Shown: in pieces, positions 1 through 64,000 of the stretch
Numbering within the stretch: position 1 is the stretch's first letter
Layout: the number at the start of each line of letters is the position of its first letter
Assembly: GCF_963921235.1 (NCBI RefSeq)
Contig: NC_086108.1
Coordinates: forward strand, 2,108,001 to 2,172,000
Direction of reading: 5' to 3'
DNA: 64,000 bases
DNA from: Mobula hypostoma
Taxonomy: Eukaryota
The notes under the pieces: generated by a model
What the model saw: the letters and a program-made list of their open reading frames with translations, nothing else
What the model was told of the DNA's origin: nothing
Databases searched by the model: none
Program-made: the position numbers and the translations under genes

Positions 1-3000
1 GGTAGAGACGAGGGGAGTTGGTCATGGGTAGAGATGAGGGAGAGTTGTTCATGGGTAGAGACGAGGGAGAGTTGGTCACTGGTAGAGACGAGGGAGAGTT
101 GGTCACGGGTAGAGACGAGGGAGAGTTGGTAACGGGTTGAGACGAGGGGAGTTGTTCATGGGTAGAGACGAGTGAGAGTTGTTCATGGGTAGAGACGAGG
201 GGAGTTGTTCAAGTGTAGAGACGAGGGGAGTTGGTCACGGGTAGAGACGAGGGGAGTTGGTCACGGGTATAGACGAGGGGGAGTTGGTCATGGGTAGAGA
301 CGAGGGGGAGTTGGTCATGGGTAGCGATGATGGAGAGTTGGTCACGGGTAGAGACGAGAAGAGTTGGTCATGGGTAGAGACGAAGGGAGTTGGTCACGGG
401 TAGAGACGAGGGGGAGTTGGTCACGGGTAGAGACGAGGGGAGTTGGTCACGGGTAAAGATGAGAGGGAGTTGGTCACGGGTAGAGACGAGGGGAGTTGGT
501 CACGGGTAGAGACGAGGGGAGTTGGTCATGGGTAGAGATGACGGAGAGTTGGTCATGGGTAGAGACGAAGGGAGTTGGTCATGGGTAGAGATGACGGAGA
601 GTTGGTCACGGGTAGAGACGAGGGGCGTTGGTCACGGGTAGAGACGAGGGAGAGTTGGTCATTGGTAGAGACGAGGGGTGTTGGTCACGCGTAGAGACGA
701 GGGGAGTTGGTCACGGGTAGATACGAGTGGAGTTGGTCACGGGTAGAGACGAGTGGAGTTGGTCACGGGTAGAGACGCGGGAGTGTTGGTCACGGGTAGA
801 GACGAGTGGCATTCGTTACGCGTAGAGACGAGGGGAGTTGGTCACGGATAGAGACGAGGGGAGTTGTTCTCGGGTAGAGTCGAGGGGAGTTGTTCACGGG
901 TAGAGACGAGGGGAGTTGTTAACGGGTAGAGACGAGGGGAGTTGGTCACGGGTAGAGATGAGGGGAGTTGGTCACGGGGAGAGACGACGGGGAGTTGGTC
1001 ACGGGGAGAGACGAGGGGAGTTGGTCACGGGTAGAGAGGAGGGGGAGTTGGTCACGGGTAGAGAGGAGGGGTGTTGGTCACGGGTAAAGAAGAGGGGTGT
1101 TGGTCACGGGTAGAGACGGGGGGAGTTGGTCACGTGTAGAGACGGGGGGAGTTGGTCACGGATAGAGACGGGGGGAGTTGGTCACGGATAGAGACGAGGG
1201 GTGTTGGTCACGGGTAGAGATGAGGAGAGTTGGTCACGGTTAGAGACGAAGGGAGTTGGTCACGGGTAGAGACGGGGGGAGTTGGTCACGGGTAGAGACG
1301 GGGGGGAGTTGGTCACGGGTAGAGACGAGGGGAGTTGGTCACGGGTAGAGAGGAGGGGTGTTGGTCACGGGTATAGAGGAGGGGTGTTGGTCACGGGTAG
1401 AGACGGGGGGAGTTGGTCACGGGTGGAGGCGGGGGGAGCTGGTCACAGGTAGAGACGGGGGGAGTTGGTCACGGATAGAGACTGGGGGTATTGGTCACGG
1501 GTAGAGACGAGGGAGAGTTGGTCACGGGTAGAGACGAGGGGAGTTGGTCACGGGCAGAGACGAGGGGAGCTGGTCACGGGTAGAGACGAGGGGAGCTGGT
1601 CACGGGTAGAGACGAGGGGAGTTGGTCACGGGTAGAGACGAGGGGAGTTGGTCACTGTTAGAGACGAGGGGAGTTGGTCACTGGTAGAGAAGACGGGGAG
1701 TTGGTCACTGGTAGAGACGAGGGGAGTTGGTCACGGGTAGAGACGAGGGGAGTTGGTCACGGGTAGAGACGAGGGGGAGTTGGTCAAGGGTAGAGACGAG
1801 GGGGAGTTGGTCACGGGTAGAGATGATGGAAAGTTGGTCACGGGTAGAGACGGGGAGAGTTGGTCATGGGTAGAGACGAAGGGAGTTTGTCACGGGTAGA
1901 GACGAGAGGGAGTTGGTCACGGGTAGAGACGAGGGGAGTTGGTCACGGGCAGAGACGAGGGGAGCTGGTCACGGGTAGAGACGAGGGGAGCTGGTCACGG
2001 GTAGAGACGAGGGGAGTTGGTCACGGGTAGAGACGAGGGAGATTTGGTCACGGGTAGAGACGAGGGGAGTTGGTCACGGGTAGAGACGAGGGGAGTTGGT
2101 CACTGTTAGAGACGAGGGGAGTTGGTCACTGGTAGAGAAGACGGGGAGTTGGTCACTGGTAGAGACGAGGGGAGTTGGTCACGGGTAGAGACGAGGGGAG
2201 TTGGTCACGGGTAGAGACGAGGGGGAGTTGGTCAAGGGTAGAGACGAGGGGGAGTTGGTCACGGGTAGAGATGATGGAGAGTTGGTCACGGGTAGAGACG
2301 GGGAGAGTTGGTCATGGGTAGAGACGAAGGGAGTTTGTCACGGGTAGAGACGAGAGGGAGTTGGTCACGGGTAGAGACGAGGGGAGTTGGTCACGGGTAA
2401 AGATGAGAGGGAGTTGGTCACGGGTAGAGACGAGGGGAGTTGGTCACGGGTAGAGACGAGGGGAGTTGGTCATGGGTAGAGATGACGGAGAGTTGGTCAT
2501 GGGTAGAGACGAGGGGAGTTGGTCATGGGTAGAGATGACGGAGAGTTGGTCACGGGTAGAGACGAGGGGCGTTGGTCACGGGTAGAGACGAGGGAGAGTT
2601 GGTCATTGGTAGAGACTAGGGGTGTTGGTCACGCGTAGAGACGAGGGGAGTTGGTCACGGGTAGATACGAGTGGAGTTGGTCACGGGTAGAGACGAGTTG
2701 AGTTGGTCACGGGTAGAGACGCGGGAGAGTTGGTGACGGGTAGGGACGAGTGGCGTTCGTTACGCGTAGAGACGAGGGGAGTTGGTCACGGATAGAGACG
2801 AGGGGAGTTGTTCTCGGGTAGGGTCGAGGGGAGTTGTTCACGGGTAGAGACGAGGGGAGTTGTTAACGGGTAGAGACGAGGGGAGTTGGTCACGGGTAGA
2901 GACGAGGGAAAGTTGGTCACGGGTAGAGACGAGGGGAGTTCGTCACGGGGAGAGACGAGGGGGAGTTGGTCACGGGGAGAGACGAGGGGAGTTGGTCACG

Positions 3001-6000
3001 GGTAGAGACGAGGGGAGTTGGTTACGGGTAGAGACGAGGGAGAGTTGGTCACGGGTAGAGACGAGGGAGAGTTGGTCACGGGTAGAGACGAGGGGAGTTG
3101 GTCACGGGTAGAGACGAGGGGGAGTTGGTCACGGGTAGAGGCGAGGGGGAGTTGGTCACGGGTAGAGAGGAGGGAGAGTTGGTCACGGGTAGAGATGATG
3201 GAGTGTTGGTCACGGGTAGAGACGAGGGGAGTTGGTCATGGGTAGAGACGAAGGGAGTTGGTCACGGGTAGAGATGAGGGGGAGTTGGTCATGAGTAGAG
3301 ATGAGATGGAGTTGGTTACGGGTAGAGACGAGGGGAGTTTGTCACGTGTAAAGATGAGAGGTAGTTGGTCACGGGTAGAGAAGAGGGGAGTTGGTCACGG
3401 GTAGAGACGAGGGGAGTTGGTCACGGGTAGAGATGAGGGAGAGTTGGTCATTGGTGGAGATGAGGGGAGTTGGTCATGCGTAGAGATGAGGGGAGTTTGT
3501 CACGGGTAGAGACAAGGGGAGTTGGTCACGGGTAGAGAAGAGGGAGAGTTGGTCACGGGTAGAGATCAGGGAGAGTTGGTCACGGGTAGAGACGCGGGGA
3601 GTGGTCATGGGTGGAGATGACGGAGTGTTGGTCATGGGTAGAGATGACGGAGAGTTGGTCATGGGTAGAGACGAGGGGAGTTGGTCATGGGTAGAGATGA
3701 GGGAGAGTTGTTCATGCGTAGAGACGAGGGAGAGTTGGTCACTGGTAGAGACGAGGGAGAGTTGGTCACGGGTAGAGACGAGGGAGAGTTGGTAACGGGT
3801 TGAGACGAGGGGAGTTGTTCATGGGTAGAGACGAGTGAGAGTTGTTCATGGGTAGAGACGAGTGAGAGTTGTTCATGGGTAGAGACGAGGGAAGTTGTTC
3901 AAGTGTAGAGACGAGGGGAGTTGGTCACGGGTAGAGACGAGGGGAGTTGGTCACGGGTATAGACGAGGGGGAGTTGGTCATGGGTAGAGACGAGGGGGAG
4001 TTGGTCATGGGTAGCGATGATGGAGAGCTGGTCACGGGTAGAGACGAGGAGAGTTGGTCATGGGTAGAGACGAAGGGAGTTGGTCATGGGTAGAGACGAG
4101 GGGGAGTTGGTCACGGGTAGAGACGAGGGGAGTTGGTCACGGGTAAAGATGAGAGGGAGTTGGTCACGGGTAGAGACGAGGGGAGTTGGTCACGGGTAGA
4201 GACGAGGGGAGTTGGTCATGGGTAGAGATGACGGAGAGTTGGTCATGGGTAGAGACGAGGGGAGTTGGTCATGGGTAGAGATGACAGAGAGTTGGTCACG
4301 GGTAGAGACGATGGGCGTTGGTCACGGGTAGAGACGAGGGAGAGTTGGTCATTGGTAGAGACGAGGGGTGTTGGTCACGCGTAGAGACGAGGGGAGTTGG
4401 TCACGGGTAGGTACGAGTGGAGTTGGTCACGGGTAGAGACGAGTGGAGTTGGTCACGGGTAGAGACGCGGGAGTGTTGGTCACGGGTAGAGACGAGTGGC
4501 ATTCGTTACGCGTAGAGACGAGGGGAGTTGGTCACGGATAGAGACGAGGGGAGTTGTTCTCGGGTAGAGTTGAGGGGAGTTGTTCACGGGTAGAGACGAG
4601 GGGAGTTGTTAACGGGTAGAGACGAGGGGAGTTGGTCACGGGTAGAGATGAGGGGATTTGGTCACGGGGAGAGACGACGGGGAGTTGGTCACGGGGAGAG
4701 ACGAGGGGAGTTGGTCACGGGTAGAGAGGAGGGGGAGTTGGTCACGGGTAGAGAGGAGGGGTGTTGGTCACGGGTAGAGAGGAGGGGTGTTGGTCACGGG
4801 TAGAGACGGGGGGAGTTGGTCATGTGTAGAGACGGGGGGAGTTGGTCACGGATAGAGACGGGGGGAGTTGGTCACGGATAGAGACGAGGGGTGTTGGTCA
4901 CGGGTCGAGACGAGGGAGAGTTGGTCACGGGTAGAGACGAGGGGAGTTGGTCATGGGTAGAGATGATGGATAGTTGGTCACGGGTAGAGATGAGGAGAGT
5001 TGGTCACGGTTAGAGACGAAGGGAGTTGGTCACGGGTAGAGACGGGGGGAGTTGGTCACGGGTAGAGACGAGGGGGAGTTGGTCACGGGTAGAGACGAGG
5101 GGAGTTGGTCACGGGTAGAGAGGAGGGGTGTTGGTCACGGGTAGAGAGGAGGGGCGTTGGTCACGGGTAGAGACGGGGGGAGTTGGTCACGGGTGGAGGC
5201 GGGGGGAGCTGGTCACAGGTAGAGACGGGGGGAGTTGGTCACGGATAGAGACGGGGGGTATTGGTTACGGGTAGAGACGAGGGAGAGTTGGTCACCGGTA
5301 GAGACGAGGGGAGTTGGTCACGGGCAGAGACGAGGGGAGCTGGTCACGGGTAGAGACGAGGGGAGCTGGTCACGGGTAGAGACGAGGGGAGTTGGTCACG
5401 GGTAGAGACGAGGGGAGTTGGTCACTGTTAGAGACGAGGGGAGTTGGTCACTGGTAGAGAAGACGGGGAGTTGGTCACTGGTAGAGACGAGGGGAGTTGG
5501 TCACGGGTAGAGACGATGGGAGTTGGTCACGGGTAGAGACGAGGGGGAGTTGGTCATGGGTAGAGATGATGGAGAGTTGGTCACGGGTAGAGACGAGGAG
5601 AGTTGGTCACGGGTAGAGACAAAGGGAGTTGGTCACGGGTAGAGACGATAGGGAGTTGGTCACGGGTAGAGACGAGGGGAGTTGGTCACGGGTAAAGATG
5701 AGAGGGAGTTGGTCACGGGTAGAGACGAGGGGAGTTGGTCAGGGGTAGAGACGAGGGGAGTTGGTCATGGGTAGAGATGACGGAGAGTTGGTCATGGGTA
5801 GAGACGAGGGGAGTTGGTCATGGGTGGAGATGACGGAGAGTTGGTCACGGGTAGAGACGAGGGGCGTTGGTCACGGGTAGAGACGAGGGAGAGTTGGTCA
5901 TTGGTAGAGACGAGGGGTGTTGGTCACGCGTAGAGACGAGGGGAGTTGGTCACGGGTAGATACGAGTGGAGTTGGTCACGGGTAGAGACGAGTGGAGTTG

Positions 6001-9000
6001 GTCACGGGTAGAGACGCGGGAGAGTTGGTGACGGGTAGAGACGAGTGGCGTTCGTTACGCGTAGAGACGAGGGGAGTTGGTCACGGATAGAGACGAGGGG
6101 AGTTGTTCTCGGGTAGGGTCGAGGGGAGTTGTTCATGGGTAGAGACGAGGGGAGTTGTTAACGGGTAGAGACGAGGGGAGTTGATCACGGGTAGAGACGA
6201 GGGAAAGTTGGTCACGGGTAGAGACGAGGGGAGTTGGTCACGGGGAGAGACGAGGGGGAGTTGGTCACGGGGAGAGACGAGGGGAGTTGGTCACGGGTAG
6301 AGACGAGGGGAGTTGGTTACGGGTAGAGACGAGGGAGAGTTGGTCACGGGTAGAGACGAGGGAGAGTTGGTCACGGGTAGAGACGAGGGGAGTTGGTCAC
6401 GGGTAGAGACGAGGGGGAGTTGGTCACGGGTAGAGACGAGGGGGAGTTGGTCACGGGTAGAGGCGAGGGGGAGTTGGTCACGGGTAGAGATGATGGAGTG
6501 TTGGTCACGGGTAGAGACGAGGGGAGTTGGTCATGGGTAGAGATGAGGGGGAGTTGGTCATGGGTAGAGATGAGATGGAGTTGGTTACGGGTAGAGACGA
6601 GGGGAGTTTGTCACGTGTAAAGATGAGAGGTAGTTGGTCACGGGTAGAGACGAGGGGAGTTGGTCACGGGTAGAGACGAGGGGAGTTGGTCACGGGTAGA
6701 GATGAGGGAGAGTTGGTCATTGGTAGAGATGAGGGGAGTTGGTAATGCGTAGAGATGAGGGGAGTTTGTCACGGGTAGAGACAAGGGGATTTGGTCACGG
6801 GTAGAGAAGAGGGAGAGTTGGTCACGGGTAGAGACGAGGGAGAGTTGGTCACAGGTAGAGACGGGGGGAGTTGGTCATGGGTAGAGATGACGGAGTGTTG
6901 GTCATGGGTAGAGATGAAGGAGAGTTGGTCATGGGTAGAGACGAGGGGAGTTGGTCATGGGTAGAGATGAGGGAGGGTTGTTCATGGGTAGAGACGAGGG
7001 AGAGTTGGTCACTGGTAGAGACGAGGGTGAGTTGGTCACGGGTAGAGACGAGGGAGAGTTGGTAACGGGTAGAGACGAGGGAGAGTTGGTCATGGGTAGA
7101 GACGAGGGGTGTTGGTCACGGGTAGAGACGAGAGAGATGTGTTCACGGGTAGAGACGAGGGGAGCTGGTCACGGGTAGAGACGAGGGGAGTTGGTCACGG
7201 GTAGAGACGAGGGGAGTTGGTCACTGTTAGAGACGAGGGGAGTTGGTCACTGGTAGAGAAGACGGGGAATTGGTCACTGGTAGAGACGAGGGGAGTTGGT
7301 CACGGGTAGAGACGAGGGGAGTTGGTCATGGGTAGAGATGATGGAGAGTTGGTCACGGGTAGAGACGAGGAGAGTTGGTCACGGGTAGAGACGAAGGGAG
7401 TTGGTCACGGGTAGAGACGATAGGGAGTTGGTCACGGGTAGAGACGAGGGGAGTTGGTCACTGGTAGAGAAGACGGGGAGTTGGTCACTGGTAGAGACGA
7501 GGGGAGTTGGTCACGGGTAGAGACGATGGGAGTTGGTCACGGGTAGAGACGAGGGGGAGTTGGTCATGGGTAGAGATGATGGAGAGTTGGTCACGGGTAG
7601 AGACGAGGAGAGTTGGTCACGGGTAGAGACGAAGGGAGTTGGTCACGGGTAGACACGATAGGGAGTTGGTCACGGGTAGAGACGAGGGGAGTTGGTCACG
7701 GGTAAAGATGAGAGGGAGTTGGTCACGGGTAGAGACGAGGGGAGTTGGTCAGGGGTAGAGACGAGGGGAGTTGGTCATGGGTAGAGATGACGGAGAGTTG
7801 GTCATGGGTAGAGACGAGGGGAGTTGGTCATGGGTGGAGATGACGGAGAGTTGGTCACGGGTAGAGACGAGGGGCGTTGGTCACGGGTAGAGACGAGGGA
7901 GAGTTGGTCATTGGTAGAGACGAGGGGTGTTGGTCACGCGTAGAGACGAGGGGAGTTGGTCACGGGTAGATACGAGTGGAGTTGGTCACGGGTAGAGACG
8001 AGTGGAGTTGGTCACGGGTAGAGACGCGGGAGAGTTGGTGACGGGTAGAGACGAGTGGCGTTCGTTACGCGTAGAGACGAGGGGAGTTGGTCACGGATAG
8101 AGACGAGGGGAGTTGTTCTCGGGTAGGGTCGAGGGGAGTTGTTCACGGGTAGAGACGAGGGGAGTTGTTAACGGGTAGAGACGAGGGGAGTTGATCACGG
8201 GTAGAGACGAGGGAAAGTTGGTCACGGGTAGAGACGAGGGGAGTTGGTCACGGGGAGAGACGAGGGGGAGTTGGTCACGGGGAGAGACGAGGGGAGTTGG
8301 TCACGGGTAGAGACGAGGGGAGTTGGTTACGGGTAGAGACGAGGGAGAGTTGGTCACGGGTAGAGACGAGGGAGAGTTGGTCACGGGTAGAGACGAGGGG
8401 AGTTGGTCACGGGTAGAGACGAGGGGGAGTTGGTCACGGGTAGAGACGAGGGGGAGTTGGTCACGGGTAGAGGCGAGGGGGAGTTGCTCACGGGTAGAGA
8501 TGATGGAGTGTTGGTCACGGGTAGAGACGAGGGGAGTTGGTCATGGGTAGAGATGAGGGGGAGTTGGTCATGGGTAGAGATGAGATGGAGTTGGTTACGG
8601 GTAGAGACGAGGGGAGTTTGTCACGTGTAAAGATGAGAGGTAGTTGGTCACGGGTAGAGACGAGGGGAGTTGGTCACGGGTAGAGACGAGGGGAGTTGGT
8701 CACGGGTAGAGATGAGGGAGAGTTGGTCATTGGTAGAGATGAGGGGAGTTGGTCATGCGTAGAGATGAGGGGAGTTTGTCACGGGTAGAGACAAGGGGAT
8801 TTGGTCACGGGTAGAGAAGAGGGAGAGTTGGTCACGGGTAGAGACGAGGGAGAGTTGGTCACAGGTAGAGACGGGGGGAGTTGGTCATGGGTAGAGATGA
8901 CGGAGTGTTGGTCATGGGTAGAGATGAAGGAGAGTTGGTCATGGGTAGAGACGAGGGGAGTTGGTCATGGGTAGAGATGAGGGAGGGTTGTTCATGGGTA

Positions 9001-12000
9001 GAGACGAGGGAGAGTTGGTCACTGGTAGAGACGAGGGTGAGTTGGTCACGGGTAGAGACGAGGGAGAGTTGGTAACGGGTAGAGACGAGGGAGAGTTGGT
9101 CATGGGTAGAGACGAGGGGTGTTGGTCACGGGTAGAGACGAGAGAGATGTGTTCACGGGTAGAGACGAGGGGAGCTGGTCACGGGTAGAGACGAGGGGAG
9201 TTGGTCACGGGTAGAGACGAGGGGAGTTGGTCACTGTTAGAGACGAGGGGAGTTGGTCACTGGTAGAGAAGACGGGGAATTGGTCACTGGTAGAGACGAG
9301 GGGAGTTGGTCACGGGTAGAGACGAGGGGAGTTGGTCATGGGTAGAGATGATGGAGAGTTGGTCACGGGTAGAGACGAGGAGAGTTGGTCACGGGTAGAG
9401 ACGAAGGGAGTTGGTCACGGGTAGAGACGATAGGGAGTTGGTCACGGGTAGAGACGAGGGGAGTTGGTCACGGGTAAAGATGAGAGGGAGTTGGTCACGG
9501 GTAGAGACGAGGGGAGTTGGTCACGGGTAGAGACGAGGGGAGTTGGTCATGGGTAGAGATGACGGAGAGTTGGTCATGGGTAGAGACGAGGGGAGTTGGT
9601 CATGGGTGGAGATGACGGAGAGTTGGTCACGGGTAGAGACGAGGGGCGTTGGTCACGGGTAGAGACGAGGGAGAGTTGGTCATTGGTAGAGACGAGGGGT
9701 GTTGGTCACGCGTAGAGACGAGGGGAGTTGGTCACGGGTAGATACGAGTGGAGTTGGTCACGGGTAGAGACGAGTGGAGTTGGTCACGGGTAGAGACGCG
9801 GGAGAGTTGGTGACGGGTAGAGACGAGTGGCGTTCGTTACGCGTAGAGACGAGGGGAGTTGGTCACGGATAGAGACGAGGGGAGTTGTTCTCGGGTAGGG
9901 TCGAGGGGAGTTGTTCACGGGTAGAGACGAGGGGAGTTGTTAACGGGTAGAGACGAGGGGAGTTGGTCACGGGTAGAGACGAGGGAAAGTTGGTCACGGG
10001 TAGAGACGAGCGGAGTTGGTCACGGGGAGAGACGAGGGGAGTTGGTCACGGGTAGAGACGAGGGGAGTTGGTTACGGGTAGAGACGAGGGAGAGTTGGTC
10101 ACGGGTAGAGACGAGGGAGAGTTGGTCACGGGTAGAGACGAGGGGAGTTGGTCACGGGTAGAGACGAGGGGGAGTTGGTCACGGGTAGAGGCGAGGGGGA
10201 GTTGGTCATGGGTAGAGACGAGGGGGAGTTGGTCATGGGTAGCGATGATGGAGAGTTGGTCACGGGTAGAGACGAGGAGAGTTGGTCATGGGTAGAGACG
10301 AAGGGAGTTGGTCATGGGTAGAGACGAGGGGGAGTTGGTCACGGGTAGAGACGAGGGGAGTTGGTCACGGGTAAAGATGAGAGGGAGTTGGTCACGGGTA
10401 GAGACGAGGGGAGTTGGTCACGGGTAGAGACGAGGGGAGTTGGTCATGGGTAGAGATGATGGAGAGTTGGTCACGGGTAGAGACGAGGGGAGTTGGTCAC
10501 GGGTAGAGACGAGGGGGAGTTGGTCATGGGTAGCGATGATGGAGAGTTGGTCACGGGTAGAGACGAGGAGAGTTGGTCATGGGTAGAGACGAAGGGAGTT
10601 GGTCACGGGTAGAGACGAGGGGGAGTTGGTCACGGGTAGAGGCGAGGGGGAGTTGGTCATGGGTAGAGACGAGGGGGAGTTGGTCATGGGTAGCGATGAT
10701 GGAGAGTTGGTCACGGGTAGAGACGAGGAGAGTTGGTCATGGGTAGAGACGAAGGGAGTTGGTCATGGGTAGAGACGAGGGGGAGTTGGTCACGGGTAGA
10801 GACGAGGGGAGTTGGTCACGGGTAAAGATGAGAGGGAGTTGGTCACGGGTAGAGACGAGGGGAGTTGGTCACGGGTAGAGACGAGGGGAGTTGGTCATGG
10901 GTAGAGATGATGGAGAGTTGGTCACGGGTAGAGACGAGGGGAGTTGGTCACGGGTAGAGACGAGGGGGAGTTGGTCATGGGTAGCGATGATGGAGAGTTG
11001 GTCACGGGTAGAGACGAGGAGAGTTGGTCATGGGTAGAGACGAAGGGAGTTGGTCATGGGTAGAGACGAGGGGGAGTTGGTCACGGGTAGAGACGAGGGG
11101 AGTTGGTCACGGGTAAAGATGAGAGGGAGTTGGTCACGGGTAGAGACGAGGGGAGTTGGTCACGGGTAGAGACGAGGGGAGTTGGTCATGGGTAGAGATG
11201 ACGGAGAGTTGGTCACGGGTAGAGACGATGGGCGTTGGTCACGGGTAGAGACGAGGGAGAGTTGGTCATTGGTAGAGACGAGGGGTGTTGGTCACGCGTA
11301 GAGACGAGGGGAGTTGGTCACGGGTAGGTACGAGTGGAGTTGGTCACGGGTAGAGACGAGTGGAGTTGGTCACGGGTAGAGACGCGGGAGTGTTGGTCAC
11401 GGGTAGAGACGAGTGGCATTCGTTACGCGTAGAGACGAGGGGAGTTGGTCACGGATAGAGACGAGGGGAGTTGTTCTCGGGTAGAGTCGAGGGGAGTTGT
11501 TCACGGGTAGAGACGAGGGGAGTTGTTAACGGGTAGAGACGAGGGGAGTTGGTCACGGGTAGAGATGAGGGGAGTTGGTCACGGGGAGAGACGACGGGGA
11601 GTTGGTCACGGGGAGAGACGAGGGGAGTTGGTCACGGGTAGAGAGGAGGGGGAGTTGGTCACGGGTAGAGAGGAGGGGTGTTGGTCACGGGTAAAGAGGA
11701 GGGGTGTTGGTCACGGGTAGAGACGGGGGGAGTTGGTCATGTGTAGAGACGGGGGGAGTTGGTCACGGATAGAGACGGGGGGAGTTGGTCACGGATAGAG
11801 ACGAGGGGTGTTGGTCACGGGTCGAGACGAGGGAGAGTTGGTCACGGGTAGAGACGAGGGGAGTTGGTCATGGGTAGAGATGATGGATAGTTGGTCAGAG
11901 TTGGTCACGGTTAGAGACGAAGGGAGTTGGTCACGGGTAGAGACGGGGGGAGTTGGTCACGGGTAGAGACGAGGGGGAGTTGGTCACGGGTAGAGACGAG

Positions 12001-15000
12001 GGGAGTTGGTCACGGGTAGAGAGGAGGGGTGTTGGTCACGGGTAGAGAGGAGGGGTGTTGGTCACGGGTAGAGACGGGGGGAGTTGGTCACGGGTGGAGG
12101 CGGGGGGAGCTGGTCACAGGTAGAGACGGGGGGAGTTGGTCACGGATAGAGACGGGGGGTATTGGTTACGGGTAGAGACGAGGGAGAGTTGGTCACCGGT
12201 AGAGACGAGGGGAGTTGGTCACGGGCAGAGACGAGGGGAGCTGGTCACGGGTAGAGACGAGGGGAGCTGGTCACGGGTAGAGACGAGGGGAGTTGGTCAC
12301 GGGTAGAGACGAGGGGAGTTGGTCACTGTTAGAGACGAGGGGAGTTGGTCACCTGGTAGAGAAGACGGGGAGTTGGTCACTGGTAGAGACGAGGGGAGTT
12401 GGTCACGGGTAGAGACGATGGGAGTTGGTCACGGGTAGAGACGAGGGGGAGTTGGTCATGGGTAGAGATGATGGAGAGTTGGTCACGGGTAGAGACGAGG
12501 AGAGTTGGTCATGGGTAGAGACGAAGGGAGTTGGTCACGGGTAGAGACGATAGGGAGTTGGTCACGGGTAGAGACGAGGGGAGTTGGTCACGGGTAAAGA
12601 TGAGAGGGAGTTGGTCACGGGTAGAGACGAGGGGAGTTGGTCACGGGTAGAGACGAGGGGAGTTGGTCATGGGTAGAGATGACGGAGAGTTGGTCATGGG
12701 TAGAGACGAGGGGAGTTGGTCATGGGTGGAGATGACGGAGAGTTGGTCACGGGTAGAGACGAGGGGCGTTGGTCACGGGTAGAGACGAGGGAGAGTTGGT
12801 CATTGGTAGAGACGAGGGGTGTTGGTCACGCGTAGAGACGAGGGGAGTTGGTCACGGGTAGATACGAGTGGAGTTGGTCACGGGTAGAGACGAGTGGAGT
12901 TGGTCACGGGTAGAGACGCGGGAGAGTTGGTGACGGGTAGAGACGAGTGGCGTTCGTTACGCGTAGAGACGAGGGGAGTTGGTCACGGATAGAGACGAGG
13001 GGAGTTGTTCTCGGGTAGGGTCGAGGGGAGTTGTTCACGGGTAGAGACGAGGGGAGTTGTTAACGGGTAGAGACGAGGGGAGTTGATCACGGGTAGAGAC
13101 GAGGGAAAGTTGGTCACGGGTAGAGACGAGGGGAGTTGGTCACGGGGAGAGACGAGGGGGAGTTGGTCACGGGGAGAGACGAGGGGAGTTGGTCACGGGT
13201 AGAGACGAGGGGAGTTGGTTACGGGTAGAGACGAGGGAGAGTTGGTCACGGGTAGAGACGAGGGAGAGTTGGTCACGGGTAGAGACGAGGGGAGTTGGTC
13301 ACGGGTAGAGACGAGGGGGAGTTGGTCACGGGTAGAGGCGAGGGGGAGTTGGTCACGGGTAGAGATGATGGAGTGTTGGTCACGGGTAGAGACGAGGGGA
13401 GTTGGTCATGGGTAGAGATGAGGGGGAGTTGGTCATGGGTAGAGATGAGATGGAGTTGGTTACGGGTAGAGACGAGGGGAGTTTGTCACGTGTAAAGATG
13501 AGAGGTAGTTGGTCACGGGTAGAGACGAGGGGAGTTGGTCACGGGTAGAGACGAGGGGAGTTGGTCACGGGTAGAGATGAGGGAGAGTTGGTCATTGGTA
13601 GAGATGAGGGGAGTTGGTAATGCGTAGAGATGAGGGGAGTTTGTCACGGGTAGAGACAAGGGGATTTGGTCACGGGTAGAGAAGAGGGAGAGTTGGTCAC
13701 GGGTAGAGACGAGGGAGAGTTGGTCACAGGTAGAGACGGGGGGAGTTGGTCATGGGTAGAGATGACGGAGTGTTGGTCATGGGTAGAGATGAAGGAGAGT
13801 TGGTCATGGGTAGAGACGAGGGGAGTTGGTCATGGGTAGAGATGAGGGAGGGTTGTTCATGGGTAGAGACGAGGGAGAGTTGGTCACTGGTAGAGACGAG
13901 GGTGAGTTGGTCACGGGTAGAGACGAGGGAGAGTTGGTAACGGGTAGAGACGAGGGAGAGTTGGTCATGGGTAGAGACGAGGGGTGTTGGTCACGGGTAG
14001 AGACGAGAGAGATGTGTTCACGGGTAGAGACGAGGGGAGCTGGTCACGGGTAGAGACGAGGGGAGTTGGTCACGGGTAGAGACGAGGGGAGTTGGTCACT
14101 GTTAGAGACGAGGAGAGTTGGTCACTGGTAGAGAAGACGGGGAGTTGGTCACTGGTAGAGACGAGGGGAGTTGGTCACGGGTAGAGACGAGGGGAGTTGG
14201 TCATGGGTAGAGATGATGGAGAGTTGGTCACGGGTAGAGACGAGGAGAGTTGGTCATGGGTAGAGACGAAGGGAGTTGGTCACGGGTAGAGACGATAGGG
14301 AGTTGGTCACGGGTAGAGACGAGGGGAGTTGGTCACGGGTAAAGATGAGAGGGAGTTGGTCACGGGTAGAGACGAGGGGAGTTGGTCACGGGTAGAGACG
14401 AGGGGAGTTGGTCATGGGTAGAGATGACGGAGAGTTGGTCATGGGTAGAGACGAGGGGAGTTGGTCATGGGTGGAGATGACGGAGAGTTGGTCACGGGTA
14501 GAGACTAGGGGCGTTGGTCACGGGTAGAGACGAGGGAGAGTTGGTCATTGGTAGAGACGAGGGGTGTTGGTCACGCGTAGAGACGAGGGGAGTTGGTCAC
14601 GGGTAGATACGAGTGGAGTTGGTCACGGGTAGAGACGAGTGGAGTTGGTCACGGGTAGAGACGCGGGAGAGTTGGTGACGGGTAGAGACGAGTGGCGTTC
14701 GTTACGCGTAGAGACGAGGGGAGTTGGTCACGGATAGAGACGAGGGGAGTTGTTCTCGGGTAGGGTCGAGGGGAGTTGTTCACGGGTAGAGACGAGGGGA
14801 GTTGTTAACGGGTAGAGACGAGGGGAGTTGGTCACGGGTAGAGACGAGGGAAAGTTGGTCACGGGTAGAGACGAGCGGAGTTGGTCACGGGGAGAGACGA
14901 GGGGGAGTTGGTCACGGGGAGAGACGAGGGGAGTTGGTCACGGGTAGAGACGAGGGGAGTTGGTTACGGGTAGAGACGAGGGAGAGTTGGTCACGGGTAG

Positions 15001-17495
15001 AGACGAGGGAGAGTTGGTCACGGGTAGAGACGAGGGGAGTTGGTCACGGGTAGAGACGAGGGGGAGTTGGTCACGGGTAGAGGCGAGGGGGAGTTGGTCA
15101 CGGGTAGAGAGGAGGGAGAGTTGGTCACGGGTAGAGATGATGGAGTGTTGGTCACGGGTAGAGACGAGGGGAGTTGGTCATGGGTAGAGATGAGGGGGAG
15201 TTGGTCATGGGTAGAGATGAGATGGAGTTGGTTACGGGTAGAGACGAGGGGAGTTTGTCACGTGTAAAGATGAGAGGTAGTTGGTCACGGGTAGAGACGA
15301 GGGGAGTTGGTCACGGGTAGAGACGAGGGGAGTTGGTCACGGGTAGAGATGAGGGAGAGTTGGTCATTGGTAGAGATGAGGGGAGTTGGTAATGCGTAGA
15401 GATGAGGGGAGTTTGTCACGGGTAGAGACAAGGGGATTTGGTCACGGGTAGAGAAGAGGGAGAGTTGGTCACGGGTAGAGACGAGGGAGAGTTGGTCACA
15501 GGTAGAGACGGGGGGAGTTGGTCATGGGTAGAGATGACGGAGTGTTGGTCATGGGTAGAGATGAAGGAGAGTTGGTCATGGGTAGAGACGAGGGGAGTTG
15601 GTCATGGGTAGAGATGAGGGAGGGTTGTTCATGGGTAGAGACGAGGGAGAGTTGGTCACTGGTAGAGACGAGGGTGAGTTGGTCACGGGTAGAGACGAGG
15701 GAGAGTTGGTAACGGGTAGAGACGAGGGAGAGTTGGTCATGGGTAGAGACGAGGGGTGTTGGTCACGGGTAGAGACGAGAGAGATGTGTTCACGGGTAGA
15801 GGCGAGGGAGAGTTGGTCACGGGTAGAGACGAGGGAGAGTGGGTCATGGGTAGAGACGAGGGTGAGTTGTTAACGGGTAGAGACGAGGGGAGTTGGTCAC
15901 CGGTAGAGACGAGGGAAAGTTGGTCACGGGTAGAGACGAGGGGAGTTGGTCACGGGGAGAGACGAGGGGGAGTTGGTCACGGGGAGAGACGAGGGGAGTT
16001 GGTTACGGGTAGAGACGAGGGAGAGTTGGTCACGGGTAGAGACGAGGGAGAGTTGGTCACGGGTAGAGACGAGGGGAGTTGGTCACGGGTAGAGACGAGG
16101 GGGAGTTGGTGACGTGTAGAGGCGAGGTGGAGTTGGTCACGGGTAGAGAGGAGGGAGAGTTGGTCACGGGTAGAGATGATGGAGTGTTGGTCACGGGTAG
16201 AGACGAAGGGATTTGGTCATGGGTAGAGACGAAGGGAGTTGGTTACGGGTAGAGATGAGGGGGAGTTGGTCATGGGTAGAGATGAGGGGGAGTTGGTTAC
16301 GGGTAGAGACGAGGGGAGTTGGTCACGGGTAGAGACGAGGGGAGTTGGTCACGGGTAGAGATGAGGGAGAGTTGGTCATTGGTAGAGATGAGGGGAGTTG
16401 GTCATGCGTAGAGATGAGGGGAGTTTGTCACGGGTAGAGACAAGGGGATTTGGTCACGGGTAGAGAAGAGGGAGAGTTGGTCACGGGTAGAGACGAGGGA
16501 GAGTTGGTCACAGGTAGAGACGGGGGGAGTTGGTCATGGGTAGAGATGACGGAGTGTTGGTCATGGGTAGAGATGACGGAGAGTTGGTCATGGGTAGAGA
16601 CGAGGGGAGTTGGTCATGGGTAGAGATGAGGGAGAGTTGTTCATGGGTAGAGACGAGGGAGAGTTGGTCACTGGTAGAGACGAGGGTGAGTTGGTCACGG
16701 GTAGAGACGAGGGAGAGTTGGTAACGGGTAGAGACGAGGGAGAGTTGGTCATGGGTAGAGACGAGGGGTGTTGGTCACGGGTAGAGACGAGAGAGATTTG
16801 TTCACGGGTAGAGGCGAGGGAGAGTTGGTCACGGGTAGAGACGAGGGAGAGTGGGTCATGGGTAGAGACGAGGGTGAGTTGTTCACGGGTAGAGACGAGG
16901 GGAGTTGGTCATGGGTAGAGACGAAGGGAGTTGGTCATGGGTAGAGATGAGGGGAGTTTGTCACGGGTAGAGACAAGGGGAGTTGGTCACGGGTAGAGAA
17001 GAGGGAGAGTTGGTCACGGGTAGAGACGAGGGAGAGTTGGTCACGGGTAGAGACGGGGGGAGTTGGTCACGGGTAGAAACGGGGGGAGTTGGTCACGGGT
17101 AAAGACGGGGGGTGTTGGTCACGGGTAGAGACAAGGGAGAGTTGGTCACGGGTAGAGGCGAGGGAGAGTTGGTCACGGGTAGAGACAAGGGAGAGTGGGT
17201 CACGGGTAGAGACGAGGGTGAGTTTTTCACGGGTAGAGACGAGGGGAGTTGGTCACGGGTAGAGACGAGGGGAGCTGGTCACGGGCAGAGACAAGGGGGA
17301 TTTGTTCACGGGTAGAGACGAGGGGTGCTGGTCACGGGTAGAGACGAGGGGAGTTGGTCACGGGTAGAGACGAGGGAGAGTTGGTCATGGGTAGAGACGA
17401 GGAGAGTTGGTTATGGGTCTGGACAAAGGGAGCTGGTCATGGGTAGAGACGAGGGAGAGTTGTAATGGGTAGAGACGAGGGAGAGTTGTTCATGT
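1..17495. repeat. Large G-rich minisatellite/satellite array, 26/27-bp unit, with higher-order duplications; runs off the left edge
   Basis: Consensus GGTCACGGGTAGAGACGAGGGGAGTT (26 bp) with a 27-bp variant ...GAGGGAGAGTT, roughly 650 units. Frequent CACG>CATG and GACG>GATG variants. Array decays at ~17.40-17.49 kb. Confidence 0.99.
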
Positions 17496-17555
17496 GGCTT
17501 TACAGTCGGGTGATGTTCATGGATCCTTGTGGATAGTTTTCTCCCAGTTTGGCAG

Positions 17556-18795
17556 ATCAGAATCAGGTTTATAATCACCGGCATGTGACATGAAATTTGT
17601 TAACTTAGCAGCAGTTCAATGCAATACATAATCTGGCAGTGAGAGCAAAAAAATTGTAACAAATAAAATAAAAGATAATAATAAACAAGTGAATCAATTA
17701 CATATATTGAACAGACTTTTTTTAATGTGGAAAAAGAGCAATATTGTATATTAAAAAAGTGAGGTAGTGTCCAAAGCTTCAATGTCCATTTAGGAATCGG
17801 AAGGCAGTGGGGAAGAAGCTGTTCCTGAATCACTGAGTGTGTGCCTTCAGGCTTCTGTACCTCCCACCTGATTTTGACAGTGAGAAAAGGGCATGTCCCT
17901 GGGGGTTGGAGGTCTTTAATAATGGACGCTGCCTTTCTGAGACAGTGCTCTCTAAAGATGTCCTGGGTAGTTTGTAGGCTGGTGCCCAAGATGGAGCTGA
18001 CTAGAATTACAACCTTCTGCAGCTTCTTTCAGTCCTGTGCAGTAGCCCCTCCATACCAGACAGTGAAGCAGCCTGTCAGAATGCTCTCCACAGTACAACT
18101 ATAGAAGTTTCTGAGTGTATTTGTCGACATGCCGAATCTCTTCAAACTCCTAATAAAGTACAGCCACTGTCTTGCCTTCTTTATGACTACATCAATATGT
18201 TGAGACCAGGTTAGATCCTCAGAGATCTTGACACCCAGGAACTTGAATCTGCTCACTCTCTCCACTTCTGATCCCTCTATGAGGATTGGTATGTGCTCCT
18301 TCATCTTACCCTTCCTGAAGTCCACAATCAGCTCTTTCGTCTTACTGACGTTGAGTGCCAGGTTGTTGCTACGACACCACTCCACTAGTTGGCATATCTC
18401 ACTCCTGTACGCCCTCTCGTCACCACCTGAGATTCTACCAACAATGGTTATATCCTCAACAAATTTGTGGATGGTGTTTGAGCTATGCCTAGCCACACAG
18501 TCATGTGTATACAGAGAGTAGAGCAGTGGGCTAAGCACACACCCCTGAGGTGCACCAGTGTTGATCGTCAGCGAGGAGGATATGTTATCACCAATCCACA
18601 CAGATTGTGGTCTTCCGGTTAGAAAGTCTGGGATCCAATTGCCGAGGGAGGTACAGAGGCCCAGGTTCTGCAGCTTCTCAATCAGGATTGTGGGAATGAT
18701 GGTATTAAATGCTGAGCTGTAGTCGATGAACAGCATCCTGACGTAGGTGTTGTGTTGTCCAGGTGGTCTGAAGCCGTGTGGAGAGCCATTGCGAT
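17556..18795 (-). mobile_element. 5'-truncated Rex1/Babar-type LINE (RT C-terminal part plus 3' UTR)
   Basis: ORF 18029-18736 has [32 protein letters not shown] and [15 protein letters not shown], with a frameshifted continuation at 17600-17989. Tail is ...TAAACCTGATTCTGATCTG. Confidence 0.85.
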
Positions 18796-18939
18796 CAATA
18801 AATATTTGCTACAGTCCCCACACTCGATTTTGTAATTCTTTATTTTTTCCAGTAAAGGCTGACAAGAAAATGTATTTCAAAGTAGTATATGGTACTGTAT
18901 ACATCCTTTACCAGTTTGGGTCCCCTCTGCCATGAGATA

Positions 18940-19127
18940 TCTGAACGCACATTGAACCCATGAACAATACTTTATTATTTTTTAATTTCCTATTTCGCAC
19001 TGCTTATTTAATGTAAGTACTGCATATATTACATAATTCATGTTTTTTTCTTATTATATATTGCATCGCTTTGCTGCCCGTAAAGACATCAAATTTCACC
19101 ATCATATGCTGGTGAGATTAAACCTGA
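18940..19127 (+). mobile_element. Rex1-type LINE 3' UTR remnant; its tail is split by the Penelope insertion and resumes at ~20411-20430
   Basis: AATTTCACCATCATATGCTGGTGAGATTAAACCTGA|...|AGATTAAACCTGATTCTG resembles the tails at 17556-17600 and 27900-27955. Confidence 0.7.
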
Positions 19128-20414
19128 GCAACATACATCAAAGTTGCTGGTGAACGCAGCAGGCCAGGCAGCATCTATAGGAAGAGGCGCAGTCGACGTT
19201 TCAGGCCGAGACCCTTCGTCAGGACTAACTGAAGGAAGAGTGAGTAAGGGATTTGAAAGCTGGAAGGGGAGGGGGAGATGCAAAATGATAGGAGAAGACA
19301 GGAGGGGGAGGGATGGAGCCGAGAGCTGGACAGGTGATAGGCAAAAGGGGATACGAGAGGATCATGGGACAGGAGGTCCGGGAAGAAAGACAGGGGGGGG
19401 GGTGACCCAGAGGATGGGCAAGAGGTATATTCAGAGGGACAGAGGGAGAAAAAGGAGAGTGAGAGAAAGAATGTGTGCATAAAAATGAGTAACAGATGGG
19501 GTACGAGGGGGAGGTGGGGCCTAGCGGAAGTTAGAGAAGTCAATGTTCATGCCATCAGGTTGGAGGCTACCCAGACGGAATATAAGGTGTTGTTCCTCCA
19601 ACCTGAGTGTGGCTTCATCTTTACAGTAGAGGAGGCCGTGGATAGATATGTCAGAATGGGAATGGGATGTGGAATTAAAATGTGTGGCCACTGGGAGATC
19701 CTGCTTTCTCTGGCGGACAGAGCGTAGATGTTCAGCAAAGCGGTCTCCCAGTCTGCGTCGGGTCTCACCAATATATAAAAGGCCACATCGGGAGCACCGG
19801 ACGCAGTATATCACCCCAGTCGACTCACAGGTGAAGTGATGCCTCACCTGGAAGGACTGTTTGGGGCCCTGAATGGTGGTAAGGGAGGAAGTGTAAGGGC
19901 ATGTGTAGCACTTGTTCCGCTTACACGGATAAGTGCCAGGAGGGAGATCAGTGGGGAGGGATGGGGGGGACGAATGGACAAGGGAGTTGTGTAGGGAGCG
20001 ATCCCTGCGGAATGCAGAGAGAGGGGGGGAGGGAAAGATGTGCTTAGTGGTGGGATCCCATTGGAGGTGGCGGAAGTTACGGAGAATAATATGTTGGACC
20101 CGGAGGCTGGTGGGGTGGTAGGTGAGGACCAGGGGAACCCTATTCCTAGTGGGGTGGCGGGAGGATAGAGTGAGAGCAGATGTACGTGAAATGGGGGAGA
20201 TGCGTTTAAGAGCAGAGTTGATAGTGGAGGAAGGGAAGCCCCTTTCTTTAAAAAATGAAGACATCTCCCTCGTCCTAGAATGAAAAGCCTCATCCTGAGA
20301 GCAGATGCGGCGGAGACGGAGGAATTGCGAGAAGGGGATGGCGTTTTTGCAAGAGACAGGGTGAGAAGAGGAATAGTCCAGATAGCTGTGAGAGTCAGTA
20401 GGCTTATAGTAGAT
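19128..20414 (-). mobile_element. 5'-truncated Penelope-like element (Neptune-like): RT thumb, Cys-rich linker, GIY-YIG endonuclease and 3' pseudo-LTR
   Basis: Uninterrupted frame 20414-19521: YYKPTDSHSYLDYSSSHP...PCKRNKCYTC...GVIYCVRCSRCGLLYIGETRRRLGDRFAEH...LGSLQPDGMN. Flanked by AGATTAAACCTGA at 19115-19127 and 20411-20423. Confidence 0.93.
19191..19226 (-). ncRNA. Minimal type I hammerhead ribozyme motif in the Penelope pLTR (intact core)
   Basis: Minus strand reads AGTC-CTGACGA-AGGGTCTCGGCCT-GAAA-CGTC^GACT: stem I AGTC/GACT, CUGANGA and GAAA cores, GUC cleavage triplet, palindromic ACGT helix III. Confidence 0.8.
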
Positions 20415-20554
20415 TAAACCTGATTCTGGATGGACATTTTGTGGACTACAATAACCATAAGGCACTACGCAGACTCATGCGCAGCAGGAGCATCCCGCAG
20501 ACCGAGGAGCACGCCGTAGCAAGCCGCACGTTGATTGGTCGGGGCCTGACTGAG

Positions 20555-20564
20555 GGGGATTCCC
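20555..20564 (+). promoter_or_regulatory. Canonical NF-kB binding site GGGGATTCCC
   Basis: Perfect GGGRNWYYCC match about 140-190 bp upstream of the two candidate ATGs of an IkB gene. Confidence 0.75.
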
Positions 20565-20704
20565 GTCGGCCAGGAGGGTAAACAAGGCGCCGGCCATCTT
20601 CATTTGAGGGGCTGAGTCGGGGGGAGGAGGCGCCGCCGCTTTCTTCGCCCTTTCCTGGCGAAACGGAGGAAATAATGGGTGCTCCACCTCACCGATCCGG
20701 TTAG

Positions 20705-21081
20705 ATGAGTTGGAAAAGCGGTGCTGGTCCGACTGTCGAAGCCGACATGGAGATGCTGGTCAACGAGGAGCCGCGGCGGCCGAAGCCGGACCCGGGCAAA
20801 ACGGCTGTGGCTCCGTGGGGCGGCGAGGCCGAGGCCGACGACTGCTACGACAGCGGCATTAGCTCGCTGAGCGAGATGCCGAGCCGCCACTTCGACCCGT
20901 TGGACGAGGCCAAGGCGGCAGGCGAACCCGAGTCGCAGCCCGACGTGTGGCCGAGCAGCGAGCGGAGGCTGGAGGGCGGCGTCGGCCACATCATCCGCGG
21001 CCTGGAGCGGGTGGAGCTCCAGGATAGCGAGAAGAGCAGCGTAATCTGGATGCTGGGCTATTGCAACGAGGACCTGGACTC
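20705..21081 (+). CDS. NFKBIB: IkB-beta-like coding exon 1 (signal-response degron DSGISS and start of ankyrin repeat 1); start may be the in-frame ATG at 20747
   Basis: Encodes ...DDCYDSGISSLSE...LGYCNEDLDS. Phase-2 donor TC|GTGAGT at 21082. ATG 20747 has strong Kozak context (GCCGACATGG); ATG 20705 is weak (TTAGATGA). Confidence 0.85.
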
Positions 21082-21084
21082 GTG

Positions 21085-21450
21085 AGTATGCACGTTCGTG
21101 CTCGGGGGACACGCTCACGCGTGTGCCGGGGGGGTGCTCGGTCACACGTATGCGCGTTCGTTCTCGGGCTCCCGCTAGTGCCCCGGTACGCGTGCGCTCT
21201 TGGGCACACTCACTCATGCACGTTTACCAACCTGTGCTCACAAACGCGTGCACAGCTGAGCTCTGGCTCATGCACAAGCACACCAGTGCTCGAGCGCCTG
21301 CTCACACGCACTTGCACACGTATAACTTCAATGTGTGCAATTACATGCATTGCACACAAATGTGTATGCTTGTACATCTGTACACATGCATTTGTTCGCT
21401 TGCACCTGAGTAAACCTGTAGCTACACACATTTGCTAGCTTGTGTGCACA
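21085..21450. repeat. Degenerate alternating purine-pyrimidine (CA/TG/CG) low-complexity tract at the start of intron 1
   Basis: Runs such as CACGCGTGTGC, GTACGCGTGCGC, TGCACACGTATA and TGTACACATGCA. Confidence 0.6.
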
Positions 21451-22177
21451 CTGTAAATACTGTTTTCCCCGGATATCCTGGATCTGTGTTCCAATAATTT
21501 GGAATGCTTTAGCATCTCTCGGCCATTGGCATCCGCGCCTTCAGCTGACTTGGCCACATTCCCTTCATAAAGCTCAACCTCTTTCCTCAAAGATTGCTCA
21601 AAATACCGACTTCAAGGGTTTCTTGGCCAGGGTTTCATATTTCCTTGTGAGTGCCTTGGTAAAGTACCCCTCTGTAGTGTTGGAGTTGTTTTGTCAAAAT
21701 GTCCGTTTTTTGAATTGTGGATGTTTCTGCACAGTGCATAAGTTGAGACACACAGAATGCTAGAGGTTCAAGTGTGTGAGTTTGCGCTCTCTTTCCCCAT
21801 AGATGCTGTCTTTTCCACAATTTTGATAAAGAAAATGTTTAGTTTATTGTTGCAGTTGTAAACTTGGTACTTACAACAGAGTTGTGTTTACACGTATGTT
21901 GACTTGAACTTTAATGCTAGTGTCACTAGAGTGGGTTTTGAAGGCTTTGAAGAGGTATGACTTGCATAAAAGTGAGTATTGGTGTTGTTGACTGAACAAG
22001 CAGACATTTCTGATGGCGCACCTGTTATCAGAGGAAGCAGGGGTTTTGCAGTTTTAACAGGCTAAGGGAAGATTTTAATTGAGATATTTGTGTCTTGGCA
22101 GAGAAATAGAAGGAAAGATCTATTTGCTGTAGAAACAAATTTACAACTAATGGACATAGGCTTGCTGTAACCTATAA

Positions 22178-22257
22178 CAGAAGTTCCCAACCTGGAGTGC
22201 ACAGATCTCTTGCTCAGTGGTCGAGGTCCATGGCATTTAAGAGTTTGGGAATCCCTG
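22178..22257. mobile_element. ~80-bp hAT/Charlie-like MITE
   Basis: Ends CAGAAGTTCCCAACC...TTTGGGAATCCCTG. Related copies at 38304-38368 and 55861-55922. Confidence 0.6.
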
Positions 22258-22672
22258 ACCTAGGGGAGTACGGGGAGTTCAGGGTTTTTTCCACTTAACA
22301 ATATAGTGTTTGATCTGGAACTCTATGGATTTATTACACAATAGAAGGAAACCATTCGGCCCATCTGAGCAATCCCTTCCTACCTGCAACCTCCATCCCT
22401 ACCCCTTTCAGGAAGGTCTTGAAGCCCTGTGTTTTTTTTCCAACATTGACGATCCAGTCACTGCTCACCTGTCATTTTGCACCCCTCATCAGTACCCCAG
22501 TTTGTCTCAACCTCCTTTCTCACCACTCCCCCATCTCTTTATGCTAGATTTCTCGACACTTTCTTTCCGTCCATGTGTGCTTCTCCATCTGAGAAATCCT
22601 ATCAGTTCCAGTACCCCTTTAGCCCTGCTCTTTATTCACACACTTTTATCCTTTGCCTTTGCCAGAGAATAA

Positions 22673-23444
22673 CACTGGACAACAACTTTTTTTGAACATG
22701 CTGCTGCCTCAGAAAAGTTTTGTTGTTTACAATAGACCCCTTGAGGCTGAATATGAATATCATTTCAGACTACTTGTATCACATGGGAATGTGGTGAAAC
22801 AAGAAATTTATGTTTATTGAATAAAATCTGTTTAATTGCATGACAGTGCTGATGCTTTACAATAGTTGAACTCAATGTTTCATTGATGATTTTCATTTAT
22901 ACTCAGTATCAGAGGCTTTTCATTTAAGTGTCCAACAATAATCAGCCGGCATTGATGGATTCCAGTTGCCCTGATACCGTTTCTCCATGACTGTAATGTA
23001 CTGGTGAAACCTCTCACCGTGCTCGTCACTGACAGCGCCAAGATTTGCAGGGAAGAAGTCTAAATGGGAATGCAGAAAATAAGTCTTTTGTGACATGGTT
23101 TTGTATGATTGAAGCATGTTGTCAACCAGCTGCATGTAGGTTGATGCTCTGTAGATGCCAAGAAAACTTTCAACAACATCCCTGAATGCCTTCAATTCAG
23201 CTTTTTCCAGTCCCACGAGAAGTTGTTGGGATTGCCTGTCGTTGATGACCTGTTTGATTTGCGGACCGACAAGTGTGCCTTCCTTAACCTGAGCATCAGT
23301 TATTCTGACTTGAATTAAGAGATATAGACGATTTAAAAAGACGCATGATAGGGAAATTTTATGTAATTGTCATGATCAGCAGACCAAAATGCTTGGCGTA
23401 TTGTCCCAGAAGCATTCAGGAAGCAGAATCTTTGTTGTTCAGTG
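22673..23444 (-). mobile_element. Internally deleted DNA transposon, Chapaev3-like (CMC superfamily), with TIRs
   Basis: TIRs CACTGGACAACAAC and (reverse complement) CACTGAACAACAAA. Transposase remnant VKEGTLVGPQIKQ...HSHLDFFPANLGAVSDEHGERFHQ...MEKRYQGNWNPSMPADYCW. Family assignment is from recall of the motif. Confidence 0.7.
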
Positions 23445-23459
23445 AACACAGTGACATTT

Positions 23460-23592
23460 CTTTGGGATATTGGAGGAAATCGGGGGACCCACCAGGTCAT
23501 AAGGAGAATATGTGAACTTTACACAGAGATCGCTGGAGGCTAGGACTGGACCAAGTTCCCTGAAACACTGAAGGGGTGCCACTAACTGCTGC
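23460..23592 (-). mobile_element. Degenerate V-SINE/HE1-like SINE fragment
   Basis: TCTTTGGGATATTGGAGGAAATCGG...GGTCATAAGGAGAATATGTGAAC resembles the reverse complement of the 54097-54365 copy. Confidence 0.5.
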
Positions 23593-23637
23593 ATGATTCT
23601 CTGTCTCCCCTTCCCCCCCTTAACAAATTTATCAAAA

Positions 23638-23912
23638 ACATAGAAGAGTACAGCACAGGAGCAGGCCCTTCGGCCCATAATGTTGTGCCAAACCAGCTAG
23701 AAAATAAATCAAAAACCGCCCAAAAAGCTAATCCCTCCTACCTACACCATGTCCGTATCCCTCCATCTTCCTCACGTTCTTGTGCCTATCCAAGCATATC
23801 TTAAAAGCCTCTAATGTATTTGCCTCTACCACCAGACCAGGCAACACATTCCAGGCATCCATCACTGAGTAAACAAACTTGCTCCACTCATCCCCTTTGA
23901 ACCTTTAATGCA
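23638..23912 (-). mobile_element. CR1 LINE 3' end
   Basis: ACATAGAAGAGTACAGCACAGG...GGCCCTTCGGCCC is the reverse complement of the tail at 30720-30770. Confidence 0.75.
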
Positions 23913-23919
23913 TGCCCGC

Positions 23920-24435
23920 TGAGGATGTTCTACGAGTCTGTGGGGGCCAGTGCTATCATGTTGCTGTTGTGTGCTGGGGCAGCAGGCTGAGGGGAGCAGA
24001 CACCAACAAAATCAACAAACTCATTCGTAAGGCCAGTGATGTTGTGGGGATGGAACTGGACTCTCTGACGGTGGTGTCTGAAAAGAGGATGCTGTCTAAG
24101 TTGCATGCCATCTTGGACAATGTCTCCCATCCACTACATAATGTACTGGGTGGGCACAGGAGTACATTCAGCCAGAGACTCATTCCTCCGAGATGCAGCA
24201 CGGAGCGTCATAGGAAGTCAGTCCTGCCTGTGGCCATCAAACTTTACAACTCCTCCCTTGGAGGGTCAGACACCCTGTGCCGATAGGCTGGTCCTGGACT
24301 TATTTCATAATTTACTGGCATAACCTACATATTACTATTTAACTATTTATAGTTCTATTACTATTTATTATTTATGGTGCAACTGTAATGAAAACCAATT
24401 TCCCCCTGGGATCAATAAAGTATGACTATGACTAT
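23920..24435 (+). mobile_element. Rex1-type LINE 3' fragment
   Basis: AVVCWGSRLRGADTNKINKLIRKASDVVG...RHRKSVLPVAIKLYN, with tail GGATCAATAAAGTATGACTATGACTAT. Confidence 0.8.
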
Positions 24436-24934
24436 TAGTCATTTCTCTTTAAAATCCACGTTGACTCTGCCGATCCAATTATTGTTACTTCTTCCTTAAC
24501 AATAAGTTGCAGCATTTTCCCTAGTACTGATGTCAAGATAACTGATCTTTAGCTCCCTGTTTCCCCCCTTCTTTCTGGAATGGTGGGGTCACATTTACCA
24601 TATTGGAGTCTCAAATCTTTAGAGAATAATAATGAATGCGTCTATTGCCACCTCCTTCAAAGCTGCTTGCTAGGTCCAGGGAAAGTGGTATTAATCAGTT
24701 CTTCTGATTCTATTAATTTTTCATTACTGATTTCTTTGTGTCTTGTCATTTATTCTAGACCTTCACTGCTTCAAAAAGATCTGCTTAATGTTGTAACCTC
24801 TTGGGCTTTATGGTTCCTTTTGATGTTTGCACTTGTAAGCAGCTGTCTGGTTCATTTTTACATTAAACAAAGTATTATGCTATACAACAATCTCAATTAT
24901 AGGGTACATTGATAGGTATATATGTATCTACTTC

Positions 24935-25312
24935 CTACCCCTAATCACACATCTTTGGAATGTGGGAGGACAGCCATGCGATCATGGGGAGAATGTACTA
25001 ACTCCTTGCAGACCACGATGGGGATCAAACCCAGGTCATCGATTCTTGCCGCTGTATAGTAATTGCGTAAACTGCAATGCCATGATTCTACCAGTTAAAC
25101 TTCATGCCACTCAGCATTCACTCCAACTTTACCCGGGTGTAATCATGGGACAATTTACAATGACCAATTAACCTACCCACCAACCAGTACATCTTTGGAC
25201 TGTGGGAGGAAACCCACAGGGTCATGGGGAGAATGTACAAACTCCTTACAGACGGTGGTTGAATTTGAACCCAGGTCACAGCTATGTAAAGTGTTATGCC
25301 TCTACGCCACCC
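24935..25312 (-). mobile_element. Two adjacent V-SINE/HE1-like SINE copies
   Basis: Two blocks TCTTTGGA(A/C)TGTGGGAGGA...CATGGGGAGAATGTAC, each followed by a reverse B-box-like sequence. Confidence 0.7.
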
Positions 25313-25461
25313 CACAGTTTTATTAACATGATTATTACCAGTACAAGAATAGGCTTTTGGCCTGTCGTGTCAGATAATAATTCTTTGGAAGATCTAGTCT
25401 AGCTATTTCCTCAAAACTGTTGGGAAGAAACAAAATCCTGTAATTCTGCCATTTTAATATA

Positions 25462-27375
25462 AGACCTTAAGACATATGAGCAGAATTAGGCCATCTGGCC
25501 ATCAAGTCTGTTCTGCCATTCAATCATGGCTGAGCCTTTTGCTTAAATCTCCTCAACCCCAGTTCCCGGCTTTCTCCCTGTAATCTTGATACCATGTGCA
25601 GTCAAGAACCTATCAATCTCTGTCTTAAATACAGCCAACGATCTGGCCTCCATGGCTGCATGTGACAACAAATTCCACAAATTCACCACCCTTTGGCTAA
25701 AGAAATTTCTCTGCATCTCTGTTTTGAAAGGGTGCCACTCTATCCTGAGGCTGTACCCTCTTGTCCTGGACTCCCCCACCATGGGAAGCATCCTTGCCAT
25801 ATCTACTCTGTCTAGGCCTTTCAACATTTGAAAGGTTTCAATGAGATCCCCCTCTCCCCCACCATCCTTCTGAATTCTAGAGAGACAGACTCAGAGAAAT
25901 CAAATGTTCCTTGTATGATAACCCTTTCATTCCTGGAATCATCCTTGTGAACCTCCTCTGGACCGTCTCCAATGACAGCACATCTTTTCTAAGATGAGGG
26001 GCCCAAAACTGTTCACAATACTCAAAGTGAGGCCTCACCAGTACCTTATAAAGCCTCAGCATCACATCCTTGCTTTTGTATTCTGGACTTGAAATGAATG
26101 CTAACGTGACATTTGCCTTCCTCAACCCCAATCATAGAAAGGGTGCAGGGGAGATTTACAAGGTTGTTGCCTGGATGGGGAGCAGGCCTTATGAGACTAG
26201 GTTGAGTGAACTTGGCCCTTTCTCCTTGGAGCGATGGAGGATGAGAGGTGACCTGATAGAGGTCTACAAGTTAATGAGAGGCATTGATCATGTGGTTAGT
26301 CAGAGGCTTTTCCCCAGGGCTGAAATGGCTAGCATGAGAGGGCATAGTTTTAAGGTGCTTGGAAGTAGGTACAGAGGAGATGTCAGGGGTCAGTTTTTTT
26401 TTACGCAGAGAGTGGTGAGTGCATGGAATGGGCTGCCAACGGCAGTGGTGGAGGCGGAAACGATAGGGTCTTTTAAGAGACTCCTGGATGGCTACGTGGA
26501 GCTTAGAAAAATAGAGGGCTATGGGTAAAGCCTAGTTAGTTTTAAGGTTGGGACGTGTTTGGCACAGCTTTATGGGCTGAAAGGCCTGTATTGTGCTGTA
26601 TATTTTCTATGTTTCTATGACTCAAGCTGCAAGTTAACTTTCAGGGTGTTCTGCACAAGGACACCAATGTCCTCTGCATCTCAGATTCCTGGATCTTCTT
26701 CCCAAAAATAGTCCACACATTTATTTCTACTACTAAAGTGCATGACCATGCTTTTTCCAACATCATATTTCATTTGCCACTTTCTTGCCCATTCTCCTAA
26801 TCTGCCTAAGTCCTTGTGCATCCTACGTCTTTCCTCAACACTACCTGCCCCTCCGCCAATCTTTGTATCATTGCAAACTTGACAACAAAGCCACCTATTC
26901 CATCATCTAAATCATTGATATACAGCATAAAAAGAAGTGACCCCAACACTGACCCCTGTGGAACACCACTGGTCACTGGCAACCAACCAGAAAAGGATCC
27001 TTTTATTCCCACTCGCTGCCTCCTACAAATCAGCCAATGCTCTAACCATGTTAGTAACTTTCCTGTAATACCATGGGCTCTTAACTTGGTAAGCAGCCTC
27101 ATGTGTAGCACCTTGTCAAAGGCCTACTGAAAGTCCAAATACACAATGTCCTTCATCTATCCTACTTGTAATCTCCTCAAAGAATTCCAACAGGTTTGTC
27201 AGGTAGGATTTTCCCTGAAGGAAGCCATGCTGACTTTGTACTACCTTGTCCAGTGTCACCAAGTACTCCATCACCTCATCCTTAACAATTGACTCTAACC
27301 ACTGAGGTCAGGCTAACTGGTCTATAATTTCCTTTCTGCTGCCTTCCTCCTTTCTTAAAGAGTGGAGTAACATCT
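25462..27375 (-). mobile_element. CR1 LINE (RT region), interrupted by an opposite-strand CR1
   Basis: ORFs 25543-25827, 25877-26131 and 26806-27111 contain [23 protein letters not shown] and FFSQRVVNLWN. Confidence 0.9.
26133..26619 (+). mobile_element. CR1 3' end nested inside another CR1
   Basis: FSLERWRMRGDLIEVYK...FTQRVVSAWNGLP, with tail TTCTATGTTTCTATG. Confidence 0.9.
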
Positions 27376-27589
27376 GGAATATCTGGTTACTGATCTGTTT
27401 GTCAAAAAAATGGAGCATATTCAAAAAAACTAAAAGCATTTCAAGACACATCTTGGCTCTCTACTTAACTTTTACTCTGAGGATTTCAATCCCAACTTAG
27501 TCTTCATATCTTGATTAATCCCTCACCTGGAACAAAGCCTTTCTGATACATGATGTCCAGCATTAAGTAAAATAATATTTCAACCGAAG

Positions 27590-27955
27590 CTTGACAGGAT
27601 TGAAATGAGTTGCAGAGAGTTGTAAACTCAGTTAACTCCATCATCTTCGTAGTATCCAGGACATCTTCAAGGAGCAGTTCCTCAAAATGATGTTGTCCCT
27701 TTTCATTGCTAACATCAGGGAGGGGGTTCAGGAGTCTGAAAGTACACACTCAATGAATCAGGAACAGCTTCTTCCTGCCTGCCTTCTGAGTTCTGAATGG
27801 CCATTGAACCCATGAACACTACCCCACTACTTAGTGAACAATATACATACATACACTCTTCACATTTTTTTCTATTATTATGTATTGCATTGTACTGCTT
27901 CAGCAAAGAACAAATTTCAGGACATGCAGATGATATTAGACCTGATTCTGATCCA
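27590..27955 (+). mobile_element. Rex1-type LINE 3' fragment
   Basis: CAGGAACAGCTTCTTCC...ATTGAACCCATGAACAC...ACCTGATTCTGAT, matching the 3' end of the 17556-18795 family. Confidence 0.7.
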
Positions 27956-28254
27956 AACGAATAATAAAGGCTTTGGAGGATGTCTTTGCATTTTACACTA
28001 TGCACACAGATAAATGCATGACCGACCCACAAGGGTCCTTGGTCCTCCATAGAGCTCACGTAGACAAAGTCCCACAGGTAGCGGAGAGTAAAGGATTGAT
28101 AGAGTGTTAGAGTTGTCCTGTCCAGTGATTCCATCTGTTGTTGTCACACTGCTTGTATGTGTTTAGAGTTTAATACGGTTTTCCTTGCAAAGGGAACGCA
28201 AGAGACAGTAAGATTAGACAAGAACAACTTTTAAAATTTTAATCGAGCGTGGAG

Positions 28255-28508
28255 TAGTCCATTTGAGCCATGCTGTCCAGCAATTCCTTGATTTAATCCC
28301 AGCCTAATCACGGGACATTTTACAGTGACCAATTATCCTACCAACTGGTGTGTCTTTGGACTGTGGGAGGAAACTGGAGCACCCGGCGGAAACCCACGCA
28401 GTCATGGGGAGAACATACGAACTCCTTATAGGCAGCAGCAGGAATTGAACCTGGGTCGCCTGTACTGTGAAGTGCTGTGCTGACTGCTTAACTTCCGTGT
28501 CACCCCAC
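28255..28508 (-). mobile_element. V-SINE/HE1-like SINE
   Basis: TGTGGGAGGAAACTGGAGCACCCGGCGGAAACCCACGCAGTCATGGGGAGAAC (central V-domain-like), with reverse A/B boxes at the right end. Confidence 0.8.
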
Positions 28509-28861
28509 AGTATGTCATGTATTGGGTGCAAAATGTTTTTCTCCCAGCTGCAGCTCTGAGGAAATAAACCTATAACGTTCACTCATCCTGTCAGTATATT
28601 TTTAGAAACCCAGAAAGTCCCTTGTTGTAATCACCTGTGGTACACATCACATTGTACCAGTGCGCCACAACTACAATGGGCATTCAGTTCATGATGCCGA
28701 AACGTCAGCCAGCATCCAGTTGCTGAGAGCTCAGACAGCCTTTTATTTGTCAGTTGTAATTCTTATATGCTGTTTACTAGTTCATATTTAAAACAGACAG
28801 TCAAAATGATTGTCCCCTTTTTGAAATTATCCCACATCCCAATGTCACAGCAACTTGGATT

Positions 28862-28965
28862 TCTTTAAGAAGGGCCTCGGCCTGAAATGTCGACTTTTTT
28901 TTCATTTTTTCATTTCCTGACCTGCTAAGTTCCTCCAGTATTTTGTGTGTGTGTGTGTGTTGCTT
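28862..28965 (+). mobile_element. Degenerate Penelope pLTR end with decayed hammerhead
   Basis: AAGAAGGGCCTCGGCCTGAAATGTCGACT...CCTGCTAAGTTCCTCCAGTATTTTGTGTGT; the CUGA core is lost. Confidence 0.65.
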
Positions 28966-29054
28966 CTTTAACTGGCAGCAGTTTATAGGTTAAATTTGCT
29001 GTTGATTGACCTGGCATTGAGAGTTTTGCACCTTGAAATTTGGTGAAGGTAAAA

Positions 29055-29392
29055 TGTGGAAGGGTGGAGAAACCTTTGTCAAAGTAGGTGTAAGGCGGCT
29101 CCTTCCCTCCGCCAGCCTACAGACCACCCTAGGGCAAGTTGTCGCACCTGCTTAGTGCCCTCCACCCCCGATCAGGGTCACGTGAATCCATGGGAGCAGC
29201 TGGTGGATGGTCGTACGAGCAGCCAGTGCACATCACAAGTGCTGGTTATGTGACCGCTGATGCCAGGCAGACCATCGCTGAAGAGTATTGATAATGGCTG
29301 GGGTCACCCATCTTGTAAGTACACTGCCCAGAAGAAGGCAGTGACAAACCACTTGTGTGGAAAAATTGACTAAGAACACTCATGATCATGAA
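29055..29392 (+). mobile_element. Non-autonomous retroposon with an RTE-like 3' end
   Basis: Ends CCCAGAAGAAGGCAGTGACAAACCACTTGTG...CATGATCATG, resembling RTE/BovB-type 3' ends (from recall). Confidence 0.5.
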
Positions 29393-29634
29393 TACAGAAA
29401 AGAATAAGAACAGCAGTGTGAAGTGGGTCTTCCCCTCTTCTCAGATTAGAGACAGATGGAAGACCATGACTGGGGAAATGGAAAGCTCATACTGGCTTTG
29501 GCTTTGAAGGAGGCCCAAAGAAAATATCTCGACACGCAGTTGGACAATATTGTAGCTTCTCAGCCTCGTGTTGCCTTGTGCAGTCTGTGCAGCAGACACA
29601 GGCCAGTCAGTATGAGGCCCCTAGGTCAATCAAT

Positions 29635-30770
29635 GCTCAGGTTCCACACGGTAGGCTTATTCAGAAAGTTAGAAGGCATGGGATCCAGGGAAGTTTGGCC
29701 AGGTGGATTCAGAATTGGCTTGCCTGCAGAAGGCAGAGGGTGGTAGTGGAGGGAGTACATTCAGATTGGAGGGTTGTGACTAGTGGTGCCCCACAAAGAT
29801 CTGTTCTGGGACCTCTACTTTTCGTGATTTTTATTAACGACCTGGATGTGGGGCTAGAAAGGCGGGTTGGCAAGTTTGCAGACGACACAAAGGTTGGTGG
29901 TGTTATAGATAGTGTAGAGGATTGTCAAAGATTGCAGAGAGACATTGATAGGATGCAGAAGTGGGCTGAGAAGTGGCAGATGGAGTTCAACCCGGAGAAG
30001 TGTGAGGTGGTACACTTTGGAAGGACAAACTCCAAGGCAGAGTACAAAGTAAATGGCAGGTTACTTGGTAGTGTGGAGGAGCAGAGGGATCTGGGGGTAC
30101 ATGTCCACAGATCGCTGAAAGTTGCCTCACAGGTGGATAGGGTAGTTAAGAAAGCTTATGGGGTGTTAGCTTTCATAAGTCGAGGGATAGAGTTTAAGAG
30201 TCGTGATGTAATGATGCAGCTCTATAAAACTCTGGTTAGGTCTCACTTGGAGTACTGTGTCCAGTTCTGGTCACCTCACCATAGGAAGGATGTGGAAGCA
30301 TTGGAAAGGGTACAGAGGAGATTTACCAGGATGCTGCCTGGTGTAGAAAGTATGCATTATGATCAGAGATTAAGGGAGCTAGGGTTTTACTCTTTGGAGA
30401 GAAGGAGGATGAGAGGAGACATGATAGAGGTGTACAAGATAATAAGAGGAATAGATAGAGTAGATAGCCAGCGCCTCTTCCCCAGGGCACCACTGCTCAA
30501 TACAAGAGGACATGGCTTTAAGGTAAGGGGTGGGAAGTTCAAGGGGGATATTAGAGGAAGGTTTTTTACTCAGAGAGTGGTTGGTGCGTGGAATGCACTG
30601 CCTGTGTCAGTGGTGGAGGCAGATACACTAGTGAAGTTTAAGTGACTACTAGACAGGTATATGGAGGAATCTAAGGTGGGGGCTTATATGGGAGGCAGGG
30701 TTTGAGGGTGGGCACAACATTGTGGGCCGAAGGGCCTGTACTGTGCTGTACTATTCTATGTTCTATGTTC
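29635..30770 (+). mobile_element. Young 5'-truncated CR1 LINE, RT C-terminal frame still open
   Basis: ORF to 30645 with [33 protein letters not shown] and HLEYCVQFWSP; tail TTCTATGTTCTATGTTC. Confidence 0.95.
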
Positions 30771-30954
30771 AACATGCATCATGAAAAGGAATCCACTGGG
30801 CACTTGCCTCTCATAAACTTTGCTCGTCTCTTTCCGCTGCCTTCCCTACACCCCGTCAACCTATTTTTGTTTCTTGCAAGATAAGCAATTGAAAATATTG
30901 GGTTTTTGCTGGTGTCTATTGATTCCCACTGAGAATGGTGGACTTGTCCTCCTG

Positions 30955-31350
30955 ACTTTCTGCCTGTTAACGCTGCTGCATTTAGGGCAGAAATGAAGGT
31001 CCTCCTTCTTTGTCAGTGTATCGTGTCATTAACTTCTCCTCATAGTTTTCACTACTGTCAGTCATGTAAGTCTCAGGTGGAGGCTCAGGAATACTGTCAT
31101 ATTTAGATTCTTCATTGCTGTTTCCATAACAATTTAGTTTGACCAGTCAGGGTTGTTAGCCCTGAGCTGAATGTCCAAACCTGGAGGATAGACGGACTAC
31201 TCTTAGTTTAGCCTCTACCTTTTGATCTGTTTGGCATGCGTGACCTTATCAAGAGCCAAAGCTTAAAACCCTGAACTCAGCCAGCCACCATAGCTCTCTG
31301 AATCATTGGGGCACACAAGCCTCCAAACCAGGACAAGGTTGAGTCCTCCT
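30955..31350 (-). mobile_element. ~400-bp non-autonomous element, probably RTE-derived (copy 1 of 4)
   Basis: Shared blocks TTTAGGGCAG, TTCTTCATTGCTGTTTCC, GTTAGCCCTGAGCTGAA, GTTTGGCATG and AAGCCTCCAAACC recur at 39190, 42440 and 54895. Confidence 0.7.
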
Positions 31351-31377
31351 AGAGGTTATCCTCCTGAAGAAAAGGCA

Positions 31378-31625
31378 AATTGAATTGAATTGACTTTAGT
31401 TCTTGCATCTTCACATACTTGAGGAGTAAAAATCTTTATGTTAAGTCTCCAGCTAAATGTGCAATGTGCAATCATAGTAATTTAATAGAACAGTCAGTGT
31501 AATCCAGAGTACACACAAGTCAGCGTGAGTTCATCAGTCTGATGGCCTGGTGGAAGAAGCTGTCCCGGAGTCTGTTGGTCCTGGCTTTTATGCTGCGGTA
31601 CAGCTTCCCTGCAGTAGCAGCTGGT
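31378..31625 (-). mobile_element. Rex1-type LINE 3' end
   Basis: (AATTG)n tail and GATGGCCTGGTGGAAGAAGCTGTCCCGGAG. Confidence 0.65.
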
Positions 31626-32359
31626 ATACAACATTGCTGATTTGGAGGAGATCCCAGAACATTGGTGGAGCAGTATCTAAGCTAGGTGCCAGTCCAATCA
31701 AAAGGAAATTTGGGTGGAAGAAATAATAGAGAATCTTGGTGTGCATTGTGATACTTCTGGTTAACTGGAAAGTGATAAGGGTCCTTAAATTACAAGTACT
31801 CAGAAAATTAATGAAGTGTTGGGAAATTCCAGGAGTAATGTTGGGTCCTGTACAGCTATTGAAATAAACAAGTCAAACATTTCCATCTACTTCACCAAAT
31901 AATCCCTTTAGAGTCCTATTGTTGTATTCCTCTTGTTTACCTATGTAATCTTGTCCCATTATCTCCTGAACAGCAGTCATCAAAGATCTTCTGTTCCCAT
32001 CATTGGGAGCGTTCCCATCATTGGGAGCATTCCCTTTAGCTGTTTATCTCAAGAGGTCTCAATTTTGCCTTTCGACCTTTAAGACTTGGCTTTAAAATCC
32101 AACTCTTTATGAAGCCTCAAGTCATTGCCCAGCGCATCGTCACTTTTTTTGTTAATGTTTCTGTGAAGGACTCAGGGTGTTTTGCTTTAAAGTGACACAT
32201 GAGATAAGCTGCTTTCAGAGCTGGTTTGTAGATCAACTGTAATGCTTGGGCTGAAAGCAAGCTGGATATGCTTTTGAGGAGGTGTTCCCAGAATCCATAA
32301 CATGTCCTTAACACTGATATATCAAATAGGTCTGAGGTGGTGCCTCTATGGTTCAATGA

Positions 32360-33125
32360 AAGCTTATGGAATGCTTGCTTTTGTTAGTTAAGGCATTGAG
32401 TTCAAAAGTCAAATGATTCAGTTTAATATCAGGGAATGTATACAGTATACACCTGAAATTCTTACTTTTTGCAGAAATCCATGAAACAAAAAAACCCAAA
32501 GAATGAGTGACAGAAACGTTAGAACCCCTGAGCCCCTCTTCTCCCCCGCCCCCACTCCTCCAGAGGTTATGTTGCAACTTTGTAAAACTGGTAAGGCTTC
32601 ATCTGGAGTATTGCATACTGTTCTGGTTGCCACACTACGGAAAGATGTTAAGGCTTTGGAGAAGGTGCCGAAGACATTTACTAATACGCTGCCTAGCTCA
32701 GAGGGCACAGGTTGGATAAACTTGGGTTGGTTTATCTGTAGCGCCGGAGGCTGAGGGAAGATCTGATTGAGGTTTATAAGATTATGAGAAGTATAGATGG
32801 TGGACAGAGATGATCTTTTTCCCAGGGTAGAAATGTCTAATATTAGTGGACACGCTTTGAAGGTGAGAGGGGGTAGGTTCAAGGGGGATGTATGGGGTAA
32901 GTTTTTTTACACAGTGGTTGGTGCCTGGAATGATGGTAGAGACAAATACTTTAGGGGCTTTTAAGAGATGTTGGGATTGGCACATGAATATGAGGAAGAT
33001 GGAGAAATATAGACATTGTGTAGGTTGGAGGGATTAGTTTTGAGGGATTTTGATTTACTTTTTAGCTGGTTCACCACAACATTGTGGGCTGAAGGGCCTG
33101 TTCCTGTGTTGTACTCTTCTGTGTT
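32360..33125 (+). mobile_element. Degenerate CR1 3' part, interrupted at ~32418-32562 by a short unrelated LINE-tail-like insert
   Basis: GCATTGAGTTCAAAAGTC|insert|GAGGTTATGTTGCAAC; encodes LHLEYCILFWLPHY; ends in a CR1 tail. Confidence 0.8.
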
Positions 33126-33796
33126 GGATAGTCTAGTTTCTATTTAGCACAATCGATGTCACTTAAAAGATTAGCACCAAATATGTCTAGTGTTCTGTGA
33201 TTGAAACAGGACCAGGAGGTATTGGGGCTAGAGATACAGGAGACATCCATTTATGTTGGCTACAGTCTACTGGTATTGTGAATCTTCAGGTTTGACCTCT
33301 TGTGCTGTGCTTATCTTGCAGAATTCATTCAGAATTCTGAATCAGAATCTCATTCAGAATTCTTCGAACATGTAATTACCCACTTCAAGGCTGAATTGCC
33401 CAGTTCTCTTGTTCTCATTGAACGTGCTATGTCTTAGGCTCATATCTATACAGTATATAGCTAGGGGGTCTAAGACTTTTCCACAGTGCTGTAGTGATTT
33501 TATGCATTGCACTTACTGCTACCACAAAAAAAAACAAGTTTCATGATGTGTGAGTGATGATAAACCTGATTCTGATATGGCTCTCTATTGTAGACTGAGA
33601 GTAGGAAGAGGGGAATCATGGTTGGGAAAAGGGGAAGGGAGAGGGGAGTAAGTGGGAAGCACCAGGGAGACATTCTGTAATGATCAATAAACCAATTATT
33701 TGGAATCAAGTGATCTTGCCTGATGTCTCAGGGCTGGGTGTGCCTGCACCTATGTCATCCCCTAGCCCCAGCATTTCTCTACTACCTGTCCAGCAC

Positions 33797-34021
33797 GTGT
33801 TGGGCACGTGGCCAAGTGGTTAAGGCGTTAGTCTAGTTATCGCAAGATCGCTGGTTCGAGCCTTAGCTGTGGCAGCGTGTTTGTGTCCTTGAGCAAGGCA
33901 CTTAACCACACATTGCTCTAGTCTGTGCGAGGAGTGGTGCCCCACAGACTTCCAATCTGCGCCTTGTAAGGCACGAAAATGCCCGACACAGGCCTCTCAT
34001 GGTCTGAGTCAACGTTCCCTC
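33797..34021 (+). mobile_element. tRNA-derived SINE with target-site duplication
   Basis: A box TGGCCAAGTGG and B box GGTTCGAGCC. Flanked by CCTGTCCAGCAC (33785-33796) and CCTGTCCAACAC (34022-34033). Confidence 0.85.
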
Positions 34022-34180
34022 CCTGTCCAACACCCCTCCCCCCATTGTGCACCAGCATTGCCATTCCAACATCCTTTGCTCCCGCCAGATTTGCAGACTT
34101 GCTCTCTGCTTCAAGTTGACACATGCAGTACTGTGGAAAAGTCTCATTATTTAGGGCACCCTAATTATTTATTTATGCAT

Positions 34181-34182
<2 letters not shown>

Positions 34183-34216
<34 letters not shown>
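34183..34216. repeat. (AC)n microsatellite
   Basis: About 17 perfect AC units. Confidence 0.97.
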
Positions 34217-34218
<2 letters not shown>

Positions 34219-34440
34219 TTTTGGCCTGAGAATATTCATCAGGATTGGAGTCCCATCCTGACTATTTACAACTTTCCATGAAGTTGTCACATCTTTCAGG
34301 CTTTATCCAACTCCATATCATGCTGGTACTCCTTCCAATGGAAATCTGTTCAAATCCCTTAAACATTTAACGTTTTGTGTTGAGAACCTTCATCAGGATG
34401 GGACTCCACTTCTGATGAATGTTCTCGGCCCAAAATGTTG
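34217..34440. mobile_element. Short fold-back element with ~45-bp inverted arms carrying degenerate hammerhead motifs
   Basis: 34217-34261 is the near reverse complement of 34393-34437. CTGATGAA...AAAA cores occur on both strands. Confidence 0.6.
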
Positions 34441-34459
34441 AGTCTTCGAAATGTTGGCT

Positions 34460-35622
34460 AAGCACATTGATGAAGGTAGAGCCGTAGATGTAGTGTATGT
34501 GGATTTTAGCAAGGCATTTGATAAGGTACCCCATGCAAGGCTTATTGAAAAAGTAAGGAGGCACGGGATCCAAGGGGACATTGCTTTGTGGATCTAGAAC
34601 TGACTTGCCCACAGAAGACAAAGAGTGGTTGTAGACGGGTCATATTCTGCATGGAGGTTGGTGACCAGTGGTGTGCCTCAGGGATCTGTTCTGGGACCCC
34701 TACTCTTTGTGATTTTTATAAATGACCTGGATGAGGAAGTGCAGGGATGGGTTAGTAAATTTGCTGATGACACAAAGGTTGGGGGTGTTGTGGATAGTAT
34801 GGAGGGCTGGCAGAGGTTACAACGGGACATTGATAGGATCCAAAACTGGGCTGAGAAGTGGCAGATGGAGTTCAACCCAGATATTGTGAGGTGGTTCATT
34901 TTGTTAGGTCAAGTATGATGGCAGAATATAGTATTAATGGTAAGACTCTTGGCAGTGTGGAGGATCAGAGGGATCTTGGGGTCCGAGTCCATAGGACACT
35001 CAAAGCTGCAGCGCAAGTTGACTCTGTGGTTAAGAAGGCAGATGGTCCATTGGCCTTCAATCATTGGATTGAGTTTAAGAGATGAGAGGTAATGTTGCAG
35101 CTATATAGGACCCTGGTCAGACCCCACTTGGAGTACTGTGCTCGATTCTGGTCGCCTCACTACAGGAAGGATGTGGAAACCATAGAAAGGGTGCAGAGGA
35201 GATGTACAAGGATGTTGCCTGGATTGAGGAGCATGTCTTATGAGAATAGGTTGAGTGAACTTGGCCTTTTCTCCTTGGAGCAATGGATAATGAGAGGCAT
35301 TAATCGTGTGGATAGTCAGAGGCTTTTCCCTAGGGCTGAAATGGTTAGCAGGAGAGGGCATACCTTTAAGGTGCTTGGAAGTAGGTACAGAGGAGATGTC
35401 AGGGCTAAGTTTTTTTTTACAGAGAGTGGTGAGTGTGGGGAGTGGGCTGCTGGCAGCGGAGACGGAAACAATAGGGTCTTTTAAGAGACTCCTGGATGGC
35501 TACATGGAGCTTAGAAAAATAAGGGCTATGGGTAAAGCCTAGGTAGTTGTAAGGTAGGGACATGTTTGGCACAGCTTTGTGGGCCGAAGGGCCAGTATTG
35601 TGCTGTAGTTTTTCTATGTTTC
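34460..35622 (+). mobile_element. 5'-truncated CR1 LINE
   Basis: [35 protein letters not shown] and RPHLEYC motifs, with frameshifts. Confidence 0.93.
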
Positions 35623-36001
35623 ATTCCCCTCATAGAAACTGTATGACTTGTTGAGTTTTCTAGCATTTTGTCTGTTGCTCAAGATTATCAGCATCTGCAG
35701 AATCTCACGTGTTTATCAAGTCCCTTAATTCTGTCTTCTCTTCCTTTACTTTTCAGAATAGGTGTCCTTGTGAATTATTGTGCTAAGTTGTCTGTCATGG
35801 GCCCCTGTGCAAATAGAAGTTGTTGCTAAGGGTGTGATAGCAAATACGGCTTTTGACTGTTGACTGCACAGACTGCTGACTTAAAGTACTTCTTTTAAAT
35901 GCATTGAAGGACTGGAGTTAACCTTTATACAGCTTCTAATAACACACATAAAAGTTGTTGGTGAACACAGCAGGCCAGGCAGCATCTTTAGGAAGAGGTA
36001 C

Positions 36002-36037
36002 AGTCGACGTTTTGGGCCGAGACCCTTCATCAGGACC
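36002..36037 (-). ncRNA. Hammerhead motif, core GAAA mutated to AAAA (likely inactive)
   Basis: Minus strand GGTCCTGATGAAGGGTCTCGGCCCAAAACGTCGACT. Confidence 0.6.
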
Positions 36038-36038
36038 A

Positions 36039-37636
36039 CAGGTTTCATCCACCATCCGTAGAGCATTCCTATGAAACAGTTTGTAAGCCGGAATGTCGTA
36101 AAGTGAAGAAGCAATTACCAGTTATTTATATGGGAAAATTTTGTGAGCGTTTGCAGACGCAAAAATAACCTACCAAATCATGCCAAATAACACATAAAAC
36201 CTAAAATAACAGTAACATATAGTAAAAGCAGGAATGATATGATAAATACACAGCCTACATAAAGTAGAAATACTTTCCCACAATCATTGCCGGCACTGTT
36301 CTCCGTAGCGAAAATCTCACGCAAGCGCTCTTGGCAGGAAACGTCACGCAAGCGCTGTTGGCAAAAACACTCCCTCCAGTAACCTTTAAGCTATAAAGCT
36401 GCCAAATCATACCAAATAATATGTAAAAATACATAGCCTATATAAAGTAGAAATGATGTATGTACAGTGTAGTATCACTTACGGGAATCGGGAAGACAGC
36501 ACCGAGCACACTAATGATGGTGTGGTAGGCTGAGTCATCGGAATTTGGGTGGTGCAGTGGCCCCCACCCTCTGGGCCACCGACGGATACCGATCCGCAAA
36601 GCATGCAGGGGTACAGTGGTATCTGGGAGGCACACAGCACATCTTTAAGAAAAAAGCCGAACGCAATCCCCTCTGATCTGGGCTGACAATTATGTGCTGG
36701 GCGGCAGCTAATTAATTAGCATGTTCATTTCGGCTTTTTTCATAAAGATGTGCTGTGTGCCTCCCGGCAATTGCTGCATTCTCCGCGAATTGGTAACTGT
36801 CCGCAGCCTGGGGTTGGGGTGGTGGGACACTGAGATGAGGTGTCATCTCATCTTCATCTGTTTCCATTAGGGCAGACAGCTCATCTTCTCCTGTGACTGC
36901 CTGCCTTGATGTTGAAGGTTGAGGTTCGTCGTCTGCTGTGGCTGATATGCAAGGCTTGCTTGACTGCTGAGCCTCGTGCATTTTTCTATCGTACAGTTCT
37001 TTGTAAGCACTCAAACCATCCTGCAAATATCCCCTAAACCGACGTACCCTTTCAAAATTAAAGTTGTACTTTATCATTACAGCGAAAATCTCACGCATTT
37101 GCTTCACGTTCCGTTCCTGGATGACTTCACTTTCGCTACTGAATTCGGTTTCGATTGTTATCCTTTCCTCTTCCAAATGCCTCAAATCTTCATCTATCAG
37201 TTCTTGGTCATGGGATGCCAAAACCTCTTCAACATCATCTTCATCAGCTTCCACAAGCCAAACTCACTTTGTCCTTACTTCATGCACCATGATCGAAATG
37301 CTTAATTATGTCTAGTTTTACGCTAAGTGTAACACCCTTACGAGCTCTTCTAGGCTTTTCCGATACCTTAGAACTCATCTTGCTAATGGATGCTCATAGG
37401 CATGTGTTTAAGCAATGCCGGCTAGAAAGCCGTTCCGAATCCCGGGGAGAGCGGCTGCTCGGGGCACGCTGCCTTATATCGTGCGCTGCTTTTTTATCGC
37501 GAGCTGCTTTTTTCACGCGCTGCCTTTCTTCGTAACAATGAAAACACCTTCTGTTAGCGAAAACAGGTAACTAATGTAGGTCTTTCATAACAGTGAGGTT
37601 TTGTAAAGCGAACGTTCGAAAAGCAGGGGACACCTG
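36039..37636 (-). mobile_element. Internally deleted Tigger/pogo DNA transposon
   Basis: Termini CAGGT.../...ACCTG inserted at the Penelope TA. N-terminal HTH-like MSSKVSEKPRRARKGVTLSVKLDIIKHF (ATG 37378) is joined to the acidic C-terminus EADEDDVEEVLASHDQELIDEDL; no DDE domain seen. Confidence 0.82.
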
Positions 37637-38105
37637 TAACTGAAAGAAGAGCTAGTAAGAGATTTGAAAGTGGGAGGGGGAGGGGAAGATCCAAAATGAT
37701 GGGAGAAGACAGGAGGGGGAGGGATGGAGCCAAGAGCTGGACAGTTGATTGGCAAAAGGGATATGAGAGGATCATGGGACAGGAGGCCTAGGGAGAAAGA
37801 AAGGGGGAGGGGGGAAGCCCAGAGGATGGGCAATAACGGATGGGGTATGAGGGGGAGGTGGGGCATTAATGGAAGTTAGAGAAGTCAATGTTCATGCCAT
37901 CAGGTTGGAGGCTACCCAGACGGAATATGAGATATTGTTCCTCCAACCTGAGTGTGGCTTCATCTTTACAGTAGAGGAGGCCGTGGATTGACATATCAGA
38001 ATGGGATTGGGACGTGGAATTAAAATGCGTGGACACTGGGAGATCCTGCTTTCTCTGGGCCCCCTCCCCCTCCCACTTTCAAATCTCTTACTGGCTCTTT
38101 CAGTT

Positions 38106-38141
38106 AGTCCTGACGAAGGGTCTCGGCCTGAAACTTCGACT
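38106..38141 (+). ncRNA. Hammerhead motif in pLTR, sense to the IkB pre-mRNA; helix III palindrome mutated
   Basis: AGTCCTGACGAAGGGTCTCGGCCTGAAACTTCGACT (ACTT instead of ACGT). Confidence 0.65.
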
Positions 38142-38303
38142 GTACCTCTTCCTAGAGATGCTGTCTGGCCTGCTGCGTTCACCAGCAACTTTTATGTGTG
38201 TTGCTTGAAATTCCAGCATCTGCAGATTTCCTCGTGTTTACAGCTTCTAATTATGGTATTAAGTCCCTGTGATTGATCCAGATAGAGACAAAAGACTGTA
38301 GCT

Positions 38304-38368
38304 CAGGGTTTCCCAGTCTGGGATCCACAGACCCCTCTGTTAATGGTAGGGGCCCATGGTAACCCCTG
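38304..38368. mobile_element. hAT-like MITE copy
   Basis: CAGGGTTTCCCA...AACCCCTG ends; interior similar to 22178-22257. Confidence 0.55.
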
Positions 38369-39189
38369 CTGCAAATGGGCCTCTTTCTCCTCCCCCCCCC
38401 TGACATAACTGAAATGCTTTTACCTTAAGTGGAGATTTCTAAGAGCATTGAGTAAATCTGATTCAAAAGCGATTAAATACCAGCTTCATTCTCAAGAGGC
38501 GTCTGCCCTACTTTATTCTGCTGCCGTAGTTTCCAAATCAGTCATGTTATTCACCAGATGTCTAAGAAGAGGAGTTCAGAAACTTGAATATGAATCCGTA
38601 CTTTCTTTTTCTTCACATGAGTTTTACAGCATTTAATTTGCTTGATTGCTGCCCTGCTTTAACAGCAATGTGCATAAATTGACTCTGTTCTAGTTTGTGC
38701 TTTTTGATTTGGCGACTTTTTCTGGAGGGAGCTGGACTGACAATTCCATCTGACTTCAAGGCGAGTGGTCCTAGGCTCGAATCTGGCTGGCTGCTTGCAT
38801 GCTTTCCATCCATACTGAGTTGAACACCAAGTGAGCAACTCAGAATTGTGTAAAAAAAAACAACAAACACTAAAGAAGTGGCAAGATTTCCACCCAATTA
38901 ACAAGTTGCTGAGAGGAACAATCTGTTAGTTTGGTGCAGAAATCCTAGTAATGAACTATCTACTAGAGTTGAGCTCTGTCTCTCTCACCACCATCTTCTT
39001 TCTCACTTTTCACTGTGTATAAGGTGTCTGGAACTAGGGGAGCAGTTTTTAGCTTCTCTCTTGGGCACATTCTGCCTATATCTAATCTGTTCTCTGCTTC
39101 TCTCTCACTGGCTCTTTCTACTATTCTTCCCACCCCTCCCCGCCCATCCTTGATCTCTTGCTGTCTCGCACACTATCCACACTAAGCTA

Positions 39190-39597
39190 TATTTACTTGC
39201 CACCGCTGCTGTTCAGGGCAGCAATGAAGGTACTCCATCTCTGTTGGTGTTCAGGGCTTCCTTCATCATGTCAGTAGCCTCCTTGGTTTTCACTGCTGTC
39301 AGTCATACAAGTTCTTGGTGGAGTCTCAGGAATACCGTCACACTCAGATGTAGAAGACTGCTTCATTGCTGTTTCCAGAACAGTGTTGTTTGATCAGTCA
39401 GGGCTGCTAGCCCTGAGCTGAACCCCCGAACCTGTAGAACCAGTGGACCACGCAGTCTGTCCTCTAACTTTGACCAGTTTGGCATGGGTGACCTTACCAA
39501 GAACCAGAGTGTAAAGCCCTGACGCGAGCCGACATAGCTGTCCAGGTTATTGAGGTACGCAAGCCTCCAAACCCTATGACAAGGTTGTGGTCCTCTG
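39190..39597 (-). mobile_element. RTE-derived-like non-autonomous element (copy 2)
   Basis: Colinear similarity with 30955-31350 and 54895-55185. Confidence 0.7.
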
Positions 39598-39677
39598 GAG
39601 AAGAGCTGTATTTAACCATTCTCAAACTGTGGCCACCTAAGGATGGTCAGCTAATGTCTGGAATTTTGTTTTAAAAG

Positions 39678-39783
39678 GATACTGCACCTGACCATAATTC
39701 ATGAAGAAGATTGCCTGCTGGAGCGCCTTCTCTACTATATCAAGGGTACGGATTTTCTCAACCTGCAAAACAACATGAAGCAG
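39678..39783 (+). CDS. NFKBIB: IkB-beta-like coding exon 2 (ankyrin repeat 1)
   Basis: TTTTGTTTTAAAAG|G ATA CTG CAC... encodes (S)ILHLTIIHEEDCLLERLLYYIKGTDFLNLQNNMKQ|GTACTG. 106 nt, phase 2 to 0, in frame with exons 1 and 3. Confidence 0.92.
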
Positions 39784-39972
39784 GTACTGAGAGTGCGGAC
39801 GGAAATAATTACTTTGGTTTTGTGTCATTCAGAGATTTACTTAGAACTTTCCTTGTCGCCAGCACATCAGTTGTTTTTCTCAATGAAAGTACAAACTCTG
39901 CTTCCATTTCCCATGCAATAGTTTCAAAAAAAAACCTCCCTCCTTCCTTCCCACACTCCTCATCTCTTTCAG

Positions 39973-40213
39973 ACGGCATTGCATTTGGCAGTGATCCTTG
40001 AGCGACCAGATTTTATAAAGAAGTTGACAGCTGCTGGAGCGAGCCTCTTGCTGCAAGAGAAGGATGGGAACACTGCCTTACACCTCGCTTGCAAGGAGAT
40101 GGCACTTGCCTGTGTCCAGGCACTCCTGTTTCACCATTCCAGTGACCTACATTATTCCAGTTTGGTGGACCCTTCAGAGTTCAAACAGCAGCTGCATTTC
40201 TATAACTACCAAG
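39973..40213 (+). CDS. NFKBIB: IkB-beta-like coding exon 3 (ankyrin repeats 2-3)
   Basis: TCTCTTTCAG|ACG GCA TTG encodes TALHLAVILERPDFIKKLTAAGASLLLQEKDGNTALHLACKE...NYQ G|GTAAAG. 241 nt, phase 0 to 1. Confidence 0.95.
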
Positions 40214-40914
40214 GTAAAGGCTCTGAGATTTAATGTTTACTTTCAAAAATTTCTGACTAGGTTTGGTTACCAGGCGGGAAAACTTTGGTGTCTGAAGAGG
40301 TTCTAATTTCTAATTAAATTCAACCTTAACAGTGGTGTTTTCACTTGTTGGTTCATCGTTTAAAGACAAAATCTGTAGGTCGCCACTGTCCTTCCCACAC
40401 CGCAGGGTGAGGTGGTTGCTTTAGGGCATGTTGATGACTGTGCATTTAACTCGTAGAGAGGAACCCAAACCTCTTACCAGATCTCTGTTTATTTTCTGAT
40501 CCTCGGGGTTCTTCCAGGAGTCAGGACTGATGAGCAGTCTTAATTCCAAGATTTCAGTTTATTTTAGAGTACAAACAAGCCTACAAATACTGAACAAACT
40601 AAATAAAAAGCTGAGAAACAATACTAAGAGGAGTATGGATGTGAAGAAAAAAACAGTAAAGAAAGAAAAGATGGCGCTTCTGAAAAATCTGTTGCTTTTA
40701 TAGGTAACCCTCTCACCAGGCTTGTATACCAACTTGGCTCGTTAGCCAGCTCTGCTAACAGCCACATGACTCTGCAGCAAGAAGACCATCTTTGATAAAC
40801 AAGATGCATCTAGGGTCGGTATGATTAGGGGTTCAACCAAACAGGAACGTTGTGATGTTCCGATTAAAGCACCTCGATTTGAGCGAATGCTGTGTAAATG
40901 CTGCCCATACACAA

Positions 40915-41437
40915 TTGTCAGTCAGCCAGAAATAACAGATAATGCACAGCAAAAAATTACAAAGAAAGTGTATTTACAGATTTCAACATTATCAAACAGT
41001 AGGAAAAAGAAAAGAAAAAAATAATATAAGGGCCCGTTACAATTAAACCAGTCCAATGTGTACAGTTTGTTCGATGCCTTTCTGGTATTGACCCTTCCTC
41101 CTTGGAGCCATTCATCTTCACAAACCATTTGTAACTGGGACTCTGCTTCCCAAGGCATTCTGCAGCACTTTTGCTCCTGTCCTCTCCACAACTCCCACCA
41201 AAAAAAGTCCCCGCAAACCAGACTACTGTCCCTCACAGAAATCTCTCTCTGTCCCACTCTCTCTAGAACTTACTCCCAATTCCACCATCCTGATTGGCTG
41301 ACACAACATTCCTAATTTGAGCAGTAGGGTTTTGGCCGAAACGAAAACATTCTATCAGCAGGACACGCAGTGTTTGCAGAAACTTCTAAAATGAAATACC
41401 TACAACATAGCAGTTGAAATCTTAACCAGGGCATTAC
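40915..41437 (-). mobile_element. Possible LTR-like segment
   Basis: Minus strand begins TGTAATGCCCTGG and could end ...TGACA. No second copy and no gag/pol seen. Confidence 0.25.
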
Positions 41438-42439
41438 ATATAAATAAGATAAAGATTCCTTAGATAGAGATAAGCTAGTTAATAGACTACATAATTAAAA
41501 CAGCTGCATCACTTGGGTAATGTGCTAATACTTAGCCGATGAAAAATGAGGAGGGTGATAAACTGTTAGTTTAGCTGCTATACGGCTTTCTGCCAGTGAG
41601 TGTGAAAAATACACAAAGTAGTCTAAAAAGTACAAACCTTAAAAAGTATTATTTTTAAAATAAATTGTGGTTTCCAACACAATTGGATTAGGTAAGATTA
41701 CCTTTATTTGTCACATATATATTGAAGCATACAGTGAAATGCATTGTGTCAATAGGCAATATAGTACATCTTTATGCTGGGGCAGTTTGCAAGTATTGTC
41801 ATATGTCTTGCGCCAGTATTACATGTCTACAGCTTACAGCCCTGACCTGGCATGTGGGAGGAAACTGGAGCACCTGGTCACAGGGAGAATGCACAAATTC
41901 CTTGTAGACAGAGTGGCAAGAATTGAAGCTGGGTTGCTGGCTGTAATAGTGTCACACTAACTGCTGTGTTACCTTGCAAACAATATTTATAAACTGCTAT
42001 ATAGGACGATTCTTCAATTACTGCTAGAGTTGCATAGTATAAAGCAATTATCCACCTCCTTCAAGCCACAGATTCTACTGCTTTGATTAAATAGCTCACA
42101 CACACAAATTTCAGACCATCTTGTCCTTAGTCACTCTCACTCTTGGAGTAGATATTCATCAAAAGTCAAGTTACCCCAATGACCTATTTCTCAAAGTTGC
42201 AAACAATACCAGACATTGTCCAAATGGCTTAATTCTGCTCCACCCAACTCAACCCCATTCTCTTGCCTTCTGCCTGTAACTTTTGATGCCCTTATTTATC
42301 AAGAACTTATCAACCTCTGCTTTAAATATCACCAAGGACTTTCCCTCCACAACCATCTGCGGCAGTGAATTCCACAGATACACCACCCTCTGCCTAAAGA
42401 AGTTACTCCTCATACGCAAAGTTTCATTTCCGAGCTTAT

Positions 42440-42710
42440 TGTCTGTTACGTTGCTTGTGTTTAGGGCAGCGATGAAGTTTATTTAAATTGCTATTTCGGT
42501 AACAGTTTTGTTTTGACAATCAGGGTTGTTGTCCCTGAGCTGAACCCCCAAACCTGAAGGACTAGTAGACACTCTGGGGTCTACCCTTTGATCTGGTTTG
42601 GGCTGGTTGACCAAGAACCAAAGCACAAGGCCCTTACACAGCCAGCATTGCTCGCCAGGTCATTGAGACACAGAAGCCTCCAAACCCTACGACAAGGTGG
42701 AGGTCCTCTT
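42440..42710 (-). mobile_element. RTE-derived-like non-autonomous element (copy 3, degenerate)
   Basis: TTTAGGGCAGCGATGAAG...CCCTGAGCTGAACCCCC...AAGCCTCCAAACCCTACGACAAGG. Confidence 0.65.
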
Positions 42711-42769
42711 AGGGCATTTCCAAATTGAATTATGTTAATTAACTCAGCACCTGGACTGAATTAGATCCT

Positions 42770-43175
42770 GCAGACCTTGCCGCTGTCTGTAATTTGTTTG
42801 TACGTTCTCCCTTTGACTACATGATTTCCTCCGTTTGCTCTGGTTTTCTTCCACAGTCCAAAGAAATTGTCCTGTGACCAGGCTAGGATTAAATTTGAGG
42901 TTGCTTGAAGGGTCTTCTCCGCACTGTGTTCAACGTGGGCGGCATGGTAGTGTGGTTAGCACAATGCTTTACAGTACAAATGTCCCAAATTCAATGAAGA
43001 GTTTGTATGTTTTCTTCGTGACTATGTGTGTTTCCTCCGGGTGCTCCGGTTTCCTCCCACATCCCAAAGATTCATTCTAAATTGTCCTGTGATTAGGCTG
43101 GGGTTAAATCAGGGGTTCGTGGGCGACATGGCATGAAGGGCCAGAAGGACCTATACTGCAGTGTATCACAAATCA
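42770..43175 (+). mobile_element. Two tandem V-SINE/HE1-like copies
   Basis: GGCGGCATGGTAGTGTGGTTAGCAC head and TTTCCTCCGGGTGCTCCGGTTTCCTCCCAC core. Confidence 0.75.
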
Positions 43176-43244
43176 CAATAAGGGTCGAGGTGTGACCTGA
43201 TAGATGTATGACTATGATAGGGTAAATCTCTATCTCCCCACCCC

Positions 43245-43490
43245 CCATGCCACTGGTAGGGATATCATCCGTTAGTCTTGTGAGACCATGGATCTGCGCC
43301 TGGAAAGTCTTCACTCTCCAGGGCGCAGGCCTGGGCAAGGTTGTATGGAAGACAAGCAGCTGCCCATGCTGCAAGTCTCCCCTCTCCACGATACCGATAT
43401 TGCCCAAGGGAAGGGCATTAGGACCCATACAGCTTGGCACCAGTGTCGTTGCGGAGCAATGTGTGATTAAGTTCCTTGCTCAAGGACACA
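43245..43490 (-). mobile_element. 5'-truncated SINE related to the 33797 copy
   Basis: GAGCAATGTGTGATTAAGTTCCTTGCTCAAGGACACA closely matches the reverse complement of 33883-33918. Confidence 0.6.
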
Positions 43491-43862
43491 AAAAGCATAT
43501 CAAGGATATCAAAAAACAAGAAATAAATAGGAACATTGGTGAATGGTAAAGTGTTTGGGGTTCCTCTTTATCAGATCTCCAGTGCGTATCATTGGATATC
43601 AACGGAGAGAATGGTTTGCAACCCTTGGGAACATTCACACCTAACCTCAGGACATCACCCTGTTAGGAAGTGGTGCCTCCAGGAATGCTGAAGAACATTG
43701 AACTGAAAAGGAAAAGGTGATGTGTGCAAGAACCAGATAGAAATCAAAGGAAAAGCATGTGATAAATGTAATGAGGGGAACAGGTCGTCTGCTGATTGGC
43801 ACCAAATGGCTTATTGCTGATGTCTGTTCCTTGCATTTTAATGTTTCTCCCTTTTCCCTCAG

Positions 43863-43951
43863 GTTTAACGCCCCTCCACTTGGCAGTAATACTTAATGAT
43901 GTTAAGATAGTGGAGTATCTTCTGCAGTTTGAACAGGACGTTAATGCAAAG
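43863..43951 (+). CDS. NFKBIB: IkB-beta-like coding exon 4 (ankyrin repeat 4), ends at a GC donor
   Basis: CTTTTCCCTCAG|GT TTA ACG encodes (G)LTPLHLAVILNDVKIVEYLLQFEQDVNAK|GCAAGT. 89 nt, phase 1 to 0. Confidence 0.92.
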
Positions 43952-45019
43952 GCAAGTTCTCTAAAAAATCTCTGAAACAGTTTAAGATGCAAGGCACTGC
44001 AGGGTCAATGGGGGTGGGGAGGATGATCAAATAATCTTTATTGCTTTTGCTGTAGTCTGAGGGGGAGGGGACTGGCCCATTTTTTTTTGAATGATTTTGT
44101 CTTTTATCTAGTTTTCTCCCCTCCCACAGGTCCCCTTGCTCAGCTGTGAGTGTGGGTGTGCTGTTCACTGCAGTCTCACTGCGGTGTCCCGTGAGCAGAC
44201 TGCAGAGTGCAAGTCTGGACCAGAACGTGTCCCCCTCTGAGACTAACTAAAGGCTCTGTATGCCACCTTCAGACAGGCATTAGATATCCCATCTCATTTC
44301 ACAAAGAAGAGCACAGGTGTCCATGCTTTGGGCAGTGTTCCTTGCAATTGCAATGGATATTCATGTTCTGCCAAATTGGATCTTCTGACCTCAGAGCTGT
44401 TTGCCTTCAGAGTCAAAGTAAAGTTTATTATCAGAATACTTGTATGTCACTACATACCACCTGAGATTTGTTTTCTTGTGGGCTTACTCAGCAAATCTAC
44501 AGAATAGTAACTGTAACAGGATCAATGAAAGATCAACCAGAATGTAGAGGGCAATCTGTTCAAGTGCAAATATAAATAAATAGCAATAAATAACGAGAAT
44601 ATGAAATAACAGGATAAAAAACTCCTTAAAGTGAAATCATTGGTGTGGGATTCAGGGTAATTAACAGTTCTCAGTAGCTGTTACCGCTAGCAGAATATTT
44701 AATAGATTTTTTTTCTTTGTGCTTTGTTCCTATACCCCATCCTGAGCTTAATTCCTGGAAATGCCCAAAAAGTAGCAGCAGTACTTGTTCAAATATGCCT
44801 CCTAATGGTCATTAAGGTAGTCCAGAAACCATTAGTTATTCTCCGATGTTTAGGATTTTCAACGCACAAAATATCAACTGTTTCTGGCTATAGGAGCACC
44901 ACGCTAAAGTATTGGTTTGCAAGATGCTATTACAGCTCGGGGCAACAGAGTTCAATTGCAGTGTTGGACATTCTCTCCATGGTTGTGTGGGTTTCCTCCC
45001 ACAGTCCTAAAGACCTACT

Positions 45020-45745
45020 AGTGGTGCAGTTAGCCATTGGTCAGTATGACGTTGTGGGCATCACTGAGTCGTGGCTGAAAGAAGGTCATAGTTGGGAGCT
45101 TATACTTTGCATGGAAAGGACAGGCAAGAAGGTGTAGGTGGTGGTATGGCTCTGTTGGTAAGGAGATAATGCTGAGGCTTTATAAGACACTAGTCACAGA
45201 GTATTGTCAGCAGTTTTTGGGGCCCCATATCTCAGAATGGATGTGTTGCCATTGGAGAGAGTTCAAAGGAAGTTTATGAGGATGATTGCAGGAATGATGG
45301 GGTTAACATATGAGGAGTGTTTGGCAGCTTTAGACCTGTACTCACTGGAATTTAGTAAAAAACGCAGGGGAGGGGCGGGGTATCTGACTAAAACCTGAAT
45401 ATTGAAAGGACTAGATAAAGTGGGTGTGGAGAGGATGTTTCCTTTGGTGGAGGTGCTCCGATCTAGAGGACACAGCCTCAAAATTGAGGGGCAATCCTTA
45501 GAACAGAGATAAGGAGGAAATTTTAGACAGAGAGTAGTGAATCTGTGGAATGGTCTGTCACAGACAGCTGTGGAGGCCAGAACCATGGATATATTTAAAG
45601 CAAAAATTGTTTGCTGATTGGTCAGGACATCAAAGGTTATGGCGAGATGGCAGGCTGAGTAGGATCAGGGATCAGCCACAATGGAATAGCGGGGCAGACT
45701 CGATAGGCTGAATGGCCTAATTCTGCTCCTGCGTCTTATGGTCTT
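45020..45745 (+). mobile_element. Internally deleted CR1 inserted into a V-SINE (SINE halves at ~44900-45019 and ~45746-45855)
   Basis: Endonuclease fragment DVVGITESWL is joined to RT-end LERVQRKFMRM. The SINE resumes GTAGGTTAATTGGTCATTG. Confidence 0.75.
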
Positions 45746-46301
45746 GTACTTAGTAGGTTAATTGGTCATTGTGAATTGTCCTGTGCTTAGGCGAGTTGCT
45801 GAGCAGCACGGCGTGTCGGGCTGGAAGGGCCTGATCTGTGCTGTATCTCTAATTAAGTGACAGTTAGGATGACTTGTTGCTTCCCTGTGTCACTCTGTTT
45901 TTGGGGTGTGGAGCATGAACAGAAATGATCATCTTACTGATGAAATTAAAGGTTCAAAGGTTCATTTTATTATCAAAGTATGTATGTAGAATACAACTCT
46001 GAGATTCGTCTTCTCCAGATACTGAAAAACCATGGAGTCATTGAAAGAAAAGACAACCCCCTCCCCCATCACACAAAAGGGGAAAAAGAAACAAAAACTA
46101 TCAAACCCCAACCCGCCCCCCACAAGCTCCTCCCTCGCACAAAAATTACCAGATTATCTACCCGGAAAACAGTGCTAGAACATCAAACCCCCAACCCCTC
46201 CCCTGCAAAATAAACCAGTGACAATAACATGAAGTCAGAAGGTGTATTTTTTTTGTAAAGGGAAACCTATGGGATATTTAAACTTCAATTTCTGTCTGTA
46301 G

Positions 46302-46547
46302 GAGAAATGTGCAGGTCGGACTGCATTACATTTGGGAGTAGAAAAGCAGAATCCTCACATCGTCAGACTCTTACTAAAGAGGGGAGCAGATGTTCATGCC
46401 CAGATGTACAATGGCTACACACCAATTTGTCTGGCGGTGTTCTTGCCCGATTCTGGAATAACCCAAATGCTCAGAGACTATGGCTCTTCAGAACCAATTA
46501 CAGATGATGAGTCAGACGAAGATGAAGGAATAGATGAAGATGGTGTG
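46302..46547 (+). CDS. NFKBIB: IkB-beta-like coding exon 5 (ankyrin repeats 5-6 and acidic PEST region); read-through stop at 46563-46565
   Basis: TCTGTCTGTAG|GAG AAA TGT encodes EKCAGRTALHLGVEKQNPHIVRLLLKRGADVHAQMYNGYTP...MLRDYGSSEPITDDESDEDEGIDEDGV|GTACGT. AQMYNGYTP and LRDYGSSEP resemble human IkB-beta ARMYGGRTP and LRAHGAPEP. Confidence 0.9.
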
Positions 46548-47089
46548 GTACGTAAAACTGTTTAATTGAACTCCAAATACTTGTGGGTGGGTACAACTCA
46601 ACTGTGATATTAGAAGAGAGTTTCTGTACTTGAAGAGTTTCAAGGAGGAAGAATGTTTCCACATTAGATGGAAATTTTCGAGGTGCAGTTGAGCAGTCTG
46701 CAATGGAGTTTTTTTTCCTTTCCGTCTGCAACTGAGGCACAGTTTGATGGTCCCCTGTACTTCCTTAATTGCAGTGCTGTTAATGTGTCCCCAATCTGCA
46801 CCCTCTGCAATTGGGACAAGCTGATTGCTCATGCACTAATTAGGAGACGTAAATGTAGCTTTTTTTCTTAACTCTTAAGAGCTACTTGTTTACACTTGAC
46901 ACCACAAACAGAGCCAGAGTTTGAGCTCCCTTGCCTACTTGGCATATCGCACGCTGAAGTAGACCAATTGGCTTACGACACCTCTGCCAACTGTTTCAAA
47001 GTGTTCCACTCCCTGATTCTTTCGCCTTAGCTTTGTGAATTTTTCCTTTATATTAATATTTTTGGTTTTCCTTTGCATTTTTTTGAGGA

Positions 47090-50000
47090 ATAGAGAGCAT
47101 GTTGGTAGGGTTAGTATTTTGCTCTGGGTGTCGGATGTGGGAATCCTGGGAATCTTCCAATCTCCCAGATGGCCACATCTGCGCCAGGTGTACCGAGATG
47201 CAGCTGCTGAGAGACTGTGTTAGGGATCTGGAACTGCGGTTCAATGACCTACAGCTTATTAGCGAGAGTGAACAGGAGATAGCGAGGAGCTACAGGGAGT
47301 TAGTCACTGCAAGGCTGCGGGAGTTAGATAAGTGGGTGATGGTCAGGGAAGCGAAGGGAAGAGCTCAGATAGTAGAGAGCACCACATGTTGGTACCAGTG
47401 ACATAGGTAGAAAAAGGGAGGAAGTCCTGAAGAGAGAATTCAGGGAGTTACGTAGGAATTTGAAAAGCAGGACCTCTGGGATAGTAATCTCAGGATTGCT
47501 GCCTGTGCCACGTGCTAATGAATGCAAGGATAGCACGATCAGGCATATTAATGTGTGTGGCTGAGAGACTGGTGTAGGGGCAGGGCTTCAGTTTCCTGGA
47601 TCATTGGGCCCTCTGCTGGGGGAGGTATGACCCAAAAAGGACGGGTTACACCTGAAAGGGGTCCAATATCCTAGCTGGTACATTAGGGAGGGTTTAAACT
47701 AATTTGGCAGGGGGATGGGAAGCAGAGTGATAGGGTTGAGGAAGGGAAAAGCAGAAATAAATCAAAGCATGCAACAGAGATTATAGAAAGAACAGGCAGG
47801 AGATGAGGCTTAATCACAGCCAGTGGAATGAGTAACAGGCAATAGAGGCGTGGTGCAGTTAAAACAGAAAGTAACAAATACTGGACTGAAAGTGTTATAT
47901 TCGAATGCACACAGCATCAGGAATAAAATGGACGATCTTGAAATTCAGCTACAGATCGGCAAGTATGAAGTTCTGGCCTTCTCTGAAACTTAGCTAAAGG
48001 ATGGCTGCCATTGGGAGCTGAACGTCCAAAGATATACAGTGTATTGGAAAGATAGGTTAGTAGGCAGAGGGGGTGGTGTAAAAGAAATAATATTAAATCG
48101 TTAGAAAGAGATGACATTGGATTAGAAGGTGGAAGGTCTCTATGGGTTGAGTTAAGAAATGGCAAGGGTAAAAGGACCCTAATGGCAGTTGTATACAGGC
48201 CTCCAAACAGCAGTCGAGATGTGGATTACAAATTACAACAGAAGATAGAAAAGGTGTATTGGAAAGGCAATGTCATGATAATCATTGGGGATTTTAACAT
48301 GAAAGTGGATTGGAAAACCAGGTCAGTACTGAACCTCAAGAGAGAGTGTTTGTAGAATGTCAAAGAAGAGACTAAAAGCTTTTTTAAGTATATAAAGGGT
48401 AAAGAGAGTTGAGGGTAGATAGAGGACCAATACAAAATGACGTTGGAGATATTGTAATAGGAGATACAGAGATGACAGAGGAACTGAATGCGTATTTTGC
48501 ATCAGTCTTCACAGTGGAAGACGTCTGCAGTATACCAGACATTCAGAAGTGTCAGGGAAGTGAAATTTTTGCAGTGAGAATTAATGACTGTGAAGGTGTT
48601 CAGGAAGCTTAATGGTCTGAGGGTGGATAAATCTCCTGGACCTGATGGAATGCACCCTCGGGTTCTGAAGGAAGTAGCTGGAGAGACTGCGGAGGCACTA
48701 ACAATGATCTTTCAAGAATCAATAGATTCTGACATTGTACCAGATGACTAGAAAATTGCAAATGTTATTCCCCTATTTAAGAAGGGTGGGAGGCAGCAGA
48801 AAGGAAACTATAGCCTGACATCAGTGGTTGGGAAGTTGTTGGAATCGATTGTTAAGATGACATTACGGAGTACCTGGAGGCACATGACAAGATAGGCCAA
48901 AGCCAGCATGGTTTCCGGAAAGGAAAATCCTGCCTGACAAACCTACTGCAATTCTTTGAGGCAATTACAAGCAGGGTAGACAAAGGAGATGCAGTAGATG
49001 TGGTGTACTTGGATTTTCATAGCCCTTTGACAAGGTGCCACACATGAGGCTGCTTTGCAAGATAAGAGCCCATGGAATTACAGGGAAGTTACTAGCATGG
49101 GTGGAGCATTGGCTGGTCGGCAGAAAACGGAGAGTGGGAATAAAGGGATCCTATTCTAGCTGGCTGCCGGTTACCAGTGGAGTTCCACTGGGGTTGCTGT
49201 TGGGACCGCTGCTTTTTATGATGTTTTGGACTACGGTATTAATGGATTTGTGGTTAAATTTGCAGATGATACAAAGATAGGTGGAGGAGTGGGTAGTGTT
49301 GAGGAAACAGAGAGACTTAGATAGTTTAGGGGAATGGGCAAAGAGGTGGCAAATGAAATACAATGTTGGAAAGTGTATAGTCATGCACTTTGATGGAAGA
49401 AATAAACAGGCAGACTATAGATGGGAAGACAATTCAAAATGCAGAGATGCAAAGGTATCCGGGGGTCCTTGTGCAGGATACCCTAAAAGTTAACTTCCAG
49501 GTTGAGTCAATTGTGAAGAAGGTGAATGCAATGTTGGCATTCATTTCTAGAAGTATAGAATATATGAGCAGGGATGTGATGATGAAGCTCTGTAAGGCAC
49601 TCGTGAGAGCACACTTGGAGTATTGGGTGCAGTTTTGGGCTCCTTATTTTAGAAAGAATATATTTACATTGGAGAGGGTTCAGAGAAGATTTACAAGAAT
49701 GATTCCAGGAATGAGACGGTTACCGTATGAGGAACGTCTGGCAGCTCTTGGGCTGTATTCCCCGGAGATCAGGAAAATGAGGGGGGATCTCATAGAAACA
49801 TTCTGAATGTTAAAAGACCTGAACAGTTTCAATATGGCAAAGTTATTTCCCATGGTAGGGGAATCCAGGACAAGAGTTAACAATGATGTTGCCTGAATTG
49901 GGGAGCATGCCTTATTAGAACAGGTTGAGTGAACTCGGCCTTTTCTGCTTGGAGCGATGGAGGATGAGAGGTGATCTGATAGAGGTGTACAAGATGATGA

Positions 50001-50631
50001 GAGGCATTGATCGTGTGGATAATCAGAGGCTTTTTCCCAGGTCTGAAATGGTTGCCACTAGAGGACACAGGTTTAAGGTGCTGGGGAGTAGGTACAGAGG
50101 AGATCAGGGGTAAGTTTTTTACTCAGAGTGGTGAGTGCGTGGAATGGGCTGCAGGGAACGGTGGTGGAGGCGGATATGATGGGGTCTTTTAAGAGACTTT
50201 TAAATAGGTACATGGCGCTTAGAAAAATAGAGGGCTGTAGGTAAGCCTAGTAATTTCTAAGGTAGGGATGTGTTCGGCACAACTTTGTGGACTGAAGGGC
50301 CTGTATTGTGTTGTAGGTTTTCTATGTTCTAAGAGGGCACAATTTCAGGATTGAAGGACGTCCATTTAGAACTGAGATGCAGAGAAGTTACTTTAGTCAG
50401 AGGGTGGTAAATCTGTGGAATTTGTTGCCTTGAGGGGCTTTGGAGGCCAGGTCATTAGGTATATTTAAGGGAGAGATTGATAGGTTCTTGATTAGCCAGG
50501 GCATCAAAGGGTATGGGGTGAAGGCAAGGTTGTGGGTATGACTGGAAGAATTGGATTTGCCCATGATTGAATGGCGGAGCAGACTCGGAAGGGCTGAATG
50601 GCCTACTTCTGCTCCTATATCTTATAGTCTT
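47090..50631 (+). mobile_element. Long degenerate CR1 with ORF1 (Cys-rich plus esterase-like remnant), endonuclease and RT fragments
   Basis: CSGCRMWE...HICARCTEMQLLRD (ORF1), VVYRPPN and IIGDFN (APE), SPGPDGMHPRVLK, SQHGF and RAHLEYWVQFWAP. Confidence 0.9.
49877..50330 (+). mobile_element. CR1 3' end nested in CR1
   Basis: LERWRMRGDLIEVYK with tail TTCTATGTTCT. AAGAG is duplicated at 49872-49876 and 50331-50335. Confidence 0.85.
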
Positions 50632-51092
50632 AATATACATGGCATTTACTTTAACTGATTTATATAGTCCTGTATTAAAATTGTTACAGTTATGTTCAGA
50701 GAAACGGCAGATAGTGTTTAGCCCAGATAAATGTGAGGTGTTGCACCTTGGTAGGGCAGGTGCAAGGAGACAGTACCCTGTTAAGTGTTGCTGAGCAGAG
50801 AGATACTGAGGTCCAAGGCCATAGCTCATTGAAAGTGGCTACACTGATTGATAAGGTCGTTAAGAATGCTTATGGAATGCTTGCTTTTATTGGTGGAGGC
50901 ATTGAGTTCAAAATGAGGTTATGGTGCAAATTTATAAAACTTGGTACGGCCACATCTAGAGAATTGCATACAGTTCTGGTGATCCCACTACAGGAAGGAT
51001 GTTGAGGCTTTGGAGAGGGTGCAGATGAGATTTACTGGGATGCTGCCTGGTTTAGAGGGCATGTGGTATCACGAGAAGCTTGATAAACTTGG

Positions 51093-51910
51093 ACAACAAC
51101 AGGAATTCTGCAGATGCTGGAAATTCAAGCAACACACATCAAAGTTGCTGGTGAACGCAGCAGGCCAGGCAGCATCTCTAGGAAGAGGTGCAGTCGACGT
51201 TTCAGGCCAAGACCCTTCGTCAGGACTAACTGAAGGAGGAGTGAGTAAAGGATTTGAAAGTTGGAGGGGGAGATCCAAAATGATAGGAGAAGACAGGAGG
51301 GGGAGGGATGGAGCCAAGAGCTGGACAGGTGATTGGCAAAAGGGATACGAGAGGATACTGCGTCCGGTGCTCCCGATGTGGCCATTTATATATTGGCGAG
51401 ACCCGACGCAGACTGGGAGACCGCTTTGCTGAACACCTACGCTCTGTCCGCCAGAGAAAGCAGGATCTCCCAGTGGCCACACATTTTAATTCCACATCCC
51501 ATTCCCATTCTGACATGTCTATCCACGGCCTCCTCTACTGTAAAGATGAAGCCACACTCAGGTTGGAGGAGCAACACCTTATATTCCGTCTGGGTAGCCT
51601 CCAACCTGATGGCATGAACATCGACTTCTCTAACTTCCGCTAATGCCCCACCACCCCCTCGTACCCCATCTGTTACTTATTTTTATACACACATTCTTTC
51701 TCTCACTCTCCTTTTTCTCCCTCTGTCCCTTTGAATATACCCCTTGCCCATCCTCTGGGTCCCCCCCCCCCCATCTTTCTTCCCGGACCTCCTGTCCCAT
51801 GATCCTCTTGTATCCCTTTTGCCTATCACCTGTCCAGCTCTTGGCTCCATCCCTCCCCCTCCTGTCTTCTCGTATCTGGCCTGCCTGCTGCGTTCACCAG
51901 CAACTTTGAT
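51093..51910. mobile_element. Penelope-like element: inverted pLTR (-, 51093-~51355) plus GIY-YIG C-terminus and partly deleted pLTR (+)
   Basis: YCVRCSRCGHLYIGETRRRLGDRFAEH is nearly identical to the 19.5-kb copy. TTGATAAACTTGG is duplicated at 51080-51092 and 51906-51918. Confidence 0.9.
51192..51227 (-). ncRNA. Minimal hammerhead motif (intact core)
   Basis: Minus strand AGTCCTGACGAAGGGTCTTGGCCTGAAACGTCGACT. Confidence 0.78.
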
Positions 51911-52454
51911 AAACTTGGGTTGCTTTTCTCTGGAGTACTGGAGGCTGAGGGGAGATCTGATGTTTACAAGGTTATGAGAGGCATAGATAGAGTGGGCAGA
52001 GAGAGTATCTGTTTCTCAGGGATGAAATGTCTAATACCAGAGGGCATGCATTGAAGGTGAGAGGGAGTAGGTTCAAAGGGGATGTGAAGAGCAAGTTTTT
52101 CCACTTGGAGTCATGGATCCCTGGAATGCACTGCCTGGTATGGTGATAGAAGCTAATAAGAGGCTTTGAAGAGATGTTTGGGTAGGAAGATGGAGGGATA
52201 TGGATATGGTGTAGGTAGTAGGGATTAGTGTTTGGTGGTTTTTAATTTGGTTTTTAGCTGGTTTGGTATAACATTGAGGACCAAGTGGCCTGTTCCTGTG
52301 CTGTACTGTTCTATGTTCTAACTTGCCTCTTGCTCTTGCAATGAATTCCAGGTGGTGTTTGTCAAAAACAGACCCTCTGGTTATGTGTCTGGTTCAGTGT
52401 GTCCTTTGGTGACTGACTCTCCTGAAAGTAAGCCAAGCTGCAAAGTTCTGTAGT

Positions 52455-52930
52455 CCAGCGGTGCCGAGGAGGTTCACCGTGTTGATTCCAGAGATGAGGG
52501 GGTGAGACCGTGAGGAGAGATCGAGTCCCCTGGAACTGTACTCACTGGAATTCAGAAGAATGAGAGGAGATCTTACAGAAACATATAAAATTAAGAAAGG
52601 GATAGATAAGTTAGAGGCAGAAGAGTTGTTTCCACCGGTAGGTGAGACAGATCCTCAAGATTCGGGGGAGTAAATTTAAGATGGAGATGAGGAGGAACTG
52701 CTTTTCCCAAAGAGTGGTGAATCTGTGGAATTCTCTGTCCAGTCAAGCAGTGGAGGCTAGCTCGGTAAATATATTTAAGGCACGGTTAGATAGATCTTTG
52801 CATAGTGGGGGAATTAGGAGTTATGGGGAAAAGGCAGGTAGGTGGAGACAAGTCCGTGGTCTTACTGAATGGTGAAACAGGCTCAATGGGCCAGATGGCT
52901 TGTCTCTGCTCCTATTTCTTATGCTCTAAT
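52455..52930 (+). mobile_element. CR1 3' fragment
   Basis: YSLEFRRMRGDL and FSQRVVNLWNSL. Confidence 0.85.
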
Positions 52931-53049
52931 ATTACTAGACTTGCACCAGTCACCCTTTGCTGTGAAGTTTGCTGATCGACTTTGCTTTCAGAAATGTTTT
53001 CATTTTAAAATTCTTAACTCTTACTAACAAATGCTTCTTGATTGTCTTC

Positions 53050-53826
53050 ATTCAGTGGCCAGTATTGGGACTGCTACTTTTCACATTGTTTGTCAGTGAT
53101 TTAGATGGTGGAATTGATGGCTTTGTGGTAAAGTTTGCAGATGATATGAAGATAGGTGGAGGGGTAGGTGGTGCTGAGGAAGCAATGTGATTGCAGCAGG
53201 ACTTAGACAGATTGAAAGAATGGGCAAAAAAGTGGCAGATGAAGTATAGTGTTGGGAAATGTATGATAATGTATTTTGGTAAAAGGAGCAATAGTACCGA
53301 CTGTCATATAAATGTGGAGAAATTTCAAACATCAGAGGTGCAAAGGGACTTGGGAGTCCTCATGGAAGACTTACCAGAAGGTTGATTCACAGGTTGAGTC
53401 TGTGGTAAAGAAGACAAACACAACATTGGCATTTATTTCAAGAGGAATAGAATATAAAAACAAGGAGGTGATGCTGAAGCTTTATAAGACACTAGTTAGG
53501 CTGTATTGTCAACAGTTTTGGCCCCCTTGTCTCAGACAGGATGTATTATCGTTGGAGAGAGTCCAGAGGAGATTCACGAGCATGTTTCAGGGAATGAAGG
53601 GTTTAACATAAGAGTGTTTGGCAACTTTGGGCCTATACTTAATGGAATTTAGAAGGAATCGTGGTGCTCTCATTGAAACCTACCGAATGCTGAAAGGACT
53701 AGATAAGGTGGATATGGAGAGGATGTTCCTTCTGGTGGGGGTTTCCAAAACTGAGGGGGTAACAAATGGCAGAGTGAAGTTGATGGGCTGATTGGCCTAA
53801 TTCTGCTCGTATATCTTATGGTCTTC
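53050..53826 (+). mobile_element. CR1 RT fragment
   Basis: KFADDMKIGG, WAKKWQMKY and LERVQRRFT. Confidence 0.88.
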
Positions 53827-54096
53827 ATTATTTTAATTTTCTATGACCCTATACTTCCCCCAGATCTCCAGTTGTAGTCCATACCCGTGATTTTCCTGGT
53901 TATGCTCTTTCAGCTGGCTAATCCTATTTAGATTTTCCTTCAGGTGAATCTCAATTTACTTTTTTTTTGCTAATATCTGATAGTCATAGAAAGGTACAGC
54001 ACAGAAACAGGCCCTTTGGCCCATCTAGTCCGCATCAAACTATTTAAACTACCAAGTTCCATCAACCTGTACTAATATGGCTTCAAATAAGATTCA

Positions 54097-54365
54097 TGGC
54101 ATGGTAGCATTGTGGTTAGCACAACACTTTACAGTACAAGCGACACAGGTTCAATTCCCTCCGCTACCTGTAAGGAGTTGGTATGTTCTCCCCGTGACCG
54201 CGTAGGTTTCCTCTGGGTGCTACAGTTTCCTCCCATAGTCCAAAGACGTACAGTTGGTAGATTAATTGGTCTCTGTAAATTGTCCCATGATTAGGCTAAG
54301 ATTGGGTGGCATGGCTCAAAGGGCCAGAAGGGCCTATTCCAAGCTGCATCCCAATAAATAAATAA
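54097..54365 (+). mobile_element. Near full-length V-SINE/HE1-like SINE
   Basis: A-box-like TGGTAGCATTGTGG, B-box-like GGTTCAATTCC, V-domain-like GTTCTCCCCGTGACCGCGTAGGTTTCCTC, CR1-like 3' GGGCCAGAAGGGCCTATTCC and (AAAT)n tail. Confidence 0.85.
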
Positions 54366-54894
54366 GTACATTTTTGCTTAAAATTACTCTATTTAAGCAT
54401 CTTGGAACATTTTTCCACAATAGAGGATCTCTATCTGAACTTAAGTTCCTCCATCAAAATTCTCCTTAACTTGAAACACCAGTTTCATTTTGGTGTCTTC
54501 AACTACAAGTTTGTCGAAGCATGCAATCATCTGGTTAGGGTTCAAAGGGGCAATTCAAATTTAATGCCTTGCTTGTATACTACAGTATGTATCTTACCAT
54601 GGGATGTAACCTCAACCAGCTTTTAATGGTGAAAATTCAACTGGTGGGACGACAAAAAAAGTGAATTCCATTAGCCACCATGGAATAAGAAGTTAAAAAA
54701 GGCTATAATCAGTTAATTGAGAGAGATTGCAGGAGGTGATGCTAATTAGTAATAAGTAGAAGGGTGCAATGAAATGGAACATGTTAACTTGTTAATGAGG
54801 ATATGTATACATATCATTCACTTTTGTATTTAAAAAAAAAGCTAGTGAGGAAAGTCTTAAAGGGTGTATCTTTGTTGGTGTTAACATTTTCCTG

Positions 54895-55185
54895 TTTATT
54901 ACTTGCATACTGTCCATTACGCCACTGGTGTTTAAGGCAGCAATGATGGTTTTCTTCATTGCTGTTTCCTTAACAATTTTTTTCCTACCAGTCGAGGTTG
55001 TTAGCTCTGAGTTGAACCTGGTGGACCAATGGACTACTCTTAGTCTGGCCTCTACCCTTTGACCTGTTTGGCATGGGTGACCCTACCAAGGGCCAAAGCA
55101 TAAAGCCCTGACTCCAGCCAACATAGCTCCCTGGGTCATTGAGGCACACAAGCCTCCAAACCCTACGACAAGGTTGTAGTCCTCC
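54895..55185 (-). mobile_element. RTE-derived-like non-autonomous element (copy 4)
   Basis: Same conserved blocks as 30955, 39190 and 42440. Confidence 0.7.
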
Positions 55186-55860
55186 CGGAGACCTGTTGTG
55201 TTAACTTTGCTCCAAATGCTGCAAGGAGGATTCGTTCCAATACTGAAGGTGAGGGGACTTAGCCTCAACTGTTATACATCCTCACTTTATCCCTCTGAGG
55301 AAGCCAGACACTGTTCCAGTGTAAGCATTTACTGAATGATTTGGGAACCTGGGCGGCTGTTGACCTAGTTGTTCTTCCTCTTGGGCCCTTAGCTCCCAGT
55401 GGCACGTAAGCCATTGTCCAAAGTCAATAGTTAGTATGTTTGGAGTTCACCAATATTTCTGCCATCCATTGTATACAGCTTCACCAGCTCCCTGTTTGCC
55501 AGCCTAACCCATTCCACCTCTCACGACGGCGGACATAGGTTTGGACTTTGGCCTTGTTCGCTTCGTGCTTAGGGTGCTGGTTATGTGTTGCTCTGCCATT
55601 CAGAGCCGGCAAACCCCAGATTTTGTTTCAGTAAATGCTGATGCAGTGCTCTTGGCTAGGATGACCAAATAGTTCCCTCAGAGTGAATCACCCTGAGATC
55701 CAGCAACATCCCGCTAAAAAGAGTGTACACACGGCTGGTGAGAAAATTAGCTTGAGCTTGAACTTGTGCAGTCAGATGGATGAATGTTGCTCATCTCCAA
55801 GCAAGAATGGTCTTTAGAGAGTACTATAACACTGAGTGAGTCAGCAGTTAACCTTTATGG

Positions 55861-55922
55861 CAGGGGTTCTCAACCTACGGTCCACGGATCCTACAGCTAA
55901 TGGGGAAGGTTGGGAGCCCCAG
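55861..55922. mobile_element. hAT-like MITE copy
   Basis: CAGGGGTTCTCAACC...GGTTGGGAGCCCCAG inverted ends. Confidence 0.55.
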
Positions 55923-56022
55923 TCTATGGGTAATTTGCATTTCATCCCAAAAACTGGATGTGGCCATTACTTCAACTGCTGATGGGTCTCTATCACAGCT
56001 GGGGCTGCAGGGAACAATAATG

Positions 56023-56286
56023 ACGACATGGTAGCATAGTGGTTAGCACAAAGCTTTACAGTACGGGCGACCTGGGTTCATTTCCACCTGCTGCCTGTAA
56101 AGAGTCTGTATGTTCTCATGATCACATGGGTTTCTTCCCACAGTCCAAAGATATACCGGTTGGTAGGTTAATTAGTCACTGTAAATTGTACTGTGCTTAG
56201 TTGTAGGATTAAATGGGCGGATTATGGGACATGGTTCAAGGGGCCGGAAGGGCCTGTTCTGCACTGCATCTCAATCAATCAATAAA
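56023..56286 (+). mobile_element. V-SINE/HE1-like SINE
   Basis: TGGTAGCATAGTGG head, GGTTCATTTCC B-box-like sequence and (TCAA)n tail. Confidence 0.8.
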
Positions 56287-57104
56287 GAAACAAGGAAAGA
56301 ATTTTTTAAATTATATAATTACTCTGGAGGACAGGGAAAGATATTTCAGATACTTACCAGACTTCATTGTGGCATTTGACCTGATACTGTCAAGGTGTTG
56401 CCTCATGATATCAGCTGCTTAGTATCTAATTTGACACATTTTTAATCTGGTCTCTCTCTCCTTCCCTCTCACCCACCCACCACACCCCCCCTTAAACTGT
56501 GAGGATTTTGTGATGATTATGCCCTTCAAGTTCTGTACCCCACTGCTGAAATTCCTGCTTCATGCATTTCTTTGAAGCTGAGTTATGACCCTACTTCAGT
56601 AATGAGAATGAAATTACACATGGGCTATCTGACTACATTTTACATAACTGCTCTGCTGTCATGCATAACACTTGTCAGCTTGGTTAGGTTGAAGCCGGTC
56701 ACGTTTTAGTTCAGTGTGTTTACTTGCTACGATTAGCTCCTCATCTGCAACTGTTGGGATGAAGAACTGTGAAAATGACCCTTTTAAAAAAAAAACCCGT
56801 GCAACAGCATGCACTCGAGACCATTATGCACACATTTAGCACATGCAAGCCAGAGAACTGACCAAGATGTTAGCGTATATCAAGCAGTTGCTAGGCACTT
56901 ATAATCTGTCAGGAGTTTATAGTTCCTCTTTCTGTTCAACAGCAAATCTTGTTGACAAATCATTAAAATTAGTTGATTGTCTCAACAGTTTCTTCCACGT
57001 TTACAATCAGCTGGTGGTGTTATTCTGGCAAGCCAATAAAAATCTGAGGGAAGCATTGTAAGCATCTGCAGTAGTTGTTGAGTTGGCCATAGGTCGAAGA
57101 AGGC

Positions 57105-58855
57105 TTTTGGAATGCGTGCTTTTATTAGTCGAGGCATTGAGTTCAAAAGTCAGGAGGTTATGTTGCAACTTTATAGAACTCTGGTTAGGCCACATCTGGA
57201 GTACTGCGTACAGTTCTGGTGCCTCACTATAGGAATGATGATGAGACTTTGGAGAAGGTGCAGAAGAAGTTTACAAGAATGCAGCTTGGCTATCACAAGA
57301 GGCAGGATAAACTTGGGTTGTTTTCTCTGGAGCGGTGGAGGTTGAGGAGAGATCTGAGAGTTTTGTAAGACAATGAGAGGCATAGATAGAGTGAACAAGG
57401 GAGTATCTGTTTCTCAGGGTTCAAATGTCTAGTACCAGAGAGCATGCATTGAAGGTGAGGATGGGGGGTGGGTAGGTTCAAGACAATAACATATAGGAGC
57501 AGAATTAGGCCATTTGGTCCATTGAGTCTCCTCCACCATTTTATCATGGCTGATCCAGTTTTCCTCTTAGCCCCAATCTCCTGTCTTAGACCATAAGACT
57601 ATATGTCTAGGAGCAGAATTAGGCCATTCAGCCCATTTCATCATGGCTGACCCTGGATCCCATTCAGCCCCATACATCTGCCTTCACACCATATTCTTTG
57701 AAGCCCAGACTGGTCAGGAATATTATCAACTTCCTCTTTGAATATATCCACAGATTTAGCCACCACCTCAGTCCGTGGCAGAGCATTCCAAAGATTCACC
57801 GCACTTTGGCTAAAAAAATAAAAATTCCTCTTTACTTCTGTTCTGAAAGGTGACCCTGAGTTTTGAAGCTGTGCCCTCTAGTTCTGGATTCCCCCTCTCC
57901 ACATGCACCTTGTCTAGTCCTTTCACCATTCGGTATGTTTCAGTGAGATCCCCACATATTCTTTTAAAGTCCAGTGAGTACAGGCCCAAAGGTGCCAGAT
58001 ACTCCTCATATGTTAACTTCTTTATTTCTGGAATCATCCCTGTGAGCCTCCCCTGGGATCAAAGCTATTGACGATGCTCCTCATATGCCTGTGCCTTCTC
58101 CCCATATCCCTCATACCTTGACCTGTCAAGAAGCTATCAATCTCTGCCTTAAATATGCATAAAGACTTTGCCTCCACAGCTGCCTGTGGTAAAGAATTTC
58201 ACAGATTCACCACTCCTTGGCTAAAGAAATTCCTCATCTCTATTCTAAAAGGATGCCCCTCTATTCTGAAGCTGTGTCTCTCCCATCATAGGAAACACCC
58301 TCAACACATTGACTCTATCGAAGCTTTTCACCATTTGATAGGTTTCAATGAGCTCATTTTTCTGAAGTCCAGTGAATATAGGCCCAGAGCCATCAAATGC
58401 TCTTCATATGAGAAGCCATTTCAATCCTGGAATCATTTTCATGAACCTCCTTTGAATCTTCTCCAGTTTCAGCACATCTTTTTTGAGATAAAGGGCCCAG
58501 AACTGCTCTCAGTGCTCCCAAGTGAGGCCTCACCAGTGCTTTATTACATCCTGGCTGCTATGTTCTAATCCTCTTGAAATGAATCAACACACACAAAATG
58601 CTGAAGGAATTCAGAAGGCCAGGCAGCATCTATGGAAGAGTATAGTCGAAGTTTCGGACTGAGCCCCAAAGAGTCCTGCCAAAGGGTCTTGGCCTGAATT
58701 GTCGACTGTGCTCTTTTCCATAGACACTGCCTAGCCTGCTGAGTTCCTCCAGCAGTTTGTGTGTGTTGCTTGGATTTCCAGCATTTGTAGATTTGCTTTT
58801 TAAGATGAATGCTAACATTGCATTTGCCTTTCTCACCACACTCAATCGGCAAATT
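57105..58855. mobile_element. Cluster of CR1 fragments (+ 57105-57480; - 57481-58855)
   Basis: RPHLEYCVQFW on +. Reverse CR1 tails (CATAAGAC...GGAGCAGAATTAGGCCATT) and LGLYSLDF on -. Confidence 0.8.
58585..58804. mobile_element. ~220-bp fold-back mini-element made of two inverted Penelope pLTR ends with decayed hammerheads
   Basis: CAACACACACAAAATGCTG...AGTCGAAGTTTCGG pairs with GGCCTGAATTGTCGACT...CAGCAGTTTGTGTGTGTTG. ATGAAT is duplicated at 58579-58584 and 58805-58810 inside a CR1. Confidence 0.75.
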
Positions 58856-58857
58856 AA

Positions 58858-59667
58858 CATAGAACATAGAAAACTACAGCACGCTACAGACCCTCAGCCC
58901 ACAATGTTGTGCCAACCTACTCTAGAAACTGCCTGGAATTTCCCTACTACATAGCCCTCTATTTTTCTCAGCTCCACGTACCTGTCTAAGAGGCTCTTTA
59001 AGGATCCTATTGTATCCGCTTACACCACTGCCGCCGGCAGTGCATTCCACACATCCACCACTCTCTGTGTGGGAAAAACTTACCCCTGACATCCCCTGGG
59101 TACCTATTTCCAAGTGCCTTAAAACTATGCCCTCTCATGTTAGCCATTTCAGCCCTGTGAAAAAGCCTCTGACTATCCACCTGATCAATGCCTCTCATCA
59201 TCTTATACACTTCTATCATGTCACCTCTCATCCTCCGTCGCTCCAAGGAGAAAAGGCCAAGTTCACTCAACCTATTCTCATAAGGTATGCCCTCCAATCC
59301 AGGCAACATCCTTGTATATCTCCTCTGCACTTTCTCTATAGCATCCACATCCTTCCTGTCGTGAGGTGACCAGAACTGAACACAGTCTCCAAGTGGGGTC
59401 TGACCAAGGTCTTGTTTAGCTGTAATATTAACTCATGGCTCTTGACCGCAATCCCATGGTTGATGAAGGCCAACACACCATACTCCTCCTTAGCAACATT
59501 GTCGACATACACAGCAGCTTTGAGTGTCCAATGTACATGGACCCCAAGATCTCTCAGATCCTTCACACTACCAAGAGTTTTACCATTAATATTATATTCT
59601 GTCTTCAAATTTGACCTACCAAAATGAACCACTTCACACTTAATCTGGGTTGAAGTCCATCTGCCAC
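58858..59667 (-). mobile_element. CR1 3' part
   Basis: FSLERRRMRGDMIEVYKMM, with reverse tail CATAGAACATAGAA. Confidence 0.88.
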
Positions 59668-60775
59668 TTTTTTTTTAATATACAAAATATCTTTATTACA
59701 AATTCAGTGCTATATGTACAAACCAGTGACTAACACAATTACTAGACTACAAATAGACAATACACATTAAACTAAAATGTTTCCATCTCTGTCAATGATG
59801 GTAATAGCCCCCCCGCCCCCAAGCAGAGCCCAACGGTCCTGGAACGCCTCTATGGTCACCGTGGACAGTGCGTGTTCCTTCTCAATATTTACCCGAGTAC
59901 AAACGTACCCCCTGAACATTGCTAGGCAGTCTGCCCGGGCAGATCCTCCCGCCACCCGTTTTAAAGACCTACAGATGGCTGATTTCGCCAGTCACAGGAG
60001 CAAGCTGACAAGGACATCCTCAACCCTCCATGCCGCCCTCCTTACTGGATGCCCCACATCCTCATCCCTCCATGCCGCCCTCCTTACTGGATGCCCCACA
60101 TCCTCATCCCTCCATGCCCCCCTCCTTACTGGATGCCCCACATCCTCATCCTTCCATGCCCCCCTCCTTACTGGATGCCCCACATCCTCATCCCTCCATG
60201 CCCCCCTCCTTACTGGATGCCCCACATCCTCATCCCTCCATACTGGATGACTGTATATAAATAGGGCGGGGCTAAAATGCAACCAGAAGGCGAGAAGCAG
60301 TCCACGCACTTAGGCAAAAAGGGGCTGCAGCCTCACACACTCCATGTACATGTGGTACACGGTCTCCTCCAGCCCGCAGAAGTGATATTCGGCTGGGAGA
60401 TCCGTGTACAAAGTAAAGAACTTATTGCAAGGCTCCACCCTATGCAGCAGCCTCCACCCCAGATCCCCCAGATGCATGGGAAGAACCCCCTCATAAAGGA
60501 ACTTTCATTGGGGACCTCCCTTACCTCCAGATGGAAAGACACACCGACTGCCATGGCATGTCGGGACGGTAGACAAGGGCTAGGCTGCGGAGCAGCAGCC
60601 CATACCTCCGACTTGCATTCCCTGAATGGGATTGTGGGTGCCCAAGAGAGATGGTTCAAGTTGTGTGGACCCAGCTCTCGGATAAGATTGCGTGGCCTGG
60701 GTCCGACTAGCAGCTCAGCCTGTGTTGTTCCACAGACCTGAGCTGCACCGACATCCATTGAGGCAGGGCAAGGGT
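59668..60775 (-). mobile_element. Tx1/L1-clade LINE 3' fragment with poly(A)
   Basis: T-run at 59668-59677. ORF2 C-terminus LLAFWLHFSPALFIYSHPV...CLAMFRGYVCTRVNIEKEHA...AFQDRWAL, plus Cys/His remnant CPFCL...VD and HVHMEC. Confidence 0.75.
60014..60250. repeat. 42-bp minisatellite, ~5.5 copies, inside Tx1 ORF2
   Basis: Unit CTCATCCCTCCATGCC(G/C)CCCTCCTTACTGGATGCCCCACATC. Confidence 0.95.
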
Positions 60776-63130
60776 CATAGAAACATAGAAAACCTACAAC
60801 ACAATACAGGCCTTTTGGTCCTCAAAGCTGTACTGTACATGTCCTTACCTTAGAAATTACCTAGGTTGCCCATAGCCTACTATTTTTCTGCGCTCCAGGA
60901 GTCTCCTAAAAGACCCTACCCTATACGCCTTCACCACTGTTGCCGGCAACCCATTTCACGCACTCACCACTCTCTGCGTTTTTAAAAAAAGAACAACTTA
61001 CCCCTGATGTCTCCTTTGTACCTACTTCCAAGAACCTTAGAACTGTGTCCTCTTGTGTTAGCCATTTCAGCCCTGGGGAAAAAACCTCTGACTATCGACA
61101 ATATCAATGCCTCTCATCATCTTGTACCTCTGTCAGGTCACCTCTCATCCTCAGTCACTCCAAGGAGAAAAGACTGAGTTCACTTAACATATTCTCATAA
61201 GACATGCTCCCCAAACCAGGCAGCATCATTGTAAATCTCCTCTGCACCCTTTCTATGGTTTCCACATCCTTCCTGTAGTGAGGCAACCAGAACTGAGCAG
61301 AGTACTCCAAGTGGGGTCTGACCAGGGTCCTATATAGCTGCAACATTACCTCTCGGCTCCTAAATTCAATTCCATGATTGATGAAGGCCAATACACCGTA
61401 TGCCTTCTTAACCACAGAGTTAACCTGTGCAGCAGCTTTGAATGTCCTATGGACTCGGATCCCAAGCTCCTTCTGATCCTCCATACTGCCAAGAGTCTTA
61501 CCATTAATGCTATATTATGCCATCATATTTGACCTACCAAAATGAACCACGTCTCACTTCTCTGGGTTGAACTCCATCTGCCACTTCTCAGCCCAGTTTT
61601 GCATCCTATCAATGTCCCACTATAACCTCTGACAGCCCTGCACACTATCCACAGCACCCCCAACCTTTGTGTCATAAGCAAATTTACTAACCTATTCCTC
61701 CACTTCTTTATCCAATTCATTTATAAAAATCACGAAGAGCAAGGGTCCCAGAACAGATCTCTGAGGCACACCACTGGTCACCGACCTCCATGCAGGATAT
61801 GTCCTGTCTACAACCACTCTTTGTGGATCCAGAACTGGCTTGCCCACAGAAGACAAAGCAATGGCCCCTTGTATCCCATGCCTCCTTACTTTCTCAGTAA
61901 TCCTTGCATGGGGTACGTTGTCAATGCCTTGCTGAAATCCATATACACTGCATCTACTGCTCTACCTTCATCAATGTGTTTAGTCACATCCTCAAAAAAT
62001 TCAATCGGGCTCGTAAGACACAATCTGCCTTTGACAAAGCCATGCTGACTATTCCTAGTCATATTATGCCTCTCCAAATGTTCATAAATCCTGCCTCTCA
62101 GGATCTTCTCCATCAACTTACCAACCACTGAAGTAAGACTCACTGGTGTATAATTTCCTGGGCTATCTCTACTCCCTTTCTTGAATAAGGGAACTACTTC
62201 CACAACCCTCCAATCCTCCAGAACCTCTCCCGTCCCCAATGATGATGTAAAGATCATCACCAGAGGCTAGCAATCTCCTCCCTCGCCTCCCACAGTGGCC
62301 TGGGGTACATCTCATCCAGTCCCGGCGACTTATCCAACTTGATCTTTTCCAAAAGCTCCAGCACATCCTCTTTCTTAATATCTACATGCTCAAGCTTTTC
62401 AATCCGCTGTAAGTTATCCCTACAATCGCCAAGATCCTTCTCCATAGTGAATACTGAAGCAAGGTATTCATTAAGTACCTCTGCTATCTCCTCTTGTTCC
62501 ATACACATTTTTCCACTGTCACACTTGATTGGTCCTATTCTCTCATGTCTTATCCTCTTGTTCTTCAAATACTTGTAGAATGCCTTGGGGTTTTCCTTAA
62601 TTTAATCCTGTCCTCCACGGCCTTCTCATGGCCCCTTCTGGCTCTCCTAATTTCATCCTTAAGCTCCTTCCTGCTAGCCTTAGAGATCTAGCAGATTATA
62701 TCATTACCTGGTTTTTTTGAACCTTTTATAAGCTCTTCTTTTGACTAGATTTACAACAGTCTTTGTACACCACGGTTCCTATACCCTGCCATCCTTTCCC
62801 TGTCTCATTGGAACGTACCTATGCAGAACTCCACGCAAATATCCCCTGAACATTTGCCACATTTCTTCTGTGCATTTCCCTGAGAACATATGTTCCCAAT
62901 TTATGCTTCCAAGTTCCTGCCTGATATCCTCATACTTCCCCTAACTTCAATTAAATGCTTTCCTAACTTGTCTGTTCCTATCCCTCTCCAATGCTGTGGT
63001 AAAGGAATTAGAATTGTGATCACTATCTCCAAAATGCTCTCCCACTGAGAGATCTGGCACCTGACCAGGTTCATTTCCCAATACCAGATCAAGTACAGCC
63101 TCTCCTCTTGTAGGCTTATCTACATATTAG
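60776..63130 (-). mobile_element. CR1 LINE (end of endonuclease, linker, RT and 3' end)
   Basis: KSPGLDEMYPR, NYTPVSLTSVVGKLMEKI, SQHGFVKGR, YMDFSKA and RPHLEYSAQFW. Confidence 0.93.
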
Positions 63131-64000
63131 ACCATAACACAAAGGAGCAGAAGTCAGCCATGCGGCCCATCGAGTCTGCTCCGCCATTTTATCATGAGCT
63201 GATCCATTCTCCCATTTAGTCCCACTCCCCCGCCTTCTCACCATAACCTTTGATGCCCTGGCTACTCAGATACCTATCAATCTCTGCCTTAAATACACCC
63301 ATTGACTTGGCCTCCACTGCTGTCCGTGGCAACAAATTCCATAGATTCACCACCCTCTGACTAAAAAAATTTCTTTGCATTTCTGTTCTGAATGGGCACC
63401 CTTCAATCCTTAAGTCATGCCCTCTCGTACTAGACTCCCCCATCATGGGAAACAACTTTGCCACATCCAGTCTGTCCATGCCTTTCAACATTCGAAATGT
63501 TTCTATGAGGTCTCCCCTCATTCTTCTAAACTCCAAGGAATACAGTCCAAGAGCAGACAAACGTTCCTCATATGTTAACCCTCTCATTCCCAGAATCATT
63601 CTACTGAACCTTCTCTGTACCCTCTCCAACGTCAGCACATCCCTTCTTAAATAAGAAGACCAAAACTGCCCACAGTACTCCAAGTGAGATCTCACCAGCG
63701 CCTTATAGAGCCTCAACATCACATCCCTGCTCCTATACTCTATTCCTCTAGAAATGAATGCCAACATTGCATTCGCCACCTTCACTACCGACTCAACCTG
63801 GAGGTTAACCTTAAGGGTATCCTGTACGAGGACTCCCAAGTCCCGTTGCATCTCAGAACTTTGAATTCTTTCCCCATTTAAATAATAGTCTGCCTGTTTA
63901 TTTCTTCTGCCAAAGTGCATAACCATACACTTTCCAACATTGTATTTCATTTGCCACTTCTTTGCCCATTCTTCCAATCTATCCAAGTCTCTCTGCAAAC
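63131..64000 (-). mobile_element. Young CR1 3' part (open frame), continues off the right edge
   Basis: 260-aa ORF 63216-63998 with WAKKWQMKYNVGKC, HLEYCGQFW and FFSQRVVNLWN. Confidence 0.93.

Follow-up and report, generated by a model that had tools for sequence, protein, structure and literature searches.

Minimal hammerhead ribozymes (min-HHRs) of type I have been reported in Penelope-like elements (PLEs) across animals (Cervera and de la Pena, 2014; PMC4209133). Their published consensus reads NNN CUGANGAH GNNNNN...NNNNNC GAAAN-palindrome-NU H NNN. As dimers these min-HHRs cleave poorly in vitro according to the same paper, and for the Xenopus dimer elements cleavage was published in only one of nine. 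For PLEs themselves, 5′ truncation, partial tandems, an inverted neighbour and a tail of 30-40 bp are listed by Craig et al. (2021), who also describe PLE clades that proliferate without hammerheads. Here, we compare these systems with a hammerhead-like motif in a 64-kb stretch of DNA from Mobula hypostoma, referred to as the window.

Motif copies in the window

The preliminary description had listed a dispersed 36-nt motif with coordinates and strands, and the repeated motif is real. A search allowing up to 3 mismatches returned four matches in the window and none in 100 dinucleotide shuffles, which bears out the copies given there. By an ungapped scan at an identity of at least 24/36, eight copies were found (0 in 20 shuffles), adding to the four closer ones the decayed copies of Table 1. 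These agree with the decayed places that had been put at about 28862, at about 34220-34440 and at about 58645-58706. A min-HHR descriptor of our own (CUGANGA, helix II of at least 4 bp, GAAA, a self-complementary helix III, U-H and helix I of at least 3 bp) matched only 19195-19222 and 51196-51223 in the window, both on the minus strand, and nothing in 200 shuffles; exactly these two copies had been called intact. They are not letter-identical, since loop II differs. The core boxes CUGANGA and GAAA in type I order and spacing are complete in two window copies, and the remaining six carry point defects. The predicted cut of the first copy, after GUC, falls at the position proposed beforehand.

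Table 1. Motif copies, PLE copies and exons of the IkB-like gene, with positions counted along the window.
Feature	Positions	Strand	Remarks
Hammerhead motif, minimal type I, descriptor-intact	19191..19226	-	0 mismatches; predicted cut 19195/19194
Hammerhead motif, descriptor-intact	51192..51227	-	1 mismatch, C>T: loop II CUUG vs CUCG
Hammerhead motif, one defect	38106..38141	+	1 mismatch, GTC>TTC: G16.2>U turns ACGU into ACUU, so that the palindromic helix III is destroyed
Hammerhead motif	36002..36037	-	2 mismatches vs degenerate pattern, G12>A in GAAA (core) being one; helix I has A>G, which yields a G.U pair
Decayed motif	28860..28895	+	29/36; CUGANGA box lost
Decayed head-to-head motif pair	34365..34443	both	34365-34400(-), 24/36; 34408-34443(+), 26/36
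Decayed head-to-head pair	58585..58707	both	58672-58707(+), 31/36, core changes; partner 58667-58585(-) without the 5′ part of the motif
5′-truncated PLE copy (copy 1), young family A	19127..20413	-	C-terminal ORF remnant, 3′ UTR, hammerhead, 68 nt past the cut site
Stop-to-stop ORF, 317 aa	19521..20474	-	PLE part reaches only ~20413
Head-to-head pair, minus arm	51097..51356	-	3′-terminal part of the element: hammerhead and 31-nt tail ending CCTGTTG
Head-to-head pair, plus arm	51355..51910	+	matches copy 1 at 19809-19287, then 19169-19137
Head-to-head pair, plus arm	38060..38236	+	3′-terminal part of the element with tail
Head-to-head pair, minus arm	37637..38058	-	matches copy 1 at 19713-19226, with a 68-nt gap
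Hammerhead and 61 nt, tail-less	35941..36037	-	contains 36002-36037
Putative first exon, IkB-like gene	20705-21085	+	
Ankyrin exons, IkB-like gene	39922-40233, 43796-43975	+	

In the copy at 19191 the order is helix I (AGUC/GACU, lengthened by one U.G pair), CUGACGA, a bulged A, helix II (GGGU/GCCU with loop CUCG), GAAA, the palindrome ACGU and C17. Between A9 and G10.1 only this bulged A is left unpaired, and helix II is better read as this A followed by 4 bp, GGGU/GCCY, with the tetraloop CUCG, its closing pair being either G.U or G-C. A G10.1-C11.1 closing pair is found in a second PLE family (family B). Of the 100 exact matches of the family A type that were listed first, 16 show it too, and the other 84 carry U instead of C at 11.1. 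The resulting G.U pair also occurs in some entries of the published min-HHR alignment (PMC4209133). Helix III is formed by A15.1-U16.1 and the palindromic 15.2-16.2 pair, has no loop and is followed by H17, here as ACGU and then C. The motif agrees with the published consensus in all sequence features, which, together with the GIY-YIG ORF upstream, supports its earlier assignment as a Penelope-type minimal hammerhead. It is shown to be the loop-less minimal type I hammerhead motif of PLEs, located near the 3′ end of the element.

A check with covariance models, which had been proposed along with the assignment, came out negative for the Rfam models. Scanning the 64-kb window at the gathering threshold gave 0 matches, and scanning 19100-19320 at E<=10 gave three, none of them to a hammerhead family. 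This is expected, since the Rfam hammerhead models require a helix III hairpin. Separately, four sequencing runs, whose label 'RNA?' is a guess, gave repeat-like depth and no usable joints.

The Penelope-like element carrying the motif

The motif lies about 295 nt downstream of the GIY-YIG ORF and 68-99 nt upstream of the 3′ end of 5′-truncated PLE copies. Copy 1 has neither the 31-nt tail nor an upstream pseudo-LTR. Residues 220-293 of its 317-aa ORF match a GIY-YIG domain (E 3.3e-4) with 21.3 bits, short of the cut-off of 22.6, and are preceded by a CX4CX2C motif. Most PLE copies of the window are head-to-head inverted pairs, in which a single arm bears the 31-nt tail. The plus arm starting at 51355 is devoid of the hammerhead-bearing stretch, and the minus arm ending at 37637 breaks off right at the 5′ boundary of the hammerhead. 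The tail-less fragment at 35941 may continue the latter arm, with about 1.6 kb of inserted DNA between them, or may be a copy of its own. The placement of the motif in Penelope pseudo-LTRs, as given in the preliminary description, holds for full-length copies at the genome level, which carry it in direct pseudo-LTRs, but not for those of the window: among these no direct pseudo-LTR flanking a full element was found, only 5′-truncated 3′ ends, mostly in inverted pairs. The window copies are shown to be dead, mostly 5′-truncated passengers laid down by retrotransposition, which decay at the five CpGs of the motif.

A search of the whole genome with a single 32-mer containing two Y positions counted 49,641 exact matches (24,799 + 24,842; controls 0 + 0). 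Copies elsewhere are 98-100% identical to that of the window, in a sample biased toward young copies, as the reference-based DNA searches return the best-scoring ones. Longer copies encode a reverse transcriptase (RT) and GIY-YIG. In one of them (L037), RVT_1 (E 4.7e-5; 23.6 bits, below the cut-off of 29.6) and GIY-YIG (23.3 bits, above the cut-off of 22.6) lie in consecutive frames; with the GIY-YIG domain of the window copy this identifies an EN+ type PLE. The neighbours among protein clusters (Atlas) were generic eukaryotic RT-bearing clusters and serve as a lead only.

Each long copy examined is preceded by a partial copy, which is direct and bears its own hammerhead in five of six cases and is inverted in one. 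The hammerheads are spaced by 3604, 3514 and 3517 bp (about 3.5 kb) in long copies, and at the genome level the motif is therefore found in both flanking repeats of an RT/GIY-YIG element. Among the 100 exact matches listed first, on contig C1, there are 12 neighbours at distances of up to 3 kb: nine head-to-head, two tail-to-tail and one direct. The copies display the insertion architecture of PLEs, namely 5′ truncation, partial tandems, an adjacent inverted 5′-truncated copy and a tail at one end; the GIY-YIG ORF, the one-arm tail and the head-to-head pairs are all among the PLE features given by Craig et al. (2021). Positions 20413 of the window and 64 of the L037 query were considered as the 5′ end of the family and rejected, each being the truncation point of the query copy. 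The host of the motif is thus shown to be a young and very abundant PLE lineage with RT, a C-terminal GIY-YIG ORF and a CX4CX2C linker, the last of which points to the Neptune/Nematis type as characterized by Craig et al. (2021).

Conservation, folding and possible roles of the motif

Between families A and B, the ORF is 75-81% identical, the 3′ UTR 38-48%, the motif 32/36 (89%) and the sequence after it 52-62%, and the stems are identical. The pairing of the motif differs from that of other species in the published alignment, yet it is maintained. Selection in the element lineage has almost certainly kept this PLE minimal hammerhead motif. A chance resemblance, in which a segment of the 3′ UTR fits a loose hammerhead descriptor and was multiplied about 50,000-fold by transposition, seems highly improbable, as the motif forms an island of identity in an otherwise unalignable UTR, the same architecture is reported at the same place in PLEs across animals (PMC4209133), and the descriptor finds nothing in shuffled sequence. 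In its favour, copy number by itself is no proof of function, and dead copies are unconstrained: in family B, 6.6% of the cells in the motif deviate from the majority state, compared with 2.8-3.3% in the flanks. The stem covariation anticipated across genomic copies was also not found in 47 distinct copies (score 0.122; 500 shuffles average 0.127, and 349 of them attain the observed score), with little variation available for such a test, as the stems do not differ between the families. A version of the motif with the palindrome AGCU gave 188 genome matches versus 32 in controls, mostly unrelated or mutated copies, and no large family. An IkB-family-like ankyrin gene does enclose several motif copies, as had been described, and some lie between its putative first exon (20705-21085) and the ankyrin exons, where the host could have taken them over as regulatory ribozymes of that gene. 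However, all four sense-strand copies (28860, 34408, 38106 and 58672) have defects in the core or in helix III, both intact copies are antisense to or upstream of the gene, and the copies do not stand out in a family of about 50,000 and decay at CpGs. Exaptation by the host is therefore rejected as extremely unlikely.

As the best explanation we favour, with some reservation, a PLE minimal hammerhead that would act in the dimeric trimming of element RNA. In an active element, the upstream direct partial copy (pseudo-LTR) and the 3′ end would each supply one hammerhead, both on the same transcript and about 3.5 kb apart. Two copies, or two separate RNAs, would pair via the palindrome ACGU to build a shared helix III, and each half-site would cut after GUC. 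This way, upstream read-through RNA would be trimmed to a unit-length RNA starting with GACU, probably with the assistance of host factors, as the naked fold is weak. Self-cleavage, the partner requirement and the role in RNA processing would here follow the literature by analogy, and cleavage of the motif in vivo in the dimeric way described appears slightly on the doubtful side of even.

It is possible, though rather unlikely, that the motif is selected in the element lineage otherwise than as an efficient ribozyme, namely as a recognition or pairing signal or as a parasitic passenger with at most residual activity; example roles are a signal for the reverse transcriptase of the element and RNA-RNA pairing via the palindromes. 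The predicted folds speak for this. The minimum free energy (MFE) structure of the monomer (-10.0 kcal/mol) is a non-hammerhead fold with the core GACG paired with CGUC, and the double-hammerhead fold reaches -9.5, the dimer MFE lying at -28.3 and two monomers together at -20.0. The pair probability of helix III is about 0 in the energy model, and by nearest-neighbour energies the active dimer is strongly disfavoured. Moreover, the copies run 68-99 nt past the cut site, which implies that the copied RNA was uncut at its own 3′ hammerhead, the youngest family has the G.U pair at 10.1-11.1, published activity in vitro is low, and hammerheads that 'simply parasitize PLEs' are raised by Craig et al. 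(2021). On the other hand, two families keep the full hammerhead core and both helices next to a UTR in which only 38-48% identity is left, a binding site alone would need no full catalytic core, and PLE hammerheads of fungi, plants and protists are active as monomers (PMC4209133). An improbable further reading takes the motif mainly as an RNA-RNA pairing device, with cleavage weak or dispensable. The palindrome ACGU and the overlapping palindrome GUCGAC (cut site and helix I) would then unite element RNAs or pseudo-LTR copies, and this pairing would promote template switches leading to the partial tandems and head-to-head copies that dominate the genome. In a weaker form of the pairing-device reading, the family may still be active and may offer a vertebrate test system for the dimer model.

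Comparison with known systems

Very abundant, and very young by the 98-100% identity of its copies, the family is useful material for a test of the dimer model in a vertebrate, for which the natural two-hammerhead pseudo-LTR arrangements and the natural core mutants (G12>A, G16.2>U) are good substrates. Tens of thousands of ribozyme-like motifs are invisible here to Rfam-based annotation. Apart from this point, the motif is what one would expect in a transposon class that is already known.

With the canonical type I hammerheads of animal satellite and SINE-like repeats and with the Rfam hammerhead families the motif shares the catalytic core, the strand order and the proposed dimer activity via a weak, palindromic helix III, but it has neither a helix III hairpin nor loop 1/loop 2 contacts and no Rfam match. 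Non-LTR retrozymes are reportedly present in animals as well. They carry type I hammerheads related to those of PLE pseudo-LTRs (Li, Clavereau and Pollet, 2026), and in that preprint both PLEs and retrozymes are reported for the single Chondrichthyes species sampled. Retrozymes are short ORF-less tandem arrays, whereas the motif here is carried by coding copies of the PLE and by truncated forms derived from them. Close direct pairs are rare here, accounting for one of the 12 neighbours up to 3 kb apart among the first 100 listed matches. R2 and further non-LTR retrotransposons carry self-cleaving HDV-like ribozymes at their 5′ ends (discussed in PMC4209133). These ribozymes are likewise retrotransposon-borne, with a proposed role in trimming co-transcripts. 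Their fold is unrelated, and the 5′ ends of their copies coincide with the cut site, unlike here.

The closest resemblance is to the min-HHRs of Cervera and de la Pena (2014; PMC4209133). As described there, these are of type I, with CUGANGA and one unpaired H, a helix II starting with G10.1, GAAA, a palindromic ACGU helix III lacking loop 3, a GUC cut site and a helix I of 4-5 bp. They are located in flanking repeats or at the 3′ end of RT/GIY-YIG elements, with many solitary motifs and opposite-strand pairs and very large copy numbers. Helix II has 4 bp and a tetraloop here versus mostly 5-8 bp in the alignment of that paper, and the closing pair of the youngest family is G.U rather than G-C. 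The exact 32-mers counted here exceed the reported motifs of Xenopus tropicalis (about 9,000) and coelacanth (about 4,000). No cartilaginous fish is listed among the entries of that alignment, and a literature search for Penelope hammerheads with 'shark' returned only the shape-descriptive use of this word. Overall, the motif matches the min-HHRs of Cervera and de la Pena (2014), and its element is of a kind already described in other animals.

Hammerhead motifs and their surroundings in the window

The motif of copy 1, a 5′-truncated copy of a Penelope-like element (PLE), begins on the minus strand with AGUC, the 5′ strand of helix I, which is lengthened by one U·G pair, and continues with CUGACGA and one unpaired A. 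Helix II (GGGU-CUCG-GCCU) comprises 4 bp and a tetraloop and is followed by GAAA, CGU-C, the C being position 17, and GACU. Helix III is the self-complementary ACGU, formed by the last A of GAAA and CGU, and has no loop, as read in a preliminary description of this DNA, and the cut predicted from the motif sequence falls between 19195 and 19194, the site that was also named there.

Searching the window with the 36-mer and up to three mismatches gave four copies, at the previously described positions and strands, and none in 100 shuffles. A core-only pattern matched five times (shuffle mean 0.31), and an ungapped scan at ≥24/36 identity raised the number of copies to eight (none in 20 shuffles). 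Our own descriptor of the minimal type I hammerhead (min-HHR) accepted only the copies at 19191 and 51192, the two that had been called intact (none in 200 shuffles).

Features of the window
Feature	Position	Strand	Remark
Motif (36-mer search)	19191-19226	-	0 mismatches
Motif (36-mer search)	51192-51227	-	1 mismatch, within loop II
Motif (36-mer search)	38106-38141	+	1 mismatch, G16.2>U (GTC>TTC)
Motif (36-mer search)	36002-36037	-	2 mismatches, G12>A among them
Motifs (ungapped scan)	28860, 34408, 58672	+	
Motif (ungapped scan)	34365	-	
Copy 1 (PLE)	19127-20413	-	5′-truncated
Stop-to-stop ORF of copy 1	19521-20474		CX4CX2C, GIY-YIG
Head-to-head junction of PLE 3′ ends	38058/38060		
Head-to-head junction of PLE 3′ ends	51355/51356		
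Head-to-head junction of PLE 3′ ends	34400/34408		
Head-to-head junction of PLE 3′ ends	about 58667/58672		
LINE-type reverse transcriptase ORF fragment	18029-18808	-	RVT_1, E 6.6e-19
LINE-type reverse transcriptase ORF fragment	29470-30645	+	RVT_1, E 3.8e-16
ORF with DSGISS	20705-21085	+	putative exon, GC-rich
Ankyrin-repeat exon	39922-40233	+	putative
Ankyrin-repeat exon	43796-43975	+	putative
ORF	22920-23369	-	149 aa
Minisatellite	1-17492		17.5 kb
Dispersed repeat, ~270 bp	23637-23904, 32875-33125, 52069-52317		copies 77-92% identical
Dispersed repeat, short pieces	30711, 35564, 54024, 58850		

Copy 1 ends 68 nt past the cut site. Its ORF lies upstream of the hammerhead motif, stops about 295 nt short of it, and encodes CX4CX2C and, after this, a GIY-YIG domain (E 3.3e-4, slightly below the Pfam cut-off). 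The remaining motif loci are head-to-head pairs of PLE 3′ ends. In two pairs, a 31-nt tail ending in CCTGTTG is present on one arm only, and the arm 51355-51910 is devoid of the motif-bearing stretch.

The two LINE-type fragments are unrelated to the PLE; the minus-strand one adjoins the 3′ end of copy 1 and also matches ALKBH8_N. The minisatellite consists of about 662 copies of the 26-bp unit GGTAGAGACGAGGGGAGTTGGTCACG with 88% matches, a GC content of 0.58 and a GC skew of about 0.65. The 149-aa ORF, without a Pfam match at E≤0.01, looks like a transposase-type remnant.

The preliminary description had placed the motifs around and inside an IkB gene. DSGISS in the ORF at 20705 is presumably the IkB degron, and the best natural single-stretch PDB matches of the ankyrin-repeat exon at 39922 are IkB-beta (2.1e-16), Bcl-3 (9.9e-14) and IkB-alpha (2.1e-13), which support this part of the claim, although ankyrins and designed repeat proteins score higher overall. 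The three plus-strand ORFs are putative exons of one IkB-family-like gene. If they belong together, the motif copies from 28860 to 38141 would be intronic and copy 1 would lie just upstream of exon 1. The sense-strand copies are defective in four of four cases, a number too small for interpretation.

The family in the genome and its conservation

In the 3.48 Gb assembly, exact matches to a 32-mer that includes two Y positions number 24,799 + 24,842, compared with 0 + 0 for the reversed pattern. Searching with the 3′-terminal 204 nt of copy 1 gave 40 scored matches elsewhere with 98-100% identity, so this family (family A) is young. In two longer copies, on the retrieved stretches L036 and L037, an ORF broken by one or two frameshifts matches RVT_1 at E 4.7e-5, short of the cut-off, and GIY-YIG at 23.3 bits, above the cut-off of 22.6. 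Directly before the 5′ UTR of five of six long copies lies a same-orientation partial copy, a pseudo-LTR, ending with 3′ UTR, hammerhead and tail; one of the six has an inverted upstream copy. Spacing between hammerheads was 3604, 3514 and 3517 bp, the last by subtraction of listed positions. The earlier placement of the motif in pseudo-LTRs thus holds at the genome level but not in the window, where no full element is flanked by a motif copy in the manner of a direct pseudo-LTR. Of the exact matches on contig C1, the first 100 listed include 12 neighbour pairs within 3 kb: nine head-to-head, two tail-to-tail and one direct.

Very short head-to-head pairs (G000 C1:2546804-2546875, L001 about 1469-1532, L021 552-610) have their junction at or inside the hammerhead, the arms meeting either at the edge of AGTC or in the CUGANGA box. 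At tandem junctions (end of L077/start of L068, C67:1321700-1321800, and L078), the 3′ end closes in GAATTCCTGTTG, followed by TTTGCGTTTAA and the 5′ UTR, and GAATTCCTGTTGTTTGCGTTTAA is present twice in L078, which suggests a short terminal redundancy of the unit. The PLE 3′ region is also present, at ≥90% likeness, in contigs of sequencing runs labelled as three different coded organisms (A, B and F); in some of these contigs, the hammerhead alone matches and both its sides diverge.

A second, older PLE family (family B, copies about 92% alike) carries the same motif, differing only in loop II and by CpG transitions in single copies. Block-wise comparison of five A and 11 B rows gave 75-81% identity at the ORF end, 38-48% in the 3′ UTR, 32/36 in the motif and 52-62% downstream of it. 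The motif is therefore an island that the element lineage has retained. Within family B, 6.6% of the cells deviate from the majority state in the motif vs 2.8-3.3% in the flanks; the motif is not protected in inserted copies, and its raised divergence is expected, since it holds five CpGs. The hammerhead reading had been said to depend on core conservation and stem covariation: the former is borne out between the families, while no covariation was detected (score 0.122, shuffled mean 0.127; 349 of 500 shuffles scored at least as high).

Searching for the motif with an AGCU palindrome revealed no large family (188 matches, 32 in controls). Among the first 100 listed matches to this variant, the 31-mer CTGATGAGGCCAATCCGGGCCCTGAAAGCTC occurs four times (G000 C1:835909, C2:230138059, C9:107194778, C22:82092456) and could represent a small separate hammerhead-like family.

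Predicted folding and relation to known minimal hammerheads

The hammerhead models of Rfam, a kind of search proposed earlier, gave no match, which is to be expected, since the motif has no hairpin on helix III. The monomer MFE (ViennaRNA) is -10.0 kcal/mol for a non-hammerhead fold, and the hammerhead-like fold with helices I and II reaches -6.0. The double-hammerhead fold has -9.5, whereas the dimer MFE is -28.3 and two monomers together have -20.0; the helix III pair probability is about 0. In the literature, as far as accessible, min-HHR monomers are described as inactive and dimers or trimers as slowly cleaving; one of nine Xenopus dimer elements is reported to cleave. This agrees with such motifs being weak, and catalysis by the Mobula motif is putative.

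Min-HHRs have been known since 2014 from many animals, and cartilaginous fish are absent from the published alignment in the accessible part of that work (Cervera and de la Pena, 2014, PMC4209133). A literature search for shark-specific work on PLE hammerheads found nothing relevant; a 2026 preprint, in its accessible part, reports PLEs and retrozymes in its single sampled cartilaginous fish (Li, Clavereau and Pollet).

As in the accessible description of PLEs by Craig et al. (2021), the Mobula copies are truncated, form partial tandems, lie next to inverted copies and bear a tail at one end. The motif fits the consensus printed for min-HHRs, NNN CUGANGAH GNNNNN...NNNNNC GAAAN-palindrome-NU H NNN, and shares all four emergent features given in the same excerpt: A9 is followed by one additional nucleotide, the G10.1 pair is present, 15.2-16.2 is palindromic and helix I is short (Cervera and de la Pena, 2014, PMC4209133). 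With this fit and the GIY-YIG ORF upstream, the proposed identity is upheld: judged by its sequence, the family is a genuine one of PLE minimal hammerheads, and it adds to a kind of element already described in 2014.
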